Shown one piece after another: positions 1 through 64,000 of a stretch of DNA of 64,000 nucleotides. Every line of letters starts with the position of its first letter. Position 1 is the stretch's first letter. The notes beneath the pieces are model-generated. The model was given only the letters and a program-made list of their open reading frames with translations. It did no database searches and had not been told where the DNA came from. The DNA lies in the IMG/VR virus record IMGVR_UViG_3300021255_002352; one strand, written 5' to 3'. This DNA is from an uncultured virus (IMG/VR IMGVR_UViG_3300021255_002352) (taxonomy: Duplodnaviria > Heunggongvirae > Uroviricota > Caudoviricetes). The position numbers and the translations under genes are program-made.

Positions 1-145
1 TATCTTGCAGAAGGCATAAACTCAGTTAAACTGAATTTTGACAAATCATGTATAATTCCTTGCCAAGGTATTCCACAAGCAGCGCATTCTTTAAAAACTA
101 CTAATTTGTGTGCGCATATCGTTTTAAAATGTTTCCATGCTGCTT

Positions 146-328
146 TCATTCTGTTTCTCCCATTAACTTACTTAATACAAATAAAAAATCAACTACTGTC
201 AATGTGATAAAAAGCATTTCAAGAAAACTATTCCAATCATATATGAATGATACAAATGACAATACTGGAGTACCTAGTATGATTATTGCCATTACAACTG
301 TTCCTATTATCTCTATTGTTACTTTCAT
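146..328 (-). CDS. Small membrane protein (60 aa), ends GETE*
   Basis: Start reassigned to the ATG inside the GGAGAAACAGAATGA junction at 325-339; two hydrophobic segments. Confidence 0.65.
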   Translation of the reverse strand: MKVTIEIIGTVVMAIIILGTPVLSFVSFIYDWNSFLEMLFITLTVVDFLFVLSKLMGETE

Positions 329-338
329 TCTGTTTCTC

Positions 339-479
339 CTATTCGTTTGCACAAACATATGCAATTGCAATAAGCAGAAGTCCAAGTGCAATATCACCAA
401 TGATATCTTTGCTTCTGTCGAAGCAAAACATTATCACAACGCAAGAAAGATATATGACCACTCTTGCGATGATCGTCAT
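339..479 (-). CDS. Small membrane protein (46 aa, MTIIARVVIYLSCVVIMFCF...), absent from the ORF track
   Basis: Translated by hand; ATG lies in the junction repeat at 476-490, which contains a GGAG RBS; hydrophobic. Confidence 0.6.
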   Translation of the reverse strand: MTIIARVVIYLSCVVIMFCFDRSKDIIGDIALGLLLIAIAYVCANE

Positions 480-700
480 TCTGTTTCTCCTGCTGCTATA
501 CGATCTGTGACCAACCATTCTCTTAACGTCATATTGGATGTGTGATAGCGATGCATCTTTTTGTACTCCTTTGCATAACCAATCAAGGCTCCGCCAATTG
601 TTGTATATAATCGATAAAATGGCTGACCTTGGCAGTTAGTTATCACAACAAACTTCGGATTCTTTACGATTCTTTTTATTTGCCATTTCTGAATAATCAT
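476..700 (-). CDS. Hypothetical protein, ends GETE*
   Basis: ORF bounded by junction repeats at both ends. Confidence 0.65.
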   Translation of the reverse strand: MIIQKWQIKRIVKNPKFVVITNCQGQPFYRLYTTIGGALIGYAKEYKKMHRYHTSNMTLREWLVTDRIAAGETE

Positions 701-885
701 TTTGTTTCTCCCAAATTGCTATTGCTTTCGTTTTCCCTGCCATTTTCAAACTTTGGAGCTTTATTCGTTATCATGGATAATACCAACCTCATTCCGTTTC
801 TCATGCCTATAGAATAATCATCTTTTCCGCTAGTTGCTTCTATTCCAAAAAGAATATCTTGTATTAGTTTTTCAGTATCTAACAT
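697..885 (-). CDS. Hypothetical protein, ends GETK*
   Basis: ORF bounded by junction repeats. Confidence 0.65.
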   Translation of the reverse strand: MLDTEKLIQDILFGIEATSGKDDYSIGMRNGMRLVLSMITNKAPKFENGRENESNSNLGETK

Positions 886-895
886 TCTGTTTCTC

Positions 896-1120
896 CTAGC
901 TTGCTCGTCTGTTCCATACTTTAATCACATTTTCTATTGCTTCATTCTTAGACCGGTATACTGTATCATTCTGCGGATAACTTGGTTGTGCACCACATTT
1001 TTTGCATACGATTCTAAATTCATAGCATCCATGATAGCCATGACTTCCATGCCAAAGTGGTATCGTTTCAAGTTCAACCTCCGCCCCACAAAACGGACAT
1101 GGTTTTAATTCTTTGCTCAT
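896..1120 (-). CDS. Lar-like restriction alleviation / Zn-ribbon protein
   Basis: ELKPCPFCG...CKKCGA...AIENVIKVWNRR pattern typical of the Lar family; start at the junction repeat. Confidence 0.7.
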   Translation of the reverse strand: MSKELKPCPFCGAEVELETIPLWHGSHGYHGCYEFRIVCKKCGAQPSYPQNDTVYRSKNEAIENVIKVWNRRAS

Positions 1121-1584
1121 TCTGTTTCTCCTGTTTCGATTCGTTTTTCCCACATAGGACAAATGATATGAACTATACCATCACCACCTCGTTCTGCCCA
1201 CTCACACATTCGCAACGGCTCTATCTGATGTTCACAATTTCGGCATCTTTTATAGACTATTTCTTTAGCCATTTCTTCCAATGTCATTCTGCTTCTCCTA
1301 TAAATGTCGTCAAGGCAAGCGTTATAACCGATTTCGTACCGATCATAGTCTCCGAGCCATTCCGTTTGTACTCTTAGTTTTAGTTTTTCTGGCAATGGCC
1401 TTAAAGGACACCAATTAGGTTTTGTTATGGTTCTTTGAGCATATTCCTTTGCAGAATATCCATCGCAACGAACAATGCACTCTTCGCATGAGCTAGGCAT
1501 CTTATCAATCACTAATATGGCTTTACTGTTTTGACTCGTTGTTTCAATTGAGAGATTATCTCTGTTCGTCCATTCTACTTTCAT
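1117..1584 (-). CDS. Cys-rich hypothetical protein; apparently two modules fused in frame
   Basis: MPSSCEEC, WCPLRPLP and GYNACLDDI, then an internal junction repeat at 1284-1298 and a second CxxC module. Confidence 0.6.
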   Translation of the reverse strand: MKVEWTNRDNLSIETTSQNSKAILVIDKMPSSCEECIVRCDGYSAKEYAQRTITKPNWCPLRPLPEKLKLRVQTEWLGDYDRYEIGYNACLDDIYRRSRMTLEEMAKEIVYKRCRNCEHQIEPLRMCEWAERGGDGIVHIICPMWEKRIETGETE

Positions 1585-2233
1585 CTTCAGTCTCCTCCAT
1601 GATCTCTTTCACGTAAGGAAGCTCTTTGAGAATATCAATGAAGTTATTCCATTCATCTAGCTTATGATGTGATCTCTGCCTGATTATTGTTGCAACATTC
1701 TCATAGTTCATCGTGACCGTTCGCTTTTGATTATAAGAAGATGGAAGTAACTGAATTAATTGCCACCAATACTCTTTATTCTTTGTACTTAAATATTGGC
1801 TTCTATATTGGTTCATTAAATCAATTACTCCGTTCAACATTATTTTTGATGTGCCATTAATCAGATGCTCACAACTAAAATCGTCTAATGTAAATTCTTT
1901 TCTATGAATTGTATGCATTGTGCTACAGCTGTTTGCAACCGTACCAACCTTATAAGTATCGAATTCTTTCCACCAATACAAAGGAGCAGTAATATCCATG
2001 GATACAAAGATCTGTCTCAAGTATTTACGATGTTCTGGACCAGCTTGATAAAGTGTCTTCATCAGTGTTAGATCGTTTGGACCAATCATTTCGGCTACGA
2101 TTTCATCGTCAGCGTAAATAGTTGCTGTACCAAACGCTAGTGAATCACTCTTAGCCCAGCTATTTAAAGGATTGCGCATTCCTCTAATAGCGTGTTCAAA
2201 ACCCCAAATATCAATATTTTCAACTTTAATCAT
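1556..2233 (-). CDS. Conserved phage protein, probable ThyX(Thy1)-like fold
   Basis: AIRGMRNP, HRKYLRQI, APLYWWKEFDTY, SCSTMH and QRSHHKLDEW motifs of a common phage family. Confidence 0.5.
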   Translation of the reverse strand: MIKVENIDIWGFEHAIRGMRNPLNSWAKSDSLAFGTATIYADDEIVAEMIGPNDLTLMKTLYQAGPEHRKYLRQIFVSMDITAPLYWWKEFDTYKVGTVANSCSTMHTIHRKEFTLDDFSCEHLINGTSKIMLNGVIDLMNQYRSQYLSTKNKEYWWQLIQLLPSSYNQKRTVTMNYENVATIIRQRSHHKLDEWNNFIDILKELPYVKEIMEETEDESRMDEQR

Positions 2234-2544
2234 TTTTTACTCTCCTTTTCAATTTGTTCTAATAATTCATGTATTTCTGCATCATAATCTTCATCACCCT
2301 TCCAGATACCTTCTGGATCGTCCTTATAACTTGCTTTATCTAATTTCTTAAACATCCTAAGAACATTAAGGTGAATCTTCCTTAAAACGGGACGAGGCCC
2401 CAGCCATTTGACCAGAGCCCCTTTAATATCCGAATCTAGCGTATAGTCAAGGCAAGCAAGGCCTATAATCGCTACGCTAAGAAATATAATGATTATGGTC
2501 AAAGCAATAACAAACCAGACCAGATTGCCTAAAAACGCCATCAT
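2230..2544 (-). CDS. Membrane protein
   Basis: N-terminal hydrophobic segment; ATGA overlaps with neighbours. Confidence 0.65.
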   Translation of the reverse strand: MMAFLGNLVWFVIALTIIIIFLSVAIIGLACLDYTLDSDIKGALVKWLGPRPVLRKIHLNVLRMFKKLDKASYKDDPEGIWKGDEDYDAEIHELLEQIEKESKK

Positions 2545-2903
2545 AATTGTTCCAGATCCTCCCTAGTAGAAACAGTCGATGAATCAGTATCATCAACTTT
2601 TTTCTTTTTACTTACTTTTGTTTTCTTTTCTGCTTTTTTGGTTTGCTCCTTAACAGCCAATACTTCTCCATGAACAATATCAAGATCATATTTAACATTA
2701 TTTGTAAGCTCAATATCGTTTCTAATTGCTTCGTTTACAAGCTTTGTTGCACTGATTTGCTTATCAAAAACATCAAGTTCAGCTTTACGGAATTTCTCGT
2801 GAGCCTCCTCATTAGCTTTGAGCATTCTAATGATTGTTCCCATTCCAGCCCAAGTAAATAAAAAGCAGACTACTAAAAAGATAGATAATAAAATATTAAA
2901 CAT
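2541..2903 (-). CDS. Membrane-anchored coiled-coil protein
   Basis: N-terminal TM helix; overlapping operon arrangement. Confidence 0.65.
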   Translation of the reverse strand: MFNILLSIFLVVCFLFTWAGMGTIIRMLKANEEAHEKFRKAELDVFDKQISATKLVNEAIRNDIELTNNVKYDLDIVHGEVLAVKEQTKKAEKKTKVSKKKKVDDTDSSTVSTREDLEQL

Positions 2904-3369
2904 TACATACTTCCTTTCTTACTAGTTCTAATATCCAGCATTCTGGATAAACCTCTCCCCTGTGATCACCTAAAGAACTTCTCCTGATAATCCTTTTTGG
3001 TTCATGAGTGTCTTTAACAAAATATCCATCTTGTTCAAGTCGACTGATTATTTTGTCGTGATCCTTATAAATAATCGTATTACCATGCCTGTCAAGCATG
3101 AGTTCAACCATGTCGAGTGTCTTTTGAAATTTTGATTTTCTACTTCTAGACTTTTTCTCTTTTTCATGGTTTTCGTAATACTCTTTTAACGGCATTCTTG
3201 TAACTAAATATCTTTCTTTAAGAACCGGATTGTTACGTGCAAACATTGTTGCTAAATGCCTGGCAGTTGTGTTGAATCTTGCACAAACACGAACGCTACT
3301 TCCTTCGAATATAATCGGAGAATCTGCGTCCAGATTTGCGTGAATGAAATACTGATAGTGAGTTGCCAT
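2896..3369 (-). CDS. Hypothetical protein
   Basis: 157-aa ORF with GGGGAG RBS. Confidence 0.65.
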   Translation of the reverse strand: MATHYQYFIHANLDADSPIIFEGSSVRVCARFNTTARHLATMFARNNPVLKERYLVTRMPLKEYYENHEKEKKSRSRKSKFQKTLDMVELMLDRHGNTIIYKDHDKIISRLEQDGYFVKDTHEPKRIIRRSSLGDHRGEVYPECWILELVRKEVCNV

Positions 3370-3378
3370 TTTCTCCCC

Positions 3379-4752
3379 TCAATAGAACAATCTTGTCTGA
3401 ATATAAGTCTCTTTTTTGAATGGATCTTCTTTAGTCTTATCTGTCCAAGAATCAGGTAATGGATCAGACTGAATATCATTCAGCTTTGCTTCCACCTTAT
3501 CCTCAGGCTTAGAAAAGTATTTCTGATTGTATGTCCTGACAAGGTCTCTAGAATTAAAGTTCTTCTTATTCTGAAGAGCCATATTCATTCGAACATCTAT
3601 AGGACTATTAGACTTAAGTCTGTAGTAGTATAAATCTTCAAATGGTGTATTTAGTCTATCGATTCGTCCAGATGCCTGTTCAAGGACTTTATAGCTTGGA
3701 TTCTGACTGTAAAATATAATTGTATCTGTTTCTATGCAGTTCCAAGCCTCATTTCCAGCCGTATATTGGACCAAATAAGCCCATTTTTCACATGTAGGTA
3801 CTTGTTCATGTTTATGACCATTCCACTCCGTATAATGGACTCCAATTGCGTCTAGAATCGTTCTAAGAATATCCAATTCATAGTCATAGTTATAGAAAAT
3901 AATCGCCTTATCGTGAGCAACTAATAAACTGATTAGTTTGGCTTGCCTATCATCGGATACGTTACTCACTTTTCTCTGTAAATAATACAGTTTAGAACCG
4001 TTTTCAATTGGACAATTGTCAAATGGATCCCATCGTTCTTTAGTTAAAGACTTATACAATTGCCTATCATAATCGCATTCAATGATTTCATAATGACGCT
4101 TTGTATGACGATGAAAATCCATATCAACAAGTATCTCGTTCCGTAATCGATTCAGTTTCTGTGTTCCTAAATATCTGTCTACTTTAGGAAAGTTTGTAAA
4201 TCGACTCCAAACAATATGCTCATTATTGAACTCTGTTCTGTTTCTGTAAAAGCCATTTGCTATGAACACCGGAATATAATCTGACCAGGTATCACCAGGT
4301 GTTGCACTTAACAAAATCCATCTGTTACTCTTAGCTATTTTTAAGAAAGATTTAACCCAAACCCCACTACCGACAACTCTTTGCTCGTCGAAGATAAAGA
4401 AGGCGTCTTTAATTTCTTTGTACTTCTGGATGTTATTCCAACTATCAATAACAATTTTATGATTGTAAATATCAATATTTGGATCGGGAGACAAAAGAAA
4501 AGGAGCCATATCTAGCTCCCAATCTTTTGAGTCTCTCTTTCGAGCGGTAGTGATAATGTACAAGTCTTTCATGGTGATACTACTATTCGACGTGTGATCG
4601 TTACTGTAAATATCCATACCGTTTTCTTTACAATAATAGCCAAGAGCTGTTCTAGATTTACCTGACCCAACGCCTCCGCACAATACGCAACCGTTTTTCA
4701 TGTTCCGAATGGCATTTAATTGGTAATCATATAAACCTAATCCCATATTCAT
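3379..4752 (-). CDS. SF2 (SNF2-like) DNA helicase
   Basis: GGVGSGKS Walker A, FDEQ motif II, LSATP motif III, QASGRIDR motif VI. Confidence 0.9.
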   Translation of the reverse strand: MNMGLGLYDYQLNAIRNMKNGCVLCGGVGSGKSRTALGYYCKENGMDIYSNDHTSNSSITMKDLYIITTARKRDSKDWELDMAPFLLSPDPNIDIYNHKIVIDSWNNIQKYKEIKDAFFIFDEQRVVGSGVWVKSFLKIAKSNRWILLSATPGDTWSDYIPVFIANGFYRNRTEFNNEHIVWSRFTNFPKVDRYLGTQKLNRLRNEILVDMDFHRHTKRHYEIIECDYDRQLYKSLTKERWDPFDNCPIENGSKLYYLQRKVSNVSDDRQAKLISLLVAHDKAIIFYNYDYELDILRTILDAIGVHYTEWNGHKHEQVPTCEKWAYLVQYTAGNEAWNCIETDTIIFYSQNPSYKVLEQASGRIDRLNTPFEDLYYYRLKSNSPIDVRMNMALQNKKNFNSRDLVRTYNQKYFSKPEDKVEAKLNDIQSDPLPDSWTDKTKEDPFKKETYIQTRLFY

Positions 4753-4756
4753 TTCC

Positions 4757-5068
4757 TTATTCAGCTAAAACAAAATCTTCAGAGATAGGCGTTATATTAT
4801 TAACCCGTAAGTAATTCAAATATGAATTGGATATCTCTTTTACTTTTTCCTGAAATGCTAGCATGTGATTTTGATAAGTTTCCTCATCAATCCATCCTAA
4901 AGCATGGTCTATTCGAACTTGCTGAACTTGACGTTCAACTGAATCAATCCAGTCGATATACGATACATTCTCTGGAAGAATCTTAATATTATTGCTTGTG
5001 CTTTTTGAATCTTGCCTTCTGAACAGCCGGGCAAACAGTGCTTTTATCCACATTAGCAGTTTCTTCAT
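4757..5068 (-). CDS. Hypothetical protein
   Basis: ORF with GGAGG RBS. Confidence 0.6.
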   Translation of the reverse strand: MKKLLMWIKALFARLFRRQDSKSTSNNIKILPENVSYIDWIDSVERQVQQVRIDHALGWIDEETYQNHMLAFQEKVKEISNSYLNYLRVNNITPISEDFVLAE

Positions 5069-5375
5069 TTTCTACCTCCTCTGTGTTTTCTAAAATATCA
5101 TCTGTGCGTTCTTCGAACGAAACATCATCAGTAACATCTTCACTTTCAGTGAGAGACATGGCTGGTGGGTTTGGGAAGTCAGCTTCAGCTTTTGCGAAAA
5201 ATACATCTGGATCCGGAATATCACGGAATGCAACAGTAAGACAAATCTTTCTATATGCGTTCCATGCCGGTTCGAACCATTCTTCATCTTTATAGATGAC
5301 AAGTTTCATATCGAGTTTATTCTGAATCCACAACGGGATGTATGAATAGAAGTCTTTGTTAAGCGTATTTGACAT
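4989..5375 (-). CDS. Hypothetical acidic protein
   Basis: ORF in operon with GGGAG RBS. Confidence 0.55.
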   Translation of the reverse strand: MSNTLNKDFYSYIPLWIQNKLDMKLVIYKDEEWFEPAWNAYRKICLTVAFRDIPDPDVFFAKAEADFPNPPAMSLTESEDVTDDVSFEERTDDILENTEEVENEETANVDKSTVCPAVQKARFKKHKQ

Positions 5376-5622
5376 GTTTAAGCTCCCCTCTCGTTGCTGT
5401 TTTACCGCAATTTTTGCAATACCATTTTTTGTGTTGAATGGCAGTACCTTTTACGAACAAAACCTTTCGAAATTTCATATTCGGTGCACCACATTGCGGG
5501 CAAATAGCTTTAAGATGAACTGTCTGCGCTCTCTCCAGTTTTCTTTTTGACCGTCCAGATAAAGCTGGGAAAACCTGATGCTCTAAGGCAACCGGATTTC
5601 CGCCATGGTTTAAATTATCCAT
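5359..5622 (-). CDS. Zn-ribbon protein
   Basis: CPQCG...CKNCG. Confidence 0.65.
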   Translation of the reverse strand: MDNLNHGGNPVALEHQVFPALSGRSKRKLERAQTVHLKAICPQCGAPNMKFRKVLFVKGTAIQHKKWYCKNCGKTATRGELKHVKYA

Positions 5623-5623
5623 T

Positions 5624-5836
5624 TTACTCTCCTTTGCTAGTTAATTTTTTTGCGATTTTTAATGCCTTAGCCAAAGACCCATTGTCTTTGAAGTGAATGG
5701 GTCTATGGCTTTCAATATTTGTTGGGTAGTCCAAACAATCGCAACACGGTTCATCGGACTCCGCTTTATTCTTATGTTCGCAAAATTTACAAAAAGCAAA
5801 ATTAGCGAAATGTTCATGTCTTGAATTATCACTCAT
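5624..5836 (-). CDS. Small Cys-rich phage protein
   Basis: CKFCEH...EPCCDCL...SHRP pattern. Confidence 0.65.
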   Translation of the reverse strand: MSDNSRHEHFANFAFCKFCEHKNKAESDEPCCDCLDYPTNIESHRPIHFKDNGSLAKALKIAKKLTSKGE

Positions 5837-6129
5837 AATTTGTCTAACTCCAGTCTTATATTTTGAACCATCTTGTCATATAGATCGTCTGTTGTTGAAC
5901 CTATAATATTTCTAAGGTTCTTATCCAGATTAAAGTAATAATCACCATCAAATTTTAAAGAATAAATCCTACCGCGAGGTCCGCTTATTAGGTCGTTCAT
6001 ATAAAGCTCTACCAATATCCCTTTATCGCCTTTTTTCCATAAATAAATCGGCATCTTTGATGTGCCGGATTCCATATAAAAATATTCATTAAAAACCGCG
6101 AAAGGATGATCGTTTGGAAGCTTTATCAT
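5833..6129 (-). CDS. Hypothetical protein
   Basis: ORF with GGAGG RBS. Confidence 0.6.
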   Translation of the reverse strand: MIKLPNDHPFAVFNEYFYMESGTSKMPIYLWKKGDKGILVELYMNDLISGPRGRIYSLKFDGDYYFNLDKNLRNIIGSTTDDLYDKMVQNIRLELDKL

Positions 6130-6134
6130 GTAGA

Positions 6135-6632
6135 TTAACCTCCGTAATTAGCGTTATTTTGTTCTAAATTTGCATACTTATGTGCAAATGGATCTTCCTT
6201 GATTACAACGTGAAGCGTATCAAGATATGCAGAGATACCTGACTGACCATTTCTTTCCCAATGGAACGGACTAATCAGCATATCTACTGACTCAATATCA
6301 GCATTATCGAGCATTCCAACAGTTTCTGCTGTAAGCTCAGCTACACTTCTTCCGGTATGAATATAAATCTTAGGTCCTCTTGCAGACTTGAAATTGACAT
6401 TGACCTTGATGTGATGGATTCCATTATCCTGAGGATCTCTAGGTGCTCTAAATTTCACATTCCAGCCATCTTCCTGCATCTGCTGAGCAGTAACAGGATC
6501 ATCGATGATTACGTTGAAGTTTCTGTCACCTTCTCTGTTAAAGTCAGTTTCACGACCTGCGAAGTTACGGTACAAAATAGCTCCGTCTTCAATTAACAAC
6601 TTTCCATTAGAATCAATACTTACTTTACTCAT
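6135..6632 (-). CDS. Putative single-stranded DNA-binding protein
   Basis: YRNFAG...GDRNF...GWNVK...GISAYL pattern; lies between polymerase and helicase. Confidence 0.65.
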   Translation of the reverse strand: MSKVSIDSNGKLLIEDGAILYRNFAGRETDFNREGDRNFNVIIDDPVTAQQMQEDGWNVKFRAPRDPQDNGIHHIKVNVNFKSARGPKIYIHTGRSVAELTAETVGMLDNADIESVDMLISPFHWERNGQSGISAYLDTLHVVIKEDPFAHKYANLEQNNANYGG

Positions 6633-6717
6633 TTTTTAAATTCTCCTTTTCTTTTTTGTTAAATAAGTAAAAATATAAAAAGCATTCAATTAAGAATGCC
6701 TTCTATAAAATATAAAT

Positions 6718-6815
6718 GGAGTCGATATACCCCCTATATGTCGCGTATAAATAAAGAGGTATTATTGTAATGAAAGAAAGGCTGGGCTTGCCATATAGAA
6801 AATATAATCGACTCC
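6718..6815. ncRNA. Intergenic stem-enclosed element, candidate sRNA
   Basis: GGAGTCGAT(6718)/ATCGACTCC(6807) and CTATATG(6734)/CATATAG(6792) nested inverted repeats. Confidence 0.4.
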
Positions 6816-6833
6816 TATTTTAAATGGTTTACA

Positions 6834-9800
6834 TTAGGAAGCAAACCATTCAAAATCACCATACTGTGATATAGTATCAATAGCCGCATCAACTTGCGCA
6901 TCATAAAAAGACCGATCAATTTGGTTTTTTAATCCGAGTGTTTTTACGGTTTCTGATTCAAGCCATCTGTAACCTTTTGCTCCAGATGCCGAATCATATT
7001 TAGTCTGTCCTTTTAAGTTGGATTCTCGTACTAATACACCTCCACCTGCTCCAGGTTTAACAGGTGTAAATAATCCGATTTTTCCAATATATCTATAGTT
7101 ATGACCTTCAGCAATTCGCTTTTCTAAAGATTCTTTCTGGTCAATCATGTTTCGCATTAAAGGACCATTATACTTTTTAATATCTTTTTCAAGCTTTTTA
7201 GCCTGATCTTCTAGTGTAGAAACATCCGGAAGACCTTCATTCATATCCAAATATAAAGAAGAAGTAACCTGGAAAGTTTCGCATAGATCTTCAAATACTA
7301 TAGGTTCTTTTGAGAACAACTTTTTAAATACATAAGGAACAGCAAATTGTTTTCCTGTTGCAGTCCACCAAATTTCTTTACCAGATTTATCAATTTCGGG
7401 TTTTTTAAACTTGGCTATATATACTGCATCATTCACAAGACAGAATTTAGAAAACTCTGCTTCTGTTTCGAAAGAATATCCATATTCTTTACCGAATCTA
7501 ATAACGAAGTCTTGAATCTCTTTTGTCGCATTAGGAATCTTTATTGAATCCGTCTTGATGTGGGCAACTGTATAACCCCATTTTTCAACTTGCTGTTTTA
7601 ATAATGTCATGAATAAAGCTCCACGTTTTGCTACTATATTGTCTACATTGCGTGGATCTTTAAACGTATTTGCGAATTTTGCGCTAGTCAAACCATATAC
7701 TGAGTTAATGACTATCTTTAACGCTTGCGCTAATGATTTTGAATACTCGTCTTTGAGATAAGGAGTAAGAACACCATTTAGCATAGTAGAAGCTTTTTCA
7801 AAGTCTTTATGCTTTATGGCAACTCTTGCGTCAACAATATCTTCAAACGTTTTTGTGTATACCGGCCCAAACAATCTTTCATAGATAGCAGAATGTGGAT
7901 GCATTGAACTTACATCTCCATCCCAAATATCAGTCCAGATTCCAGGGTTTGAATATACTCTTCCACCTTCGCCAACTATATCTCCAAGATATCTAGATAC
8001 AGGACTGAATTTCATTGTTCCAGTCTCTTCATTTTTTATCTTTTCAATATTGAATTCATATCCAGGAAAGAATGGAAGAATAGAATATCCTTTTGGAAGT
8101 TCTGATTTACCGTCATATGTTTTATAAAGAGGCAGCCCATGTTCATCAAAAATTCTGAAAACATAATCATCTCCAAATCTTTCACGATATTGACTGTATT
8201 CTTTATAAGAAACCGGTTTTGATAAGTCACGATAGTTAAACTGACTTTGAGGTGCTCTGTTATTACCGAATATGATCTTTGCGGAAAGCGTATTTGTCGT
8301 ATCGTTAACCGTGACATTGCTTATACCATGAAGACTCTTGGCTAATTCGACTTGGATTTGTCTAGCCATCCAATCTCCTTGGTTTGCATTAAATACTGCT
8401 TCAGTTGCAATAACGTCATTATCACAATATTCGGCTACCTTTTCCCATAAATCTTCAGGTACAGGTTGATCCCATGGCAGACCTAATTCAAGATGATGAA
8501 TTCCCAATTCGATCTCCCATTTTTTAAGAGATTGCTTCTTAGTACAGAAATCATATACATCTGTATAAGAAAGATTATATGCCTCTGAGAAGAATCCTCT
8601 TCCTTCATTAACTATCTTTTTAGACAATTCGAAAATTGCTTCATTATCATAACCCATCATTCTCGCATACATGATGTGATTATCATATCTTCTGCAATTG
8701 AATCCAATAAGCTTATGCTGACATAATTCCTCGATCTCCTTCATTCCTGGGTTAATCATTCTGACTACTGGTTTATCGTCACCTTCCCATTTCCAGTTAA
8801 CTAGTAGCAAATTTGGAAAGACCTCGATATCATAAAATATCTTTTTCTCTTCATCATTTTCGGTATTTTCCGAAGGTTCTTCTGAACAGAAATGCATTTT
8901 ATTCACCAGTTTTAAACAATATTCCGAATTATGCGTGCTGTTAGTAGCAAAGACCCTAACATCATTTGCTAAATCTGTAACATCATATTTCAGTCCAGAG
9001 GTATAAGCGTCTTCAAGAACTTTATATATAAAGTCTATATTTTGCTTTGTACTTGGAAGTTTATCGTATTCCTTATTTAAGCATCGCTTTATTATGGTTT
9101 TTAATGATTTTGCATTATTTATTCCTTCAAAATTTACCACCTTATTATCTCCTTTCAATGGTAAACCAGATCCTAATTCTGCTATCGGAAGATCGTTGCA
9201 CTCCGTTAGCTTTCGTCTTAAAGAAGAATTACCAGTAAATACTTTGACTTCAATTTTATCGTCGAATATTCGACTAAGCTTGGAAGGATCGCCACCGGTC
9301 CAAATATAATGGAGATGAATTCCCTTTCCCGATTTACTTAACTCAGCATATGTTGCTGGCCACTTACTTGCTTCTATAAGATTTGATTTAAAATCCTTAT
9401 TACCATCTTTATCAGGAATATCAAAATCAATTACTATATGGTTCTCAGGAACCTTAACATAATGAAGCTCTGAAGTATTAATATCTTTCAACTTTGATTT
9501 AACCTTTGCCCAAGAATAAGAAGGCGTTTCATTCGTATTCGCATATTGGGCAGGACAATCTTTACAGATTTTATCAAAATACGATGGCTGCTTTTTAAAC
9601 TGAATAAGCTTACTATCAATTTCGGATTTTTTAGTTTTTTTATTTTTATCCGATTCTCCAGATTCAAATTTTGAAGTTTTAAAACCTGAATAATAATTTC
9701 TTACTCTTTTGCCATCATCGCCTAAATATCTATCGTCAAAAGATTCAAAATAGTCTCTAAGCTCCTCTTTAAAAACTCTTTTTGATAATGGATAAGATAC

Positions 9801-10958
9801 TTTTGCTTCGTCGCAATATGTCTTATACATTTCCCAAGCAGTTTTTAAACTTACTCCATCTTCTTCTTTAAATGTGAAATATGAATCAAGTACAAAGTTA
9901 TAAAAATCGTTAGATGCAACCATCATACGTTTTGGAATATAATCTTCATACTTTTCCGGATCTTGGAGATATACTTCTTTGCAATGAGCTGCAATTCCCC
10001 CTAACTCGAAGTCAATGCCTTTAACGAGTCTACGATACTCACTCAGACTTAATTTATTTCCGCTTGGAACTACATCGATTAATCTTCGAATAATACCAGA
10101 TTTTGCATCAGTTATCTTTACAGGTTTATTCGTGCCCATAAATAAAAACGACTTAAACTTATTCGTATAAGTCGCTTTAAATTTTTCATTGACAGTCATA
10201 TACTCATGAGAAACCAGACTGTTTAATCTTGTATTATCCTCGATTTTTGATAAATCGCCATCATGCTGAATCGCAACTAGAGGATTAGATCTAAATGCTT
10301 CAAGAGCAAACGAATTGTTAGAAGAACCAAGCGCTTTGGCATCAAATACCGCATAATATCCATCAAATAATTTTTGGATAATATTCAATACTGTAGATTT
10401 ACCAGAACCTGGGGCACCATACAAAACTATAAATTTTTGTACATCTTTAGAATCACCAGAAACGATTGATCCAATAGCCCATTCAAGTTTTTCTCGTTCT
10501 TCAGGATCATATAATGTAGACATTATTTTTTCATAATTCGGTATTGGACCAGCTTGTAAAGGGTAATTTAGTCTTTTACTTGCATAGTCCTTTTTATTAA
10601 CTGGATCATTTGAAAATATCAATTTCTCGTCAAGCATATGATAGTTATCTCTCATTTGTTTTTGACAATACTTATGAAAATTATCAATCATGCCAGTCGA
10701 TGCATCCCACATATGAAGAACCCGTACATTGCCATCGAACTTCGATTTGTTCTCTTTAGCATAATTATCAAGTTCTTTATCAATTAGTCTCACTACATCC
10801 TGTTCGTCTTCTGACCAAACGCCAGCTTCTTCATCCCATATAGCATAAAAATCCCGGCCACGAATCATTAGATCAGAGCTTTTTTGTATCTTAAATTTAG
10901 GATAGATCTCTACGGTTCCTTTCGTAACCTTATTAGATATCACTAAGAAATCTATCAT
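6834..10958 (-). CDS. Fused SF3/D5-like helicase, prim-pol and family B DNA polymerase
   Basis: GAPGSGKST; VIDFD and SKSGKGIHLHY (primase); FYDIE, GFNCRRYD, YCDNDV (exonuclease); DVSSMHP, KIVINSVYG, IKTDS (PolB A/B/C). Confidence 0.9.
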   Translation of the reverse strand: MIDFLVISNKVTKGTVEIYPKFKIQKSSDLMIRGRDFYAIWDEEAGVWSEDEQDVVRLIDKELDNYAKENKSKFDGNVRVLHMWDASTGMIDNFHKYCQKQMRDNYHMLDEKLIFSNDPVNKKDYASKRLNYPLQAGPIPNYEKIMSTLYDPEEREKLEWAIGSIVSGDSKDVQKFIVLYGAPGSGKSTVLNIIQKLFDGYYAVFDAKALGSSNNSFALEAFRSNPLVAIQHDGDLSKIEDNTRLNSLVSHEYMTVNEKFKATYTNKFKSFLFMGTNKPVKITDAKSGIIRRLIDVVPSGNKLSLSEYRRLVKGIDFELGGIAAHCKEVYLQDPEKYEDYIPKRMMVASNDFYNFVLDSYFTFKEEDGVSLKTAWEMYKTYCDEAKVSYPLSKRVFKEELRDYFESFDDRYLGDDGKRVRNYYSGFKTSKFESGESDKNKKTKKSEIDSKLIQFKKQPSYFDKICKDCPAQYANTNETPSYSWAKVKSKLKDINTSELHYVKVPENHIVIDFDIPDKDGNKDFKSNLIEASKWPATYAELSKSGKGIHLHYIWTGGDPSKLSRIFDDKIEVKVFTGNSSLRRKLTECNDLPIAELGSGLPLKGDNKVVNFEGINNAKSLKTIIKRCLNKEYDKLPSTKQNIDFIYKVLEDAYTSGLKYDVTDLANDVRVFATNSTHNSEYCLKLVNKMHFCSEEPSENTENDEEKKIFYDIEVFPNLLLVNWKWEGDDKPVVRMINPGMKEIEELCQHKLIGFNCRRYDNHIMYARMMGYDNEAIFELSKKIVNEGRGFFSEAYNLSYTDVYDFCTKKQSLKKWEIELGIHHLELGLPWDQPVPEDLWEKVAEYCDNDVIATEAVFNANQGDWMARQIQVELAKSLHGISNVTVNDTTNTLSAKIIFGNNRAPQSQFNYRDLSKPVSYKEYSQYRERFGDDYVFRIFDEHGLPLYKTYDGKSELPKGYSILPFFPGYEFNIEKIKNEETGTMKFSPVSRYLGDIVGEGGRVYSNPGIWTDIWDGDVSSMHPHSAIYERLFGPVYTKTFEDIVDARVAIKHKDFEKASTMLNGVLTPYLKDEYSKSLAQALKIVINSVYGLTSAKFANTFKDPRNVDNIVAKRGALFMTLLKQQVEKWGYTVAHIKTDSIKIPNATKEIQDFVIRFGKEYGYSFETEAEFSKFCLVNDAVYIAKFKKPEIDKSGKEIWWTATGKQFAVPYVFKKLFSKEPIVFEDLCETFQVTSSLYLDMNEGLPDVSTLEDQAKKLEKDIKKYNGPLMRNMIDQKESLEKRIAEGHNYRYIGKIGLFTPVKPGAGGGVLVRESNLKGQTKYDSASGAKGYRWLESETVKTLGLKNQIDRSFYDAQVDAAIDTISQYGDFEWFAS

Positions 10959-10981
10959 ATAAACTCTCCTTTCTTAATGAT

Positions 10982-11230
10982 TTATTCGGTAGTTTTTTCT
11001 TCTTTTTCTTTTAATTGCTTTATTTCATCTTTTATTTTTTCGATCTTATACCACTGATAAAAGAACATTCCTGCACAGTACATAACCACAAAATTGTGCT
11101 TTTTAACAATTTTTCTAAACATCTTATGTAATTTTTTATCGTTATCAAACAGAATTGCTAACGCATGTAATGTAAATTCATGTGAATTAACATCAATATT
11201 ACTTAAATCAATATTGTTATTTTTTGGCAT
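10982..11230 (-). CDS. Hypothetical protein
   Basis: ORF with AAGGAG RBS. Confidence 0.6.
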   Translation of the reverse strand: MPKNNNIDLSNIDVNSHEFTLHALAILFDNDKKLHKMFRKIVKKHNFVVMYCAGMFFYQWYKIEKIKDEIKQLKEKEEKTTE

Positions 11231-11233
11231 AAT

Positions 11234-11803
11234 CTACTCCTTCTTAAGATTTTCATCTAAATACCACATAAACTGACACCAAATATCAACCTCTCTCATG
11301 TCCCTATGTGGATGCTCCAATGTAAATAAACCGCCCTTACCATTAAATTCATAATTATGCGATAAGAAATTATCGATTACCTTTGTGCAATAATCACGAT
11401 TAAAGTTTCGATCTTCCATACTATTTAGACCTAAACTAACAATCATTGACCAGAACCACTGCCCGGTTCTATTGCCGTATTGGTAATCAGCTGTTATTTC
11501 CTCTTCAACTTTAAAGGAAAGAGCGATCATCATTTCTAAAACACTACAATCTCTTGTATTGAGATACTCATCAATATAAGTATCCGGATAACCGTTTTCA
11601 TAACCAAATCGGTATCTAAAATCGATTCCGTCTATTCTACGGTTATCATCCATTTCTAATTTCGGAATGAATGTTGATGCATGCAAGAAATATAATAGTT
11701 TTCGATAAGAAATTTTATTTCTTCGTTCATTGTTGCAAACCAGATGATACATCCATTCAAAATATTCATTATTAATCTTATCTATTTCAGTCTTATGTAT
11801 CAT
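11234..11803 (-). CDS. Conserved phage hypothetical protein
   Basis: DDNRRIDG..FR, CSVLEMMIAL, GGLF, IWCQF motifs; GGAGG RBS. Confidence 0.7.
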   Translation of the reverse strand: MIHKTEIDKINNEYFEWMYHLVCNNERRNKISYRKLLYFLHASTFIPKLEMDDNRRIDGIDFRYRFGYENGYPDTYIDEYLNTRDCSVLEMMIALSFKVEEEITADYQYGNRTGQWFWSMIVSLGLNSMEDRNFNRDYCTKVIDNFLSHNYEFNGKGGLFTLEHPHRDMREVDIWCQFMWYLDENLKKE

Positions 11804-11819
11804 CGGACCTCCTTACAGA

Positions 11820-12464
11820 TTAATCGTTAAAATCGTAATCTGCTAGTTGAATCTCAAAGTCTGTTGAAATGTCGTCATTTCTAACCCAGCAAATATCGGT
11901 ATGTTGTTCTGATAATTTAGAAAGTTGATTGTAAATATCTTTTCCAATCAGTTCCTCATAGTCGTCAATGACTTCATCATTTTCATTTACGATAATTCCG
12001 TTTGTATAATAGACCAAAGACGCAGTTGTATAATTATCACCATAATCTCCTGATTCAATAAAATATATGTTTGGTTCATTTGAATCGGTTAATGGTTCGA
12101 CAATATTTTCCTTAACATCGTTTATCAAAGTTTGTGCAGCAGATAAAGAAGAGTCTACCTTTTCCTTGATAGACTCTTTAACTTCCTCCGCTTTGTCAGT
12201 AACATACCCTAATTCTTCTGTAAGATTATCGTATGTATCCAACATTTTTTCTTTTAACTGACGATTCTTTTCTGCAATTTCTTTAGACTTTTCAGATGAT
12301 TCTTCAATCATCTTGAGATATTTATCCCTAGCAGGCTTAACTTCATTTTCGTAGAACTCATCTTTATTTTTTTCATTAATTGAGCTCTGAATATAATACG
12401 TAATAGCCGAACCAGTAGCAGCTCCAATTAAGAAACTAATTGCTACTGCAATCTTTTTATTCAT
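11820..12464 (-). CDS. Membrane-anchored conserved phage protein
   Basis: N-terminal FLIGAATGSAITY helix; C-terminal WVRND..DFEI. Confidence 0.7.
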   Translation of the reverse strand: MNKKIAVAISFLIGAATGSAITYYIQSSINEKNKDEFYENEVKPARDKYLKMIEESSEKSKEIAEKNRQLKEKMLDTYDNLTEELGYVTDKAEEVKESIKEKVDSSLSAAQTLINDVKENIVEPLTDSNEPNIYFIESGDYGDNYTTASLVYYTNGIIVNENDEVIDDYEELIGKDIYNQLSKLSEQHTDICWVRNDDISTDFEIQLADYDFND

Positions 12465-12489
12465 TTTTACTCTCCTTTACAAATATCAA

Positions 12490-13440
12490 TTAAACTAATG
12501 GTTCAAGACCTTCGAAATCAAGAAGCATTACGGAATCCATTGAATCTCCATCAGAAATAGCATCGTTAATAGATTTTTTAATTTTATGTCCATTATTTAA
12601 AACATAAACTTGAATATTTAAAATCTGAGGAATTCCGTGTTCATCAAGTCTATCTTTATCGATTCCAGGTCTAAATTTAATGCCAACAACATTACCTCTT
12701 TCAGTATCTGGCCTTAAATCTAATTCACCACAGATCTCATTAAATGAAATCTCGTGTGATCTTCTGGATTTTAAACGTCTATTTAAAGCTTCCTGAGCAG
12801 AATGGACCGTCATAAGATTCATATTAATATTGCGATCCCAGAATTTCGAATCAGAATCAAAGAACCTACTAAAATCAGCTTCTTCCATAATATCTGTTTG
12901 CTGATACTCAATAGTATCCTCTTTTCCGTCTTTTCCTTTAACCTTTTTAGCCTTAATATTAAATCTTGCCTCAGCATCTGCAGCTTCACCGAATTTGTCA
13001 ATAATATTTTGACGATATTTGTTATAGCTCTCAGATAATCCAATATACGCAGCACTTAATCCTGCATTTCGTTTTACCATTAAATTATGGGATCCAATAA
13101 TGCATCCGATAGAACCACCAATTAATAGAATTGATGGCAAATATAATTTAACTAACTTATATCCTGTAGAAAGATATGCCATTGTTACATCTTTTCTGGC
13201 ATCTTTTTCTGTATATTCGGCAACGATTTTTGTTTCTTCATCGATTACCTGTCCAGATTCTTGAGCTGTATGGATCATATCCATCTGTTCATTATGTTCC
13301 TCAAGAACAGCATCAATATTTTTTGTTTCCTTGCATGCAATAATCGTTCCGCCGATTATACCGCCTACACCAACTGTAATTAAAATAGTTGGTGCATGCT
13401 TTTTGATAATTGATAAAGTGTTATCAATAATAGCATTCAT
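12490..13440 (-). CDS. DUF6353-like protein
   Basis: KKHAPTILITVGVGG...KLYLPS...LSAAY; start moved to the ATG after AAAGGA. Confidence 0.65.
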   Translation of the reverse strand: MNAIIDNTLSIIKKHAPTILITVGVGGIIGGTIIACKETKNIDAVLEEHNEQMDMIHTAQESGQVIDEETKIVAEYTEKDARKDVTMAYLSTGYKLVKLYLPSILLIGGSIGCIIGSHNLMVKRNAGLSAAYIGLSESYNKYRQNIIDKFGEAADAEARFNIKAKKVKGKDGKEDTIEYQQTDIMEEADFSRFFDSDSKFWDRNINMNLMTVHSAQEALNRRLKSRRSHEISFNEICGELDLRPDTERGNVVGIKFRPGIDKDRLDEHGIPQILNIQVYVLNNGHKIKKSINDAISDGDSMDSVMLLDFEGLEPLV

Positions 13441-13456
13441 AAAATATAAATCCTTT

Positions 13457-14086
13457 CTAATCAATAGCCATTGGTTTTGGTAGATCCAAATAGAATCCAC
13501 CATCACGAGATCTTCTTATCTGAACATTTTCCAAGCTTGTCCATCCGTAATTGTTGTCAGTATAATTACTATCTCGTCCAGATATCTCTAAATAATCCGC
13601 AACACGTACAACTGAATACATATTTAGAATTTCCATCATCTTATAGAAAACCGCTTCCGCATCCGCTCTAGATTCGAATACGATTTCTGTATAGTCATAC
13701 CCATAAGCTGTTCTAGGCTTTGAATAATATCCATTGCTATTTGCAGGTCTCTGATCGTAATAAGGTCTATAAGACACATTATTTGGTTTATACCCCCCAT
13801 AGGTAGTTCTTCCATGGCTTGCACCAGCTCCACCATAAAGGAACATATCAACTGCATTATTCAAGACAGTCTGAATCATACTTTTAAGTAACGGTACTGC
13901 TACATCTTTTGCTAAGTATTCACCGACTGTCCGGCTATCTTCTGCAATAAACTCTTCTTTAATTTCCTGCCAAATACTTTTCTTTTTGTCTCTTGCTGGC
14001 GCGGATACAACAGAAGCCTGCTTTTCTCTCTTTTCGGCTTCGTTATTTGGCTGATTTAAAGTATCTCTTGTAATAATTTCTGGCAT
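13457..14086 (-). CDS. Conserved phage hypothetical protein
   Basis: FESRADAEAV, VRVADYL, YTDNNYGW, LDLPKP. Confidence 0.7.
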   Translation of the reverse strand: MPEIITRDTLNQPNNEAEKREKQASVVSAPARDKKKSIWQEIKEEFIAEDSRTVGEYLAKDVAVPLLKSMIQTVLNNAVDMFLYGGAGASHGRTTYGGYKPNNVSYRPYYDQRPANSNGYYSKPRTAYGYDYTEIVFESRADAEAVFYKMMEILNMYSVVRVADYLEISGRDSNYTDNNYGWTSLENVQIRRSRDGGFYLDLPKPMAID

Positions 14087-14185
14087 TTTTATCCTTTCAT
14101 TGTTTTGGCTTTACTCTCTTTTCGCAAAATATAAAAGAAAAGACATCATGATGATGTCCTCTCTTTTAACGATAACCGTTCAACC

Positions 14186-14527
14186 TTATTCGGTTGTTTT
14201 TGGTTCTTCTTTAGACTCAGCTTTAGCTGCTTTTTTAGCTGCCTTCTTGGCTTCTCTAGCTGCTTTCCGTTCTTCCTTCTTAGCCTTACGTTCTTCAGAC
14301 TTCTTGTTCCACCATTCAGATACTCCGGTCTTATCTGCAAGTTTCTTAACGCCAGGACTTACAATATCCACAAGTCCCTTGGCCGCTAAGCCAATTACAG
14401 TAATACCAGCTACATCCTTAAGTGTTAACTTAAAGCCTTCAGAGTCGCTAGAAGAAACATCTTCTACAACTTCAGAATCCGTAACAACTTCTTCAGTAAC
14501 TTTAACTTCGTTTAAATCTTTAGCCAT
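14186..14527 (-). CDS. Hypothetical protein in a cassette-like unit
   Basis: GGAGG RBS; array motif upstream at 14564 and a hairpin downstream near 14133-14167. Confidence 0.65.
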   Translation of the reverse strand: MAKDLNEVKVTEEVVTDSEVVEDVSSSDSEGFKLTLKDVAGITVIGLAAKGLVDIVSPGVKKLADKTGVSEWWNKKSEERKAKKEERKAAREAKKAAKKAAKAESKEEPKTTE

Positions 14528-14641
14528 GTAAATTTCCTCCTAATTCTAACGAGTTTTTCGTTTCATAATAGCTCATGAAAAAAACGCGAATATAAACTAC
14601 CACCAGTAATGACGTTCAAACCAATAGTCTGCTTGTTGCAG

Positions 14642-15481
14642 TCAGTAAGCATTTTTGAACCCAGTTGTCGGATATTCTCCATATACAATTGGGAAACAAG
14701 CACATCCATCCCATTTACCGCCATGAACAGTTATAGGATCTCCGATTTCTGCAGTAAAGCCTTCATAAGGAGTGCTTCTGCTCCATCCAGAGCACATATA
14801 CATATCAGCTTGACAATCTGGTAAATTTTCAGTCAGCTTATCATCTAGGATATTCAACCATGTATAAAAACTCATGCTTTCTTCCCATGACTTATTCATC
14901 TCATCATAGCCTTTATTAATCGCGTACTTAACGTCCTCATTCGTTGACAAGAAGTATTGATTAGATACAGTTTCTAAATATAAACTTCTAAACTTCCCAT
15001 CATCTCCAGGAGCGATGATATTAATATTCTGAACCGGAGGATTATCATCAACATGGTCTTGCAGAATTGCATCCTGAATCTTCTGTTCCTTCTTTTCGCC
15101 AATCGTATCAATTACTTTTGCGCGATATTCGTCAAATGCAGACTTTGAAAGTTCATAAGCTGTTGCAAAAGCAGCGCTTCTTCTCAAACTAGTTGACACA
15201 GATCCAATAATGCATAATGTCGAACTAACACCAGTAATAACTGCAGGAGCATATGGCTGCCAAGTTGCCTTTATTGTTTGCACTGGCGTAAGTTCATCAA
15301 CGTTTAATTCTTCTTTTTTCTCCTCAATTCTGTTAATAGCTTCAGGAGTTGCTTTAACCGCAAGAACTGCTGTCGTAACAAATCCTCCAATACCGATACC
15401 AGCTAAAATTTCCGGCGTATGCTGTTTTGCTAATTTGGATAATCTAAAAAACGTGTTTGTAATAAAATCTGTAGTATTCAT
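14642..15481 (-). CDS. DUF6353-like protein (paralog of 12490-13440)
   Basis: KQHTPEILAGIGIGGFVTTAVLAVKATP...YAPAV...ATAY. Confidence 0.7.
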   Translation of the reverse strand: MNTTDFITNTFFRLSKLAKQHTPEILAGIGIGGFVTTAVLAVKATPEAINRIEEKKEELNVDELTPVQTIKATWQPYAPAVITGVSSTLCIIGSVSTSLRRSAAFATAYELSKSAFDEYRAKVIDTIGEKKEQKIQDAILQDHVDDNPPVQNINIIAPGDDGKFRSLYLETVSNQYFLSTNEDVKYAINKGYDEMNKSWEESMSFYTWLNILDDKLTENLPDCQADMYMCSGWSRSTPYEGFTAEIGDPITVHGGKWDGCACFPIVYGEYPTTGFKNAY

Positions 15482-15526
15482 TTCTTTCTCCTTTGCAAAG
15501 AATAAAAGAGCTTTTTATAGCTCTTT

Positions 15527-15745
15527 TTATCGATTTCTGAATTTTGATATAGTCTTTTTAGCCGAATTGACTACATTAGAAACTTGATAAGTAACCCATC
15601 CGAATGCTAGCGTAGATACACCTGCTACTACTGCTTCTTTTAAGCAGGTGACCACCTGGCTAAAATCCTTATCGGTTTTACCAATCTGAGTTTCTTCGTT
15701 TTTCTGTTCGACATCTTCTACATCTTTTACATCTTTAATCTCCAT
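15527..15745 (-). CDS. Cassette gene, small membrane protein
   Basis: Flanked by array motif and hairpin. Confidence 0.65.
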   Translation of the reverse strand: MEIKDVKDVEDVEQKNEETQIGKTDKDFSQVVTCLKEAVVAGVSTLAFGWVTYQVSNVVNSAKKTISKFRNR

Positions 15746-15805
15746 ATCAATAACTCCTTTCTCATAATACCCTTTGAAAAAATGAAGAGCATTTCTTAAT
15801 GCTCT

Positions 15806-15967
15806 CTACTTTCTAAATATGGCTTTAAAACAAAATCCCACAAATACAATACATAATACTATATCCGCTACTATTAGAATTCCTGTAAATCCTCCTGTCA
15901 ATAGGCACATTAATAACGCTAATAATGCGAATAAAATAATAGTTACTATAACTGTTAAAGTGATCAT
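15806..15967 (-). CDS. Cassette gene, 53-aa two-TM protein (absent from the ORF track)
   Basis: MITLTVIVTIILFALLALLMCLLTGG...; GAGGAGG RBS from the repeat. Confidence 0.7.
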   Translation of the reverse strand: MITLTVIVTIILFALLALLMCLLTGGFTGILIVADIVLCIVFVGFCFKAIFRK

Positions 15968-16023
15968 AAGTTCTATTACCTCCTCATTAGAGGATATGAA
16001 ATTTTTGCGAAAATAAAAGAGGT

Positions 16024-16422
16024 TTATAAACCCCTTCTATTAAAGTTAAAAATATCTCTTAGTGTTCCGACAATCCATTTTCCAGCGGAAGATACATACG
16101 AATTTGTCTTTTCAAATTCTGTAATATCTTTGAGCTGATTTCTTAATACCCACGATTTAAACATTAATCCGATTCCGCCAGCAGCAATCGGCGCTCCAAC
16201 GACAAAAATATCTTTTGTAGTGATCTGTTCTTGTTGCTCAATTCTCTTGAGTTCAACTTCCTTTTCACTATCAATTTTCTTATTCTCGTTTAAAACATTC
16301 GCAATTGCTGTAGCTTTAGCGATCAATTTCGTGTAGTCTTCCGAATCTGCATCGCAAGCATAAGCTTTGTCAAGGCAATCATTCATTGTGTCTTCCAAGT
16401 TTTTGATTGTTTTTTCTTCCAT
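16024..16422 (-). CDS. Cassette gene, hypothetical protein with one hydrophobic segment
   Basis: GGAGG RBS in the repeat; stop inside the hairpin. Confidence 0.7.
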   Translation of the reverse strand: MEEKTIKNLEDTMNDCLDKAYACDADSEDYTKLIAKATAIANVLNENKKIDSEKEVELKRIEQQEQITTKDIFVVGAPIAAGGIGLMFKSWVLRNQLKDITEFEKTNSYVSSAGKWIVGTLRDIFNFNRRGL

Positions 16423-16466
16423 AGTTTTTAACCTCCATTAAAGAGAATGGTTTTTTAACGAAAATA

Positions 16467-16649
16467 TCAATGATTTACTTTAATAATGGTTCTATACATT
16501 GCTCCAGTAGTTATAGAACCTAAAATATAACCGACAGTAAGACAACTTATCGCCATTATTCCTAGCGAAACAACCTTACCACTCTCCATTAGTTCAGAAA
16601 TCTCTTCTTTAATATCATTTTTTATTTCATCTTTTTGTTTCTTGAACAT
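16467..16649 (-). CDS. Small membrane protein
   Basis: Hydrophobic C-terminal half; TAATG coupling. Confidence 0.6.
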   Translation of the reverse strand: MFKKQKDEIKNDIKEEISELMESGKVVSLGIMAISCLTVGYILGSITTGAMYRTIIKVNH

Positions 16650-16924
16650 TACTCTCCTTTCTTAACTTGTTTGGTAATATCTTTTAATTTTCTTCTAGGC
16701 CATTTAATTCTTTGACCGCATTTAGAACAAAATGTATCGTTCTTTACATCATAGATTTGGTGTATTTCATTACATTTTGGGCAGATCCAAATATTTGTTA
16801 TGCCTCCATCTATCATTTTTGGAGGAATACCTTTATCTTTTTCATATAATTTTTGGATCTTTTTTATCGAATAGACTTTACCGAATATCCGTATTTCATC
16901 GAATGGATCCCTTCTAGCCATCAA
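16649..16924 (-). CDS. Zn-ribbon protein
   Basis: CPKC...FCSKCGQRIKW. Confidence 0.7.
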   Translation of the reverse strand: MMARRDPFDEIRIFGKVYSIKKIQKLYEKDKGIPPKMIDGGITNIWICPKCNEIHQIYDVKNDTFCSKCGQRIKWPRRKLKDITKQVKKGE

Positions 16925-17097
16925 AATCTCCTATTTATTATCAATTACACGTACTTCAAACATTTTATGGCCTTCATTATCAATATCGTTGATATGAACT
17001 TCGTAGCCATTAGCCAGGAAGATTGCCATCAATCGTCCAGCTTCACTAATATTCCTAATAATAAAAACCGATTCCTCGGCCTTCTTTGTTTGCTTCT

Positions 17098-17367
17098 TCA
17101 TTTTTTACTCTCCTTTTGCTTAGCTTTTCTATAAATAACACCTATAGTTCTCGGACTAATACACACGTTAAAATATTTTTGACACGTATATTTTTTATCA
17201 AAAACATTATTAAATAGCGCCCCAATCTGATTATATGTAAGTTTTTCTTCATCATGAAGCCGAACTATTTCTCTTGCTCTGAGTTCTTTTTGAAAAGCAG
17301 AAGTGTATCTTTTTCCTAAAATTTCATGCTTCCTATCATTAAAAGGTTCTTCACTTACACTAATCAT
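17098..17367 (-). CDS. Putative HTH DNA-binding protein
   Basis: EIVRLHDEEKLTYNQIG...ISPRTIGVIY. Confidence 0.5.
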   Translation of the reverse strand: MISVSEEPFNDRKHEILGKRYTSAFQKELRAREIVRLHDEEKLTYNQIGALFNNVFDKKYTCQKYFNVCISPRTIGVIYRKAKQKESKK

Positions 17368-17369
17368 TT

Positions 17370-17831
17370 TTACTCTCCTTTAAGACTTTTTACAAAATCC
17401 TTTGCGTCATTCGTAATCCAGTACCACTCGTCTGTTTTCTCATCGTATGCTTCGCCAAATATGGTGTGGTACATATAATCCGAGTCATAATATCCGACAC
17501 AGTTTGCGTATATCGGTTCTGATGCTTTATCAAATCCAAGCCTTGGAGTAGGCGACGGTAAATCAGGATTGCATCCCTGGATTTTCATTTCATCCACACA
17601 TTTTGACAAATTACTAAACCAATTCCAGTGATCGGATAATCTAAAGCTTCTTAATGGCTTACTATAATAAGTAACCTGTTTTCTTGTTCCTTTTGGAATC
17701 AAATATAAGGACTTGTCATTGTTACATGACTTCATTACTTCATATTGTTCTCCACTTAATAAAGCAGATAATTCATTAAAAAATACTTTGCATTCATTAA
17801 AAGCTTCTTTTTCAGTCTTTATTAATTCCAT
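17370..17831 (-). CDS. Conserved phage hypothetical protein
   Basis: SLYLIP, KPLRSFRLSDHWNW. Confidence 0.65.
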   Translation of the reverse strand: MELIKTEKEAFNECKVFFNELSALLSGEQYEVMKSCNNDKSLYLIPKGTRKQVTYYSKPLRSFRLSDHWNWFSNLSKCVDEMKIQGCNPDLPSPTPRLGFDKASEPIYANCVGYYDSDYMYHTIFGEAYDEKTDEWYWITNDAKDFVKSLKGE

Positions 17832-17913
17832 TTTTACTCTCCTTTAAATTCCTGTACTTTATTAAAATATCTTTTAAATCAGTCACCTACATGCGAAAGA
17901 AAAGAATAGACGC

Positions 17914-18678
17914 TTAAACACGCCTATTCTTTAACTGTTCTCTAAATAGCACCGTCGATTTGTCTCTTTGGTGATAGTTATACAAAGCCTCAAGATACTG
18001 CATGGCCTGATCTTTTGTAGCTGCCGACGGCAAGATCATTCTTCCATGTTTATCCAGTTTATCAATCATACGTTGAGGATCAATAATATCATTCATGAGA
18101 AGGTCAATCAGGATCTTCTTATAACTTGACATGGTTTTGATGCCAATTGTTTTCAGGCTTTCATTCATAATGACAAGCGACTTTAAGACTTCTCTTGCTT
18201 TAAAGAACTGCTCGTCGTTGATATGAACATAACCTCTTTTAAGATTATCCTGTTTGTGCTTTCCGACGACCACATCGAGAATATCAGACAAACTTACCTT
18301 AGGAAACTCTGTCTGAAGATTCTTCAATCGCTTGTAGCTGCTATTGCCATCTTCGGCATACGCTTTGACATAATCACTTCCAGACCAGCCCTTTTTCATA
18401 GAGTTCTTTTTAGCAACGTCATAGATGGACATGTTCTTGACAACCATGAACTTGACAGGAGTTCCTGACTTTTTAGCAGCCATGAAACGATGCTGGCCAT
18501 CTTCAATCTGAAGTTTACCATCGTCCAAGACAGAAACCTCAATTGGAGCACCCTGCCAACCGTTTTCAAGCATACTATCAGCGATTTTATCGATGTGCTT
18601 GAGGTCAACATCACGATTTGCTGTTCTAAAGACAAATTCGTCATACCTTGAGGTAGTGTAGATAAAGTTTTCTTTCAT
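17914..18678 (-). CDS. ParB N-terminal-like domain protein
   Basis: NRDVD..HI..IADSM..GW..PIEV...IEDGQHRFMAAK. Confidence 0.75.
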   Translation of the reverse strand: MKENFIYTTSRYDEFVFRTANRDVDLKHIDKIADSMLENGWQGAPIEVSVLDDGKLQIEDGQHRFMAAKKSGTPVKFMVVKNMSIYDVAKKNSMKKGWSGSDYVKAYAEDGNSSYKRLKNLQTEFPKVSLSDILDVVVGKHKQDNLKRGYVHINDEQFFKAREVLKSLVIMNESLKTIGIKTMSSYKKILIDLLMNDIIDPQRMIDKLDKHGRMILPSAATKDQAMQYLEALYNYHQRDKSTVLFREQLKNRRV

Positions 18679-18680
18679 GT

Positions 18681-18863
18681 TTACTCTCCTTTTACTTCGT
18701 TAATATCAATTCCTAAATAATCCAAATAGTCGAGAAAATAATTCTCGTTAGTGTATTGTTTGCATTCTCCGCATTTTGTGGTATAAGCATCAACGAACTC
18801 TCCATTTTCGTTATAAACAGCTGAAATATCACCATGACGAATTGCCAAATAATACGTTTTCAT
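18681..18863 (-). CDS. Hypothetical protein
   Basis: ORF ending KGE* in a junction motif. Confidence 0.55.
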   Translation of the reverse strand: MKTYYLAIRHGDISAVYNENGEFVDAYTTKCGECKQYTNENYFLDYLDYLGIDINEVKGE

Positions 18864-18865
18864 AT

Positions 18866-19084
18866 CTATTTAGTTTCCTTTACTTCAACAATCAAATATT
18901 TACGTTTATGCAATTCTTCAATAGGACAAAGAATCATCAAATTATACTTGTCTTTTTCCGGATTAGAAATATCAATATGCATAATTGCATCTACTTTTCG
19001 ATAAGTTATAATCATAGATCCAATAACGCCAACTAATAGCCCTAATACAACAGATGAGAATATGACATACTGTATATAGCTCAT
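18866..19084 (-). CDS. Small membrane protein
   Basis: N-terminal TM helix. Confidence 0.6.
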   Translation of the reverse strand: MSYIQYVIFSSVVLGLLVGVIGSMIITYRKVDAIMHIDISNPEKDKYNLMILCPIEELHKRKYLIVEVKETK

Positions 19085-19086
19085 AT

Positions 19087-19494
19087 TTAATAGCTCCTTA
19101 TAACCTCGTACACTGTTTCTTGGATTCTGTCTTTTTCATTTACTGGATTCCCAATTTCAGTAATAGATTTTAGAGTGTTTCCATCATAATAATTAAAGGC
19201 TTGATAATATGCTTCGCATTTTTCGTAAATATCGTCAGGAATTGAAAAATCCGATTCGTAATAGCTAACCGGATTATAGGTTCCTTCAAGATAATGTGGT
19301 TCGCAACGCCTAGTTTTTAGATAGAAGCAATTATCATCAAAACCGACAATCTCTCTTGGGCAATCAAATATCTGCGCATATACGTTTCTTTCAATTGCAT
19401 GTATCGGTGTTTTGACGAGTTTTAATCCCCAAATCTTTCCGTTTTTAATGTCTAACTTTAAATCTTCTTGTACTTCTTTTGGCATGTATTTCAC
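19087..19494 (-). CDS. Hypothetical protein
   Basis: 135-aa ORF with GTG start and GAGG RBS. Confidence 0.6.
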   Translation of the reverse strand: MKYMPKEVQEDLKLDIKNGKIWGLKLVKTPIHAIERNVYAQIFDCPREIVGFDDNCFYLKTRRCEPHYLEGTYNPVSYYESDFSIPDDIYEKCEAYYQAFNYYDGNTLKSITEIGNPVNEKDRIQETVYEVIRSY

Positions 19495-19497
19495 TTT

Positions 19498-20040
19498 TTA
19501 TTCCTCGTCTTTTTCTTCGTTATTAGAATTCTTGTAAATGACTTTTACTTCTCTTTCAGTGGTCGTGAGATTTTCTTTCAAAGTCTTTGCTAATTCAAGT
19601 TTCAGATTAGCCAATTCCTTTTCATGCTCTATCTCTTTTCTTAATTGCTCAGTTTTAGAACGCTCTTCCTTAGCTTTAGCATAGACGCCATCAGCTTTGG
19701 AAATATACTCTTGCAATTCTTTTCGAATTTTAGCTTCAATAGCCGGAGTAATCTCGTTTTGATAAGCAAGTTTTGTTTGCTGAAGCTTATGGCGTTCTTC
19801 TCTTACTAAAGCCCTAGTTCCTTCCACTTCAGCATTAGCTTTTTGAGCTTTCGCAGCTGCTTCTTCGGAATCTAACTTTCTCATTCTGAGACGTTCTTCC
19901 TCTTCTTTCATGCGAATGATTTTTTCTTCAGGAGTGTTGTAGTCGTCATACTTCTTCTGAAGTAAGGCACCTGCACCTGAACCTAAACCGAAAAAACTTA
20001 ATGCAATAATGATTTGTTCTTTTGTAATTTTGAATTCCAT
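19498..20040 (-). CDS. Membrane-anchored coiled-coil protein
   Basis: Start moved to MEFKITK after AAAGGA; TM segment then E/K-rich coil. Confidence 0.65.
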   Translation of the reverse strand: MEFKITKEQIIIALSFFGLGSGAGALLQKKYDDYNTPEEKIIRMKEEEERLRMRKLDSEEAAAKAQKANAEVEGTRALVREERHKLQQTKLAYQNEITPAIEAKIRKELQEYISKADGVYAKAKEERSKTEQLRKEIEHEKELANLKLELAKTLKENLTTTEREVKVIYKNSNNEEKDEE

Positions 20041-20280
20041 AATTATTTCCTTTCTTAATTTGTAAAAAATAAAGGAGAAGAGCCTATGTGTATAGACCCT
20101 CTCCTTGCTGCGGTTTGAGAAATAAGAGGTATGATTCCGCAGGCTAACTCGATACACCATCCTTTACATTTTTATCTATGTAAAAGGCTTGTGCCCTGAT
20201 TAGCTTGTTTTTCATACTCATATATTTAATCAACCCCCTTTCAATAAAGGCAATGAAAAAAACGCGAAAAATAAAGAGCC

Positions 20281-20475
20281 TTATTCAGACTCTTTTTCTG
20301 CTTCATTAATGATTCGTTCACAAGCATCCGCTTGGCCATATTGAACTCCAGCATTAAACGAATGGTTAACAATCGATCCGATTCCTAAACCACCAATAAA
20401 TGCTAAAGCTAGCTTTTTTAAATTAGCGTTTCTTTTAATACTTGCAAACTCCTTGTTAATGAATTCTCTTGTCAT
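20281..20475 (-). CDS. Cassette gene, ends KESE*
   Basis: RBS and stop both supplied by repeats. Confidence 0.7.
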   Translation of the reverse strand: MTREFINKEFASIKRNANLKKLALAFIGGLGIGSIVNHSFNAGVQYGQADACERIINEAEKESE

Positions 20476-20518
20476 ATAAAATCACCTCCATAATAATGTA
20501 TGAAAAAATAAAGAGTCG

Positions 20519-20599
20519 TTATGAATGGCTCCTTTCAAGTCCACTCATACCGACCCATAAGATCATGCAAATGACCAATGTAACAATTGTTCTAATCAT
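20519..20599 (-). CDS. Cassette micro-gene, 26-aa hydrophobic peptide (MIRTIVTLVICMILWVGMSGLERSHS)
   Basis: Translated by hand; GAGG RBS; stop inside the hairpin. Confidence 0.55.
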   Translation of the reverse strand: MIRTIVTLVICMILWVGMSGLERSHS

Positions 20600-20684
20600 T
20601 TCTTCATACCTCTTTTCCATTAAAGGGCATGAAAAAAACGCGAAAGAAAAAAAATAAAGGATCATGATTGATCCAATATTTTTG

Positions 20685-20903
20685 CTATGAATTAGTTATA
20701 ACGTTTTTAATTATCCATAATAGCCAAAATGGCCATAGCCATAATATTGCTGACATTCCAAATGTAAGCATAAGTACACCGCTAATCTTTTCCCAAATAT
20801 CCATTTTTGGATCATAGATTGTATCATGAATTGTGCCTATGCTATTTGAAAATATCATCACACATACCATAGCAATAATACCAATTAAAATATAAACTTT
20901 CAT
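20685..20903 (-). CDS. Cassette gene, two-TM protein
   Basis: Start MKVYIL after GGAGG. Confidence 0.7.
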   Translation of the reverse strand: MKVYILIGIIAMVCVMIFSNSIGTIHDTIYDPKMDIWEKISGVLMLTFGMSAILWLWPFWLLWIIKNVITNS

Positions 20904-20945
20904 AGTTCTATACCTCCATAACAGAGATTGAAAAAACAAAGAGCC

Positions 20946-21191
20946 TTATTCAGACTCTTTCATGCTCAGGTACATAATACCTGCTAAGATCAAAGTTAAT
21001 GGCCAGCAAATACTCATCATTGCAAATACTAGTTGATACATCAATAGCAATCCTGGAATACTTATTTTGAAGCAATCAATGCTTTTAATTGCATTGATTA
21101 ATTCTTCACTAAGTTCGTCTTCCATAATTACCAATATAACTACTCCAGCAAACATAATAAATGCTATAAACCAATAAATAAATCTAAACAT
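20946..21191 (-). CDS. Cassette gene, two-TM protein, ends KESE*
   Basis: Repeat-derived RBS and stop. Confidence 0.7.
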   Translation of the reverse strand: MFRFIYWFIAFIMFAGVVILVIMEDELSEELINAIKSIDCFKISIPGLLLMYQLVFAMMSICWPLTLILAGIMYLSMKESE

Positions 21192-21244
21192 AATTATTTA
21201 CCTCCATAATAGAGGATGGTTTTATCGCGAAAGAAAAAGAGAGT

Positions 21245-21388
21245 TTACAATTCACTCTCTTCTCTTAGCATTTCAATATACTCCTTTACAAATTCTTTAG
21301 CTTCGTTCATTGAAATCCGAATCGCTACCAAATATCCAACGGTAGCAAATACAGTAATAATTAAAGCTTTTAAAATGAATAATAACAT
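21245..21388 (-). CDS. Cassette gene, 47-aa TM protein (absent from the ORF track)
   Basis: MLLFILKALIITVFATVGYLVAIR...EESEL*. Confidence 0.65.
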   Translation of the reverse strand: MLLFILKALIITVFATVGYLVAIRISMNEAKEFVKEYIEMLREESEL

Positions 21389-21430
21389 ATTGATTTACCT
21401 CCATAATAGAACATGAAAAAGAAAAGAGTA

Positions 21431-21640
21431 TTAGTCTCTATTTAAGACAAATACTATCTTTTCATCGATGATTTTACCAGCATCATCAAGCTGAAGATCG
21501 ACTCGTTCCATAATATAGTCAAATCCCTTTATGGCTTCGTCTTCAATCTCCGGCCAATCATAAGCTATGATCTTTCCTAATCCGATCAAGCTGATAACTG
21601 ACACAGCAAATAAGCAAACTAAACCAATAAATTTCTTCAT
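21431..21640 (-). CDS. Cassette gene, N-terminal TM or signal peptide
   Basis: Repeat-flanked ORF. Confidence 0.65.
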   Translation of the reverse strand: MKKFIGLVCLFAVSVISLIGLGKIIAYDWPEIEDEAIKGFDYIMERVDLQLDDAGKIIDEKIVFVLNRD

Positions 21641-21713
21641 GTTCTATTACCTCTTTTCTTAATCTTTCTCACTAAAGAGGCTGTAATTTACGCGAACAAA
21701 AAGAAAAGAGCGA

Positions 21714-21914
21714 CTACATTAATCGCTCAATCTCTGGATTGTAAACCTTGAAAAATAATTTCAAGCTAATAATAGATGATATCAGTGTAAGCATTGCATA
21801 TAAGTTAGTAATATCATAATATAGCATCAAAATTGATACTAACAATACGCCTAATAATAACATCATTGTAATAAATCCACTGATTAAGTGTGTTATTCTT
21901 TTAATTTTTTTCAT
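21714..21914 (-). CDS. Cassette gene, two-TM protein
   Basis: Repeat-flanked ORF. Confidence 0.65.
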   Translation of the reverse strand: MKKIKRITHLISGFITMMLLLGVLLVSILMLYYDITNLYAMLTLISSIISLKLFFKVYNPEIERLM

Positions 21915-21995
21915 TGTATTTACCTCTCATTAAAGAGCCAGAAATAAAAACGAAAAAATAAAGAGCAATAAAAGCTCTTTACTATTTTGAAATAT

Positions 21996-22172
21996 TTACT
22001 TTTTAAATTGAGATTTTAGAGAACTCCATTTTGACTTAATCCAATTTCCAATGCTTTTAATTGTATTACCATCGTTGATTGTGCAATCAACAATCGCACC
22101 AAACGTAAACCATCTTGTCAGTAAATTAAGCCATTGTCTAATTTCTCTAGATCTTTCAATATTCTTTTTCAT
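21996..22172 (-). CDS. Cassette gene, 58 aa (absent from the ORF track)
   Basis: MKKNIERSREIRQWLNLL...; GAGGAGG RBS. Confidence 0.6.
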   Translation of the reverse strand: MKKNIERSREIRQWLNLLTRWFTFGAIVDCTINDGNTIKSIGNWIKSKWSSLKSQFKK

Positions 22173-22223
22173 AAATATTCCTCCTCATAATAGGAACTGA
22201 TCTTTACACGAAAACTAAAAGAG

Positions 22224-22481
22224 CTATTCTAAGCTCTTTTTTGATGCTTCAATCAACTCTTTTAGTTTTTCATTTTCTTTAGAAAGAATTTCATTCTGTT
22301 TAAGAATATCATCTACTGCTAGTCTAATTCCTGTTAAGCCGCTCATAGATTCACATTCAATCCCATCAACATATGTATCAATTTCTTCGATTGCATGATG
22401 AAGTTTTAAATTCTGAATCTTCTGATACAAACCATAAGTAATTGAACCAACAGTAATTGTAGATAAAATCTTATTTTTCAT
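22224..22481 (-). CDS. Cassette gene, hypothetical
   Basis: Repeat-flanked; stop in the hairpin loop. Confidence 0.7.
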   Translation of the reverse strand: MKNKILSTITVGSITYGLYQKIQNLKLHHAIEEIDTYVDGIECESMSGLTGIRLAVDDILKQNEILSKENEKLKELIEASKKSLE

Positions 22482-22545
22482 AAATTTTTCCTCCTCATAA
22501 TAGAACCGGAAAAATAAAAGAAGAGAGAATGATCCCTCATCCGGT

Positions 22546-22722
22546 TTAACCTTCTAGCAAAATAACCTGGATAATATCATCCTTCTCATTTGGATCAATA
22601 TCGTTATACTTACAATATGAGTCAATAAATTCATCAGTTGTATAGTCATCTGTGAACATTCCTAAATACTTAGGAACATCACTATCCAAATCGACTCTAA
22701 GTACTAAGTAAATATCCATCAT
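22546..22722 (-). CDS. Cassette gene, 58-aa acidic protein (absent from the ORF track)
   Basis: MMDIYLVLRVDLDSDVPKYLG...; GGAGG RBS. Confidence 0.6.
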   Translation of the reverse strand: MMDIYLVLRVDLDSDVPKYLGMFTDDYTTDEFIDSYCKYNDIDPNEKDDIIQVILLEG

Positions 22723-22757
22723 TAATCCTCCTTTTCATAAAAGAATACGAAAAATAA

Positions 22758-22857
22758 GAGAAGAAGTTCGATGCGCGGAGTTGAACCGCCTTCGCTCCAT
22801 AGCATGATCACCGGATCTCTCACACGTCTAACCGTGCACTCTCGTAGTCCTCTTCTC
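22758..22857 (-). ncRNA. Non-coding cassette with a tRNA-like T-arm
   Basis: GAGAAGAGG/CTTCTTCTC closing stem; GCGG-TTCAACT-CCGC T-stem-loop; sits between repeats 22736 and 22857. Confidence 0.55.
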
Positions 22858-22902
22858 ATAAAAGAATGAGAAAAATAAAAGAAAGAGTCCGAAGACTCTA
22901 GC

Positions 22903-23298
22903 TTAATCAATTACGCCATCTGAGTAATGTTCAAGAAGCACCATCGTAGTGTCATAATCATATTTCTTTCCATCAACCTTAAATGTGAAAATATCATCCG
23001 GTTCAAAATCAGCGAATCCTCCTTTGAATTCGTCTAAACTGAACGAACGTGTTTTCCATTCAGAGTTATGTTCTCCAAATACGAATACTAACTTGATAGT
23101 ATACTTTCCGTCAAATCCTCTAACAACGTCGTAATTCATTGTTACGCCATCTCCTTCGACATCTTTCTTCAAGTCATCGAGATCTGAAATAATATCATAA
23201 ACTTCAAAATCTTCTGCTTTATACGTCTTCATAGACGTGCATCCACTTGCACCTAATAAAACACATAAAACCATTAAAATTGTGAACATTCTTTTCAT
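22903..23298 (-). CDS. Cassette gene, putative lipoprotein
   Basis: Signal peptide MKRMFTILMVLCVLLGASG-C, lipobox-like. Confidence 0.7.
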   Translation of the reverse strand: MKRMFTILMVLCVLLGASGCTSMKTYKAEDFEVYDIISDLDDLKKDVEGDGVTMNYDVVRGFDGKYTIKLVFVFGEHNSEWKTRSFSLDEFKGGFADFEPDDIFTFKVDGKKYDYDTTMVLLEHYSDGVID

Positions 23299-23362
23299 TT
23301 CTTTCATACCTCCTATGTTCATAAAAATGCATGAAAAATATGCGAAAAATAAAAGAGCTTGT

Positions 23363-23569
23363 TTAGCTCTTATAGAATGATTTATAGCTTATTTGATCGT
23401 CAAAATCGCTGATGTGAATATGCTGCTTAAGATCAATATCTTTAAATGCTATTCCAAGTATTTTTTCAAAACATTGATCGGTCAAACCTAATATCCGCTT
23501 AGCCTTGTCATATAAGCTTTCTTTATTCTTCTTCCTAATAATGATCTTTTCTAAACTTTTGTTTCTCAT
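23363..23569 (-). CDS. Cassette gene, hypothetical
   Basis: Flanked by identical 23-bp hairpins. Confidence 0.65.
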   Translation of the reverse strand: MRNKSLEKIIIRKKNKESLYDKAKRILGLTDQCFEKILGIAFKDIDLKQHIHISDFDDQISYKSFYKS

Positions 23570-23621
23570 TATTTTTCCTCCTCACAATAGAATCAGAAAA
23601 AGAAAAGAGCTTGTTTAGCTC

Positions 23622-23837
23622 TTATTCAAGAATATACAAATTACCAGGAAGTTCAATCTTAGCTTTTAAAGCAAGATTATGTTTTTTAATCTTTTTATAT
23701 TGAAACATTAAATTTGACCTTGCTTTATCTTCCGATTCTGCTAAAGTTCCTCCTTCCCAATAAGGATTAATTATATTCCCAAATTGAGTAACAGCTCCTT
23801 CATATCTGTAAAGAAATCTAGGTTTTTCTTCCTTCAT
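23622..23837 (-). CDS. Cassette gene, conserved phage hypothetical
   Basis: YRYEGAVTQFG...WEGGTLAESEDKARSNL.FQYK. Confidence 0.7.
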   Translation of the reverse strand: MKEEKPRFLYRYEGAVTQFGNIINPYWEGGTLAESEDKARSNLMFQYKKIKKHNLALKAKIELPGNLYILE

Positions 23838-23879
23838 TTTCTTTACCTCCTCATAAGAGAGTGAGAAAAATAAAAGAGC

Positions 23880-24089
23880 TTAATCAAGCTCTTCTCCATC
23901 AGGATTCTTACCATTTGTCACGTTATTCATCCTTCTAACAGTTTCCTTATTTAGAACAAACGAAACGGAGCTATAGCGAATAATATCCCAAATAAATCTG
24001 CATTTATCTTTGAAACACATTCCTCCTAATTCAACTCTAAGATCCTTGTTCTTGTTTACTTCATACTGAATATAATGATTGTCTTCCAT
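23880..24089 (-). CDS. Cassette gene, paralog of 28697-28897
   Basis: MEDNHYIQY..NKNKDLRVELGGMCFKDK. Confidence 0.7.
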   Translation of the reverse strand: MEDNHYIQYEVNKNKDLRVELGGMCFKDKCRFIWDIIRYSSVSFVLNKETVRRMNNVTNGKNPDGEELD

Positions 24090-24121
24090 AATAAGACCTC
24101 CTTCATTAAAGACTTTGTGCT

Positions 24122-24538
24122 TTACGCGATATCTTTCTTTTTCTGATCCAGAATGTAAAAGAATCGTCTATATAGCGTATAAAACATATCTTTTCCGCAA
24201 GGTATTCCATCATGCATTCTAAAATATGTATATGTTAGTCCTTGAGTAACGGCTTTAAAAATATAATCACCAATTACCGGATCGGTCATATCACAGCATT
24301 CTCTGATAAGATCCATTTGATCTAAATACTCCTGACGTACTTTTATGCTTTCGTCCGTGTACAAAACATCATCAGACTTTACATGAATTATCCCACCTGG
24401 AATTTTTTCACATAAATCATTGTATTTTCTTTTGAACTCTGGATATTGCAAACAGAAATGCTTTAATTCGTAATATCGATGTTTTGAAATATAATATGGA
24501 TTAGATTTTGAAATCTCAGATCTTATTACTGTTCCCAT
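24122..24538 (-). CDS. Conserved phage protein, possible RinA/ArpU-like transcriptional activator
   Basis: ISKHRYYELKHFCLQY...IPCGKDMFY..YRRFFY; function inferred. Confidence 0.5.
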   Translation of the reverse strand: MGTVIRSEISKSNPYYISKHRYYELKHFCLQYPEFKRKYNDLCEKIPGGIIHVKSDDVLYTDESIKVRQEYLDQMDLIRECCDMTDPVIGDYIFKAVTQGLTYTYFRMHDGIPCGKDMFYTLYRRFFYILDQKKKDIA

Positions 24539-24770
24539 CGTACAAATATCCTGTTTCCTCGTATAGTTTTCTTGGAGAAATATAATAATTTATTCTCCCC
24601 TTCTTTGAACTGATTTCCCTAGTTGATGTAACTTGTTCGCCATTCCTAGTGGCAAAGCCGATTTGTAACCATCCAGATATCAATCCAGCACGAATCCAAC
24701 TAGGATCTTTTTTATACACCTTAGCCGCAACTGATACAGGAACAGAACGTTCCAAATTATAGATAGACAT
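24516..24770 (-). CDS. Putative excisionase-like winged-helix DNA-binding protein
   Basis: VPVSVAAKVYKKDPSWIRAGL...YYISP. Confidence 0.5.
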   Translation of the reverse strand: MSIYNLERSVPVSVAAKVYKKDPSWIRAGLISGWLQIGFATRNGEQVTSTREISSKKGRINYYISPRKLYEETGYLYDGNSNKI

Positions 24771-24898
24771 ATATACCTCCTTTTCTATCTAATAATTCAA
24801 TGTTAATTTTTAATTCTGTCACCTATGTCCGTAATTGTAAATCGCAAAAACAAAAGAGCATGATAATAAAAAAGAAAAGGGATATAAATCCCTCTGCA

Positions 24899-25048
24899 TT
24901 AGCCAAAATAGCTAATTAATGATCTCAGATAAGTCTCATCCTTCTCCATGTAATCGGATGCTTCTTCCAATGTAAAGCCACCCTCTTTCATAAGAGCTCT
25001 CAGTAATCTGTAATCCGAATAAGCAATTCTGTCTAAATTTGTTTTCAT
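24899..25048 (-). CDS. Cassette gene, small HTH-like protein
   Basis: MKTNLDRI...GFTLEEASDYMEKDETYLRSL. Confidence 0.55.
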   Translation of the reverse strand: MKTNLDRIAYSDYRLLRALMKEGGFTLEEASDYMEKDETYLRSLISYFG

Positions 25049-25192
25049 TATTATTACCTCTTTTCCTTCATTAAAGAGGCTGAAAAAAACGCGAATTAAA
25101 TTCAAGTGGAACGAATCATTTTGAAATTTCAAGACTTGTTATTACATATTTTTAAAGAGATAATAACTATACAAATTATGAGGAGAAAAATC

Positions 25193-25372
25193 ATGCAAGA
25201 ATTAGATTTCAGCAACGCAGATCCAGCTGATCTCGCTGAGTACACGGACATCACGAATCAAATTGAGTCACTTGGACCAGATGACAAGGATGAGTTAAGA
25301 AAGCTCCTAAAACGCAGAGCAAAGGTAATGAGCCGCATATTAGGAGCGAACGTGCATTCTGTAGTTGACTAA
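25193..25372 (+). CDS. Only plus-strand gene inside the array, 59 aa
   Basis: TTATGAGGAG RBS near 25176-25185; stop runs into a shared hairpin. Confidence 0.6.
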   Translation: MQELDFSNADPADLAEYTDITNQIESLGPDDKDELRKLLKRRAKVMSRILGANVHSVVD

Positions 25373-25402
25373 AAAGAAGAGCCCTTGATAGGCTCTTTTA
25401 TT
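25373..25402. terminator. Bidirectional intrinsic terminator
   Basis: AAAAGAAGAGCC-cttgata-GGCTCTTTTATTT between convergent genes. Confidence 0.7.
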
Positions 25403-25701
25403 TAGAATTCGAGTACAGATTCTTTTCCAACAATATATCCGTACTTTATATTTCCAAATAATTTAATCCTCTCTAAAATGAGCCCTCTTTTTGTGAATTC
25501 CTTCACAAGATCTTCAAAATTCTTGTCATAAAGAAGAATATCCCATGCATTTTTGATTTCTAAAGTCTCCCATGCGATTAAATACTTATTGTCGTCAATA
25601 AATCCTATTGGCTTCGCTTCCAATGAATTTTCCACCAGAAATTTGACGAAATCGTTTGAAGCTTCAGATTCAACATAAAATGTGTAATTCTTTTCTTCCA
25701 T
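25402..25701 (-). CDS. Cassette gene, hypothetical
   Basis: Start MEEKNY after GAGGAGG. Confidence 0.7.
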   Translation of the reverse strand: MEEKNYTFYVESEASNDFVKFLVENSLEAKPIGFIDDNKYLIAWETLEIKNAWDILLYDKNFEDLVKEFTKRGLILERIKLFGNIKYGYIVGKESVLEF

Positions 25702-25789
25702 TTTGAATTCCTCCTCATAAAACAAAATGATTTTATCGCGTATACCGGTAACCTCTGTACGAAAAATAAAAGAGTCTTATTCGGACTCT

Positions 25790-25972
25790 TTATCGCTTGC
25801 TAAGTAAATACTTTGTTAATAAGGTTACACCTACGCCAAATATACAACCAATAAAAAAGTTTCCTTGACAGTTAAGTTCTGTCATTTTATCAATTCTATT
25901 AAGTTGCTCTTCAGTATAAGTTTTCTTTTCCTCATCATTTAGTTTTACTCTAACAGTAATAAAGTTTTTCAT
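25790..25972 (-). CDS. Cassette gene with C-terminal TM
   Basis: Flanked by 76-bp near-identical direct repeats. Confidence 0.65.
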   Translation of the reverse strand: MKNFITVRVKLNDEEKKTYTEEQLNRIDKMTELNCQGNFFIGCIFGVGVTLLTKYLLSKR

Positions 25973-26047
25973 ATATAAACTCCTTTCATAAAACAGCTTG
26001 ATTTTATCGCGTATACAGGTAACCTCTGTACGAAAAATAAAAGAGCC

Positions 26048-26305
26048 TTATTCGGACTCTTTTGATTCTGCAATTCGCTTCTTTTCCAATTCAAGATCAT
26101 GAATACAGCGTCTCACATGTGACTCAGGAAGATCGAGTTTTTCTGCAATTTGGATAGGTGTTAAACCCATATCCGAATATGCTTCGATTTTACCCAATCT
26201 TCTATTTCGTCCAACTTGATACGCCAAATGATTCTTAAACCAAGCGATCTGTTCGTCTAAAGTTTTTCCTTCTAAAACATCTTTCATTCTGATAATTCCA
26301 GCCAT
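26048..26305 (-). CDS. Cassette gene, HTH protein (sigma region 4-like), ends KESE*
   Basis: MGLTPIQIAEKLDLPESHVRRCI. Confidence 0.7.
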   Translation of the reverse strand: MAGIIRMKDVLEGKTLDEQIAWFKNHLAYQVGRNRRLGKIEAYSDMGLTPIQIAEKLDLPESHVRRCIHDLELEKKRIAESKESE

Positions 26306-26458
26306 ATAAAAATGACCTCCTTTCATTAAAGGCTACGAAAAATAAAAGAGACTGATGGCATTAACTAAACCGGACTATGGGCCAACTCTTTGGCTTGCAA
26401 GTTAAATTTTATAATAACCATTTTGTCTCCATTAAAGAACATGAAAAATAAAAGAGTC

Positions 26459-26674
26459 TTATTCGGACTCCTTATTCTTTTGGTTCTTATTCTTTACAAG
26501 TTCATAGCCAATAAGACATACTGCAAATGCTGATCCAATCAGTATTCCATGTTTAAATCCTTCATCATATGCATCCATTAAAGCTGGATACACAAAATCC
26601 GGATTAAAATCAACGTATGGATCACATAAACTGCTAAATATTTCATTAACGGTTTTTGCTCTTGGTGTAAGCAT
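26459..26674 (-). CDS. Cassette gene with C-terminal TM, ends KESE*
   Basis: Repeat-flanked. Confidence 0.65.
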   Translation of the reverse strand: MLTPRAKTVNEIFSSLCDPYVDFNPDFVYPALMDAYDEGFKHGILIGSAFAVCLIGYELVKNKNQKNKESE

Positions 26675-26712
26675 AAAAACCCTCCTTTCCATTAAAGACT
26701 AAGAAAAATAAA

Positions 26713-26782
26713 AGCGTTTGAATAATTCTAATTGATCTCTCCCCAATTCCCATATAAATGGGAGTCTAATTAGAATAACGCT
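26713..26782 (-). ncRNA. Non-coding cassette, long hairpin
   Basis: AGCGTT/AACGCT, ATTCTAATT/AATTAGAAT and TCCCAT/ATGGGA nested stems; no SD after repeat 26819. Confidence 0.45.
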
Positions 26783-26858
26783 AAATATTTAACTAAACAG
26801 TATGGTTCTGTTTTGTTTCATAATACAATCTGAAAAATACGCGAAAAAATAAAAGAGA

Positions 26859-27179
26859 CTATTTGCTAGTCTCCAAAGGTTTGTAGAATTTTTCTGCATC
26901 GCATTCCAATTCAAATTTTCCTTCTGATGACATCTTATATATTTCATAGACTTCATTTTCTGGTAATCCTAAATGATCCAGCCAGTCTACAAAATAGCTT
27001 CTATGATATAGACCTTTTGGATTCTTAACTTTAGCATAACACCCACTAAAATCGCCTACTCTATTTGCCCAAGATGCAACATACCTTGAATACGGAATTC
27101 CTTGTGATGAGATTTTATTCTCGTTCCAATTCTCGGGAATACCTCCAATAGTAAACTCTCTTATTTCAATATTACTCAT
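26859..27179 (-). CDS. Cassette gene, conserved phage hypothetical
   Basis: IPYSRYVASW...FVDWL..LGL....GKFELE. Confidence 0.7.
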   Translation of the reverse strand: MSNIEIREFTIGGIPENWNENKISSQGIPYSRYVASWANRVGDFSGCYAKVKNPKGLYHRSYFVDWLDHLGLPENEVYEIYKMSSEGKFELECDAEKFYKPLETSK

Positions 27180-27223
27180 TATGTAATACCTCCTCATAAT
27201 AGAATGAGAAAAATAAAAGAGTC

Positions 27224-27400
27224 TTATTCAGACTCTGATACATGAAAATACTGGCATAATTCATGATTAGCTTTTCTAGACTTGTATGACTTGATAATCG
27301 GTGACCATCGTTTAGCAATGCTCTTCATAGCGTCGTACATTACTTTAATAGCCATCGTTTCAACAGTTTCCTCTACAAATTCATTATCATTTTTAATCAT
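27224..27400 (-). CDS. Cassette gene, ends SESE*
   Basis: Start MIKNDNEF after the repeat RBS. Confidence 0.6.
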   Translation of the reverse strand: MIKNDNEFVEETVETMAIKVMYDAMKSIAKRWSPIIKSYKSRKANHELCQYFHVSESE

Positions 27401-27446
27401 AAATGTTTCCTCTCTTTCATAATAGAATAGGAAAAATAAAAGAGCC

Positions 27447-27584
27447 TTATTTAGGCTCCATGCTGTTTTTGACGAGATGCCAATCTTTGTCATCCCATAA
27501 TCTTTCAAAAGTCTCTAAATCATCAGAATCAACAGTAACCTTTTCATCTGTGATTTCATTTTGAAATACTATAGTAAAACCCAT
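27447..27584 (-). CDS. Cassette gene, 45-aa acidic protein (absent from the ORF track)
   Basis: MGFTIVFQNEITDEKVTVDSDD...; GGAGG RBS; stop in the hairpin loop. Confidence 0.65.
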   Translation of the reverse strand: MGFTIVFQNEITDEKVTVDSDDLETFERLWDDKDWHLVKNSMEPK

Positions 27585-27649
27585 TTTGCATTTCCTCCTT
27601 CATTAAAGAGTGAGAAAAATAAAAGAGTTTGAATAAACTCAAGCTCTTT

Positions 27650-27820
27650 TTATTCAATTGTAATCTCGATTGAATTAGCTAAGTTAACATAATAGAGTTT
27701 ATGATAAATATTTTCCATTTCTAAAAATCCATTTTCTAGATGTATAGAGTCTTTTATAATATCTTCATATCTACGTTCCTCTCTATTTGCATAATTAATT
27801 ATTACTTTAACCCAATTCAT
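27650..27820 (-). CDS. Cassette gene, 56 aa (absent from the ORF track)
   Basis: MNWVKVIINYANREERRYED...; GGAGG RBS. Confidence 0.65.
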   Translation of the reverse strand: MNWVKVIINYANREERRYEDIIKDSIHLENGFLEMENIYHKLYYVNLANSIEITIE

Positions 27821-27867
27821 TTGATTAATCCTCCTTCATAAGAGAATAGGAAAAATAAAAGAGTCAG

Positions 27868-28299
27868 TTAAGACTCTTTTGGTTCTGGAATTACAACATA
27901 CCAATAATTCCAATGATGAAATCCTTGTTTCCATCGATTTGTTATTCTATCTGTATTCTGATCGGCATGTACGATTATGCTTTCAATTGGTTCATTATAT
28001 TCGAATTCATAGCTAAAATCATCTTTCTTCCATACGTAATCCTTAGTAGTCATAAGTACATTCCTTATAATATCATCAGTCCATAATCTTATATCGTGAT
28101 CATAAACTGAACGATTAATATAACAAACTTTTTCTTTGTTTTCTACTATAATAGGATCGTCCATATAAAAAGCTGCATTATACATATGATTTATAAATTC
28201 ACCAACTGTAATACAATCTTTTTTCTTAAAATTGTAGTCAAAATACCCAATAATCTCTGATAGATTAACAGAATTTCTTTCTGATATAAATGTGATCAT
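27868..28299 (-). CDS. Cassette gene, ends KES*
   Basis: Repeat-flanked 143-aa ORF. Confidence 0.7.
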   Translation of the reverse strand: MITFISERNSVNLSEIIGYFDYNFKKKDCITVGEFINHMYNAAFYMDDPIIVENKEKVCYINRSVYDHDIRLWTDDIIRNVLMTTKDYVWKKDDFSYEFEYNEPIESIIVHADQNTDRITNRWKQGFHHWNYWYVVIPEPKES

Positions 28300-28340
28300 T
28301 CCATTACCTCCTCATAAAACAATAGGAAAAATAAAAGAGA

Positions 28341-28649
28341 CTATGATAAGTCTCTAATCTGTGACAGTAAATTAACTACATCCTCATCTGTCAAGTAACC
28401 TTCTACATCATCTGTGATGCCCGTATCATATACAAGTACAAATTGATCAACGTTGTCTAGATCTGTGTATTTAATAACCGCTAATTCCCAAAGATCTTCA
28501 TTAGATCCATACGAACCGTAGTGTTTTACAACAGATCCTCCGTATCCATTATCAAATTTGAACAAGTATTGAATACCATCAAATAAAGGTGCTTTCTTTA
28601 CTAAATAGTTCTCAAAACCGTCATAATTCAGATTTAAATTCTTTGTCAT
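28341..28649 (-). CDS. Cassette gene, widespread phage hypothetical
   Basis: FKFDNGYGGSVV..GSYG...LWELAV....DDVEGYLT. Confidence 0.75.
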   Translation of the reverse strand: MTKNLNLNYDGFENYLVKKAPLFDGIQYLFKFDNGYGGSVVKHYGSYGSNEDLWELAVIKYTDLDNVDQFVLVYDTGITDDVEGYLTDEDVVNLLSQIRDLS

Positions 28650-28696
28650 AAATATTTTCCTCTCTTTCATAAGAGAATAAGAAAAATAAAAGAGCC

Positions 28697-28897
28697 TTAT
28701 TCAGACTCTTTATCTTGTTTGTCAACGATAGACGCCATTTTGAGTATAGTCTGCTTTCGTATAACAACATTGAAACTGTTAAACCTGAATAATTCGTAAA
28801 TAAATTTCATTTTTTCTTTGAAATTCATTCCTCCGATTTCAACTTTCACGTCACCATTTTTGTTGTGACCAAACTCAATATAATGTTTGTCTTCCAT
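28697..28897 (-). CDS. Cassette gene, paralog of 23880-24089, ends KESE*
   Basis: MEDKHYIEF..NKNGDVKVEIGGMNFKEK. Confidence 0.7.
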   Translation of the reverse strand: MEDKHYIEFGHNKNGDVKVEIGGMNFKEKMKFIYELFRFNSFNVVIRKQTILKMASIVDKQDKESE

Positions 28898-28947
28898 AAT
28901 TGGCTAACCTCCTTCATAAAAGAATAGGAAAAATAAAAGAGCCTTTA

Positions 28948-29130
28948 TCAAATAGACTCTTTTAAAATTTTTGTTAGACTTAAAACCTCTAAAGCATTAG
29001 CAATAATATTATCATCTGAATAAAGATCTTCAGTATGAACATGTTGCCTTGCGACATATATGTTTCTTGCAAGTTCCTCAATTCTATTTAAAGATTCTTT
29101 CATTTTATTTTCATTCCTAATGATTTTCAT
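28948..29130 (-). CDS. Cassette gene, ends KESI*
   Basis: Repeat-flanked. Confidence 0.65.
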   Translation of the reverse strand: MKIIRNENKMKESLNRIEELARNIYVARQHVHTEDLYSDDNIIANALEVLSLTKILKESI

Positions 29131-29189
29131 ATTTTTTATTCCTCCTCATAATACAGTAGGAAAAATAAAAGAGGATATATTATTCCTCT

Positions 29190-29393
29190 TTATAACCATT
29201 CATAAATCATGGCTGCATAATAATGTTTATAAAAAATATCAACCCATCGGGCATTGCTTTCCGCTCCAGCAAAGTCTGGTTCGTCTTTGTTCAGACACTC
29301 CATGGCTTTTTCTGAGAAATCACGCATGCCTTTTGCATAATACATTAATGCATCCTTCTTTGATTTAAAATGATTAAGATTATAAATACCCAT
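29190..29393 (-). CDS. Cassette gene, hypothetical
   Basis: Start MGIYNL after GAGGAGG. Confidence 0.65.
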   Translation of the reverse strand: MGIYNLNHFKSKKDALMYYAKGMRDFSEKAMECLNKDEPDFAGAESNARWVDIFYKHYYAAMIYEWL

Positions 29394-29426
29394 CTTTTTC
29401 CTCCTCATAAAAGAGGAAGAAAAATA

Positions 29427-29571
29427 AAAGAAACTGCATGCTTACATTGTCCGCCATGCTAACGGCCTCCTTTAACTATCCTCGTTCCACGTATTGATAA
29501 CCGTTCAATACCGTTTGTTTCTCTAAACCTGGTGGTTAACCAGTACCAGCTATACGTTTGGTAGTTTCTTT
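29427..29571 (-). ncRNA. Non-coding cassette, multi-stem structured RNA candidate
   Basis: AAAGAAACTAC/GCAGTTTCTTT closing stem; internal CTGGT/ACCAG, GTATTGA/TCAATAC and CCGTTA/TGGCGG hairpins. Confidence 0.55.
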
Positions 29572-29602
29572 CTCATAATAGAACGCGAAAAATAAAAGAG
29601 CC

Positions 29603-30049
29603 TTATTCAGACTCTTTACCAGGATAATTATCATCGTAATCTTTAAGTTTTACCTCACTCCAAACAATTTTATGGCCTTTATCCAAATCTTTTCCAATTC
29701 TCGGCCGCTTTAGTAATTTAATTTGAATGGATTTTGACTTTAATTTTGATTTAAACTCCTTATATTTTTCTTCTGTTAAACCAATTGTAAATATAATCTC
29801 CGGGATTCTTCTACAGTATCCTTTAGTCCACATTGCGTAAACTTCATTCTCAACGCAATCTTCTAAATTCATACTTTTTAGAATTCCTAAGGTTGTATTT
29901 ATACAAAACTCGCCTTCTACAGAAAGCCTATATAAAGTACATAAACCTCCTAATTTTTCATCCATTTTTTCTGCATAATAAAGCTGACGCCATTCATAAT
30001 GATCTTGCATGGCACCATAATAATCGTTTTTGTAATCACCAAATTTCAT
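29603..30049 (-). CDS. Cassette gene, ends KESE*
   Basis: Start MKFGDY after GGAGG. Confidence 0.7.
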   Translation of the reverse strand: MKFGDYKNDYYGAMQDHYEWRQLYYAEKMDEKLGGLCTLYRLSVEGEFCINTTLGILKSMNLEDCVENEVYAMWTKGYCRRIPEIIFTIGLTEEKYKEFKSKLKSKSIQIKLLKRPRIGKDLDKGHKIVWSEVKLKDYDDNYPGKESE

Positions 30050-30093
30050 AATTATTTCCTCCTTCATTAAAGAGTTGGAAAAATAAAAGAGCC

Positions 30094-30318
30094 TTATTCG
30101 GACTCTTCTTCCTTAAAGTCATATGCACTAACATAGTATCTGCAATGCACCTTAATGCCATCTCTGTAATCATAATAACTTTCTGTATGATTTAAATAAT
30201 CGGCTTCTTTTTCTGCCATATTTCTACTAGCATAAATATCTGGCCAAATTTTTTCGTCATAATGTCCATTACTATACCTTCTTTCGCAAGTGATCACATA
30301 TACATATTTTAATTCCAT
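30094..30318 (-). CDS. Integrase-proximal cassette gene, ends EESE*
   Basis: Start MELKYV after AAAGGAG. Confidence 0.7.
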   Translation of the reverse strand: MELKYVYVITCERRYSNGHYDEKIWPDIYASRNMAEKEADYLNHTESYYDYRDGIKVHCRYYVSAYDFKEEESE

Positions 30319-30422
30319 AATAGTACTCCTTTCATAAAACCATCTGCAATTCGCACGAAGGTTACGATGTGATATGATGTAATTGGTTCGTACATAAGTC
30401 ATTTCTAAGAAAGGAGAGAATA

Positions 30423-31499
30423 ATGACTAGAACCAAAAGACATATGAAGCTGCCAAACGGATTTGGACAAATATCCAAGCTAAAAGCACCTTTACGTAAA
30501 CCATTCAGAGCAATGATCACTATTGGAACGAATGAATCTGGCAAACCAATCTGTAAAATACTCAAGCCTCAAGGATACTTTGAAACCTACAATGATGCAT
30601 ACCTTGCATTAGTAGAATATCATCAGGATCCTTCAAAAGCTTTTCAAGAAATTTCCCTTGGTGAAATTTTTCAGAAATGGTTTGAAGACACTTCAGACGA
30701 CCGTAACGATCATACAAATCGTTATTATGAAACCGCATGGAAACATATTGCGAAATATGAGAATGTAAGATTCAAAGATATCAAGATTCCATTAATCAAG
30801 CAAATGGTAGCAGATAAAGATCTTAATGCTTCTGCTCCTGCTCAGATCAAAAACCTTATGAATCAACTATACGACTATGCAGTTGAACACGAAATCGTAC
30901 AACAGAATCTCTCGAGAATGACAAAAATAAAAGGAGCTGTTAGCCGAACGATAAAGAATCACCATATGACATTCACAGACGAAGAAATATCTAAACTCTG
31001 GAAGAATATCAATGATTACTACGTTAGAGCCATTTTAATACAGTGCTACAGCGGATTTCGTCCAGGTGAGCTCTGTGATCTTAAAGTAGAAAATATCCAT
31101 GTAGACGAGAACTATATGGTCGGAGGATTCAAAACTGAAGCCGGAACAGACAGAATTGTTCCAATTCATCCAGCGATTAAGGATCTTATAATTAAGCAGC
31201 TGGAAATCGCAAAAATAAAAGGCAGTGAATATTTGATGCTCAATAGGAAAGACGGAAAGCTTACACCGGCAATTTATCGAACAATGTTTATCGATATAGT
31301 TAAGCAACTCGATCTCAATCCGGAACATAAATGCCATGATCCGCGTAAGTATTTTGTCAGTCAAGCCAAGAAATATCAATTAGATGAGTATGCCATTAAG
31401 CGTATAGTTGGGCATACGATTACTGACTTGACCGAATCAGTTTATACAGAACGAGGTATAGGTTGGTTGTATTCTGAGATATGCAAGATTCCAGGATGA
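30423..31499 (+). CDS. int: Tyrosine recombinase / phage integrase
   Basis: N-terminal KLPNGFGQISKL..RKPF arm-binding-like domain; catalytic R (GFRPGEL), K (KTEAG), HDPR, VGH, Y (VYT). Confidence 0.93.
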   Translation: MTRTKRHMKLPNGFGQISKLKAPLRKPFRAMITIGTNESGKPICKILKPQGYFETYNDAYLALVEYHQDPSKAFQEISLGEIFQKWFEDTSDDRNDHTNRYYETAWKHIAKYENVRFKDIKIPLIKQMVADKDLNASAPAQIKNLMNQLYDYAVEHEIVQQNLSRMTKIKGAVSRTIKNHHMTFTDEEISKLWKNINDYYVRAILIQCYSGFRPGELCDLKVENIHVDENYMVGGFKTEAGTDRIVPIHPAIKDLIIKQLEIAKIKGSEYLMLNRKDGKLTPAIYRTMFIDIVKQLDLNPEHKCHDPRKYFVSQAKKYQLDEYAIKRIVGHTITDLTESVYTERGIGWLYSEICKIPG

Positions 31500-31737
31500 T
31501 TCATACATTATTCCTACACAATTCATATAAGTGTAGAAACGATGTAGGAATAGAGTCAATCTTATTGAGTTAAACCAAGTCTAAAAACGTCTAAATATCA
31601 GCATTTTTCATTATCTGAAACGTACTAAGTCCGAGAAAGATAATATTATATAATACTCGGATGCTGTATTTTACTTGATTATTTACATGCTACTGTATAA
31701 ATAATGTAGGAACCAAAATGATTTATCTGTACGAACC
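31500..31737. other. attP-like region with arm-type repeats
   Basis: TGTA(G/T/C)(G/A)AA-type octamers at 11-bp spacing (reverse: 31500, 31511, 31522; forward: 31532, 31543, 31694, 31705; also 31728) around inverted repeats at 31593-31672. Confidence 0.65.
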
Positions 31738-31785
31738 TCTTCCTTATTATATATAGTAGCTATTTTGAAAAAATAAAAGGACCTG

Positions 31786-32043
31786 TTAAGATCCTTTTAA
31801 ATTAGATTCAACTTTCTTACGATAATCTTCGTATTCCATTGCTAATTGAGAATAATAAGTTTGTAGAGCTCTTATTTTTTCGTTCCTCATTCTATTCGCA
31901 TTATCCAAAACAAACTCCATTATACTTATATCGTTTGTTATAAATAACGGGTGATAGTATTTTAAGAACATTTCCTTAATTTTCTTTAAAGCTCTAATTC
32001 TTTTACTTTTCTCAATTATTTTTGGCATTCCTTTGTTTTTCAT
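31786..32043 (-). CDS. Hypothetical protein; lone cassette-type unit beyond attP
   Basis: Array motif at 32057 and a downstream hairpin at 31776-31798. Confidence 0.6.
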   Translation of the reverse strand: MKNKGMPKIIEKSKRIRALKKIKEMFLKYYHPLFITNDISIMEFVLDNANRMRNEKIRALQTYYSQLAMEYEDYRKKVESNLKGS

Positions 32044-32080
32044 AATCATTTCCTCCCATAAGAGGCAATGAAAATTAAAA

Positions 32081-32253
32081 GTCCTTTGTGGTGTGCTGGT
32101 TTAGTGTAGTCGATCGAAGCTATTATCAGAAAGGAGATATAACAAATGATATAAACGCCAATTGAAAAAGTATCATTTGCTTTATTATGGTAGGAGATTC
32201 ATTCAAAAGATTTTATCGTAGCATCCCGGTAAAACCAGCACACCATAAAAGAC
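32081..32253. ncRNA. 22-bp stem enclosing about 130 nt, candidate sRNA
   Basis: GTCCTTTGTGGTGTGCTGGTTT (32081) vs AAACCAGCACACCATAAAAGAC (32232), 20/22 complementary. Confidence 0.5.
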
Positions 32254-32285
32254 AGCTCCCTCAGTAAATTGAAGGAGCTATTTTG
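32254..32285. terminator. Hairpin after the lysis genes
   Basis: AGCTCC..TCA-gtaaat-TGA.GGAGCT followed by ATTTT. Confidence 0.5.
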
Positions 32286-32292
32286 ATTATTA

Positions 32293-32652
32293 TCAGAGAA
32301 GCCCTTTCTTCTGGCACTCCTCTACTTCATGCTTAATATAGCTATTCTGTCCTTTGGCAATATAAGCATCGTATTCCTCAAAGAACCGTTTCTTAGTCAT
32401 CTCGTCGATCGGATATGCATCACGCTTGATCGTCGTTAATTCCTGGACTAAGAAGTTCTTGATTGCTTGCAATTCAACATCATCCATACGTTTATTCATT
32501 GTCTTTTCCATTTGATCTATCCTTGTGTTGACAGGTTCAAATGCTTTTCCGACTGCTTTCTTTACTGCGAAGTAAATAGTAACGATAGCGCCGACAAGTT
32601 CAATGATGAATTTCAGTGTTGCATTGAAATCGCCAAAAGTAATATTTTCCAT
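32293..32652 (-). CDS. Lysis-module membrane protein (TM + coiled coil)
   Basis: Start MENITF after GAGG; ..YIAKGQNSYI.. C-terminus typical of lysis-adjacent proteins. Confidence 0.6.
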   Translation of the reverse strand: MENITFGDFNATLKFIIELVGAIVTIYFAVKKAVGKAFEPVNTRIDQMEKTMNKRMDDVELQAIKNFLVQELTTIKRDAYPIDEMTKKRFFEEYDAYIAKGQNSYIKHEVEECQKKGLL

Positions 32653-32668
32653 AAACAGTTTCCTCTTT

Positions 32669-33586
32669 CTATAGTAATTTGTTGGCAATATCAGCAATAG
32701 CCTTAATGCCATCTTTTAATCTGGTATTTTCATCAGTCAGATCATTAACTGCAGCTATGATAGTTTCCATAGCCTTAGTAATATCAGTCTGTGATTTCTT
32801 CGGGAGGAATTCAGTGGTGACATTAGCGCACCATCTATCCTTGGCGATTTCGTACCAGCAATTCAGATCTTCTCCACGCTGCTCTTTATAGGCTTTCTTA
32901 TCAGCATCTGAAGCAACTTGAGTAGATAAAACATTGTAATATCCGATTTGTGTATGCCCTACAATCGAACCGAATAAAGACGGAGATGTACGGATTCTAA
33001 GAGTTTCGTCAGAAGTTCTAAGCTGATCGACATTCTCGTTTCTGTCGACCGTAGCAATTGTGCTAGGCATCGAGAGAATGTACTTCGGTTCAGCTCCAAC
33101 AGACTTACACTCCTGTTCTAAAGTGACTTCGTGATAGAATCTGTAAGGATACTTCTGAGACATATAGTCAGAGAGTTCCTGAGTATTGTGGAACGAGTTA
33201 CGTGTATCATACCCATCACCAAACCTGGAAACTCCGTGCTCTCCAGTATAGAATGAACCTCTAACCCATATTGTTCCGTTCTCTATTTTGAAAACTCGAG
33301 CAACGTGAACGCCTTTAGTCCATTCGATAATATCTCCGACTTTTACTTTTCTTCGATCGAAGTCTAATAAGCTCCAATCGTTTGTTAAATACTCGTGCCA
33401 ATTAGCGGCACCGACAGCTTTAGATACGGGCCTTGGTGTTCCAGTTACACCACAGTCGCCCAATACGAAACAAGTACAGTTAGCAAGTCCATTTTCTACA
33501 GTGGCTAATGGATTAAACTTCGGATCCCAAAAGAAATAGTGGTATAAACCACCATATTTAATCTTATCTATGCTGAGATCTACCAT
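32669..33586 (-). CDS. Endolysin, CHAP-like catalytic domain with SH3-like domain and C-terminal coil
   Basis: LANCTCF (Cys), GAANWH, VGDII.W..GVHVARV (His); LRIRTSPSL...GYYNV...WYEI. Confidence 0.75.
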   Translation of the reverse strand: MVDLSIDKIKYGGLYHYFFWDPKFNPLATVENGLANCTCFVLGDCGVTGTPRPVSKAVGAANWHEYLTNDWSLLDFDRRKVKVGDIIEWTKGVHVARVFKIENGTIWVRGSFYTGEHGVSRFGDGYDTRNSFHNTQELSDYMSQKYPYRFYHEVTLEQECKSVGAEPKYILSMPSTIATVDRNENVDQLRTSDETLRIRTSPSLFGSIVGHTQIGYYNVLSTQVASDADKKAYKEQRGEDLNCWYEIAKDRWCANVTTEFLPKKSQTDITKAMETIIAAVNDLTDENTRLKDGIKAIADIANKLL

Positions 33587-33590
33587 AGGT

Positions 33591-34010
33591 TTATCCCTGA
33601 CCTTCCTGGTCGATTATTGCATCCTGTACTACTGGATTCTTATTAGCATTCTCTACGAGTTTATCGAGATCTACTTGTCGTTTAATACCGGCATACTCAT
33701 ACACATTCTGGATGAGTTTAGCCGCCCAAACTAAATAGACACCACGTTTTGTGATGTCTACTGCTTGAGCTAATGTATAAGTTGTGCCGCCGATTGTAAT
33801 CTCGAATTCGCCGCCAAATATCTGTGAAGCAGCAATTAAGCATAGGATTGATACCAGCCATAAAATATAACTGTAAATCCCATCAATCAGCTCTTGTTTA
33901 TTGTAAGAGCCGTTCTTTCGAGCTTTCATCACTCCAGAAGCTGTATTACCAGCCATAAGAAGTGTTACAGCAAAGCCGAAATATAAGAACGATTGTACGT
34001 CAAATTTCAT
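33591..34010 (-). CDS. Holin
   Basis: Multi-TM 139-aa protein directly upstream of the endolysin. Confidence 0.7.
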   Translation of the reverse strand: MKFDVQSFLYFGFAVTLLMAGNTASGVMKARKNGSYNKQELIDGIYSYILWLVSILCLIAASQIFGGEFEITIGGTTYTLAQAVDITKRGVYLVWAAKLIQNVYEYAGIKRQVDLDKLVENANKNPVVQDAIIDQEGQG

Positions 34011-34039
34011 ATAACAGCTCCTTTCTATGAATAATAAAA

Positions 34040-34227
34040 ATGAGGAGTTCGCCGTGACGTCTATCTTCCGGATATATGGAATAACCAGATCGGCAAGGTT
34101 TTACGGTTTTCTAATGCGACAATGCAAAATAAAAACGCTGCATTTGAGAAATATCTCCGATGCATCTATCTAAGTAGAAAGTGTCGCTATCAGATCTGAA
34201 TCCCAGTGAGACAGATCCCAACCTCAT
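34040..34227. ncRNA. Multi-stem intergenic structured RNA candidate
   Basis: ATGAGG/CCTCAT closing stem; GCCG/CGGC, GCGACA/TGTCGC, TGCAT/ATGCA and GATCTG/CAGATC internal stems. Confidence 0.5.
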
Positions 34228-34241
34228 ACCTTAAGTACTAA

Positions 34242-35363
34242 TTAAAAAGGCCTATTTGTATAGCCCTTCTTACACACACCGCATTCCTCGTTATTTCTCA
34301 ATAACTGAGCTGATTCAGGGTCTTTTTCCATGTCCTCCCAAATATCATAAATATGGTCCTCATCGTACTCATCTTCATGAAGTCTGTCGAAGAACTCTTT
34401 GATACCGATTTCTGGAATAATTCCGATCATTGTTCCAGAGCCCCATTTATCGGTTGAAATCATTGAGAACATCTCACTGAATACCTGATCTGAAATATCA
34501 TTCTCAATACGCTTATAGCATTTGTGATAGAATTTCTTGACGTATTCCCAGTTCTGTCTGGCGAATACCGGTTTTCTAGCAAGTGTTTCAATATAGTAAT
34601 AATACAACTGAAGCATACAGGATACTGTCCATTGAGCAGCTGCACCAGAGAATGGTTTCTGTCTTCTAACATTCTCAATCGCGTAGATCATGTTATCAGT
34701 CCAGCCGCATAAACATTGATCGTAAGCATACTGTCCATCATTGATTCGAGTAATGCTATTCTCTTTGTTATGCCAGTAGTAAACGCATTCCTGAATAAAT
34801 CTAACCTGCTCGTTTGGATTATCGCACAGAAGTTTTACCCATGTGTTAAATCCAGTATCCTCGTTCGCCCTTGTTTCGTTAAATCGAATCTTGTAGAAGT
34901 CAATGAACTCTCTTCTGTAGATTTTGCCAAACATCCACACCATATCATTCATATGCGGAACAATAGTCTGTAAGTTCTCGCCTAATTGAAAGAATGATGC
35001 AGAGCAACATTTGACAACCTTATCAACAGTAATACCTTCTCTTAGCGTTTCCAGTGCAATTGCACCACTGAAGGTATCATCTGCGTCAATACAAGTAAAG
35101 AATTCGTCGTCTGTGTTATCTATTCCATACTGTCTAGCAACACCAGGCCCACCATTTTCTTCGAGTTTAATTTCTCGAATACTCATGTATGGCTTAAACA
35201 TATTTACTAAGGTTGAATAATCCCCGTTTGGGCAGCAATCATTGACGATCGTTACATCTAAATCATCAACAATTGTCTGCGCCGCAATCGAGGATAAAGT
35301 TCTTAATAAAGTACCTTGTGCTTTATACGCTGGAATAATGATATCGATTCTATTTTTTTTCAT
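34242..35363 (-). CDS. Glycosyltransferase family 2
   Basis: IDIIIPAY, IVNDC, NGGPGVARQYG, IDADD, NEDTGF. Confidence 0.9.
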   Translation of the reverse strand: MKKNRIDIIIPAYKAQGTLLRTLSSIAAQTIVDDLDVTIVNDCCPNGDYSTLVNMFKPYMSIREIKLEENGGPGVARQYGIDNTDDEFFTCIDADDTFSGAIALETLREGITVDKVVKCCSASFFQLGENLQTIVPHMNDMVWMFGKIYRREFIDFYKIRFNETRANEDTGFNTWVKLLCDNPNEQVRFIQECVYYWHNKENSITRINDGQYAYDQCLCGWTDNMIYAIENVRRQKPFSGAAAQWTVSCMLQLYYYYIETLARKPVFARQNWEYVKKFYHKCYKRIENDISDQVFSEMFSMISTDKWGSGTMIGIIPEIGIKEFFDRLHEDEYDEDHIYDIWEDMEKDPESAQLLRNNEECGVCKKGYTNRPF

Positions 35364-35391
35364 CCCACCATTTTCCTTTCTTAGTTTTTAC

Positions 35392-37743
35392 TTAATCTGG
35401 AAATACTGTTACATTGTTATAAATATAAATGTTGTAATATGCGTTGTAATAGCCGTTAGTTATTTGAGTCCATGTTGGTTTAGCGACGTATGATTTTCCA
35501 TTATCTTTATTAAATCGTCCTATAATATTTCCACCAATTAAATAAGCAGCAGTTCTGCTTCCAGTCCAGATATTTAAACTTTGCGAATTATTTTCTCTAA
35601 ACATTCCGTTAAAATAAGTTGACATAGTATATGAATCATTAATGCATATATCTGATAGGCTATTAGCACCAAAAAAAGTATAATACATACAATCAGACAT
35701 AACTCCGTATTTGGATAGAGGAATGTAAATATTCTGATTTAAACTATAAGCGTTCCAAAATAAAGAACGAATTGATTTAAAACTTCTTGGTATTCTAATA
35801 TTTTGGTTAATATTATAGCAGTTATCAAACGTTCCTCTTGCATATTGGCAATTATCTGGAATTAGTATATTCTGATTTAAATTAAAGCATTTTGCAAACG
35901 ATTGATTTACGCTGGTAACTCCGGCTGGTATCTGAATATTTTGATTTAAAATATAGCAGCTAGAAAACGTTCCGTCCATATTAGTTACGCCTGCTGGTAT
36001 CTGAATATTTTGATTTAATGATTCGCAGCCATTGAACGCATTATTAATTTTAGTTACTCTAGATGGTATCTGAATATTGTAATTTAAAACATAGCAATTC
36101 GTAAATGCGTTATCCATTGCAGTTATTATTTCTGGCATCTCAATATTCTGATTTAAACTATGACAATCAGCAAACACTCCATTAAACGATGCACTACCAC
36201 TTGGTTGAGGAATATGAATGTTTTGGTTAAAATTTGTGCAACCATTAAACATATTGTGTATGTCGCTTAGTTTTGTTGGCAGAATTATAGGTTGATTGAA
36301 ATAACGACAATTGGCATAAAAACCTGACATGTCAACATTTTGCTGATAGTTCTTATTAAACTTGGTATTAAAATTGTATGCAGTTCCTGCAAATAAACGG
36401 CTCATACTTTTAACCATATTGAGATTAGAGATATCAATATTTTGATTAAAATTAGTGCAGTTATAAAACACGCTGGAAATATTATATAATTTTGGAAGCT
36501 GTACATTTTGATTAAAATTTGAGCAACCCATAAAAGCATAATCTACATTATAGCAATTAGAAATATCGATATTTTGATTAAAATTAGTGCAGTCACGAAA
36601 AATATACGCTATGCTTGAATGATTCGGTATTGTGATATTATAATTAAAATTATGGCAATTTTCAAATGCTGAATATAAATTAGAATATTCTCTTCTAAAA
36701 ACGATATTTTGATTAAAATTAGTGCAACCAGAAAATATATTAACGCAGTTTCTTGCATTATGTAAATTTATATTCTGATTAAAACTTGTGCATCCTATAA
36801 ATAGACCATTAGCATTTTCTATATTTTCTGGCAATTGAATATTCTGATTAAAACTGTTGCTATTAATAATGAAATTAGTAATACTAGTTACATTATTCGG
36901 TATTGTAATATTTTGATTAAAATTTGGGCAGTTTTTAATGAAACCATCAGAATAAATCGTAATAAGATTATTAGGTAAACTAATACCATGATTATAATTC
37001 CTGCAATCTCGTACAAGTTGGCCATAGATTACTTGTATAGAATCTGGAAGATAAATACTGTTATTAAAGCTATTACAGTTAGCAATAATACCTCCACCAG
37101 ATACCATATTTTTTAAACCACCATTGGATGAAATTCTAATTTCACTATCATAATTATTACATTGTAATACCATGTTTCCAAAATCACATGGATTTGCGTT
37201 TGTCGAAATATTTATTGGTTTGTTCATATAAGGACAAAAAGCAATTAACGGGCTAACATTTTTAAGTTTTTCAGAATTAATTTCAATTTTTTGATTAAAA
37301 TTTGTACTATCAGAAAATGTGCCATTAGCATATATTAGTGATGACGGAAATGCTATTGGTTTATTAAAATTATTACAGGACCTAAATGTCTGCGCCATAT
37401 CTGTTACACTATCAGGTATTGCAATATCTTGGTTGTAGTTACAACAGCTCATAAGAAAACCGTTTATATTAGTCACTCCATTTGGTATATCGATATGCTG
37501 ATTAAACATACGACAATTGTATAAAGCAACATGTAATGTCTTAGTTGTAGCAGGTAGCAGAACAGTTTTATTTTGTATTGTAGATGATTCTAATGATATA
37601 TTTGTAATTCCATTTGGAAAAAAAGCTTTCCCGTTCCATTTGTTTCCGTGAATCCACATAGCGTTATTCCGAATTCCGTAATTACCGTTCACATCGAAAC
37701 ATACTGAACAATTAGTTACCGAATACCCAAAATTTATTATCAT
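35392..37743 (-). CDS. BspA/DUF285-like leucine-rich-repeat protein
   Basis: More than 20 repeats of F..C.(N/S)(F/L)NQNI.IP with a period of about 21-24 aa. Confidence 0.8.
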   Translation of the reverse strand: MIINFGYSVTNCSVCFDVNGNYGIRNNAMWIHGNKWNGKAFFPNGITNISLESSTIQNKTVLLPATTKTLHVALYNCRMFNQHIDIPNGVTNINGFLMSCCNYNQDIAIPDSVTDMAQTFRSCNNFNKPIAFPSSLIYANGTFSDSTNFNQKIEINSEKLKNVSPLIAFCPYMNKPINISTNANPCDFGNMVLQCNNYDSEIRISSNGGLKNMVSGGGIIANCNSFNNSIYLPDSIQVIYGQLVRDCRNYNHGISLPNNLITIYSDGFIKNCPNFNQNITIPNNVTSITNFIINSNSFNQNIQLPENIENANGLFIGCTSFNQNINLHNARNCVNIFSGCTNFNQNIVFRREYSNLYSAFENCHNFNYNITIPNHSSIAYIFRDCTNFNQNIDISNCYNVDYAFMGCSNFNQNVQLPKLYNISSVFYNCTNFNQNIDISNLNMVKSMSRLFAGTAYNFNTKFNKNYQQNVDMSGFYANCRYFNQPIILPTKLSDIHNMFNGCTNFNQNIHIPQPSGSASFNGVFADCHSLNQNIEMPEIITAMDNAFTNCYVLNYNIQIPSRVTKINNAFNGCESLNQNIQIPAGVTNMDGTFSSCYILNQNIQIPAGVTSVNQSFAKCFNLNQNILIPDNCQYARGTFDNCYNINQNIRIPRSFKSIRSLFWNAYSLNQNIYIPLSKYGVMSDCMYYTFFGANSLSDICINDSYTMSTYFNGMFRENNSQSLNIWTGSRTAAYLIGGNIIGRFNKDNGKSYVAKPTWTQITNGYYNAYYNIYIYNNVTVFPD

Positions 37744-37757
37744 TTACTCTCACCTCC

Positions 37758-40700
37758 TTATCCAAGAACTACATGATAGCCCTGGATCGTATCAGGGATC
37801 GTAATAAACTTCAAACCATCGGAAACAATCAATGAAGTATTCAAACCGGTAATAATCATATCGTTACCTTCAATCGTGTAAATTAGATACTTAAGATCAG
37901 GCTCTCGCATCACGATATCAAAGCTTGCTGTGTATGTAGTATTATTTGTAATTGGTGCTAATGCTGGAACCCAGACTGTAAACTCTTCGCCTGACGTAGA
38001 TGTTGGTGTTTCTCCAGCATATACAGGCACTGTTCCATATGGAATATTCTCCTGAACATACAAAGTACCGCCGCCATCTTCTTCTGCTCTGATAAACGTT
38101 GCGGTATACTCCATTAATGATTTACTAAACGCAGCATAAACGCTTCTATCGCCAACAACCTTCTTAGTAGCATTTGGGTCTGCCTCATATTGGTCTGGTT
38201 TTGTATTCCATCCAATAAACGTATACCGATACTGATCAGTATGAGGTCTTGTCGGTTCTGGAGTTTCTACATATACACCATCACCACCATCAACGACTTC
38301 CTCTACATGATACAGCATTGTGCCTTCATAGTCGAAGTAGTACAGATTGCTTGTAAGATGCTCATAGTTAATCGTAAGGTTAGGATACATAGCCTTAATG
38401 CCATTCAACCAAGAACCACTAATAGTGCCTAATCCGTTGATCATACCAGAAACAACAGCCTTATCGAGGTTATTTCCGTTCTCATCAATACCTCTCATGG
38501 TATTAAGGAATCTTACAAAGTCATCAACTTCTTTGGTTGTCGTCATGGTCATGGTGAAGCCAATTAACCTTACACGTGAATTAGCTGGTATCTGAGCAAG
38601 AATATCATCAATCGGAACTGCACTACTTACATTCTCAAGTCTTAATGTCGTGATATTGCTATAATTCGGCATTGAGAATTCCGTAATAGACGGTTGGTTT
38701 CTGATTGTCAAGTTAGCAATTGTTTCAGGTAAGTGAAGAACTTTCAAGATACCGCCATTTGGCAACGTGCAACCAGTAATTCCAGTTCCATCGAAATACA
38801 CATACTCAATATTTGAACATCCGGAAATATCAACAGCCTGAACCAAGTTCGGACAATTCCTGACATCCAGAGTCTGTAATAATGTGTTATTACCAAGAGT
38901 TAATTCTTTAAGGTTACCGTTCGTATAGCTAGAAGCACTGTCCCCTATTTTGAGATTCTGCAATTTAGTCGCTTTGGAGACATCTACAAGACCTACCTTA
39001 AGTCCTGATACATCACCAATTGACGACAACTGCGATGCCGAATAGATATAGATTTCGGTATCATTAACCTGGTCAAGAGGACAGATAAGAGTTGTTGCTC
39101 TGCCACGAGCGCCTCTCTCCTGTACAAGATAACTACCATACTTAACAGACGGATAAACATCCGCATATGGAGTGATAGTAATATTATCTTTAGCGTAGCC
39201 TCTTAACTGAATTACATCGGTTAAAGCATCGCCAGCATTGTACTTACTGTCAATGTATCTGAATCGGTTATAAAGCCACCACTTACGTTGTTCTGACTTA
39301 GAGCCCTGAAGCATAGCTAAGTACACACCAGTACCATCATCAATAAGTGGTTTAAGATACTTGAAATAAGCATCCTCATTGAAGATTGCTTCTGGCCATT
39401 TGTTCTGGTGGTCTTCAAATCTCTTCTCAACACTGTCATAATTCAGGATCAAACCAGATCTTAAAGTCTGATACATCTGCTGAATCTGAACAGGGAAAGA
39501 ATCACGAAGATTACACCAAAGAACTGAATCCTGGCCGTTAAATACATTTGCTCCACCAGATGTTTGATCGGTATCCTCAAGAGAATAGTCAAATGCCAAA
39601 GCACCTTCGTTATTAATACCAATAGCAGTATCCATATCATAAGGTTCTGCAACAGCTTTACGATCAATAGCAGTCACCTTAGTAGGATCTGTATCTGAAC
39701 CGGAGAAACCAATAAATAAGTTCTTCGCTCTTGAGTCAACCATCAAGAACAATTCGGTAAACAGATAGTAGAAGATAAATGAACTTACTTCCGCATAGTT
39801 ACCAAATTCGTTCTTAAATTTTGCAAGTCTGTACTCTGCTGTATCCGCCGTATACTCAACTTCATCGTAAGTTACAGCCTGAGGTAAAGCATTTCCAGTT
39901 GCTTCTGCTCGATAAGTGGAATAAATAAAAGACTCCAATTCCTGGAGCTTTGCATAATTCGTCCACTCATCTGATGGGAATCTTGCCTCATAGTCATATC
40001 TCCACTGTTCCTTAGATTCACCAGTACTTGGATCAAGAACCATCGTCTCATCGAAGTAATCTGTCTTGAACAGCATCAGATTTGAGGTGTTATTTTGAAA
40101 TTCCCATGATTCCATATTTCCTGAATAACCGTAAGGACCAGGAGCTCTCTTCGGTAAGTTGAAATTGTACTTACCCATAAAAGTGATCTTATTGGTGGAA
40201 AGGTTATTCCAGAACAATACGATCGGGAAGCCGTAAATACCCTGTCTTACTCTAGGGTCAGCTTCCTGTTCTCTTCTCTTGTATGGTGTAATATCACAGA
40301 ACAGCTTAACTAATTCTACGTTATTAGCACCTTCAGATGAAGCGACATCGGCCTTAAGAACAAACCTGTTAAACGGAACGATTCCGCTTGCAAGTTCATA
40401 ATTATCGACTTTCTGTCCTTTCATCATGAATCCGCCTTTGAACTGCATATCGTAGTTCTTTCTGGCGTAAACTGCTGATGAAGTACCCTGAACATTCATC
40501 TGGCATCCACTGAATGTAAATGATTTGTCTGGGTTAAGTGGGTCCGTGTAAGAGCCATTAACTGTCTTCTTATCACCTTTATACTGTGGTAAGGTTGCCG
40601 AGTTAATGATCATATAAGGTAAATCACTAGGCAGCTTGTCAATTGCGACCTGACCGTATTCATCGTAAACATCATTGTGATGATAACGGTATAACAGATC

Positions 40701-43010
40701 TTCAATGTTCTGAGTATCAGCCATCCAGTTCTCAAGAATCTGGAATCTACTCAAATCATTGTCGTATACTCGAATATTATAAATATCAGTAGTACAGTAA
40801 TTTGAACCAATGGTAATTCCAACAGGATCAACTTGTGAGAAGTCATCGTCTGTTGGATACTGTACAGTACCTGACATTATGCCATTCGTATAAATATAAA
40901 TCAGTCTGTTTTCAGATCTCTTTTCTACAACAAAGGAAACACGAATATGTTCATCTTCCTTATATTGAGTTAAGATTTCTGACTGTTCTGACTTCAGATA
41001 AGCCTTCTGAGCAGTTAACTCGAAGCCTCTTCCACCAGACATACATGACATGATCGTTGAATCGTAATTAAGAATATCTCTTGTTGCAAATTCAAACTCG
41101 ATCGTCTTACCTGTACCTCTGAAGTCCTTAGCAAATGCCTTGTACGGAATTGTTACTCTGGCGTCACCAGATACACGTAAAGATGTATAACCATTTTCAT
41201 CAGTTATCCAACCATCAGAGACAAATCCAAAGCCAGTTAACTGTGCTGAAATATCATTGTATTTCCAAATTGACGGATCTGCTTCTGAATTGCTTCTACC
41301 ACGAGCTGTTAAATATAAAGCAAGATCGTTAGTTTCAGGTTCAATATCAATACCAGAATCACCGACAACAATATTGAAAGTCTTTGAAACCGATCCGCTT
41401 ACGATTTTAAGAACCAAATTCCCAACGACGTCTGGTCTGTATGAGAAGATTTGTTCTGTTCTATCAACAGACAAGGTACTAAGCAATGTATCATTGGCAT
41501 ACAGTTTTGCTTCAGATTTTAAATCATTCGGCGTGTATACCTTATAAGGAATAGCTATAGTCTGATACTGAACAGCGTTGGTATCCCTGAATGAGCTTGT
41601 GATAATCGGAGTATCGCTTGTATCGTCAGAAACTGCAATATCATAGAACAGTTCATTAGAACTTACTTCGGCACCATCAATATCGGCTGTAAAGTATGCC
41701 AAGATCGTATGAGAACCATGAGTTAAAGGCTCTAATACTTGTGTTTGCTGTCTTCCGGATACATTGACAATTGCCTGAGCAACCTCTGTTCCATCAACCA
41801 CGAAATGCATTGTCTTTGTTGTAGAAGCTGTTGGCGTATATGGGAAGACAATATAATCTTTTGCACTGTAAATAATACTTGGGTCAAATGAGCTCTTTAA
41901 ATCAAGGTTAACTACCTGAACTGAGAAGATGATACTTGATGTATTACCATAAACATCAGCTACAGTGAATCGAATCTTATTAGATCCAGCTTCCAAATAG
42001 TTAGTTACATCAGTAGTAACTTCGCCTTGCTTAACATCGAATGTAGCTTTAACAGTATTATTTACTCTAATTGTAAGTGAACCATCACCAGTAGGTGTCT
42101 CATCTTCAAGAGAAGACCACCCTATTTTGATGTTTACTTTTGCACCAGCACCAATGGTCTTACTTAACCATCCAGAATTGTTTGTGATTTTGATAACGGC
42201 GTTGTTTCCGCCGCCACCTCCACCACCTCCGCCACCTCCGATACCGGTGATCTGGAATAGTTCTTCATCGTCGTGCATGAAATAGGCAATACCATTCTCA
42301 ACATAGCCACGGTTGACATAGGTTAAGAGTGAGGTATTAATCTCATCAATATCAGTTCCCATATCGGCAAAGTCATTTGCCATGGAAGCCTGTTCATCAG
42401 TTAAAGTGTTGACCTGAGTACGAATTGCGGTGCCGACATTACTATACAAAGTTCCATCAGCTCCTCTTCGAGCATCTGTAATCTCTGTATTAACCGTATC
42501 GATTCTTGAATTAGCGGCAGTATCGGCATTTTTTAACTTCTGTAAATCGGCATCTCTTGACGCTTTTATCGTTGTATGAGCTGTACCGTCGGAATCTGTA
42601 CGGAGATCCTTGATTTCTTTAATGTTTACGCCGGAATCGTATACTTGGCCACGACCATCAGTAACAGTAATATCTGCAGGAGTAGGAGTTTCGACAAACT
42701 CCATAACTTTTAAATTAACGAAATGGTCCTCATCAGGAGTAACTTCTGCTCCATTTTTAAGAATTTTTGAAATAGGAATACTAATGTCAACAGATTTATC
42801 TGTTCCTATACGAACTTCTTGACCATTGACTTTTATTTTTTCGATTAAATTTTCCTGTGAGCCGGATTCAATTCCAGCCAGCTTTATTTGATCCTGAATA
42901 ATTGGAGTAATGTTGTATTTTTTAGATTTAACACCATCGTCAACTACTAAATAATACTCGCCGGATAATTCGGTAAGTAATTCTAATTCTGTTATTCGCT
43001 TATCGCTCAT
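37758..43010 (-). CDS. Large tail / host-recognition protein with LamG-like, CotH-kinase-like, LRR and B-repeat regions
   Basis: Poly-Gly linker; GKTIEFEF..IYIYTNGI..IYNIRVYD; VQGTSS..RKNY, LKAD..S..ANN, DSRAKN, YDMDTAIG; LQTLDVRNCPNL; YTFIGWN. Confidence 0.7.
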   Translation of the reverse strand: MSDKRITELELLTELSGEYYLVVDDGVKSKKYNITPIIQDQIKLAGIESGSQENLIEKIKVNGQEVRIGTDKSVDISIPISKILKNGAEVTPDEDHFVNLKVMEFVETPTPADITVTDGRGQVYDSGVNIKEIKDLRTDSDGTAHTTIKASRDADLQKLKNADTAANSRIDTVNTEITDARRGADGTLYSNVGTAIRTQVNTLTDEQASMANDFADMGTDIDEINTSLLTYVNRGYVENGIAYFMHDDEELFQITGIGGGGGGGGGGGNNAVIKITNNSGWLSKTIGAGAKVNIKIGWSSLEDETPTGDGSLTIRVNNTVKATFDVKQGEVTTDVTNYLEAGSNKIRFTVADVYGNTSSIIFSVQVVNLDLKSSFDPSIIYSAKDYIVFPYTPTASTTKTMHFVVDGTEVAQAIVNVSGRQQTQVLEPLTHGSHTILAYFTADIDGAEVSSNELFYDIAVSDDTSDTPIITSSFRDTNAVQYQTIAIPYKVYTPNDLKSEAKLYANDTLLSTLSVDRTEQIFSYRPDVVGNLVLKIVSGSVSKTFNIVVGDSGIDIEPETNDLALYLTARGRSNSEADPSIWKYNDISAQLTGFGFVSDGWITDENGYTSLRVSGDARVTIPYKAFAKDFRGTGKTIEFEFATRDILNYDSTIMSCMSGGRGFELTAQKAYLKSEQSEILTQYKEDEHIRVSFVVEKRSENRLIYIYTNGIMSGTVQYPTDDDFSQVDPVGITIGSNYCTTDIYNIRVYDNDLSRFQILENWMADTQNIEDLLYRYHHNDVYDEYGQVAIDKLPSDLPYMIINSATLPQYKGDKKTVNGSYTDPLNPDKSFTFSGCQMNVQGTSSAVYARKNYDMQFKGGFMMKGQKVDNYELASGIVPFNRFVLKADVASSEGANNVELVKLFCDITPYKRREQEADPRVRQGIYGFPIVLFWNNLSTNKITFMGKYNFNLPKRAPGPYGYSGNMESWEFQNNTSNLMLFKTDYFDETMVLDPSTGESKEQWRYDYEARFPSDEWTNYAKLQELESFIYSTYRAEATGNALPQAVTYDEVEYTADTAEYRLAKFKNEFGNYAEVSSFIFYYLFTELFLMVDSRAKNLFIGFSGSDTDPTKVTAIDRKAVAEPYDMDTAIGINNEGALAFDYSLEDTDQTSGGANVFNGQDSVLWCNLRDSFPVQIQQMYQTLRSGLILNYDSVEKRFEDHQNKWPEAIFNEDAYFKYLKPLIDDGTGVYLAMLQGSKSEQRKWWLYNRFRYIDSKYNAGDALTDVIQLRGYAKDNITITPYADVYPSVKYGSYLVQERGARGRATTLICPLDQVNDTEIYIYSASQLSSIGDVSGLKVGLVDVSKATKLQNLKIGDSASSYTNGNLKELTLGNNTLLQTLDVRNCPNLVQAVDISGCSNIEYVYFDGTGITGCTLPNGGILKVLHLPETIANLTIRNQPSITEFSMPNYSNITTLRLENVSSAVPIDDILAQIPANSRVRLIGFTMTMTTTKEVDDFVRFLNTMRGIDENGNNLDKAVVSGMINGLGTISGSWLNGIKAMYPNLTINYEHLTSNLYYFDYEGTMLYHVEEVVDGGDGVYVETPEPTRPHTDQYRYTFIGWNTKPDQYEADPNATKKVVGDRSVYAAFSKSLMEYTATFIRAEEDGGGTLYVQENIPYGTVPVYAGETPTSTSGEEFTVWVPALAPITNNTTYTASFDIVMREPDLKYLIYTIEGNDMIITGLNTSLIVSDGLKFITIPDTIQGYHVVLG

Positions 43011-43013
43011 GAA

Positions 43014-43427
43014 TTATCCCTCCAATTCTTTTATTCTTTTCCTCCAAAGTTTACGTTTTCTGATCGTATCACGATACTCTTTGGAGTATTTAATATTTAT
43101 TGCAATTACATCTCTAATCCATGTCAAAGGATTATCTAGCGAAATTATTTCTTCAAGCCATTTAGCAGCTATATAGTCTGTTTCGGCAAGTCTTTCTTTC
43201 AATGTTGCAACACTTTCTTTATTAGCTGTAACATTCTCTTTGGCCTTCATAGAATTCCATTTTGATTTGTCAAAAATAAGCTCATTCTTTCCTAGCTTAT
43301 ATGCATTTATCCGTCCATCTGTTAAATCATACTTATTTAAATCTAACTCTACATAATCCAACTTAGTACCAGTATGACGAATAATAACGCAATAGCCTTC
43401 TCTATCAGTGATTACTTCGTACTTCAT
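43014..43427 (-). CDS. Tail-associated hypothetical protein
   Basis: LKERLAETDYIAAK..E motif; ATGA overlap with the upstream gene. Confidence 0.65.
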   Translation of the reverse strand: MKYEVITDREGYCVIIRHTGTKLDYVELDLNKYDLTDGRINAYKLGKNELIFDKSKWNSMKAKENVTANKESVATLKERLAETDYIAAKWLEEIISLDNPLTWIRDVIAINIKYSKEYRDTIRKRKLWRKRIKELEG

Positions 43428-44131
43428 TTCAGACCTTCCGGATTCAAATAAACAGTACATCCAGCAGTAGCACTACCATTAAACCAATTATAGACATCAT
43501 CTGTATTTTGTGAATCTTGTCTCCAGTAGCAATTAAGAACTCCGGTATTTTTATTATATGTTTTCTTCAAATACCCAGTTGCATGTCCACTACCACTATA
43601 TGGATAAGATTGTGGATAAAATGAGTTATAGAAATGTGCAACTCCGGTTGAGGAAATAAGAAAATTATCTTCTGTAAAATCCTTATACCCACTATATCCA
43701 GAGACATTAAAATTCCCATTCAAAGGAATAAGCTTATCCAATTTGGTAATCATTACAACATTAGCATCCGCAGATCCCAATTGCCTATCATGATCCATCA
43801 TTCTACTATATACATAAAGCATTCCAGTATTAGGATCATAGCTTTTATAAATGCACGAGTCGAATGTATGTGTTTCTCGGTCATCGCTAGGATTCATTCT
43901 AATACTAACGTCACCACCAACAGCATTTGCCGTTAACGCAAAGAAATTGTCTGCTGTAAGTTTATTATATAAATGCGGATATAATTGTTTAATATTCCAT
44001 GATTTACCAGATCCAAGTCTAACAACTTTAACATTTGTCCATATTTCTTTATTTCCTAAATAAATCTGAGCGATTTCTTTTCCACCAAGATAAACTTTAT
44101 CAGTTTCTTTATTACCTAAATATAAAGGCAT
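43424..44131 (-). CDS. Minor tail / receptor-binding protein
   Basis: LYLGNKE..KVYLGGKEI..IYLGNKEIW start; internally duplicated ADNF/EDNF...YDPNTG/YNKNTG module. Confidence 0.6.
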   Translation of the reverse strand: MPLYLGNKETDKVYLGGKEIAQIYLGNKEIWTNVKVVRLGSGKSWNIKQLYPHLYNKLTADNFFALTANAVGGDVSIRMNPSDDRETHTFDSCIYKSYDPNTGMLYVYSRMMDHDRQLGSADANVVMITKLDKLIPLNGNFNVSGYSGYKDFTEDNFLISSTGVAHFYNSFYPQSYPYSGSGHATGYLKKTYNKNTGVLNCYWRQDSQNTDDVYNWFNGSATAGCTVYLNPEGLK

Positions 44132-44133
44132 TA

Positions 44134-44763
44134 TTAACTCTCCGGAATAAAGTAAAGTGTATTTGAATCTTTGGTGGATAATTTATTATAATTCGCTTCT
44201 GAAATAACCTGAAATTTTATAGTTGTTCCGCCATTAGTAGCTGAAAACACTTGTGATCCTGTTGAACCAGATAATCCTAAGCTAATACCAGAAATTGAAG
44301 TACTTTTACCTCTAACAACACGTTTATCTACAACAGATGTAACACCGCTAGAACTTGTAGTAATCTGATACAAAACTAAATCTCTAGCACTTCCAGATCC
44401 GTTTAAATTTCCATTGCGGATATTAGTAAGCTGCGGGAAGATACTAAATTGTCCTTTATACCCATTTTGAGCACTTAAATCAATTGTAGCGCAAAGATAA
44501 AATGTTGAGTTAGCGGGAAGAGAAATACTATGCAAACTAGTAATTTTGAAAAACGAGCCTCCAATAACGGCTTCACTTCCTTCGTTAAAATATGCATTAA
44601 GACTATCACTTGCATAGTTCAACTTAAACTCATCTCCGATGCCTTGGCAAATGCAATCTTCAATAGCCAACGCATAAACAGCTGCATCGTACTTTGCGTC
44701 GATTTGATATAGCATCTTACCGTCTTTTTCTTCGCCGACTTCATAAATTGTTTGTACAGCCAT
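44134..44763 (-). CDS. Baseplate (upper) protein
   Basis: Position; IDLS..NLNGSG..DLVLYQITTSSSGV; C-terminal YNKLSTKDSNTLYFI. Confidence 0.6.
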   Translation of the reverse strand: MAVQTIYEVGEEKDGKMLYQIDAKYDAAVYALAIEDCICQGIGDEFKLNYASDSLNAYFNEGSEAVIGGSFFKITSLHSISLPANSTFYLCATIDLSAQNGYKGQFSIFPQLTNIRNGNLNGSGSARDLVLYQITTSSSGVTSVVDKRVVRGKSTSISGISLGLSGSTGSQVFSATNGGTTIKFQVISEANYNKLSTKDSNTLYFIPES

Positions 44764-44777
44764 AAAATCAAACCTCC

Positions 44778-45242
44778 TTAAAGTTTCTGATAAATAAAAT
44801 TTCTAGATGTTTCGAATTCATCTAGAAGCCTTTTTGGATCATAAACACGTGGATTAAAATCCCTGTGAAAATAGACTTTTGATTTATCGATTGAATAAGC
44901 CTCGAGTAACTTATTAATCAAATCAATTGCATTGGACAATGACTGTTCAAAGACAGAATCATTCAAGCTTGAGCAAACTGCAATAGCTATTGAATATTGA
45001 TCTCCCCAATCTTTGTTTTTGCCAGTGTGATATACCATATAATCATCTGGCATTAACTGTACAATTGTCTTATTATCAACAATATAATGGTAAGTGCTAT
45101 GCAAATTTAATTCATTATTAAAAAAATCCAGATAATCATCTGGAGTCATTGTTAAATTGTTTGTTTCATGAATTGTTATTCCACGAATATCATCAATAGA
45201 TCTAGGAAGACCATATTGAGAAAACTTATTTTCATTAATCAT
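44778..45242 (-). CDS. Amidase_2-fold (N-acetylmuramoyl-L-alanine amidase-like) protein in the tail module
   Basis: ITIHET, HYIVD, YHTG, SIAIAVC, YFHRDF, YDP. Confidence 0.75.
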   Translation of the reverse strand: MINENKFSQYGLPRSIDDIRGITIHETNNLTMTPDDYLDFFNNELNLHSTYHYIVDNKTIVQLMPDDYMVYHTGKNKDWGDQYSIAIAVCSSLNDSVFEQSLSNAIDLINKLLEAYSIDKSKVYFHRDFNPRVYDPKRLLDEFETSRNFIYQKL

Positions 45243-45251
45243 ATAGCCCTC

Positions 45252-47477
45252 CTAAATCTTTTTCAAAGTTAATAACTGAGTAAGTTTCTGTCTAACCTTA
45301 CCGCATATAAAATCTACTTCGCTAATATTTGTATTAGAATCTTTAGAAATTTCATATCCAGTCAATACAGAATCGTAATAGTCATTAATTGTATAAATTT
45401 GCAACGGACCGCCTAATTTAAACTCATCGAAATCATAAACAAAATTCTTCAAAAGAAGAGTAAAACTGATATGATGGTTATACATTTGATTTGGCAAATT
45501 ACTTGCAACAATATCTGAAATCGGATCATCACTGAAAACAATTTCAGTATTTGTTGTTTTCATTCGTGTAGCTTCTTCAACAGTAGCTTCATAAACACCG
45601 GTTTCTGTAGCGACCCATGTTGCTCTATAAGTAACATTATCACTAGCAAATATAATCAAACGATTTGTCTCTTCAGATGTCGTTACAGGATTCATTTTGG
45701 TTATTGCGAAAATATTATCTCCAACTTTTACCGGATCATAATCAGGAATTCTTATTGTCACATAGTTTGGGCCGCTTACATTTATCTCAAACTCAAATAT
45801 AATTCCATAATGCTCATATAAATAATAAATAAAGTCCTCAAAATCCATTGTCTCTCCAACTGGATTTGTAGGAAGATTAACTAAAGTTGATCCGATATAT
45901 CTTGAAGTAATTCCAGAAAGACGCTGAGCTACTTTCGGATCGCGATAATCGCTGCCAACAATATATCCATCTGAATAATACTTAACAATGTTATCTATAC
46001 ACTTTTCTAAATATAAATCAGTTGCAGCTGTTGAATTAATTCCAAGAACATTTGGAAGATTGCTAATTCTTAACTTCATCCTATCTGCATTGCTGACAGC
46101 AGTCCAATGATTGGCAGTCCACTTCTCAGGCGTTGTTATAGCAGTTTTGCATCGATATAATGTATTTGAATAACCAACATAATCACCAACCGAATATTTT
46201 TTAGTACTGTCATATGATGGATAGCTTTCATAATTGAGATATGCATTAAAGCCGTCATCACCTGTATCATTGCGATAAAGAACAACAAGCTTATTCATAC
46301 CTTTAACAAATTGAACTTCGCACATTGACTCTTGTCCGCTTGTCAATTCTGCAAGCTGCTGACCGTTCAAATATACAGCACCATTTTGAATTGTTATAAA
46401 CGATACATTTCCTTTTGTTGGTTTACTGCACCAAACATAAGTTGTAGCTCTAGCTGTGAAATTATCACCTGCATTTAACTTTGTGGAAATAGAATTGTCA
46501 TTATATGTAGTGCTTGAAGTAACCGGTAAAGCATCAACATCATCTATATGCGGAAATTCACTACCTACAGCAGCAAATTTTTCAAAGAACCAGCTATTAT
46601 TAAAAGACGCCGGAGGAGACTCACCTTTCTCGTAGACCCATTGACCTTTATAAAAAGACTGCATTTGCGAACAGATTATCTTCTTTTCGTGTTCATTCTC
46701 AGTCTCGATAGATTTGATTACACCATTATATATACTTGTGCCTTTTGGATCATATAGGACAAGAACATCTCCGGATTCAATGCTGTCTGGAGCATCATAA
46801 ACAAATACTGTACTATTTGCTCGTGTCATAAGATCATTGCTGGTATCGAATTTATCAATTCGTAAAAAAGCTTTTGGCAAATCTGTCATGCTTGACTGAT
46901 CTTTAATAAAACATCGATATTCATAGAGTCCATTTGTTTCTGTGTTCTGCTTATATAAGGCAACAACAGATATTCTTTCTTTATCGACATATATTTCTCT
47001 AGGATTACCAACAAGACCGTCACTCCACATATAAAAATTATAATTAGGATAAGGTCTTGCCCAAAGAGTAGTCGTAAATGGTTCATACTTGTCGTTGATT
47101 CCAACGGAAATCGTTGCATGTGGAATATCTGCAGTTGCATCTACATGGTATTTTGGATCTTCTTCAAAATACGCATAAACAACAATCGGTTGATCTAATG
47201 TTACGGTAAATTGTATTTCACCCTTTTCAATATTTTCTTTTTCAAGAATAATACGATCATCGGCTCTTGTTCGAATATAATTTCCGTTATCAGAAAGAAA
47301 TGTTAAATTTCCTCGAATTTCAAACTTAACAAAATGATAATGCAAATCTGGAACAGCTTTGAAATCTACGGTATTGGCATATAAGTCATCTATTTCTGGA
47401 TCTCCGCTTGAAGCACTATGCCTAGTATATTGAATTTGACCTTTACCTTCAGAATGTATTTCAATTGGCCATATCAT
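45252..47477 (-). CDS. Tal/baseplate hub-like protein with inserted PA14-like and CBM5/12-like domains
   Basis: Follows Dit; FTARATTY..AVYLNGQ..KGMNKLVVLY; YDSTKKYSVGDYVGYSNTLYRC. Confidence 0.65.
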   Translation of the reverse strand: MIWPIEIHSEGKGQIQYTRHSASSGDPEIDDLYANTVDFKAVPDLHYHFVKFEIRGNLTFLSDNGNYIRTRADDRIILEKENIEKGEIQFTVTLDQPIVVYAYFEEDPKYHVDATADIPHATISVGINDKYEPFTTTLWARPYPNYNFYMWSDGLVGNPREIYVDKERISVVALYKQNTETNGLYEYRCFIKDQSSMTDLPKAFLRIDKFDTSNDLMTRANSTVFVYDAPDSIESGDVLVLYDPKGTSIYNGVIKSIETENEHEKKIICSQMQSFYKGQWVYEKGESPPASFNNSWFFEKFAAVGSEFPHIDDVDALPVTSSTTYNDNSISTKLNAGDNFTARATTYVWCSKPTKGNVSFITIQNGAVYLNGQQLAELTSGQESMCEVQFVKGMNKLVVLYRNDTGDDGFNAYLNYESYPSYDSTKKYSVGDYVGYSNTLYRCKTAITTPEKWTANHWTAVSNADRMKLRISNLPNVLGINSTAATDLYLEKCIDNIVKYYSDGYIVGSDYRDPKVAQRLSGITSRYIGSTLVNLPTNPVGETMDFEDFIYYLYEHYGIIFEFEINVSGPNYVTIRIPDYDPVKVGDNIFAITKMNPVTTSEETNRLIIFASDNVTYRATWVATETGVYEATVEEATRMKTTNTEIVFSDDPISDIVASNLPNQMYNHHISFTLLLKNFVYDFDEFKLGGPLQIYTINDYYDSVLTGYEISKDSNTNISEVDFICGKVRQKLTQLLTLKKI

Positions 47478-47492
47478 AATCTGAGTACCTCA

Positions 47493-48392
47493 TTATACTG
47501 AGAAATAGCTATTCTTAAATGCTAGTTCAATTTTTCCATCAAAGGTATCAATATTACCAGCTGTTAACGTAAAAATAGATTCACCGACTTTAAGCTTGCA
47601 CCAAGTAAAATATGCTGTTCCATCTCTAATGCTAAAATCTTGTCTTTGTTCAGGATTACTTATACTAGAACCATCACGTTCCAAATACAAATGACTTTCT
47701 CCGTCAACACTATCAACAACAATATGTGTATATGTTCCCGTTAAAGCGCACACCCCATATCTAATATTATTCTGATATAAACTAAAAATCGGATTCTGAA
47801 TCGTTCCATCCATTGTAATGATAAATCCAACTTCATCAGTTCCATTATTATGTATAAGTGTGCTTCCAAATCCGTTGCCAGAATAATGATATGGCCTTAC
47901 TAACGGATAGTACTTGCCAATATCGGTTACAATATTCGATATTTCATAAACTTGTTCTTTAGCATCAAGCCATTGCGATAATCGATGAATAGTCATTTGA
48001 ACTCGCATCATGCTATCGCTTGACATTTCACCCTTTACAATATTGCTTATGAGAACGTCCGAATAAAAACTATAACTTTCATCGTCAACGAAATTTGGAG
48101 TTAAATAATGAAATTTTAAAGGTCTAAATTTAATAAAATTAATAAATTCCTGATAATCAGAATAGATAGCATTAGGGGAACCGTTATAAAAAACAAGTTC
48201 CCCAGAAATGTCTATCATATCCAGACCTTCCGAAATTAGAAGTTCTGAATTATTAACTTTTTTGGTTTTATGATTAGATTTAAAACCAAAACCAGTAGGC
48301 GAACTAAAGAAGGCTTTGGATTTTGAATCGTCTGAAAGATAGTATTTATTGCCTAAAGAATTAACTAGCCAGAATTTCCTATATTCAGCCAT
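47493..48392 (-). CDS. Distal tail protein (Dit)
   Basis: Directly after the tape measure gene; SSPTGFG, GKYYPLVRPYHY, IQNP. Confidence 0.7.
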   Translation of the reverse strand: MAEYRKFWLVNSLGNKYYLSDDSKSKAFFSSPTGFGFKSNHKTKKVNNSELLISEGLDMIDISGELVFYNGSPNAIYSDYQEFINFIKFRPLKFHYLTPNFVDDESYSFYSDVLISNIVKGEMSSDSMMRVQMTIHRLSQWLDAKEQVYEISNIVTDIGKYYPLVRPYHYSGNGFGSTLIHNNGTDEVGFIITMDGTIQNPIFSLYQNNIRYGVCALTGTYTHIVVDSVDGESHLYLERDGSSISNPEQRQDFSIRDGTAYFTWCKLKVGESIFTLTAGNIDTFDGKIELAFKNSYFSV

Positions 48393-48407
48393 GTAATCCC
48401 TCCTTCC

Positions 48408-51400
48408 TTAAATAGCATTACCTAATAAAATATTGATTTCGTTAGCGATTCTTCTTGAATATGCAGTTACATCAGCTTCTGTTAGATCTCTTCCGCCATT
48501 ATTTACTGTAAAGTTGACACTAACATTAACAGGAGATCCGGTTTTGTCACTATTTTGAATTCCTGCTCTTGCTGATGTGATTCCTAAAGCGGCATTATAC
48601 TGCTCTTCATCAGAAAGCAAACTATTAATTGTATTGGCACCATCAAGAATATTTGTAGTATCCAAAACAGGACTAATTACCGGATTATACTGACTGTTCA
48701 ATATATCATCAGAAGTATTTAATGCTTCCTGAACGGCAGTTGTTATTTGAGAAGCTGCACTTCCTGCTGTAGTAACCGCTGAATCAGTCATGTCGCTTAT
48801 GCCATTTGCAAGACCCTGAATAAAATACGTACCATACTTGTACGTTAATTTTGAAGGTGATGCCTCCATCCAGTTCATTGGTATAATCGATGCCACAGTG
48901 CTTGCTATTTCATGAGCTTTTTCATATAAAGCTGGAGCTCTAGACTCCATACCATCAATTAAGCCCTGAATATAGTTTGCACCATAAGAAAAGTAAACAT
49001 CATAATACTTTGAATGCTCTGCTTTTCCTGCTCCATCAGTAAATTCAAACCATTTAGCCAAATATGCAGCGGCAGTACTAAATGAAGTTTTAGCAGCTTT
49101 CATTGGCTCAGATTTTTCTCCCATTACATCGGATAATGAACTTAAGTATGATGTTGCAGTTTGTTTTGCACCTTCAACCGCTTGCTCATCCAATTGTTCG
49201 TTTTTGAATAATCTTCCAATTATTCCCATTAATCCGCCGCCAAGCGATGATCCTGCTTCATCTTCCGTTTCTTCTACATCACCGTTAATAACGTTATTGA
49301 ACATATCCTTAATGCTAGTACCCCATGAAGAGATTTTCTCGCCAAGACTAGCAAGACCAGCATCAGCTTCAGCAGCACCTTCTTCGTTTCCAAGATCGGC
49401 AAACAATTCTGAAATGCCTATTGCTTTCTTAACTTCTTCAATATCTGGAATTTCTGTTGGAAAATTCTCTGTAAACTTCTTAAAACTTGTAGTGAATGAT
49501 GAAATACCTCCACCAAGTTTTTTAAGATTATCGCCACCAGTAAATGCGCCTTCTCCAGGAGCTATTTGTGTTTCTAATTCCATAAATTTCTTTGCTAGCA
49601 ATATTGTATTGTCGATAACATCACTTAACAAAGCAAATCTATTTTCGGTAATAGAAGCCTTCATATCTCGAGCGGCGGAAGAATCCGGAATAACATTATC
49701 AATATTGTCATAACTAACATTTGTAGTATTTCCAATATCTAATAATGCTGATAAGCCTGTCTTCAATCCTTCGGCAAATCCTTTAATTCGATTACCAAAA
49801 TCAGAAAGATTTCCTTCACCGCCCTTTATTAAGCCCAATAAGCTCTTAGAAGAATTTACACCCTGCTCAAGTTTACTTAATGCGGAACCGGCATCTTCAG
49901 CAGCCTTTAACGACTCTGGATCAAATCCGATAAGCGTTGTACTCATGTCAACTAATCCTTGGGCAAACGCTTTTATTCTCTCTCCAAAATCTTCTATGCT
50001 GTTTTCACCGATAATCTTTTGAAGAAGGCCGTCATGACTTCCAAGTCCTTTTTCAAGTTCACGCATTGCATTTCCTGCATCGGTCGCTATTTTGACAGAT
50101 CCCTCATCAAAACCGCCTTCTCCATCCTCGCCTTTCGTTAAGATGTTTGACATAGAAACTAAGGCGGATGCGTATGTTTTCATACCTTCTGCGAAATCTT
50201 TAAGGGTTGTCTTTTTACCAATTATTAAGTCAATAAAACCACCTGAACGCCCCATCGACGCCGTTAATGATGAAAACATTTCTCCTATAGATGCTGCAGA
50301 ATTTAATCTTGAAGGATTAATAGTCTTAATGCTATCGGAGAAATTGTTAATAACAACCGCAAATGAAGAGAAGAACTGTCCAACTTTATCAAAATTCAAA
50401 TTATTATTTAAACCTAATGTTTTAATAGAATTTATAAATGTCTTTCCGCCAAATATATCAATTACGGATCCAACCGCTGCAATCTTTTCTGCAAAATCAG
50501 CTGGCTTTTCCATATCGAATAATGGCTGAATACTCTCGATGAATCCAGCAATGCTGGCTCCGATTCTTTCAAGTCCATTTGCAATAGTGGCAATTAAACC
50601 ACCGCCAATATTCTCAATAAGACTTCCGGCAAAGCTTCCAAGAGCATCACCGAACCCTTTCATGAACATTACAAATCGGTCAAGTTCATCTTGATTAATA
50701 TCTGTTGCTAATGCTGCAATGGCTGAAATAACAGTTATCGCCGCAACTAAGCCACCTAATGTAGCTAAAATCGGGCCAATCGTTGCCACTGATACTGATG
50801 CAAGCTCTCCTGCAATAGATAGTGCCAGAATAGCTGCTGAGATAGCAAGAATCACTTCTGTAAGACCTTGTGCTATAGGCAATACAGCTGATGGATCTTT
50901 AATGACTGATGTCAATCCCCAAATTGCTCCACCAGCAATGGCCAATACAAGAACCATAGATCCTAAAGCCGATAATATCAATCCCCAGTCAGTTGTTGCT
51001 AATTTCGATATGACTACTACAACACCTGCTAAAGCGCCCATCAAGATTACCATTGAAGATACAGATGCTATAAGACGCTCAGTATCTAAGAACGACAATG
51101 CGAATACCGCACCAGCAACTAAGGCGATTATCGTGACTAAAGATGCTAATACTTTAGCGCTTTGCATATTAGCCGCACCAAGTCCAGTACCCATAAGCCC
51201 TAACATCTTGCCAATTGCAAGAAGTAGAACACTTACAGAGCCAATGCCTTTAGCCAGCTCATCGATTTCCATGTTCTTAAATACTAGCACAGATCCAGCC
51301 AGTAAATATAAGCTTAAGGAAATACCGCCAATCAACACACCCATTGCTGCAATATTTTTCCATGCACCAGGTGCTTGAGCTGCAGGGTTCTTTGTTGCCA

Positions 51401-54400
51401 TGTACGCTATAAATGCTGAAAGAATACCCATTACAATCATAAGAGCTGATACTGCTCCGCCACCTTTAAGTAATACAGTGGTATCAATCTTACCAAGACT
51501 TTCTATAGCTCTAGCAAATATCCAAATTGAAGCAACGAGACTTATCGTATACGCTGCCATACCAGTAAAATTGGTTGATGCAGCGTTTAACAGTTTCATT
51601 GCGATAACCAAAGTGATTAATAAAGGAACCGCGGATATCAATCCAACTGTTACATTAAGAATTGCATTGATTGTCTTATTAACATCCATATTGGCGAAAA
51701 TATCCATCGCCTTAATTAACAGAAACAATGTTCCGACAATTGATAATACAGGTAACGCAGATCCAGCCTTCAATCCTTTAAGAGCAGACATAGCGACCCA
51801 CATCATTACTATTGCTCCAGTAAAGCCAACCGCCGCAGAAGCAATATCATCAAACTTAAGTGATGCGAACTTTTGCATTGCCAAGCCCATAATGTACATA
51901 CTAGCGGCAAATGCAATCATAAATCCTGCAGAAATAGTAGTGTCTTTATCACCGTATTTCTTCATTATCCGCATTAACGCACCCATTGCCACAACAAGTG
52001 CAACCATGCTTCCTATTGCAACAAGTGCAGATTTTGGAATATCCCTAAGCTTTTCAAAATTCCTTAATGCAATACTTAGAATCACCATAGCAGCAGCTAA
52101 ACCAACTAAAAGGCCTGCAAATCTGGTAACATTCTTATCTGGAACGTCGGCCATAGCACTTGATGTTTTGCTGATTTTATCATTAAATATTGCAATAAAT
52201 AATAACAATAAACCAACAGCAGCAATAGCTGCTCCAAGAGAAACTAAATCTATTTTTGCAAGAACAAATAACGCAGTGGTTAATATTGTTATAGCAATAG
52301 CAATTTTTAAAATATTCTCAGTTTTTACGTTCTTAGTTAATTGTGTAAAATATCCACTTATCGATGTTCCAACTTGCGCTATAGTCATTCTAGCTTGATT
52401 TCCAGCACCTGCAAATGCCTTCAAAACATCATTTATTGTATTGATTGGCATTAATAAGCCATTTAATACTTTGCCTATTCCGGTCATGGCATTACTTATA
52501 CCGTTTACTAAAAGGAATCCTGTTAATAATCCAGCACCGGTTTCCAATGTTTTTCTGGCTTTTGTCATTATCGCACCAAGAGAATCCCAATCTATATCCA
52601 TTTTCTTGATTGCTGATTCTATAGTGTTTAAGAATCCATCAAATCCACCTTTAACATTTCCAGTTATTGATGAAAGAGCATCATAGATTCCATTCGGTGA
52701 TAGTATGTCATTAATATCAAACTTATTGTCTTTAAGCCCTTCAATTTTAGAGCCTAAAAACGAAAAGAATTGACTTGCATTTGCTTGAACATTTTTAAAA
52801 GAAAGATTCTCAAAAGAAAAACTTGAAATATTCTTTAATATTCCAGAAAGATTCTTAGATACACTTTCTATCTGAACAAATTTTGAAATCCAATCTTTTA
52901 CTTTTGTTATAGTTTTTCCAATAAATTCTGCACCTTTTTCAACTGCCTCTAAAATAATGTTATTTTCTCTTATCCAGTCGACAGCTTTGTTTGCAGCTTC
53001 AATGATTATCTTTGAAAGATCTACAACTTTATCTTTAAACTCATTAAGATATGGAGATATAATCGGATAAATCTTCTTAATTCCTTCAATAATAATATCG
53101 TATATACTTTTAAGAACATTCGTAAGAGCAATTCCTAATCCTGCGATAGCTGAAAGAATAGGAGATCCTTTTATTGTATTTATAAAAGCTTCAGAATTAA
53201 AGAAGTCAAAATTAAAATACTGAGAAAGATCTATTTTCTTTAAATTAGCAAATACAGAAGCAATGGTATTCGGTATTTCTCTAATTTTTTCAATAATATT
53301 CCTTACGAATCCCTTAAGATCAATATTCTTTAATGCTGCAGTAAATTTTATTGATTTTATCTTTTTGAAAGCATTCGACATAACTGTCGGAATATTCTTA
53401 ATGCCTTCAATTAAAGTATTAAAATTGAAATTCTTAAAAGCATTAATTATAAGATCCGGAAGTTTCTTTAAATCAGAAATGACTCTATCAAAAAACAATC
53501 CGTTTTTAATATCTTCCAAAATGCCTTTAATATAACTACTAATTCTTTCGAGATCAATAAACTGTCCTATCCATTCTTTTATTGAACTCAAAGCATTTTT
53601 AAATATACTACCTAATTTGTCAAGATCTACAAATTGGCCAACCCAGTTTTTTGCAGAGGATAAAGCATCGTTTATAGAATGAGATAAAAGCGAAAAATCG
53701 CCAGTAAATAATGCACTGTTCTTAACCCATTCAGTTAAACGATCCACACCATCTGACAGTCTATCTATAAAACCACTTATACCAGTTTTAGCTGAATCAA
53801 ATACAGGCAATAATCCATAAATCCAATTCTTAAACTTTTCTAAAGCTGGCGATGCCAATCTTACAACGGTGTCAACGATACCGGTTTTAATCGTCTTGAA
53901 CAAAGTTAATATCGAATTTCCAAGTCTATCTAATGAACCAAAAGCAGACTTAATAATCGGTGCAATTGTCTTTATTTTTTCGATAATTGCAGCATTACCA
54001 GTTGCTTCTTTTATAGCCTGTGTAAAGTCATGAATCTTTAAAACTACATTATAAATAATATCTGCAAAGTTCCAACCAAATAAGTTTTTCCATAATTCAC
54101 TAACTATTTTTTGCAGATTCTTTATAGTGCCAGTTACGTTTGTTATGCTCTCGGAAAGTAATACCTGACCGTCAACTCTATCTAATTGATTCAACAACTG
54201 ACTTAATGGCGCGTCGGCATCATCTAATTGAGCAATTAAGTCTTTAATTGCTTCTGACTCTGCTTCTGTAACACCCAAAGCTTTCCATTGTTCCGCTGTT
54301 AAATGCTCTATATCTTTAATAGTCAGCTCATATCCGCCTCTATGGCCAGCTTCAGCCATTTTATTGATTATTTCATACTGCATAGTAGTATAATCAATAC

Positions 54401-55937
54401 CGGCTTTTGCTAGTTTTTCGATTCGCTCATCACCATTCCCATATTTTCCAGACCATATATCGTTATATATCTTTTGAATATGAGAAAGTTTGTCAACCGC
54501 TGATGACGCATCATCTACAGAACCTTTTAACTTTTTTACATAGTTCTGTGTAAAATCTCCGAATAAATTTGACAAACTGGTTCTTGTTTGCCCAGAGATA
54601 TGCTCGATTGTGACATTTCCATGAGCTAAAGCAGCACTTAATGATCCATACTGTTTTACTAATTCGTCAACATTCCATCCACTGTTTTTTAAAAAATCTT
54701 TAAATTTAGAATCATAATCAGAAAAATCAACTCCAGCATCTTCAAGAATATCTCTTAACTGATCATAATTACTTCTAAACACTTTAGAAAGAACGTCGTT
54801 CCTTATATCTCCAGGAACTGCAAATATATCATATAGATCATTTGCTAAATTGGTCCACGTTTTACGAGCAATATCAATATCACCAAAGAAAAGTTCAAAT
54901 GTTTTAAGCCATTTTGAAGAAACAGCATCCTTCGTTGCAGTGATAGCTTCATTAAAAGTGGTTGCTTCCTGAGCAGCTTTTGCAGCTTTTATATAAATAT
55001 CATCATACTGTGATGCTAGGAATTTATATGCTTCACTATATGTATCATATTTTCCTTCACGAACCATTTGGTCTGCCATCTGTGTATACTTGGCAAATTT
55101 ACCAAATGTCTGTTCCATTACAGTTGTATCTGCCCAACCATCTTTTAAAGACTCACTAAAGTTGCCTATATCGACGATATTTCCTTTAGCGGTTGCCCCT
55201 AATTTATTTAATTTTCCTAATTCCTTTGCAGTTTCAATAAAAGATTGTTTTAAATCTTTGGAAGCTACACCAGCTAATTCCAAAGATTTCCAGTCCATAT
55301 ATTTTAGTGCACCAGCACCATAAGACTGATTTAAATTGTATATTGCTCTACTAAACTCAGCTGGGCCTTTACCTGCAAAAGCGACTGCGTTTGCGATACC
55401 CGTTATCATCGGAACAAGCTTTTCAATGTCGCCACCACTAGATGTAAGTTGCGCTAAAGAGCCTGCCATTTCAGAGAAACCATATGAAGTTTCGTCTGAG
55501 AATCGCATTAATGTATCCAAATAACCGTTAATGTCTTGTAAATCTCTTCCTGTAGAGTTTAATAAAGTTTGTACTGATTTTGTTTTTTGTTCGTATTTTC
55601 CGTAACCTTCATAAAGAGTTTCTATGCCCGACATGCTTTTTATTAAGTTTGGGGCAAATTCCATCATCGCAAAGTTACCAATTGAGCGTAATGCGCCTAT
55701 AGCAACTTCCTTTAAATGGGACATTCCCTTTTCAACCTTAACAACGCCTCCAAGCATAACTGAAAAGTCTAACTTTTTAACAGCTTGCTCAACTTCTTCG
55801 ATCCCTTTTGTTGCACCATCCAATTTAGTTGCTTTTTCAAATTTTCCTAACGAATCTATAGAAGTTTTAATATTATGCTCAAATTGCGCATTATCGAACT
55901 TTAATGTGATTACTCGTTCATCAATTGTTCTGCTCAC
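48408..55937 (-). CDS. Tape measure protein
   Basis: 2509 aa; IDERVITLKFDNAQFE start, FSDETSYGFSEM tape-measure domain, long Ala/Gly-rich hydrophobic helical body. Confidence 0.92.
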   Translation of the reverse strand: MSRTIDERVITLKFDNAQFEHNIKTSIDSLGKFEKATKLDGATKGIEEVEQAVKKLDFSVMLGGVVKVEKGMSHLKEVAIGALRSIGNFAMMEFAPNLIKSMSGIETLYEGYGKYEQKTKSVQTLLNSTGRDLQDINGYLDTLMRFSDETSYGFSEMAGSLAQLTSSGGDIEKLVPMITGIANAVAFAGKGPAEFSRAIYNLNQSYGAGALKYMDWKSLELAGVASKDLKQSFIETAKELGKLNKLGATAKGNIVDIGNFSESLKDGWADTTVMEQTFGKFAKYTQMADQMVREGKYDTYSEAYKFLASQYDDIYIKAAKAAQEATTFNEAITATKDAVSSKWLKTFELFFGDIDIARKTWTNLANDLYDIFAVPGDIRNDVLSKVFRSNYDQLRDILEDAGVDFSDYDSKFKDFLKNSGWNVDELVKQYGSLSAALAHGNVTIEHISGQTRTSLSNLFGDFTQNYVKKLKGSVDDASSAVDKLSHIQKIYNDIWSGKYGNGDERIEKLAKAGIDYTTMQYEIINKMAEAGHRGGYELTIKDIEHLTAEQWKALGVTEAESEAIKDLIAQLDDADAPLSQLLNQLDRVDGQVLLSESITNVTGTIKNLQKIVSELWKNLFGWNFADIIYNVVLKIHDFTQAIKEATGNAAIIEKIKTIAPIIKSAFGSLDRLGNSILTLFKTIKTGIVDTVVRLASPALEKFKNWIYGLLPVFDSAKTGISGFIDRLSDGVDRLTEWVKNSALFTGDFSLLSHSINDALSSAKNWVGQFVDLDKLGSIFKNALSSIKEWIGQFIDLERISSYIKGILEDIKNGLFFDRVISDLKKLPDLIINAFKNFNFNTLIEGIKNIPTVMSNAFKKIKSIKFTAALKNIDLKGFVRNIIEKIREIPNTIASVFANLKKIDLSQYFNFDFFNSEAFINTIKGSPILSAIAGLGIALTNVLKSIYDIIIEGIKKIYPIISPYLNEFKDKVVDLSKIIIEAANKAVDWIRENNIILEAVEKGAEFIGKTITKVKDWISKFVQIESVSKNLSGILKNISSFSFENLSFKNVQANASQFFSFLGSKIEGLKDNKFDINDILSPNGIYDALSSITGNVKGGFDGFLNTIESAIKKMDIDWDSLGAIMTKARKTLETGAGLLTGFLLVNGISNAMTGIGKVLNGLLMPINTINDVLKAFAGAGNQARMTIAQVGTSISGYFTQLTKNVKTENILKIAIAITILTTALFVLAKIDLVSLGAAIAAVGLLLLFIAIFNDKISKTSSAMADVPDKNVTRFAGLLVGLAAAMVILSIALRNFEKLRDIPKSALVAIGSMVALVVAMGALMRIMKKYGDKDTTISAGFMIAFAASMYIMGLAMQKFASLKFDDIASAAVGFTGAIVMMWVAMSALKGLKAGSALPVLSIVGTLFLLIKAMDIFANMDVNKTINAILNVTVGLISAVPLLITLVIAMKLLNAASTNFTGMAAYTISLVASIWIFARAIESLGKIDTTVLLKGGGAVSALMIVMGILSAFIAYMATKNPAAQAPGAWKNIAAMGVLIGGISLSLYLLAGSVLVFKNMEIDELAKGIGSVSVLLLAIGKMLGLMGTGLGAANMQSAKVLASLVTIIALVAGAVFALSFLDTERLIASVSSMVILMGALAGVVVVISKLATTDWGLILSALGSMVLVLAIAGGAIWGLTSVIKDPSAVLPIAQGLTEVILAISAAILALSIAGELASVSVATIGPILATLGGLVAAITVISAIAALATDINQDELDRFVMFMKGFGDALGSFAGSLIENIGGGLIATIANGLERIGASIAGFIESIQPLFDMEKPADFAEKIAAVGSVIDIFGGKTFINSIKTLGLNNNLNFDKVGQFFSSFAVVINNFSDSIKTINPSRLNSAASIGEMFSSLTASMGRSGGFIDLIIGKKTTLKDFAEGMKTYASALVSMSNILTKGEDGEGGFDEGSVKIATDAGNAMRELEKGLGSHDGLLQKIIGENSIEDFGERIKAFAQGLVDMSTTLIGFDPESLKAAEDAGSALSKLEQGVNSSKSLLGLIKGGEGNLSDFGNRIKGFAEGLKTGLSALLDIGNTTNVSYDNIDNVIPDSSAARDMKASITENRFALLSDVIDNTILLAKKFMELETQIAPGEGAFTGGDNLKKLGGGISSFTTSFKKFTENFPTEIPDIEEVKKAIGISELFADLGNEEGAAEADAGLASLGEKISSWGTSIKDMFNNVINGDVEETEDEAGSSLGGGLMGIIGRLFKNEQLDEQAVEGAKQTATSYLSSLSDVMGEKSEPMKAAKTSFSTAAAYLAKWFEFTDGAGKAEHSKYYDVYFSYGANYIQGLIDGMESRAPALYEKAHEIASTVASIIPMNWMEASPSKLTYKYGTYFIQGLANGISDMTDSAVTTAGSAASQITTAVQEALNTSDDILNSQYNPVISPVLDTTNILDGANTINSLLSDEEQYNAALGITSARAGIQNSDKTGSPVNVSVNFTVNNGGRDLTEADVTAYSRRIANEINILLGNAI

Positions 55938-56311
55938 CTTGAATTAATCTCCTCCCATATATCGTTAACCATCTGATCGAAGACAGGAGCGATGGCTGGA
56001 TTTATATAGTCTGTGCCTTCAACCCAGCCACCAGTTCCAGTAGCATGTCCATATTGCAGAATAACCGCAACAACAACATAATCGGAAACATTCGAATTGC
56101 AGAACTGTAAGCATAAACGCCCATCCTGTTCATTTATCCTGTAATACCAAGAGGCTCTTGTTTTTCCTGTGTCAACCGGTGTTGCATCCATTAAAGCTCT
56201 AACACCAATTTCACCATATTTATCAAGAATGTTAGAATATTTTATTTTGTTCAATCCTTTTAAATACGATAATGCTTTTTCATATTTATTATTGGATTCA
56301 ATTCTATACAT
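55934..56311 (-). CDS. HK97 gp10-like tail completion protein
   Basis: TPVDTGKTRASW, LQYGH.TGTGGWVEG.DYINPA. Confidence 0.75.
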   Translation of the reverse strand: MYRIESNNKYEKALSYLKGLNKIKYSNILDKYGEIGVRALMDATPVDTGKTRASWYYRINEQDGRLCLQFCNSNVSDYVVVAVILQYGHATGTGGWVEGTDYINPAIAPVFDQMVNDIWEEINSR

Positions 56312-56327
56312 AATAACCTCCTAGAGG

Positions 56328-56873
56328 TTAGCCTCTACTATGCAACTGAGCTCTTCTAGCTTTATTCAAAGCTTTATTCCTGCTCATAATCTCTTTTGGA
56401 GTCATTTTCTTTTCCGGTGCATTCTTAGTAGCGCAAACACGGATAAGAGCCATTAATCTTCCTAAATGCCATTTTTGACATTCAAATGGAATATTATAAC
56501 AAGTCATCCAATAATAAATTATTTCTGCAGTAATAATTTCTCTCTTGTTGCCTTTATTATTGTTGTTTCCAAAAGTTGTAGCGGTCATCGGATCATTTAT
56601 ATAAAGATTAATCTTCATAATATCTGATGCCGGAATGCAATAATATATAATCGGATCTACATTCTGCGTTAATGTCATGCATCGAATGTAGTCAATCTCT
56701 TCTTCCTTAGTTTTTTTGTCTAAAGAAAGATAAGGCTTTTTCCATTTGGATTCCCACTTTGATAAAGAAACCAATGAATGCTCTAAGTTTAGAGTTATAT
56801 CTTTATCTATAGAAATAAACTCTTGCTTTTTTTCGTCAAACCATTCTCCTTTATGGATAACTAGTTTGTACAT
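56328..56873 (-). CDS. Tail assembly chaperone (second)
   Basis: LEHSLVSLSKWESKW, IYYWM..IPFECQKWHL; position. Confidence 0.65.
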   Translation of the reverse strand: MYKLVIHKGEWFDEKKQEFISIDKDITLNLEHSLVSLSKWESKWKKPYLSLDKKTKEEEIDYIRCMTLTQNVDPIIYYCIPASDIMKINLYINDPMTATTFGNNNNKGNKREIITAEIIYYWMTCYNIPFECQKWHLGRLMALIRVCATKNAPEKKMTPKEIMSRNKALNKARRAQLHSRG

Positions 56874-57316
56874 TATTCAGATTTAATATTCTCTAATAAT
56901 TTCTTTGTATCTTCGTCGATTTCGCCATTTGCAATAGCTTCATTTGCTTTTGCAGCTAAATCGGCCGGGAGAATGCCATTAATAAATTCTGACGCAGCAT
57001 CACTGTTTGTGGCAAGTTCCATATAGATTTCTGAATATGCTTCGGTGCATGAGAAATCCTCACGAATTTCATCAGACTTCTTAAACCGCTTACCATCTTC
57101 AGACTTAATACCATAAGCCTTTAAAATTACATCTTTAAACAATTTGATTAAAGCCGGTGTATCTTTAGCATTTACAATTCGTTTAATAATTTCTAACAGA
57201 CCACCGTCAGTTGAAAGCTGCATATCCATCAGTTCAGCTTTCGTGAAATTGAAATAAAAGTCTTCAGTTCTTTCAACACCGTTAAAATCGGTATAAGTTA
57301 ATGTCTTTTTATACAT
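56873..57316 (-). CDS. Tail assembly chaperone
   Basis: YTDFNGVERTEDFYFN, AYGIKSEDGKRF; follows the major tail gene. Confidence 0.7.
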   Translation of the reverse strand: MYKKTLTYTDFNGVERTEDFYFNFTKAELMDMQLSTDGGLLEIIKRIVNAKDTPALIKLFKDVILKAYGIKSEDGKRFKKSDEIREDFSCTEAYSEIYMELATNSDAASEFINGILPADLAAKANEAIANGEIDEDTKKLLENIKSE

Positions 57317-57341
57317 ATTAGCTCTCCTTTCAATAATAGCG

Positions 57342-57376
57342 AAAGGGCTGAATAGTCATCCTAGACAGCCCCTTTT
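57342..57376. terminator. Hairpin after the major tail gene
   Basis: AAAGGGCTG...CAGCCCCTTTT. Confidence 0.55.
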
Positions 57377-57396
57377 GTCTCCATTTTGATTATTAA

Positions 57397-58068
57397 TTAC
57401 TGACCAAACAGAGTTTTAACTTCATCCGGTAAAGGAAGTCTAGCAACAGTACCCTCGCTGCCTCCAGAACCATCAGAACCATAAAGAATATCTTCGAACG
57501 CTTTTAACTTAGCTGGGTCGACTGCGGTTGAGTCAATTTCAAGAACACAAGTCGGTTTCAAACCTGTAACTGGAACTGGTGTACAAGAGATTTCCCAAGA
57601 AAGTTCAACTGCTGACGGAGAATCATTAATCGTATCGTGAGTCTTAGCAGAAGGTGAAGCCTTGCAACCATAAACAAGGTGAAGTCTATAGCCATAAGCA
57701 TCGCCCTGAGTATCATTACCAATAGTCGTTCTATAGCAGAAACCGAAAGACTGACGATTCTGCTGACCTACAACTACACCTTTGGATAATGATGCGGAAC
57801 CGTCACAAGCTTCGAATTCATCAGGATAAGTGTAAGCCCTGATAGTGCCACCATATTCTTCAGCCGAGAACATCGTGATATAGTTGATATCATCAGCCCA
57901 CAGTTTAGTAGGTTCTGCACCAGAAGGGTTCTCATCAAAGCCTAAGAGACCATTCCATGCAACACCTTTAGAGTAAGTGTTGTTAGCATCGATTGGGTAA
58001 AGAACGGCATTACGAGCACCTGTTTCATATAACTTTTCACCAATCTGATCCCAAACTAATCTTGCCAT
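57397..58068 (-). CDS. Major tail protein
   Basis: WDQIGEKLYETG, GVAWNGL, WADDI.Y, AYTYPDEF, LHLVYG. Confidence 0.85.
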   Translation of the reverse strand: MARLVWDQIGEKLYETGARNAVLYPIDANNTYSKGVAWNGLLGFDENPSGAEPTKLWADDINYITMFSAEEYGGTIRAYTYPDEFEACDGSASLSKGVVVGQQNRQSFGFCYRTTIGNDTQGDAYGYRLHLVYGCKASPSAKTHDTINDSPSAVELSWEISCTPVPVTGLKPTCVLEIDSTAVDPAKLKAFEDILYGSDGSGGSEGTVARLPLPDEVKTLFGQ

Positions 58069-58083
58069 TTAGTTTTTCCTCCA

Positions 58084-58395
58084 TTAAAAATACAATTCAA
58101 ATACATCATGATAAAGATTATCCGTGATAAAACGACGATCAAAAGAACAATATGGCAATGCTAAAAGTTTCATAACTAAATCATCGTTATCTGGATTCTT
58201 ACCAATTAATGTAATAGTATACCGACATAAATTCTTATATGAAGAATCATCGGCATAGTCAATATTCCATGCGCTTTTTTCATAAATAATGCACGGATAT
58301 TTAAGCATATGCTGCGCAGGTGGTTGGAAATATACATTATTATTCCCAAGTATTTCTTTAAATATCGGGGATAACTCAATCCGGTTTCTCGCCAT
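58084..58395 (-). CDS. Tail terminator-like protein
   Basis: NVYFQPP..LKYPCIIY, DNLYHDVF. Confidence 0.7.
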   Translation of the reverse strand: MARNRIELSPIFKEILGNNNVYFQPPAQHMLKYPCIIYEKSAWNIDYADDSSYKNLCRYTITLIGKNPDNDDLVMKLLALPYCSFDRRFITDNLYHDVFELYF

Positions 58396-58702
58396 TCCAT
58401 AAACCTCCGAGCGTCATGATTAACCTAGGGAACTGGACTTCGACCTCATTAATCTTCCATCTAGTTCCCATATAGGTTACATACTTCATTTGATAGAAGT
58501 TTTCTTTGGCAAATGGATCGGCTACAAAACTGATCTGATTATTAATGTTAAATCCATCATTAATCTGATTAATATTTGGGCTAGTTCTATAATTCTTTAG
58601 AACATCGCCATAATAGGAATGTTCAACGATATGCTCTGTCCATACATCTGGAGCAGTTTCTTCTGTTATAGCGAATCCTATTTGACCAAACCATTTAGCC
58701 AT
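58376..58702 (-). CDS. Head-tail joining (stopper-like) protein
   Basis: KWFGQIGF, ISFVADPFA, YMGTRWKI..VEVQFPRL. Confidence 0.7.
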   Translation of the reverse strand: MAKWFGQIGFAITEETAPDVWTEHIVEHSYYGDVLKNYRTSPNINQINDGFNINNQISFVADPFAKENFYQMKYVTYMGTRWKINEVEVQFPRLIMTLGGLWNGEKPD

Positions 58703-58743
58703 TTTGAATTATTCCTTTCTACGAATAAACTATTTAGTTTATA

Positions 58744-60612
58744 CTAGTCAGCTTTTTTCTTAAGAACAATTGCTGAATGAGGCAGAACAAGTGCGCCAGA
58801 GCAACGAGTTTCAATCAGATACTTCATCTTGTTGTAATCGATATCGAAGTCATCGAACAGAGAAACTTCGCCAGCCTTGTTCATACCAACATTGTAGTCA
58901 CGCAGGTCAAGAGCGACTGCATAGACGTCTGCCGGCATAACAGATGCAGGAACTTTAACAACCTTATCAACGGACATTGCAGAAGCAACTTCGTTCATAC
59001 CCTTGTAAAGTCTCTGACCAATCTTGTCTTCCATTAAGAGAATATCGGAAACAATATCAGATCTAACAAATGCAGTGACATTGCCAGAACCCTGGTAATC
59101 ATCAAGACCCTTAACCATCTTATTGATAACGGCATGAGCCAGAGTTTCATCTCCTGCCTGTTCAACAGTATATGCCATAGCATACAGGTTCTGCTCAGTA
59201 TCGTTGACAACCGGGATGATCTTCTTTTCGTTGATCTTATCGTTATCGGTAGAGCTTCTACCATCGCCAAAGATGTAAGCACGAGCTCTTTCCTCATCCA
59301 GTTTCAGTCTCATTTCTTTCTTGATCCAAGCAACCATATCGATATCGGTGATATCAATCTGATCGTCACGATCGAAAGACTGCTTCTTATAGATTGTAGT
59401 AGCATCGACTTCTCTTCTTAACAGAGTAAATACTTCTTCGATCTTCTGAGTGCCCTTAACATAGCCTCTAGCTCTTGCTTCATTTGGTGTTAAGTCAGCG
59501 AACATCATCTTAATCTTTGCAAACGGAGTCTTATGAACACCGTTGTTGATTACGTCAACCCAACCATTCGGAGTAGTCGTAATAAACGGAACTTCATTAC
59601 CATGGACATTCTTCCATTCCGGTGCAAGATAATCTAAATGATTAATACTATGAACAAGAACTTCTTCGTTGTTCAAACCATGTGCCAGGAAAGATTCCTT
59701 GACAGAACCATATCTCTTGGCATCTTTTAATGCTTCGATGACTTCTTCCTTCATGCCATCATGTTCAATAACTTCTTCGTTGTCAAATGCGTTATGTTTC
59801 ATTTCTTCGTCCTCTTCTTCATCTTTTTCAGCGCCAGCAGAAGCAAGTGCTTCGCCAACAAGGTATTCAGTAACCTTTCTCTGTTCCGGAGTCATTGAAT
59901 CAAGAACATCCTGAACAGTCTTTTCTTCTTTCTTATCAGCCACTTCTTTGTCCTCTCCTTCTTGTTTAGCTGCTAATTCGGCTTTTAAACCGTCCTGATT
60001 ATCTGCGTGAGAAATCTCTTCTTTTTCTTCCTGATTTTCTTTTTTCTCTTCTTCAGAAGATTCTTCTTCTTTGTTTTCCTCTTCTTCCGTAGATTTTTCT
60101 TCAGGATCATCAACGATTTCTACAACATCAGAATCCTCACTGTGCTCCAAATAAAGTGATTCGCCGGTGTAAATTTCAGCACCAACTGCCTCAACATCTT
60201 CATCAGCACTATGAGCCATCACATACTCGATAGATGCACCAGGATTAGCGCCAGCGAGAACTAAACTTACTTCTCTAATGACACCATGTAAAACATCGCC
60301 ATCTGCAGTCTGCTTCAAACCATTTGCAAAGATTGACAAACTGGCGATATCACCATGTTGGAGAATTTCTTTAATCCTCTGAGATTTCGGAAGGTCATTA
60401 AAAAAGCCATACGCTTTTACACCTTCATCAGTGTTTTTTAGTAACGCATGGCCCAAAATGTTATCCGGATCATTATGCTGGTGATTCCAAACAAGCGGTA
60501 CGGTCAATCCATCACAATCCTTAAATGCATTATGACGAATTGTCCTTCCATCGGAGCATTTCAAATCATTTCTTGTGGCCCATCCCCAAAAATCGTAATT
60601 TTTCTTAGCCAT
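58744..60612 (-). CDS. Prohead protease-scaffold-major capsid fusion
   Basis: PLVWNHQH, SLSIFA, IREVSLVLAGANPGA (HK97 protease); acidic linker; DDFDIDYN..KYLIETR.SGAL capsid C-terminus. Confidence 0.88.
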   Translation of the reverse strand: MAKKNYDFWGWATRNDLKCSDGRTIRHNAFKDCDGLTVPLVWNHQHNDPDNILGHALLKNTDEGVKAYGFFNDLPKSQRIKEILQHGDIASLSIFANGLKQTADGDVLHGVIREVSLVLAGANPGASIEYVMAHSADEDVEAVGAEIYTGESLYLEHSEDSDVVEIVDDPEEKSTEEEENKEEESSEEEKKENQEEKEEISHADNQDGLKAELAAKQEGEDKEVADKKEEKTVQDVLDSMTPEQRKVTEYLVGEALASAGAEKDEEEDEEMKHNAFDNEEVIEHDGMKEEVIEALKDAKRYGSVKESFLAHGLNNEEVLVHSINHLDYLAPEWKNVHGNEVPFITTTPNGWVDVINNGVHKTPFAKIKMMFADLTPNEARARGYVKGTQKIEEVFTLLRREVDATTIYKKQSFDRDDQIDITDIDMVAWIKKEMRLKLDEERARAYIFGDGRSSTDNDKINEKKIIPVVNDTEQNLYAMAYTVEQAGDETLAHAVINKMVKGLDDYQGSGNVTAFVRSDIVSDILLMEDKIGQRLYKGMNEVASAMSVDKVVKVPASVMPADVYAVALDLRDYNVGMNKAGEVSLFDDFDIDYNKMKYLIETRCSGALVLPHSAIVLKKKAD

Positions 60613-60633
60613 TTTGAATTCTTTACTCCTTCT

Positions 60634-61977
60634 TTAAATTTCAGACACTTTCAATTCACTCAAGCTCTTATCTTCAACCGTGTTTACAGTTCCTTGATCC
60701 AATTGAGGTTTCTCTGAACTTCTATCAGATTGTGAATCAGTTTGTTCCTCAAGTTCTGAATCAGAAACGCTTGGAAATTGCTGTCCATTTGACTGGTTAA
60801 TGTTCTTATTCCTAAGTTCATTAGCTCTAGGATCATCAGACGGAAGCAATCCAACAACTTGCCTAAATTCATTCGAAGACATAATTTCGTTTCTTGTAAA
60901 TTTGTCTGCGAGTTCTGCAAGTTTGGATGTCGGAACAAGCTTGAACGGATCTCTAAAGAACGCTATTGACTGATGCTGTGTAATTGCGGTCTTTGTAAGA
61001 AACTTTCGTTTCATTTCGTCTGCTATCGCTGATACAATTGGTTCAACAGTTCTTGAATAGTAGTTGATCATAGTCTGCTCGTCCGCTGTACCGTCTAATA
61101 TCGTAGTAGTGATTCCTAACTGCCCGTATAAGATGTTTGTCAGGTATTCAATCTGCGGTAATAGATTGTTCTCCAAAGAACGATTCAACTGTGTGATCTT
61201 CTCTGTTGCATCGACATAAGCAATACCATACTTACTTCCAGTAAGTTGCATTTCTATGTCTTTACGACGCTGTTCAGCCTGTTGTTTTTTAGTATCAGTT
61301 TTAACAAGATACGGAAGCTGGATAATCATGTCTAATTTTCCAGCACCACTTTGTTGATCAACAACGTCCATTAATGTCAGTGTGCGAATTAATCTTTGCA
61401 GAACTGAGTTAGGCTCGTTCATTATCGAATAAAGTGGATTTTCTATGATTGCAACGTTTTTCTTGGTAAACCATAATTCTTCATGCTTACCAGTTCTATC
61501 GTTGTAAACATTAACTTTAACGTGGTCGGGAGACCACTCAGTAATCTTCCCGACCCGTAATGAAAGAATGTCAAAGGATCCTTTTTCTGGATCGATTGAT
61601 GTGTCAATAGGTACGACTGCAATAGTGCCTTCATCGAACATCGACATGACAATGTCCTGAATAAAAGCCCTCCCGGTCTGGTCTTTATTTGCCGAGATCG
61701 ATAGGCAGTCGTTTAACCGTGAATCCATTTTGCTAACAAAATAGCCGTTTTGATCTAATTTAACATGCTCAAATTTGATCTGTGCTACATCCAAAGCAAT
61801 TCTATTATAGATTGATGTTACGATGGTTCTTTCATTTCCTCGAGATAATCTATAACGATATGGATTGTATGATGAATAAGAGATTTCTCCTGGTTCATAA
61901 TTATATGAAGAAGGATACTCATCTTTATTCATAAAGGCATTCCACGCATGTAATAGCCTATCACCGAATTTCGGCAT
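60634..61977 (-). CDS. Portal protein
   Basis: SIYNRIALDVA, ANKDQTGR, GKLDMIIQLPY, TRNEIMSSNEFR; upstream of capsid. Confidence 0.88.
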   Translation of the reverse strand: MPKFGDRLLHAWNAFMNKDEYPSSYNYEPGEISYSSYNPYRYRLSRGNERTIVTSIYNRIALDVAQIKFEHVKLDQNGYFVSKMDSRLNDCLSISANKDQTGRAFIQDIVMSMFDEGTIAVVPIDTSIDPEKGSFDILSLRVGKITEWSPDHVKVNVYNDRTGKHEELWFTKKNVAIIENPLYSIMNEPNSVLQRLIRTLTLMDVVDQQSGAGKLDMIIQLPYLVKTDTKKQQAEQRRKDIEMQLTGSKYGIAYVDATEKITQLNRSLENNLLPQIEYLTNILYGQLGITTTILDGTADEQTMINYYSRTVEPIVSAIADEMKRKFLTKTAITQHQSIAFFRDPFKLVPTSKLAELADKFTRNEIMSSNEFRQVVGLLPSDDPRANELRNKNINQSNGQQFPSVSDSELEEQTDSQSDRSSEKPQLDQGTVNTVEDKSLSELKVSEI

Positions 61978-61994
61978 TTAGGACTTACCTCCTA

Positions 61995-62417
61995 TTACTG
62001 TTGATAATTATTTGCGTTTAACTGACCAATTAATGATTCAATTACTCGTCTTTCACTATCATTTTGAGCGCTATCCATCATAGTACTTTCTAATTGAGAA
62101 ATCATTCTATCTCTTACGCTATGACCGCTATAGCCTCTATCCATCGGATAACCGTAATCTCTTTCGGCGATGTAATAATCTTTATAAGAGTTATTACCGT
62201 TATAACTTCTTCCACGCCTACGAGGATTCATACCGTAGTTGCTATATCCGGAATAAGAATCATCAGGTTCATATTCATCAACCATTTTGATTTTTTCCAA
62301 TAAGCAAACTGCTTTTGTTGCTGCTTCTAATTCAGAAGGATTGATATCACCTTTGCTGGCGATGCGGTCAAGTTCTTTAAGAACTAACTTTTTAAGTTTT
62401 TCTAACGCTTCATCCAT
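61995..62417 (-). CDS. Conserved cluster gene, Tyr/Arg/Gly/Ser-rich
   Basis: Helical ends with a YSGYSNYG..RRRGRSY..RGYSGH core. Confidence 0.65.
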   Translation of the reverse strand: MDEALEKLKKLVLKELDRIASKGDINPSELEAATKAVCLLEKIKMVDEYEPDDSYSGYSNYGMNPRRRGRSYNGNNSYKDYYIAERDYGYPMDRGYSGHSVRDRMISQLESTMMDSAQNDSERRVIESLIGQLNANNYQQ

Positions 62418-62429
62418 TTAGTGAACCTC

Positions 62430-62894
62430 CTATCTGCTAACCAAAAGATCTGGTCTTGTAAAGATAATGTTTGCGTTTTCTACTTGTACTGGCTGTGAAC
62501 TGGTATTAATAACAGATACGTTTTCACAACATCCATTCCAAACTTGAACATTAATTGCTCTGCTAACATTAAAAGCTTCATTCACTGCTGCTGGTGTGAC
62601 AACCATTTCACTGGCAGGAATTACTGTTCCGTCAATAGCTAACGCTAAAGAAATTTCGCTAACTGTTCCACCTTCAGGGATAGAAATATTAGCTCCAAAA
62701 TCTACTAAGTAATTCGCTTCAGCCTGTTTGCCGCAGCATCCGCATCTATTAGGTGTCCATCCGCTTAAAAGAAAATTCCCGGAACCATCTCTATGGCGGA
62801 CGAAACCTCTAGTGCAAGGAACGGGAGCATCAGTAAACGCAACCGCTCCTCCTGTGGCTACAGTCTGAATAGCATTTGCACTGTATTCAGCCAT
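62430..62894 (-). CDS. Conserved cluster gene, BclA-C-like beta protein
   Basis: MAEY.ANAIQTV..GGAVAF, HRDGSG, Y.VDFGANI, VENANI. Confidence 0.6.
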   Translation of the reverse strand: MAEYSANAIQTVATGGAVAFTDAPVPCTRGFVRHRDGSGNFLLSGWTPNRCGCCGKQAEANYLVDFGANISIPEGGTVSEISLALAIDGTVIPASEMVVTPAAVNEAFNVSRAINVQVWNGCCENVSVINTSSQPVQVENANIIFTRPDLLVSR

Positions 62895-62904
62895 TCGCCA
62901 CCTC

Positions 62905-63582
62905 CTAGTTGCAGCCGCAGTTGCCCCAACCGTTATTGCAGCAATTAGGATTCGGAACGGTATATGCAGGAATCGGTGTAGGATTGAGATATTGCTCTAA
63001 TGCAGCTGTCTGAGCAGCATTGTTTGCTAAGATCTGAGCAGTCTGTGCATTCTGAGAAGCAGCAAGGTTCTGCATATTAAGCTGAGTTCTAAGCTGAGCA
63101 ATAGTTTCATTCTTAGCCTCGATTTCCTGCTGGCACATTTTATCAAGGATGGCCTGAGTATTTGCAGTATTAGATGCAATAACGTCTCTTAAAGCATCAG
63201 TAAGAGCATTACGATCAGCACAGTTTTCAGTAGCTACTGTATACTTAATATCTGCTAAACCAGAACTAATACCATTAATTGCCTGAAGAGTGTTAAGATT
63301 GCCATTGCAACGAGAAACCTCTGCATTTGCAAATCCGTTAGAAACTGTCTGCGTTAATCCATTAATTCCACTCATAATTGATTGCTGATCAAATCCTCTT
63401 TGCATACCACCATCTCCATATCCGCCGCGGCCAAAGTTATTTCCATTCATCATAAACAGAAATAAGATCAAAAGCCACCAAGCTCCGTCACCGTTGAAAC
63501 CAAATCCATTACCATTGCTATTGCCAGTTACAGCCGCAATGTCCGCTGCGGATAAGCCAGAACCATAATCAGTAAGTGCCAT
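62905..63582 (-). CDS. Conserved cluster gene: Gly/Asn-rich N-terminus, TM, coiled coil, Cys-rich tail
   Basis: LSAADIAAV, GAWWLLILFLF, QRGFDQ, ENCADR, PTPIPAYTVPNPNCC..GCGCN-like end. Confidence 0.75.
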   Translation of the reverse strand: MALTDYGSGLSAADIAAVTGNSNGNGFGFNGDGAWWLLILFLFMMNGNNFGRGGYGDGGMQRGFDQQSIMSGINGLTQTVSNGFANAEVSRCNGNLNTLQAINGISSGLADIKYTVATENCADRNALTDALRDVIASNTANTQAILDKMCQQEIEAKNETIAQLRTQLNMQNLAASQNAQTAQILANNAAQTAALEQYLNPTPIPAYTVPNPNCCNNGWGNCGCN

Positions 63583-63607
63583 TTAAAGCGTCCCCCTTTT
63601 TATTCTT

Positions 63608-63805
63608 CTAATAATTTTTTCCAGTAATAAGGTTTGCGATCTCTCTAAGCTGATTAAAATCTTGCTGAGACATCTGCCCAGAATTCAGTAGTTCCTGCAC
63701 TCTCTGCTGTGGGTTTACATTCTGATTCTGAGTTTTAAATTGCTGAGAAAAATTATTAAAATCCTTCATAAATTGACCCAAATTATTTAACATCGGATTT
63801 ATCAT
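63608..63805 (-). CDS. Conserved cluster gene, Gln/Asn-rich
   Basis: NPQQRVQELLNSGQMSQQDFNQL. Confidence 0.7.
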   Translation of the reverse strand: MINPMLNNLGQFMKDFNNFSQQFKTQNQNVNPQQRVQELLNSGQMSQQDFNQLREIANLITGKNY

Positions 63806-64000
63806 TTATCGGTCCTCTTTTCGTCATGTGTAGCTGATTCTTGATACCCTTAAACTGACCATCCAAATATTCTTTTAGGTCGTCAAGTTCCTTCTTTGTA
63901 ACATAGTTACCTTCGAAGTTATTAGCCTCAATCTTTGGAGTTGTTTCTTTGAACGAGAACGATCTCATAGGTTGAGGAGATCCATTGGAATTAGTCGACT
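63783..64000 (-). CDS. Conserved cluster gene, 3' part (truncated by the window edge)
   Basis: Frame stays open to the window end: ..GSPQPMRSFSFKE..YVTKKELDDL. Confidence 0.55.
   Translation of the reverse strand, partial: STNSNGSPQPMRSFSFKETTPKIEANNFEGNYVTKKELDDLKEYLDGQFKGIKNQLHMTKRGPINDKSDVK

Follow-up and report, generated by a model that had tools for sequence, protein, structure and literature searches.

The small genes that lie beside a divergent tyrosine integrase in the window (the whole 64,000-nucleotide stretch of DNA from an uncultured virus that was analysed here) raise the question of whether a phage carries an integron-like platform, or whether these genes are exchanged by other means. 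The explanation we prefer, and which we consider likely as a whole, is that the window comes from a temperate ruminant-gut siphophage of the Oengus/1706 lineage, in which putative terminator/promoter cassettes are shuffled by ordinary recombination and the neighbouring integrase is uninvolved.

The junction element and the units it bounds

The array proper occupies 20064-30345 on the minus strand, between the lysis/lysogeny genes and the replication genes, and contains some 32 short co-oriented units (~28 small coding units and four without an ORF), each bounded by a junction element. On the minus strand this element consists of a terminator-like hairpin with a T-run, 5 nt, the box yTnTWATGR and then a Shine-Dalgarno (SD) site, and a near-identical sequence ~45 bp long is found at every junction. 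The core CTCTTTTATTTTTC, allowing up to two mismatches, has 38 matches in the window compared with 3.27 ± 2.04 in 100 shuffles, none of which reached 38, and this bears out the report of a common element between co-oriented single-gene units in the initial annotation. Minus-strand (gene-strand) matches number 33, with 31 of these within 20064-30091, and there are five on the plus strand. Complete canonical elements, with core, 5 nt, box and SD, number 22 in the window, and core-to-core spacing is 106-491 bp. Of 27 hairpins for which ΔG was computed, 26 have values of -7.2 to -12.6 kcal/mol. Because of the hairpin and T-run form, and the 48 terminator-like sites in 14000-32500 compared with 6.8 ± 2.6 in shuffles, we liken the element to a terminator and not to attC. 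The T-run/box pattern is divided between the strands 18/0 and 0/21 in two complete relatives, with no matches for reversed-pattern controls, and 16 of the 18 and 20 of the 21 are in or beside an array of ~10 kb. The junction thus has the shape of an intrinsic terminator, is strictly strand-specific and is limited to the array region.

The minus-strand core nearest the integrase (30078-30091) is a perfect match in which the T-run follows the hairpin and the box is 5 nt downstream. Further perfect matches are located at 29587-29600 (the start of an ORF-less unit), 29160-29173, 28928-28941, 28681-28694, 28326-28339, 27850-27863, 27614-27627, 27431-27444, 27208-27221, 26443-26456 (the start of a unit without a conserved ORF), 26337-26350, 26032-26045 and 25761-25774 (followed by long-form boxes at 26011-25986 and 25740-25715, respectively), 23865-23878, and 23344-23357, where the box is 16 nt downstream. 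Cores with one mismatch are found at 29419-29432, 26844-26857 (the start of an ORF-less unit, followed by the long-form box CGCG-N7-CA-N5-TATTATGA), 26703-26716, 23596-23609, 22870-22883 (the start of another ORF-less unit), 22509-22522, 22210-22223 and 21415-21428. Those with two mismatches are at 22749-22762, 21952-21965, 21697-21710, 20930-20943 and 20502-20515, plus a degenerate core without a canonical box at 24845-24858 and the final array core at 20064-20077, which has no box. The centre of the array (24122-25400) is without canonical junctions and includes the genes 24899-25048, 24516-24770 and 24122-24538, which are kept in all five long relatives, as well as a divergent plus-strand gene (25193-25372).

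The existence of the array is therefore upheld, but not the ~40 units over 14564-30333 first proposed, as beyond the 31 cores there are only two weak minus-strand outliers (15497-15510 and 16008-16021), which separate genes of the replication-side operon, and the tightly packed operon at 16.4-20.1 kb has no junction element. Most units do contain a single gene, with the exception of four minus-strand units that hold no ORF or no conserved one. The first of these (29433-29586) has a box, ~140 nt, and a hairpin with T-run, and shares its last 50 nt with relative C, while the second (26717-26843) is identical in relative C and has a fold z-score of -2.69. The third (26351-26442) has an 18-codon frame which is cut short in relative D and a closing stem across the whole unit, and in the fourth (22763-22869) a 9-bp closing stem surrounds four hairpins, one resembling a tRNA T-arm, with no call made for this unit by ARAGORN or Rfam. 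The enclosed genes had been described as unrelated and this is mostly so, with none of 32 cassette proteins passing the Pfam cutoff and four of the 32 matching PHROGs (of unknown function), except that one protein family occurs twice in the array (28697-28897 and 23880-24089).

Cassette differences among related phages

Five long sequences have their flanks in common, and at the junctions they vary in which cassettes they contain and in what order; contigs from two further studies differ likewise. Gene neighbours are separated at 55 of 109 motif-bearing junctions compared with 19 of 107 without the motif (Fisher 4e-7, for ordered pairs that are not independent), which bears on the test proposed in the initial annotation, of whether breakpoints for gene gain, loss and order fall at the element. 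In the contigs of the two other studies, 11 of the 15 joints listed have both ends within -17 to +40 of the core or first box, and in the FP_oengus lineage all four indels or replacements that distinguish the phage from a prophage are at boxes or terminators. Insertions bordered by identical junction copies of at least 34 nt are also seen (A/B 6440). The junction hence marks the places where the gene content and order of relatives differ, and these observations support the view that the units behave as cassettes which are gained, lost and reordered at the element.

At the integrase-proximal end, the entry region (30320-30400, minus strand) has the box GTTTTATGA at 30340-30332 and an SD but no hairpin or T-run, and so the copy there does lack its hairpin half as had been noted. 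Relatives W, D and A retain this half-site together with ~55 nt upstream of it, although the integrases are only 48% identical. The first array position varies, with a 74-aa gene in W, one protein family (family 0) in D and L012, and another (family 52) in A and B, and in one contig the first box is joined directly to the second cassette.

The initial annotation also proposed to look for breakpoints at one fixed base, and this was not found. In three-way comparisons crossovers were placed in two non-overlapping parts of the element, the core (positions -1 to 13) in 3/12 and the spacer, box and SD (17 to 36) in 7/12, with 2/12 uninformative. It should be noted that some of the 12 comparisons show one event from both sides, so that ~7 events are independent, and that the comparators are only 75-95% identical with some positions matching neither parent. 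From these positions we infer that shuffling occurs by homologous recombination, in which the ~45 bp of junction homology would be used by a phage annealing protein or host RecA in general recombination to delete, duplicate, insert and reorder cassettes while leaving their neighbours undisturbed. A candidate enzyme for such short-repeat recombination is the single-strand annealing protein encoded at 6135-6632 on the minus strand (phrog_4787, E 6.7e-52).

The box and the competing explanations

We suggest that the hairpin and T-run would end the upstream transcript and that the box, in its short or long form, would act as a promoter to make each cassette its own transcription unit. The box stands ahead of the four ORF-less units and, in other phages, ahead of a tRNA-like gene (FP_oengus) and a tRNA (1706), and the register of the long form (CGCG-N7-CA-N5-yTnTWATG) is unchanged across 35 unique copies in the window's group and 11 in FP_oengus, from which we consider the box to be probably a non-σ70 promoter. 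Sites for σ70 are not enriched (83 compared with 83.5 ± 10.3), and the hexamer derived from the stem is unlike TTGACA with the would-be -10 element variable at the -11 position. As the SD directly follows the short-form box, a start at the usual -10 distance would cut it off, and the promoter reading holds only if initiation is within or just after the short-form box. The box might be read by the YonO/RdRP-like polymerase of the lineage (described in the preprint 10.1101/842583) or by another phage factor. A homologue of this polymerase with 48% identity is present in both of the two complete relatives and has a weak Pfam RdRP match (E 1.4e-4, 21.2 bits, below the cutoff of 23.8) and a C-terminal HTH, but as the gene is absent from the window, the Pfam match is sub-cutoff and no box was found before structural genes, there is no direct link between polymerase and box.

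Shuffling by homologous recombination could also accompany a single early operon, transcribed solely from the integrase-proximal region and from a small number of long-form sites, in which the weak AT-rich hairpins would be read through, perhaps with the aid of a phage antiterminator, so that the box would be an RNA-level signal for translation or processing. The hairpins have just ~3 G-C pairs (ΔG about -8 to -10 kcal/mol), the SD position and lack of σ70 enrichment are in keeping with this, and language-model neighbours of the mid-array gene 24122-24538 include Phage_antitermQ clusters along with DUF722 and DUF1492 (score 0.92, a lead only). However, a translation signal does not sit well with boxes ahead of tRNA genes and of units lacking an ORF or SD, nor with the 20-35 nt between box and SD in FP_oengus, and the long form, which is bipartite, ~27 nt in length, fixed in spacing and kept across phages of different hosts, resembles a DNA site read by protein. 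Thirty serial terminators would moreover starve the downstream replication genes unless antitermination was very efficient, and we regard the single operon as unlikely, if worth keeping in mind. Far less probable is that the repeats are purely regulatory, with differences between relatives arising through illegitimate recombination or horizontal replacement and only appearing to coincide with junctions. The motif is present between nearly all genes of the array, which means the coincidence is partly built in, but the switches in parental sequence occur at base resolution inside conserved junction blocks and not within genes, and both the identical copies bordering insertions and the contig joints within the element argue against this, as does the far greater stability of junction-free boundaries beside the array.

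The proposal that the adjacent recombinase captures and excises cassettes at folded hairpins, with the hairpin-less first unit as an attI-like site, draws on the divergent integrase (30423-31499, plus strand), the co-oriented single-ORF units with a hairpin at each 3' end, and the variable first position. We find this scarcely credible and the integron reading to be already largely refuted. With the integron-integrase model TIGR02249 (NCBIfam; cutoff 265) the integrase reaches 19 bits, with best matches to generic Xer or phage integrases, and in Pfam gave only PF00589 and a sub-threshold SAM_5 match, so the lambda-type arm-binding N-terminus attributed to it earlier was not recovered. Arrays also exist without it: relative C, which has the closest array, has no integrase at the syntenic place or elsewhere in the 17.6 kb that were covered, where the module is a 2.3-kb indel, and Lactococcus phage 1706 has no integrase homologue yet the same layout. 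The attP-like region of the initial annotation lies behind the integrase (31500-31773, with repeats ATGTAGGAA at 31542 and 31704 and an inverted copy at 31509-31518), and this repeat is absent from the array. An orthologous integrase lies at the prophage-chromosome border of an Oengus-like Faecalibacterium prophage, as expected of a lysogeny enzyme. Crossovers in two separate segments, and a perfect-stem terminator with a U-tract in place of an imperfect attC with extrahelical bases, complete the case on which the integron mechanism was rejected, and of the cassette platform first envisaged only the cassette behaviour stands. The evidence instead favours the two counter-hypotheses raised at that time, of terminator/promoter units shuffled by homologous recombination and of an integrase serving lysogeny, which would act at its own attP and take no part in cassette movement.

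Comparison with known cassette systems

Integrons are characterised by IntI, attI, attC cassettes and Pc. The array shares with them a divergent tyrosine recombinase beside co-oriented single genes, hairpin-forming 3' boundaries and a variable first position, but its recombinase is not of the IntI type, its units are bounded by terminators that have a U-tract, crossovers are not tied to a fixed base, arrays are kept where the integrase is missing, and each cassette appears to have a promoter-like box of its own.

A closer resemblance is to the mobile regulatory cassettes of T4-type myoviruses, the promoter-early stem-loops or PeSLs (Arbiol et al. 2010, PMC2839356; Comeau et al. 2014, PMC4122927). 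PeSLs are likewise composite terminator-plus-promoter repeats that separate the small ORFan genes of a hyperplastic region, where relatives differ through insertion, deletion and replacement at the repeats and homologous recombination on patches of <50 bp is the proposed mechanism; the authors liken the layout to integrons and report that a dedicated recombinase was not found. In contrast, the array described here is from a temperate siphophage of Firmicutes and forms one contiguous block of ~30 units, with a promoter-like box that is not σ70-like, a T-run fused to the box with a constant 5-nt gap, an SD within the repeat, a hairpin 5' arm that is often coding, and some units with non-coding or tRNA-like RNAs. 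PeSL promoter and terminator activities and mini-circles are experimental findings, whereas in our array the promoter and terminator functions are predicted. In the promoter-coupled terminators of bacteria described in the preprint by Fletcher et al. (bioRxiv 10.64898/2026.08.19.745784), a termination signal similarly overlaps the next promoter, with a downstream promoter element right after the T-tract and terminator DNA contributing to the promoter. These use host σ70 with the stem as the -35 element, unlike the stem hexamer and variable -11 position seen here, and our repeats double as recombination points.

The words promoter, terminator, repeat and intergenic do not occur in the lineage preprint (10.1101/842583), and no account of these repeats was found there. 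Further parallels are phages 1706 (NC_010576) and FP_oengus (NC_047916), which are alike in lineage and synteny. Their box sequences are lineage-specific, and compared with the window's array theirs are shorter, less regular and without the fixed-distance fusion of T-run and box. Nonetheless, both have small genes separated by a hairpin, T-run and strand-specific box (11 copies in FP_oengus, and in 1706 an analogous 24-mer whose nine copies all lie on the gene strand, providing the 1706-like precedent that the initial annotation had pointed to), with tRNA or tRNA-like units among the small genes.

Junction structure and the phages that carry it

Read along the minus strand, the junctions of the array (20064–30345) consist of AAAGAG, a variable inner stem and loop, CTCTTTTATTTTTC, 5 nt, a box with the consensus yTnTWATGR, AGGAGG, about 7 nt and an ATG, with a stop codon usually located inside the variable stem–loop part. 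We identified 38 copies of the core (≤2 mismatches) in the window compared with 3.27 ± 2.04 expected, 33 of which are on the minus strand, including 31 within 20064–30091, and 22 junctions have the full canonical spacing; the consensus was unchanged across 24 related sequences holding 168 canonical junctions (145 unique). The boundary stems are perfect, 7–10 bp long and followed by the T-run, with energies between −7.2 and −12.6 kcal/mol for all but one of the 27 hairpins computed, and terminator-like sites number 48 compared with 6.8 ± 2.6 in shuffles. The predicted hairpin and T-run are built like an intrinsic terminator. The excess of cores bears out the repeat junction between small genes described in the initial annotation, and the unit adjoining the integrase does lack the hairpin, as stated there, with the box and the Shine–Dalgarno (SD) site present; the estimate of about 40 units starting from 14564 was too generous, as the stretch below 20 kb is an ordinary packed operon with no more than two weak copies.

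Nearly all genes in the window are on the minus strand, and the PHROG order along transcription begins with portal, protease/capsid and tail genes and a 2509-aa tape measure protein, in a structural module of siphophage type. These are followed by tail fibres, endolysin/holin-like genes, the divergent tyrosine integrase (30423–31499, plus strand) and the row of small genes, and finally by a ParB-like gene, DUF6353 proteins, a 1374-aa primase-polymerase, a single-strand annealing protein (6135–6632) and a helicase. The primase-polymerase has matches in 261 phage records, including 13 Lactococcus records, and the best named phage is Faecalibacterium phage FP_oengus (NC_047916; 54.8% identity). 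Membership of the Oengus/1706/actinophage supercluster of 10.1101/842583 would be marked by replication and structural proteins in common, among them a primase-polymerase and an RdRP/YonO-like protein; the former is encoded in the window, and a gene for the latter was seen in both complete relatives, outside the part of the genome that the window covers. No near-identical phage was present in the cultured-phage collection we searched, and the nearest record to the window is a 29-kb fragment (G001) from which the junction motif is absent. The array-bearing runs carry bovine or gut metagenome labels, and two runs of other studies contained long contigs related to the window. A scan of 185,579 species genomes for the junction motif returned zero matches.

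The same layout is seen in FP_oengus, where a divergent integrase is followed by 13 small genes parted by a hairpin and T-run and by CGCGAAAAAT.CA-N5-CTTTATGG, the box occurring 11 times on the gene strand and never on the opposite one. One of these abuts a tRNA-like gene (ARAGORN 2935–3006, called as 'tRNA-???' with anticodon 'ga'), which forms a single cassette between box and terminator (2910–3034) and is missing from an Oengus-like prophage (L040). Lactococcus phage 1706 (NC_010576) has nine copies of TTTTACAyAnnCTATAGTAGAAAG behind hairpin and T-run units, always on the strand of the genes; here too, one box copy precedes a tRNA which is a single cassette between box and terminator (about 31057–31200). 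In the group of the window, 35 unique copies of a long-form box (TCGCG-N7-CA-N5-yTnTWATG) have exactly the register of the FP_oengus box. Two complete relatives of the window have strand counts of 18/0 and 0/21 for the T-run and box pattern, and 16 and 20 of these copies, respectively, map within the array or next to it. We came across no account of these repeats in the Oengus/1706 lineage in the literature searched, the original 1706 paper lying outside that search, and the words promoter, terminator, repeat and intergenic have zero occurrences in the preprint 10.1101/842583.

Cassette turnover at the junctions and the place of the integrase

Motif scans recovered two complete IMG/VR phages (84–85 kb), two metagenome contigs (71–81 kb) and 19 short contigs, and the cassette maps of these relatives have conserved flanks and interiors that differ at the resolution of single cassettes. 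The gene that is second in the window is found behind a 131-aa gene in contig C, two neighbours have exchanged places, and many cassettes are present or absent between relatives. Of the 109 junctions with the motif, 55 had lost their adjacency, as had 19 of the 107 without it (Fisher 4e-7; these counts are of ordered pairs of five genomes and so are not independent), and the expectation that relatives would show gene gain, loss and reordering at the element is borne out. In relative B, an inserted cassette is flanked by two identical 34-nt junction copies, and in the contigs from other studies both ends of 11 of the 15 listed joints fall within −17 to +40 of a core or of the first box, the remaining four having sides of only 21–24 letters and being flagged as unreliable. 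All four indels or replacements between FP_oengus and the L040 prophage, with the tRNA-like unit among them, are bounded by boxes or terminators.

The positions of the crossovers were examined in a three-way test of junctions for which a close comparator was available on each side, left and right, in which the point where the sequence switches parent is located (a looser family-based test of spacer linkage was uninformative as the families are too diverged). Among 12 unique cases, which include reciprocal views of one event and so represent about seven independent events, three switch in the T-run core (−1 to 13), seven in the spacer, box or SD (17 to 36), and two are uninformative. These two sets of intervals are disjoint. 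The crossovers therefore have no one base in common, and the prediction that breakpoints would fall at one fixed base of the element does not hold. It should be noted that joints in the contigs which appear to go back on themselves, and might be taken for cassette circles, are accounted for by alternative cassette orders or by motif pieces of 39 nt. We propose that the roughly 45 bp of near-identity at every junction, acted on by the phage annealing protein, would give rise to the cassette rearrangements; a homology-patch mechanism of this type is proposed for the promoter-early stem-loops (PeSLs) of T4-type myoviruses in PMC2839356.

The initial annotation had read the array as integron-like with the neighbouring integrase as its recombinase, and had itself set against this that the integrase has its own attP-like region and may serve lysogeny. 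It is the latter view that our results favour. The integrase has PF00589 as its sole Pfam match and scores 19 bits with the integron-integrase model TIGR02249 (cutoff 265), so that an IntI-type enzyme is rejected; its best NCBIfam match, to a XerA-like model, is also below cutoff (67.7 bits, cutoff 220), and its likeness to Xer-type recombinases is distant only. Judged on anatomy, the boundaries are not of the attC type, having perfect stems and a T-run instead of imperfect inverted repeats with extrahelical bases. The attP-like stretch behind the integrase has repeats of its own which are absent from the array, and the FP_oengus-like prophage, which lies in a Faecalibacterium genome bin, has an integrase 40% identical to that of the window as its last phage gene, followed by uracil-DNA glycosylase, a DinG-like helicase and a folate enzyme, which is the position of a lysogeny integrase. 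Arrays also occur without an integrase beside them. The array most like that of the window, in contig C (17.6 kb of which was examined), has none at the syntenic place, and no integrase homologue was found in phage 1706. Compared with contig C (4700–4830 of the merged sequence), the window has a 2.3-kb insertion at about 29479–31735 that comprises the whole lysogeny module: the integrase and the attP-like DNA, together with the first box, the two leading cassettes and a portion of a non-coding unit; the joint has short GGAGG-like microhomology and no canonical junction, and a TATAAT-bearing stretch just upstream is common to both. With a non-IntI integrase, boundaries that are not attC-type, no fixed crossover base and arrays that do not depend on an adjoining integrase, we reject the integron interpretation.

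Among known systems, the PeSL of T4-type phages is closest to the array, with which it shares a composite repeat, ORFan cargo and breakpoints at the repeats. As in that system, indels, replacements and reordering occur at the repeats and a terminator shape lies between ORFan genes, with a promoter component suggested here by position and conservation. There are also differences, as the phage is siphophage-type and not a T4-type myovirus, a strong sigma-70-like early promoter is replaced by a box which is not sigma-70-like, the T-run, box and SD are tightly fused, and non-coding units are carried as well. For the overlap of the two signals, a parallel is provided by the bacterial promoter-coupled terminator as outlined in bioRxiv 10.64898/2026.08.19.745784. 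The array is not a 'phage integron' but probably an instance of the PeSL principle in a temperate siphophage lineage of gut Firmicutes, for which we found no such description in the literature searched. Self-contained terminator–promoter cassettes look to be a general solution for accessory genes with fast turnover and not a peculiarity of T4-type phages.

The box as a putative promoter and a candidate polymerase

The box might be a sigma-70 promoter, part of the ribosome-binding site, or a promoter of another kind. Sigma-70-type sites are not enriched (83 compared with 83.5 ± 10.3 in shuffles), the second position of the box is variable, there is no TTGACA-like partner at 16–18 bp, and a transcript starting at the usual distance would begin behind the SD, so we reject the sigma-70 reading. 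The proximity of box and SD in the window would suit a ribosome-binding feature, but this is unlikely to be its only role because the box also stands before ORF-less units and tRNA-like genes, is apart from the SD in FP_oengus, and retains its register between phages of different hosts. The variable second position, the lack of a −35 partner, and the loss of the SD that a start at the usual distance would entail for the short form lead us to regard the box as a putative compact promoter that is read by a phage-specified factor and at which, or directly behind which, transcription would start. The evidence for a promoter role is the position of the box before non-coding and tRNA-like units and its conservation. 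Two RNA-library runs contain pieces of the array, including one contig across a junction, and as such contigs may contain DNA and break at repeats, they say nothing about transcription, its starts or its ends.

One candidate for this factor is an RdRP/YonO-like protein with HTH ends reported for the lineage in 10.1101/842583. Both complete relatives encode a homologue of about 1000 aa (1474–4470 in one of these, L036), which is 48% identical to the FP_oengus 'putative RNA polymerase' and has a weak, below-cutoff match to PF05183 (residues 565–704, E = 1.4e-4) and a C-terminal HTH like sigma-70 region 4; a PDB sequence search with this protein found nothing significant. The RdRP/YonO-like proteins of the two cultured phages are AUV56548 in FP_oengus and orf75 in 1706. 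It is conceivable that the box is the promoter of this single-chain, HTH-bearing polymerase, and we put this forward as a doubtful suggestion, given that the window ends before the gene and nothing ties the polymerase to the box. If it were correct, the 30-odd box copies and the co-varying FP_oengus and 1706 versions would provide this polymerase family with its first promoter consensus, the hairpin, CTC and T-run would be the terminator of the polymerase, and the phage would have a private transcription system over a freely shuffling set of plug-in genes and small RNAs. For YonO itself, the 2017 paper (PMC5467207) left the question of its promoter open. With dozens of aligned non-sigma-70 boxes and versions in the cultured FP_oengus (host Faecalibacterium prausnitzii) and 1706 (host Lactococcus lactis), the promoter specificity of the polymerase is directly testable.

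Cassette cargo

None of the 32 cassette proteins has a Pfam match above cutoff, and the four with PHROG matches are all of unknown function. Hydrophobic stretches are found in eight of the 30 proteins scored, and five of these eight are encoded by consecutive cassettes at 20685–21914 (minus strand), in what is predicted to be a run of small membrane proteins (47–81 aa, strongly hydrophobic with Kyte–Doolittle 19-residue means of 2.3–2.8). At several cassette 3′ ends (e.g. 29603, 28697, 26459, 26048 and 20946) the reading frame runs through the 5′ arm of the hairpin to a stop codon in the loop, and this accounts for the shared ..ES(E) C-terminus (KESE and similar) of nine of the 30 scored proteins; the repeat has imposed a common C-terminal tail on otherwise unrelated proteins.

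Four units in the window have no ORF, and their folds (z-scores of −0.39, −2.69, −2.18 and −0.59) are not decisive. Scans of the window for tRNAs and Rfam families found nothing at gathering level, and Rfam matches by E-value to the ORF-less units and to the 190-nt unit of a relative were sub-threshold and at chance level. In the unit at 22763–22869 (minus strand), a stem of 9 bp encloses four hairpins, of which one carries a tRNA-like T-loop (GGTTCAACTCC), and relatives A, B and L022 have a 184–191-nt unit with two GGTTTGAA(T/A)CC hairpins (L003 about 6347–6537; L022 1404–1587) in which one stem shifts from TCGG/CCGA to TTGG/CCAA. Rfam and ARAGORN made no call on either unit, and we consider them candidate structured RNAs carried by some cassettes in place of ORFs. 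The cargo of about 28 ORFan proteins and structured non-coding units is a defined pool in which to search for host-takeover and anti-defence functions.

The centre of the array (24122–25400) has no canonical junctions and holds a block kept in all five long relatives (genes of 84 and 138 aa, matching PHROGs 6058 and 11237 of unknown function) as well as a single divergent gene of 59 aa. The language-model neighbours of the 138-aa protein (gene at 24122–24538) include DUF722, DUF1492 and antiterminator-Q clusters at a score of 0.92, which we treat as a lead only, and the protein may regulate transcription of the array or of the late genes; a PDB sequence search with it found nothing significant. 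We also note a further motif, ACAGAGGTTACC(T)G, upstream of both long-form boxes (25986–26031 and 25715–25760, minus strand), with variants upstream of 24770, before the conserved 84-aa gene, in the window, A, D and the related sequence L023, which may represent a second class of regulatory site.
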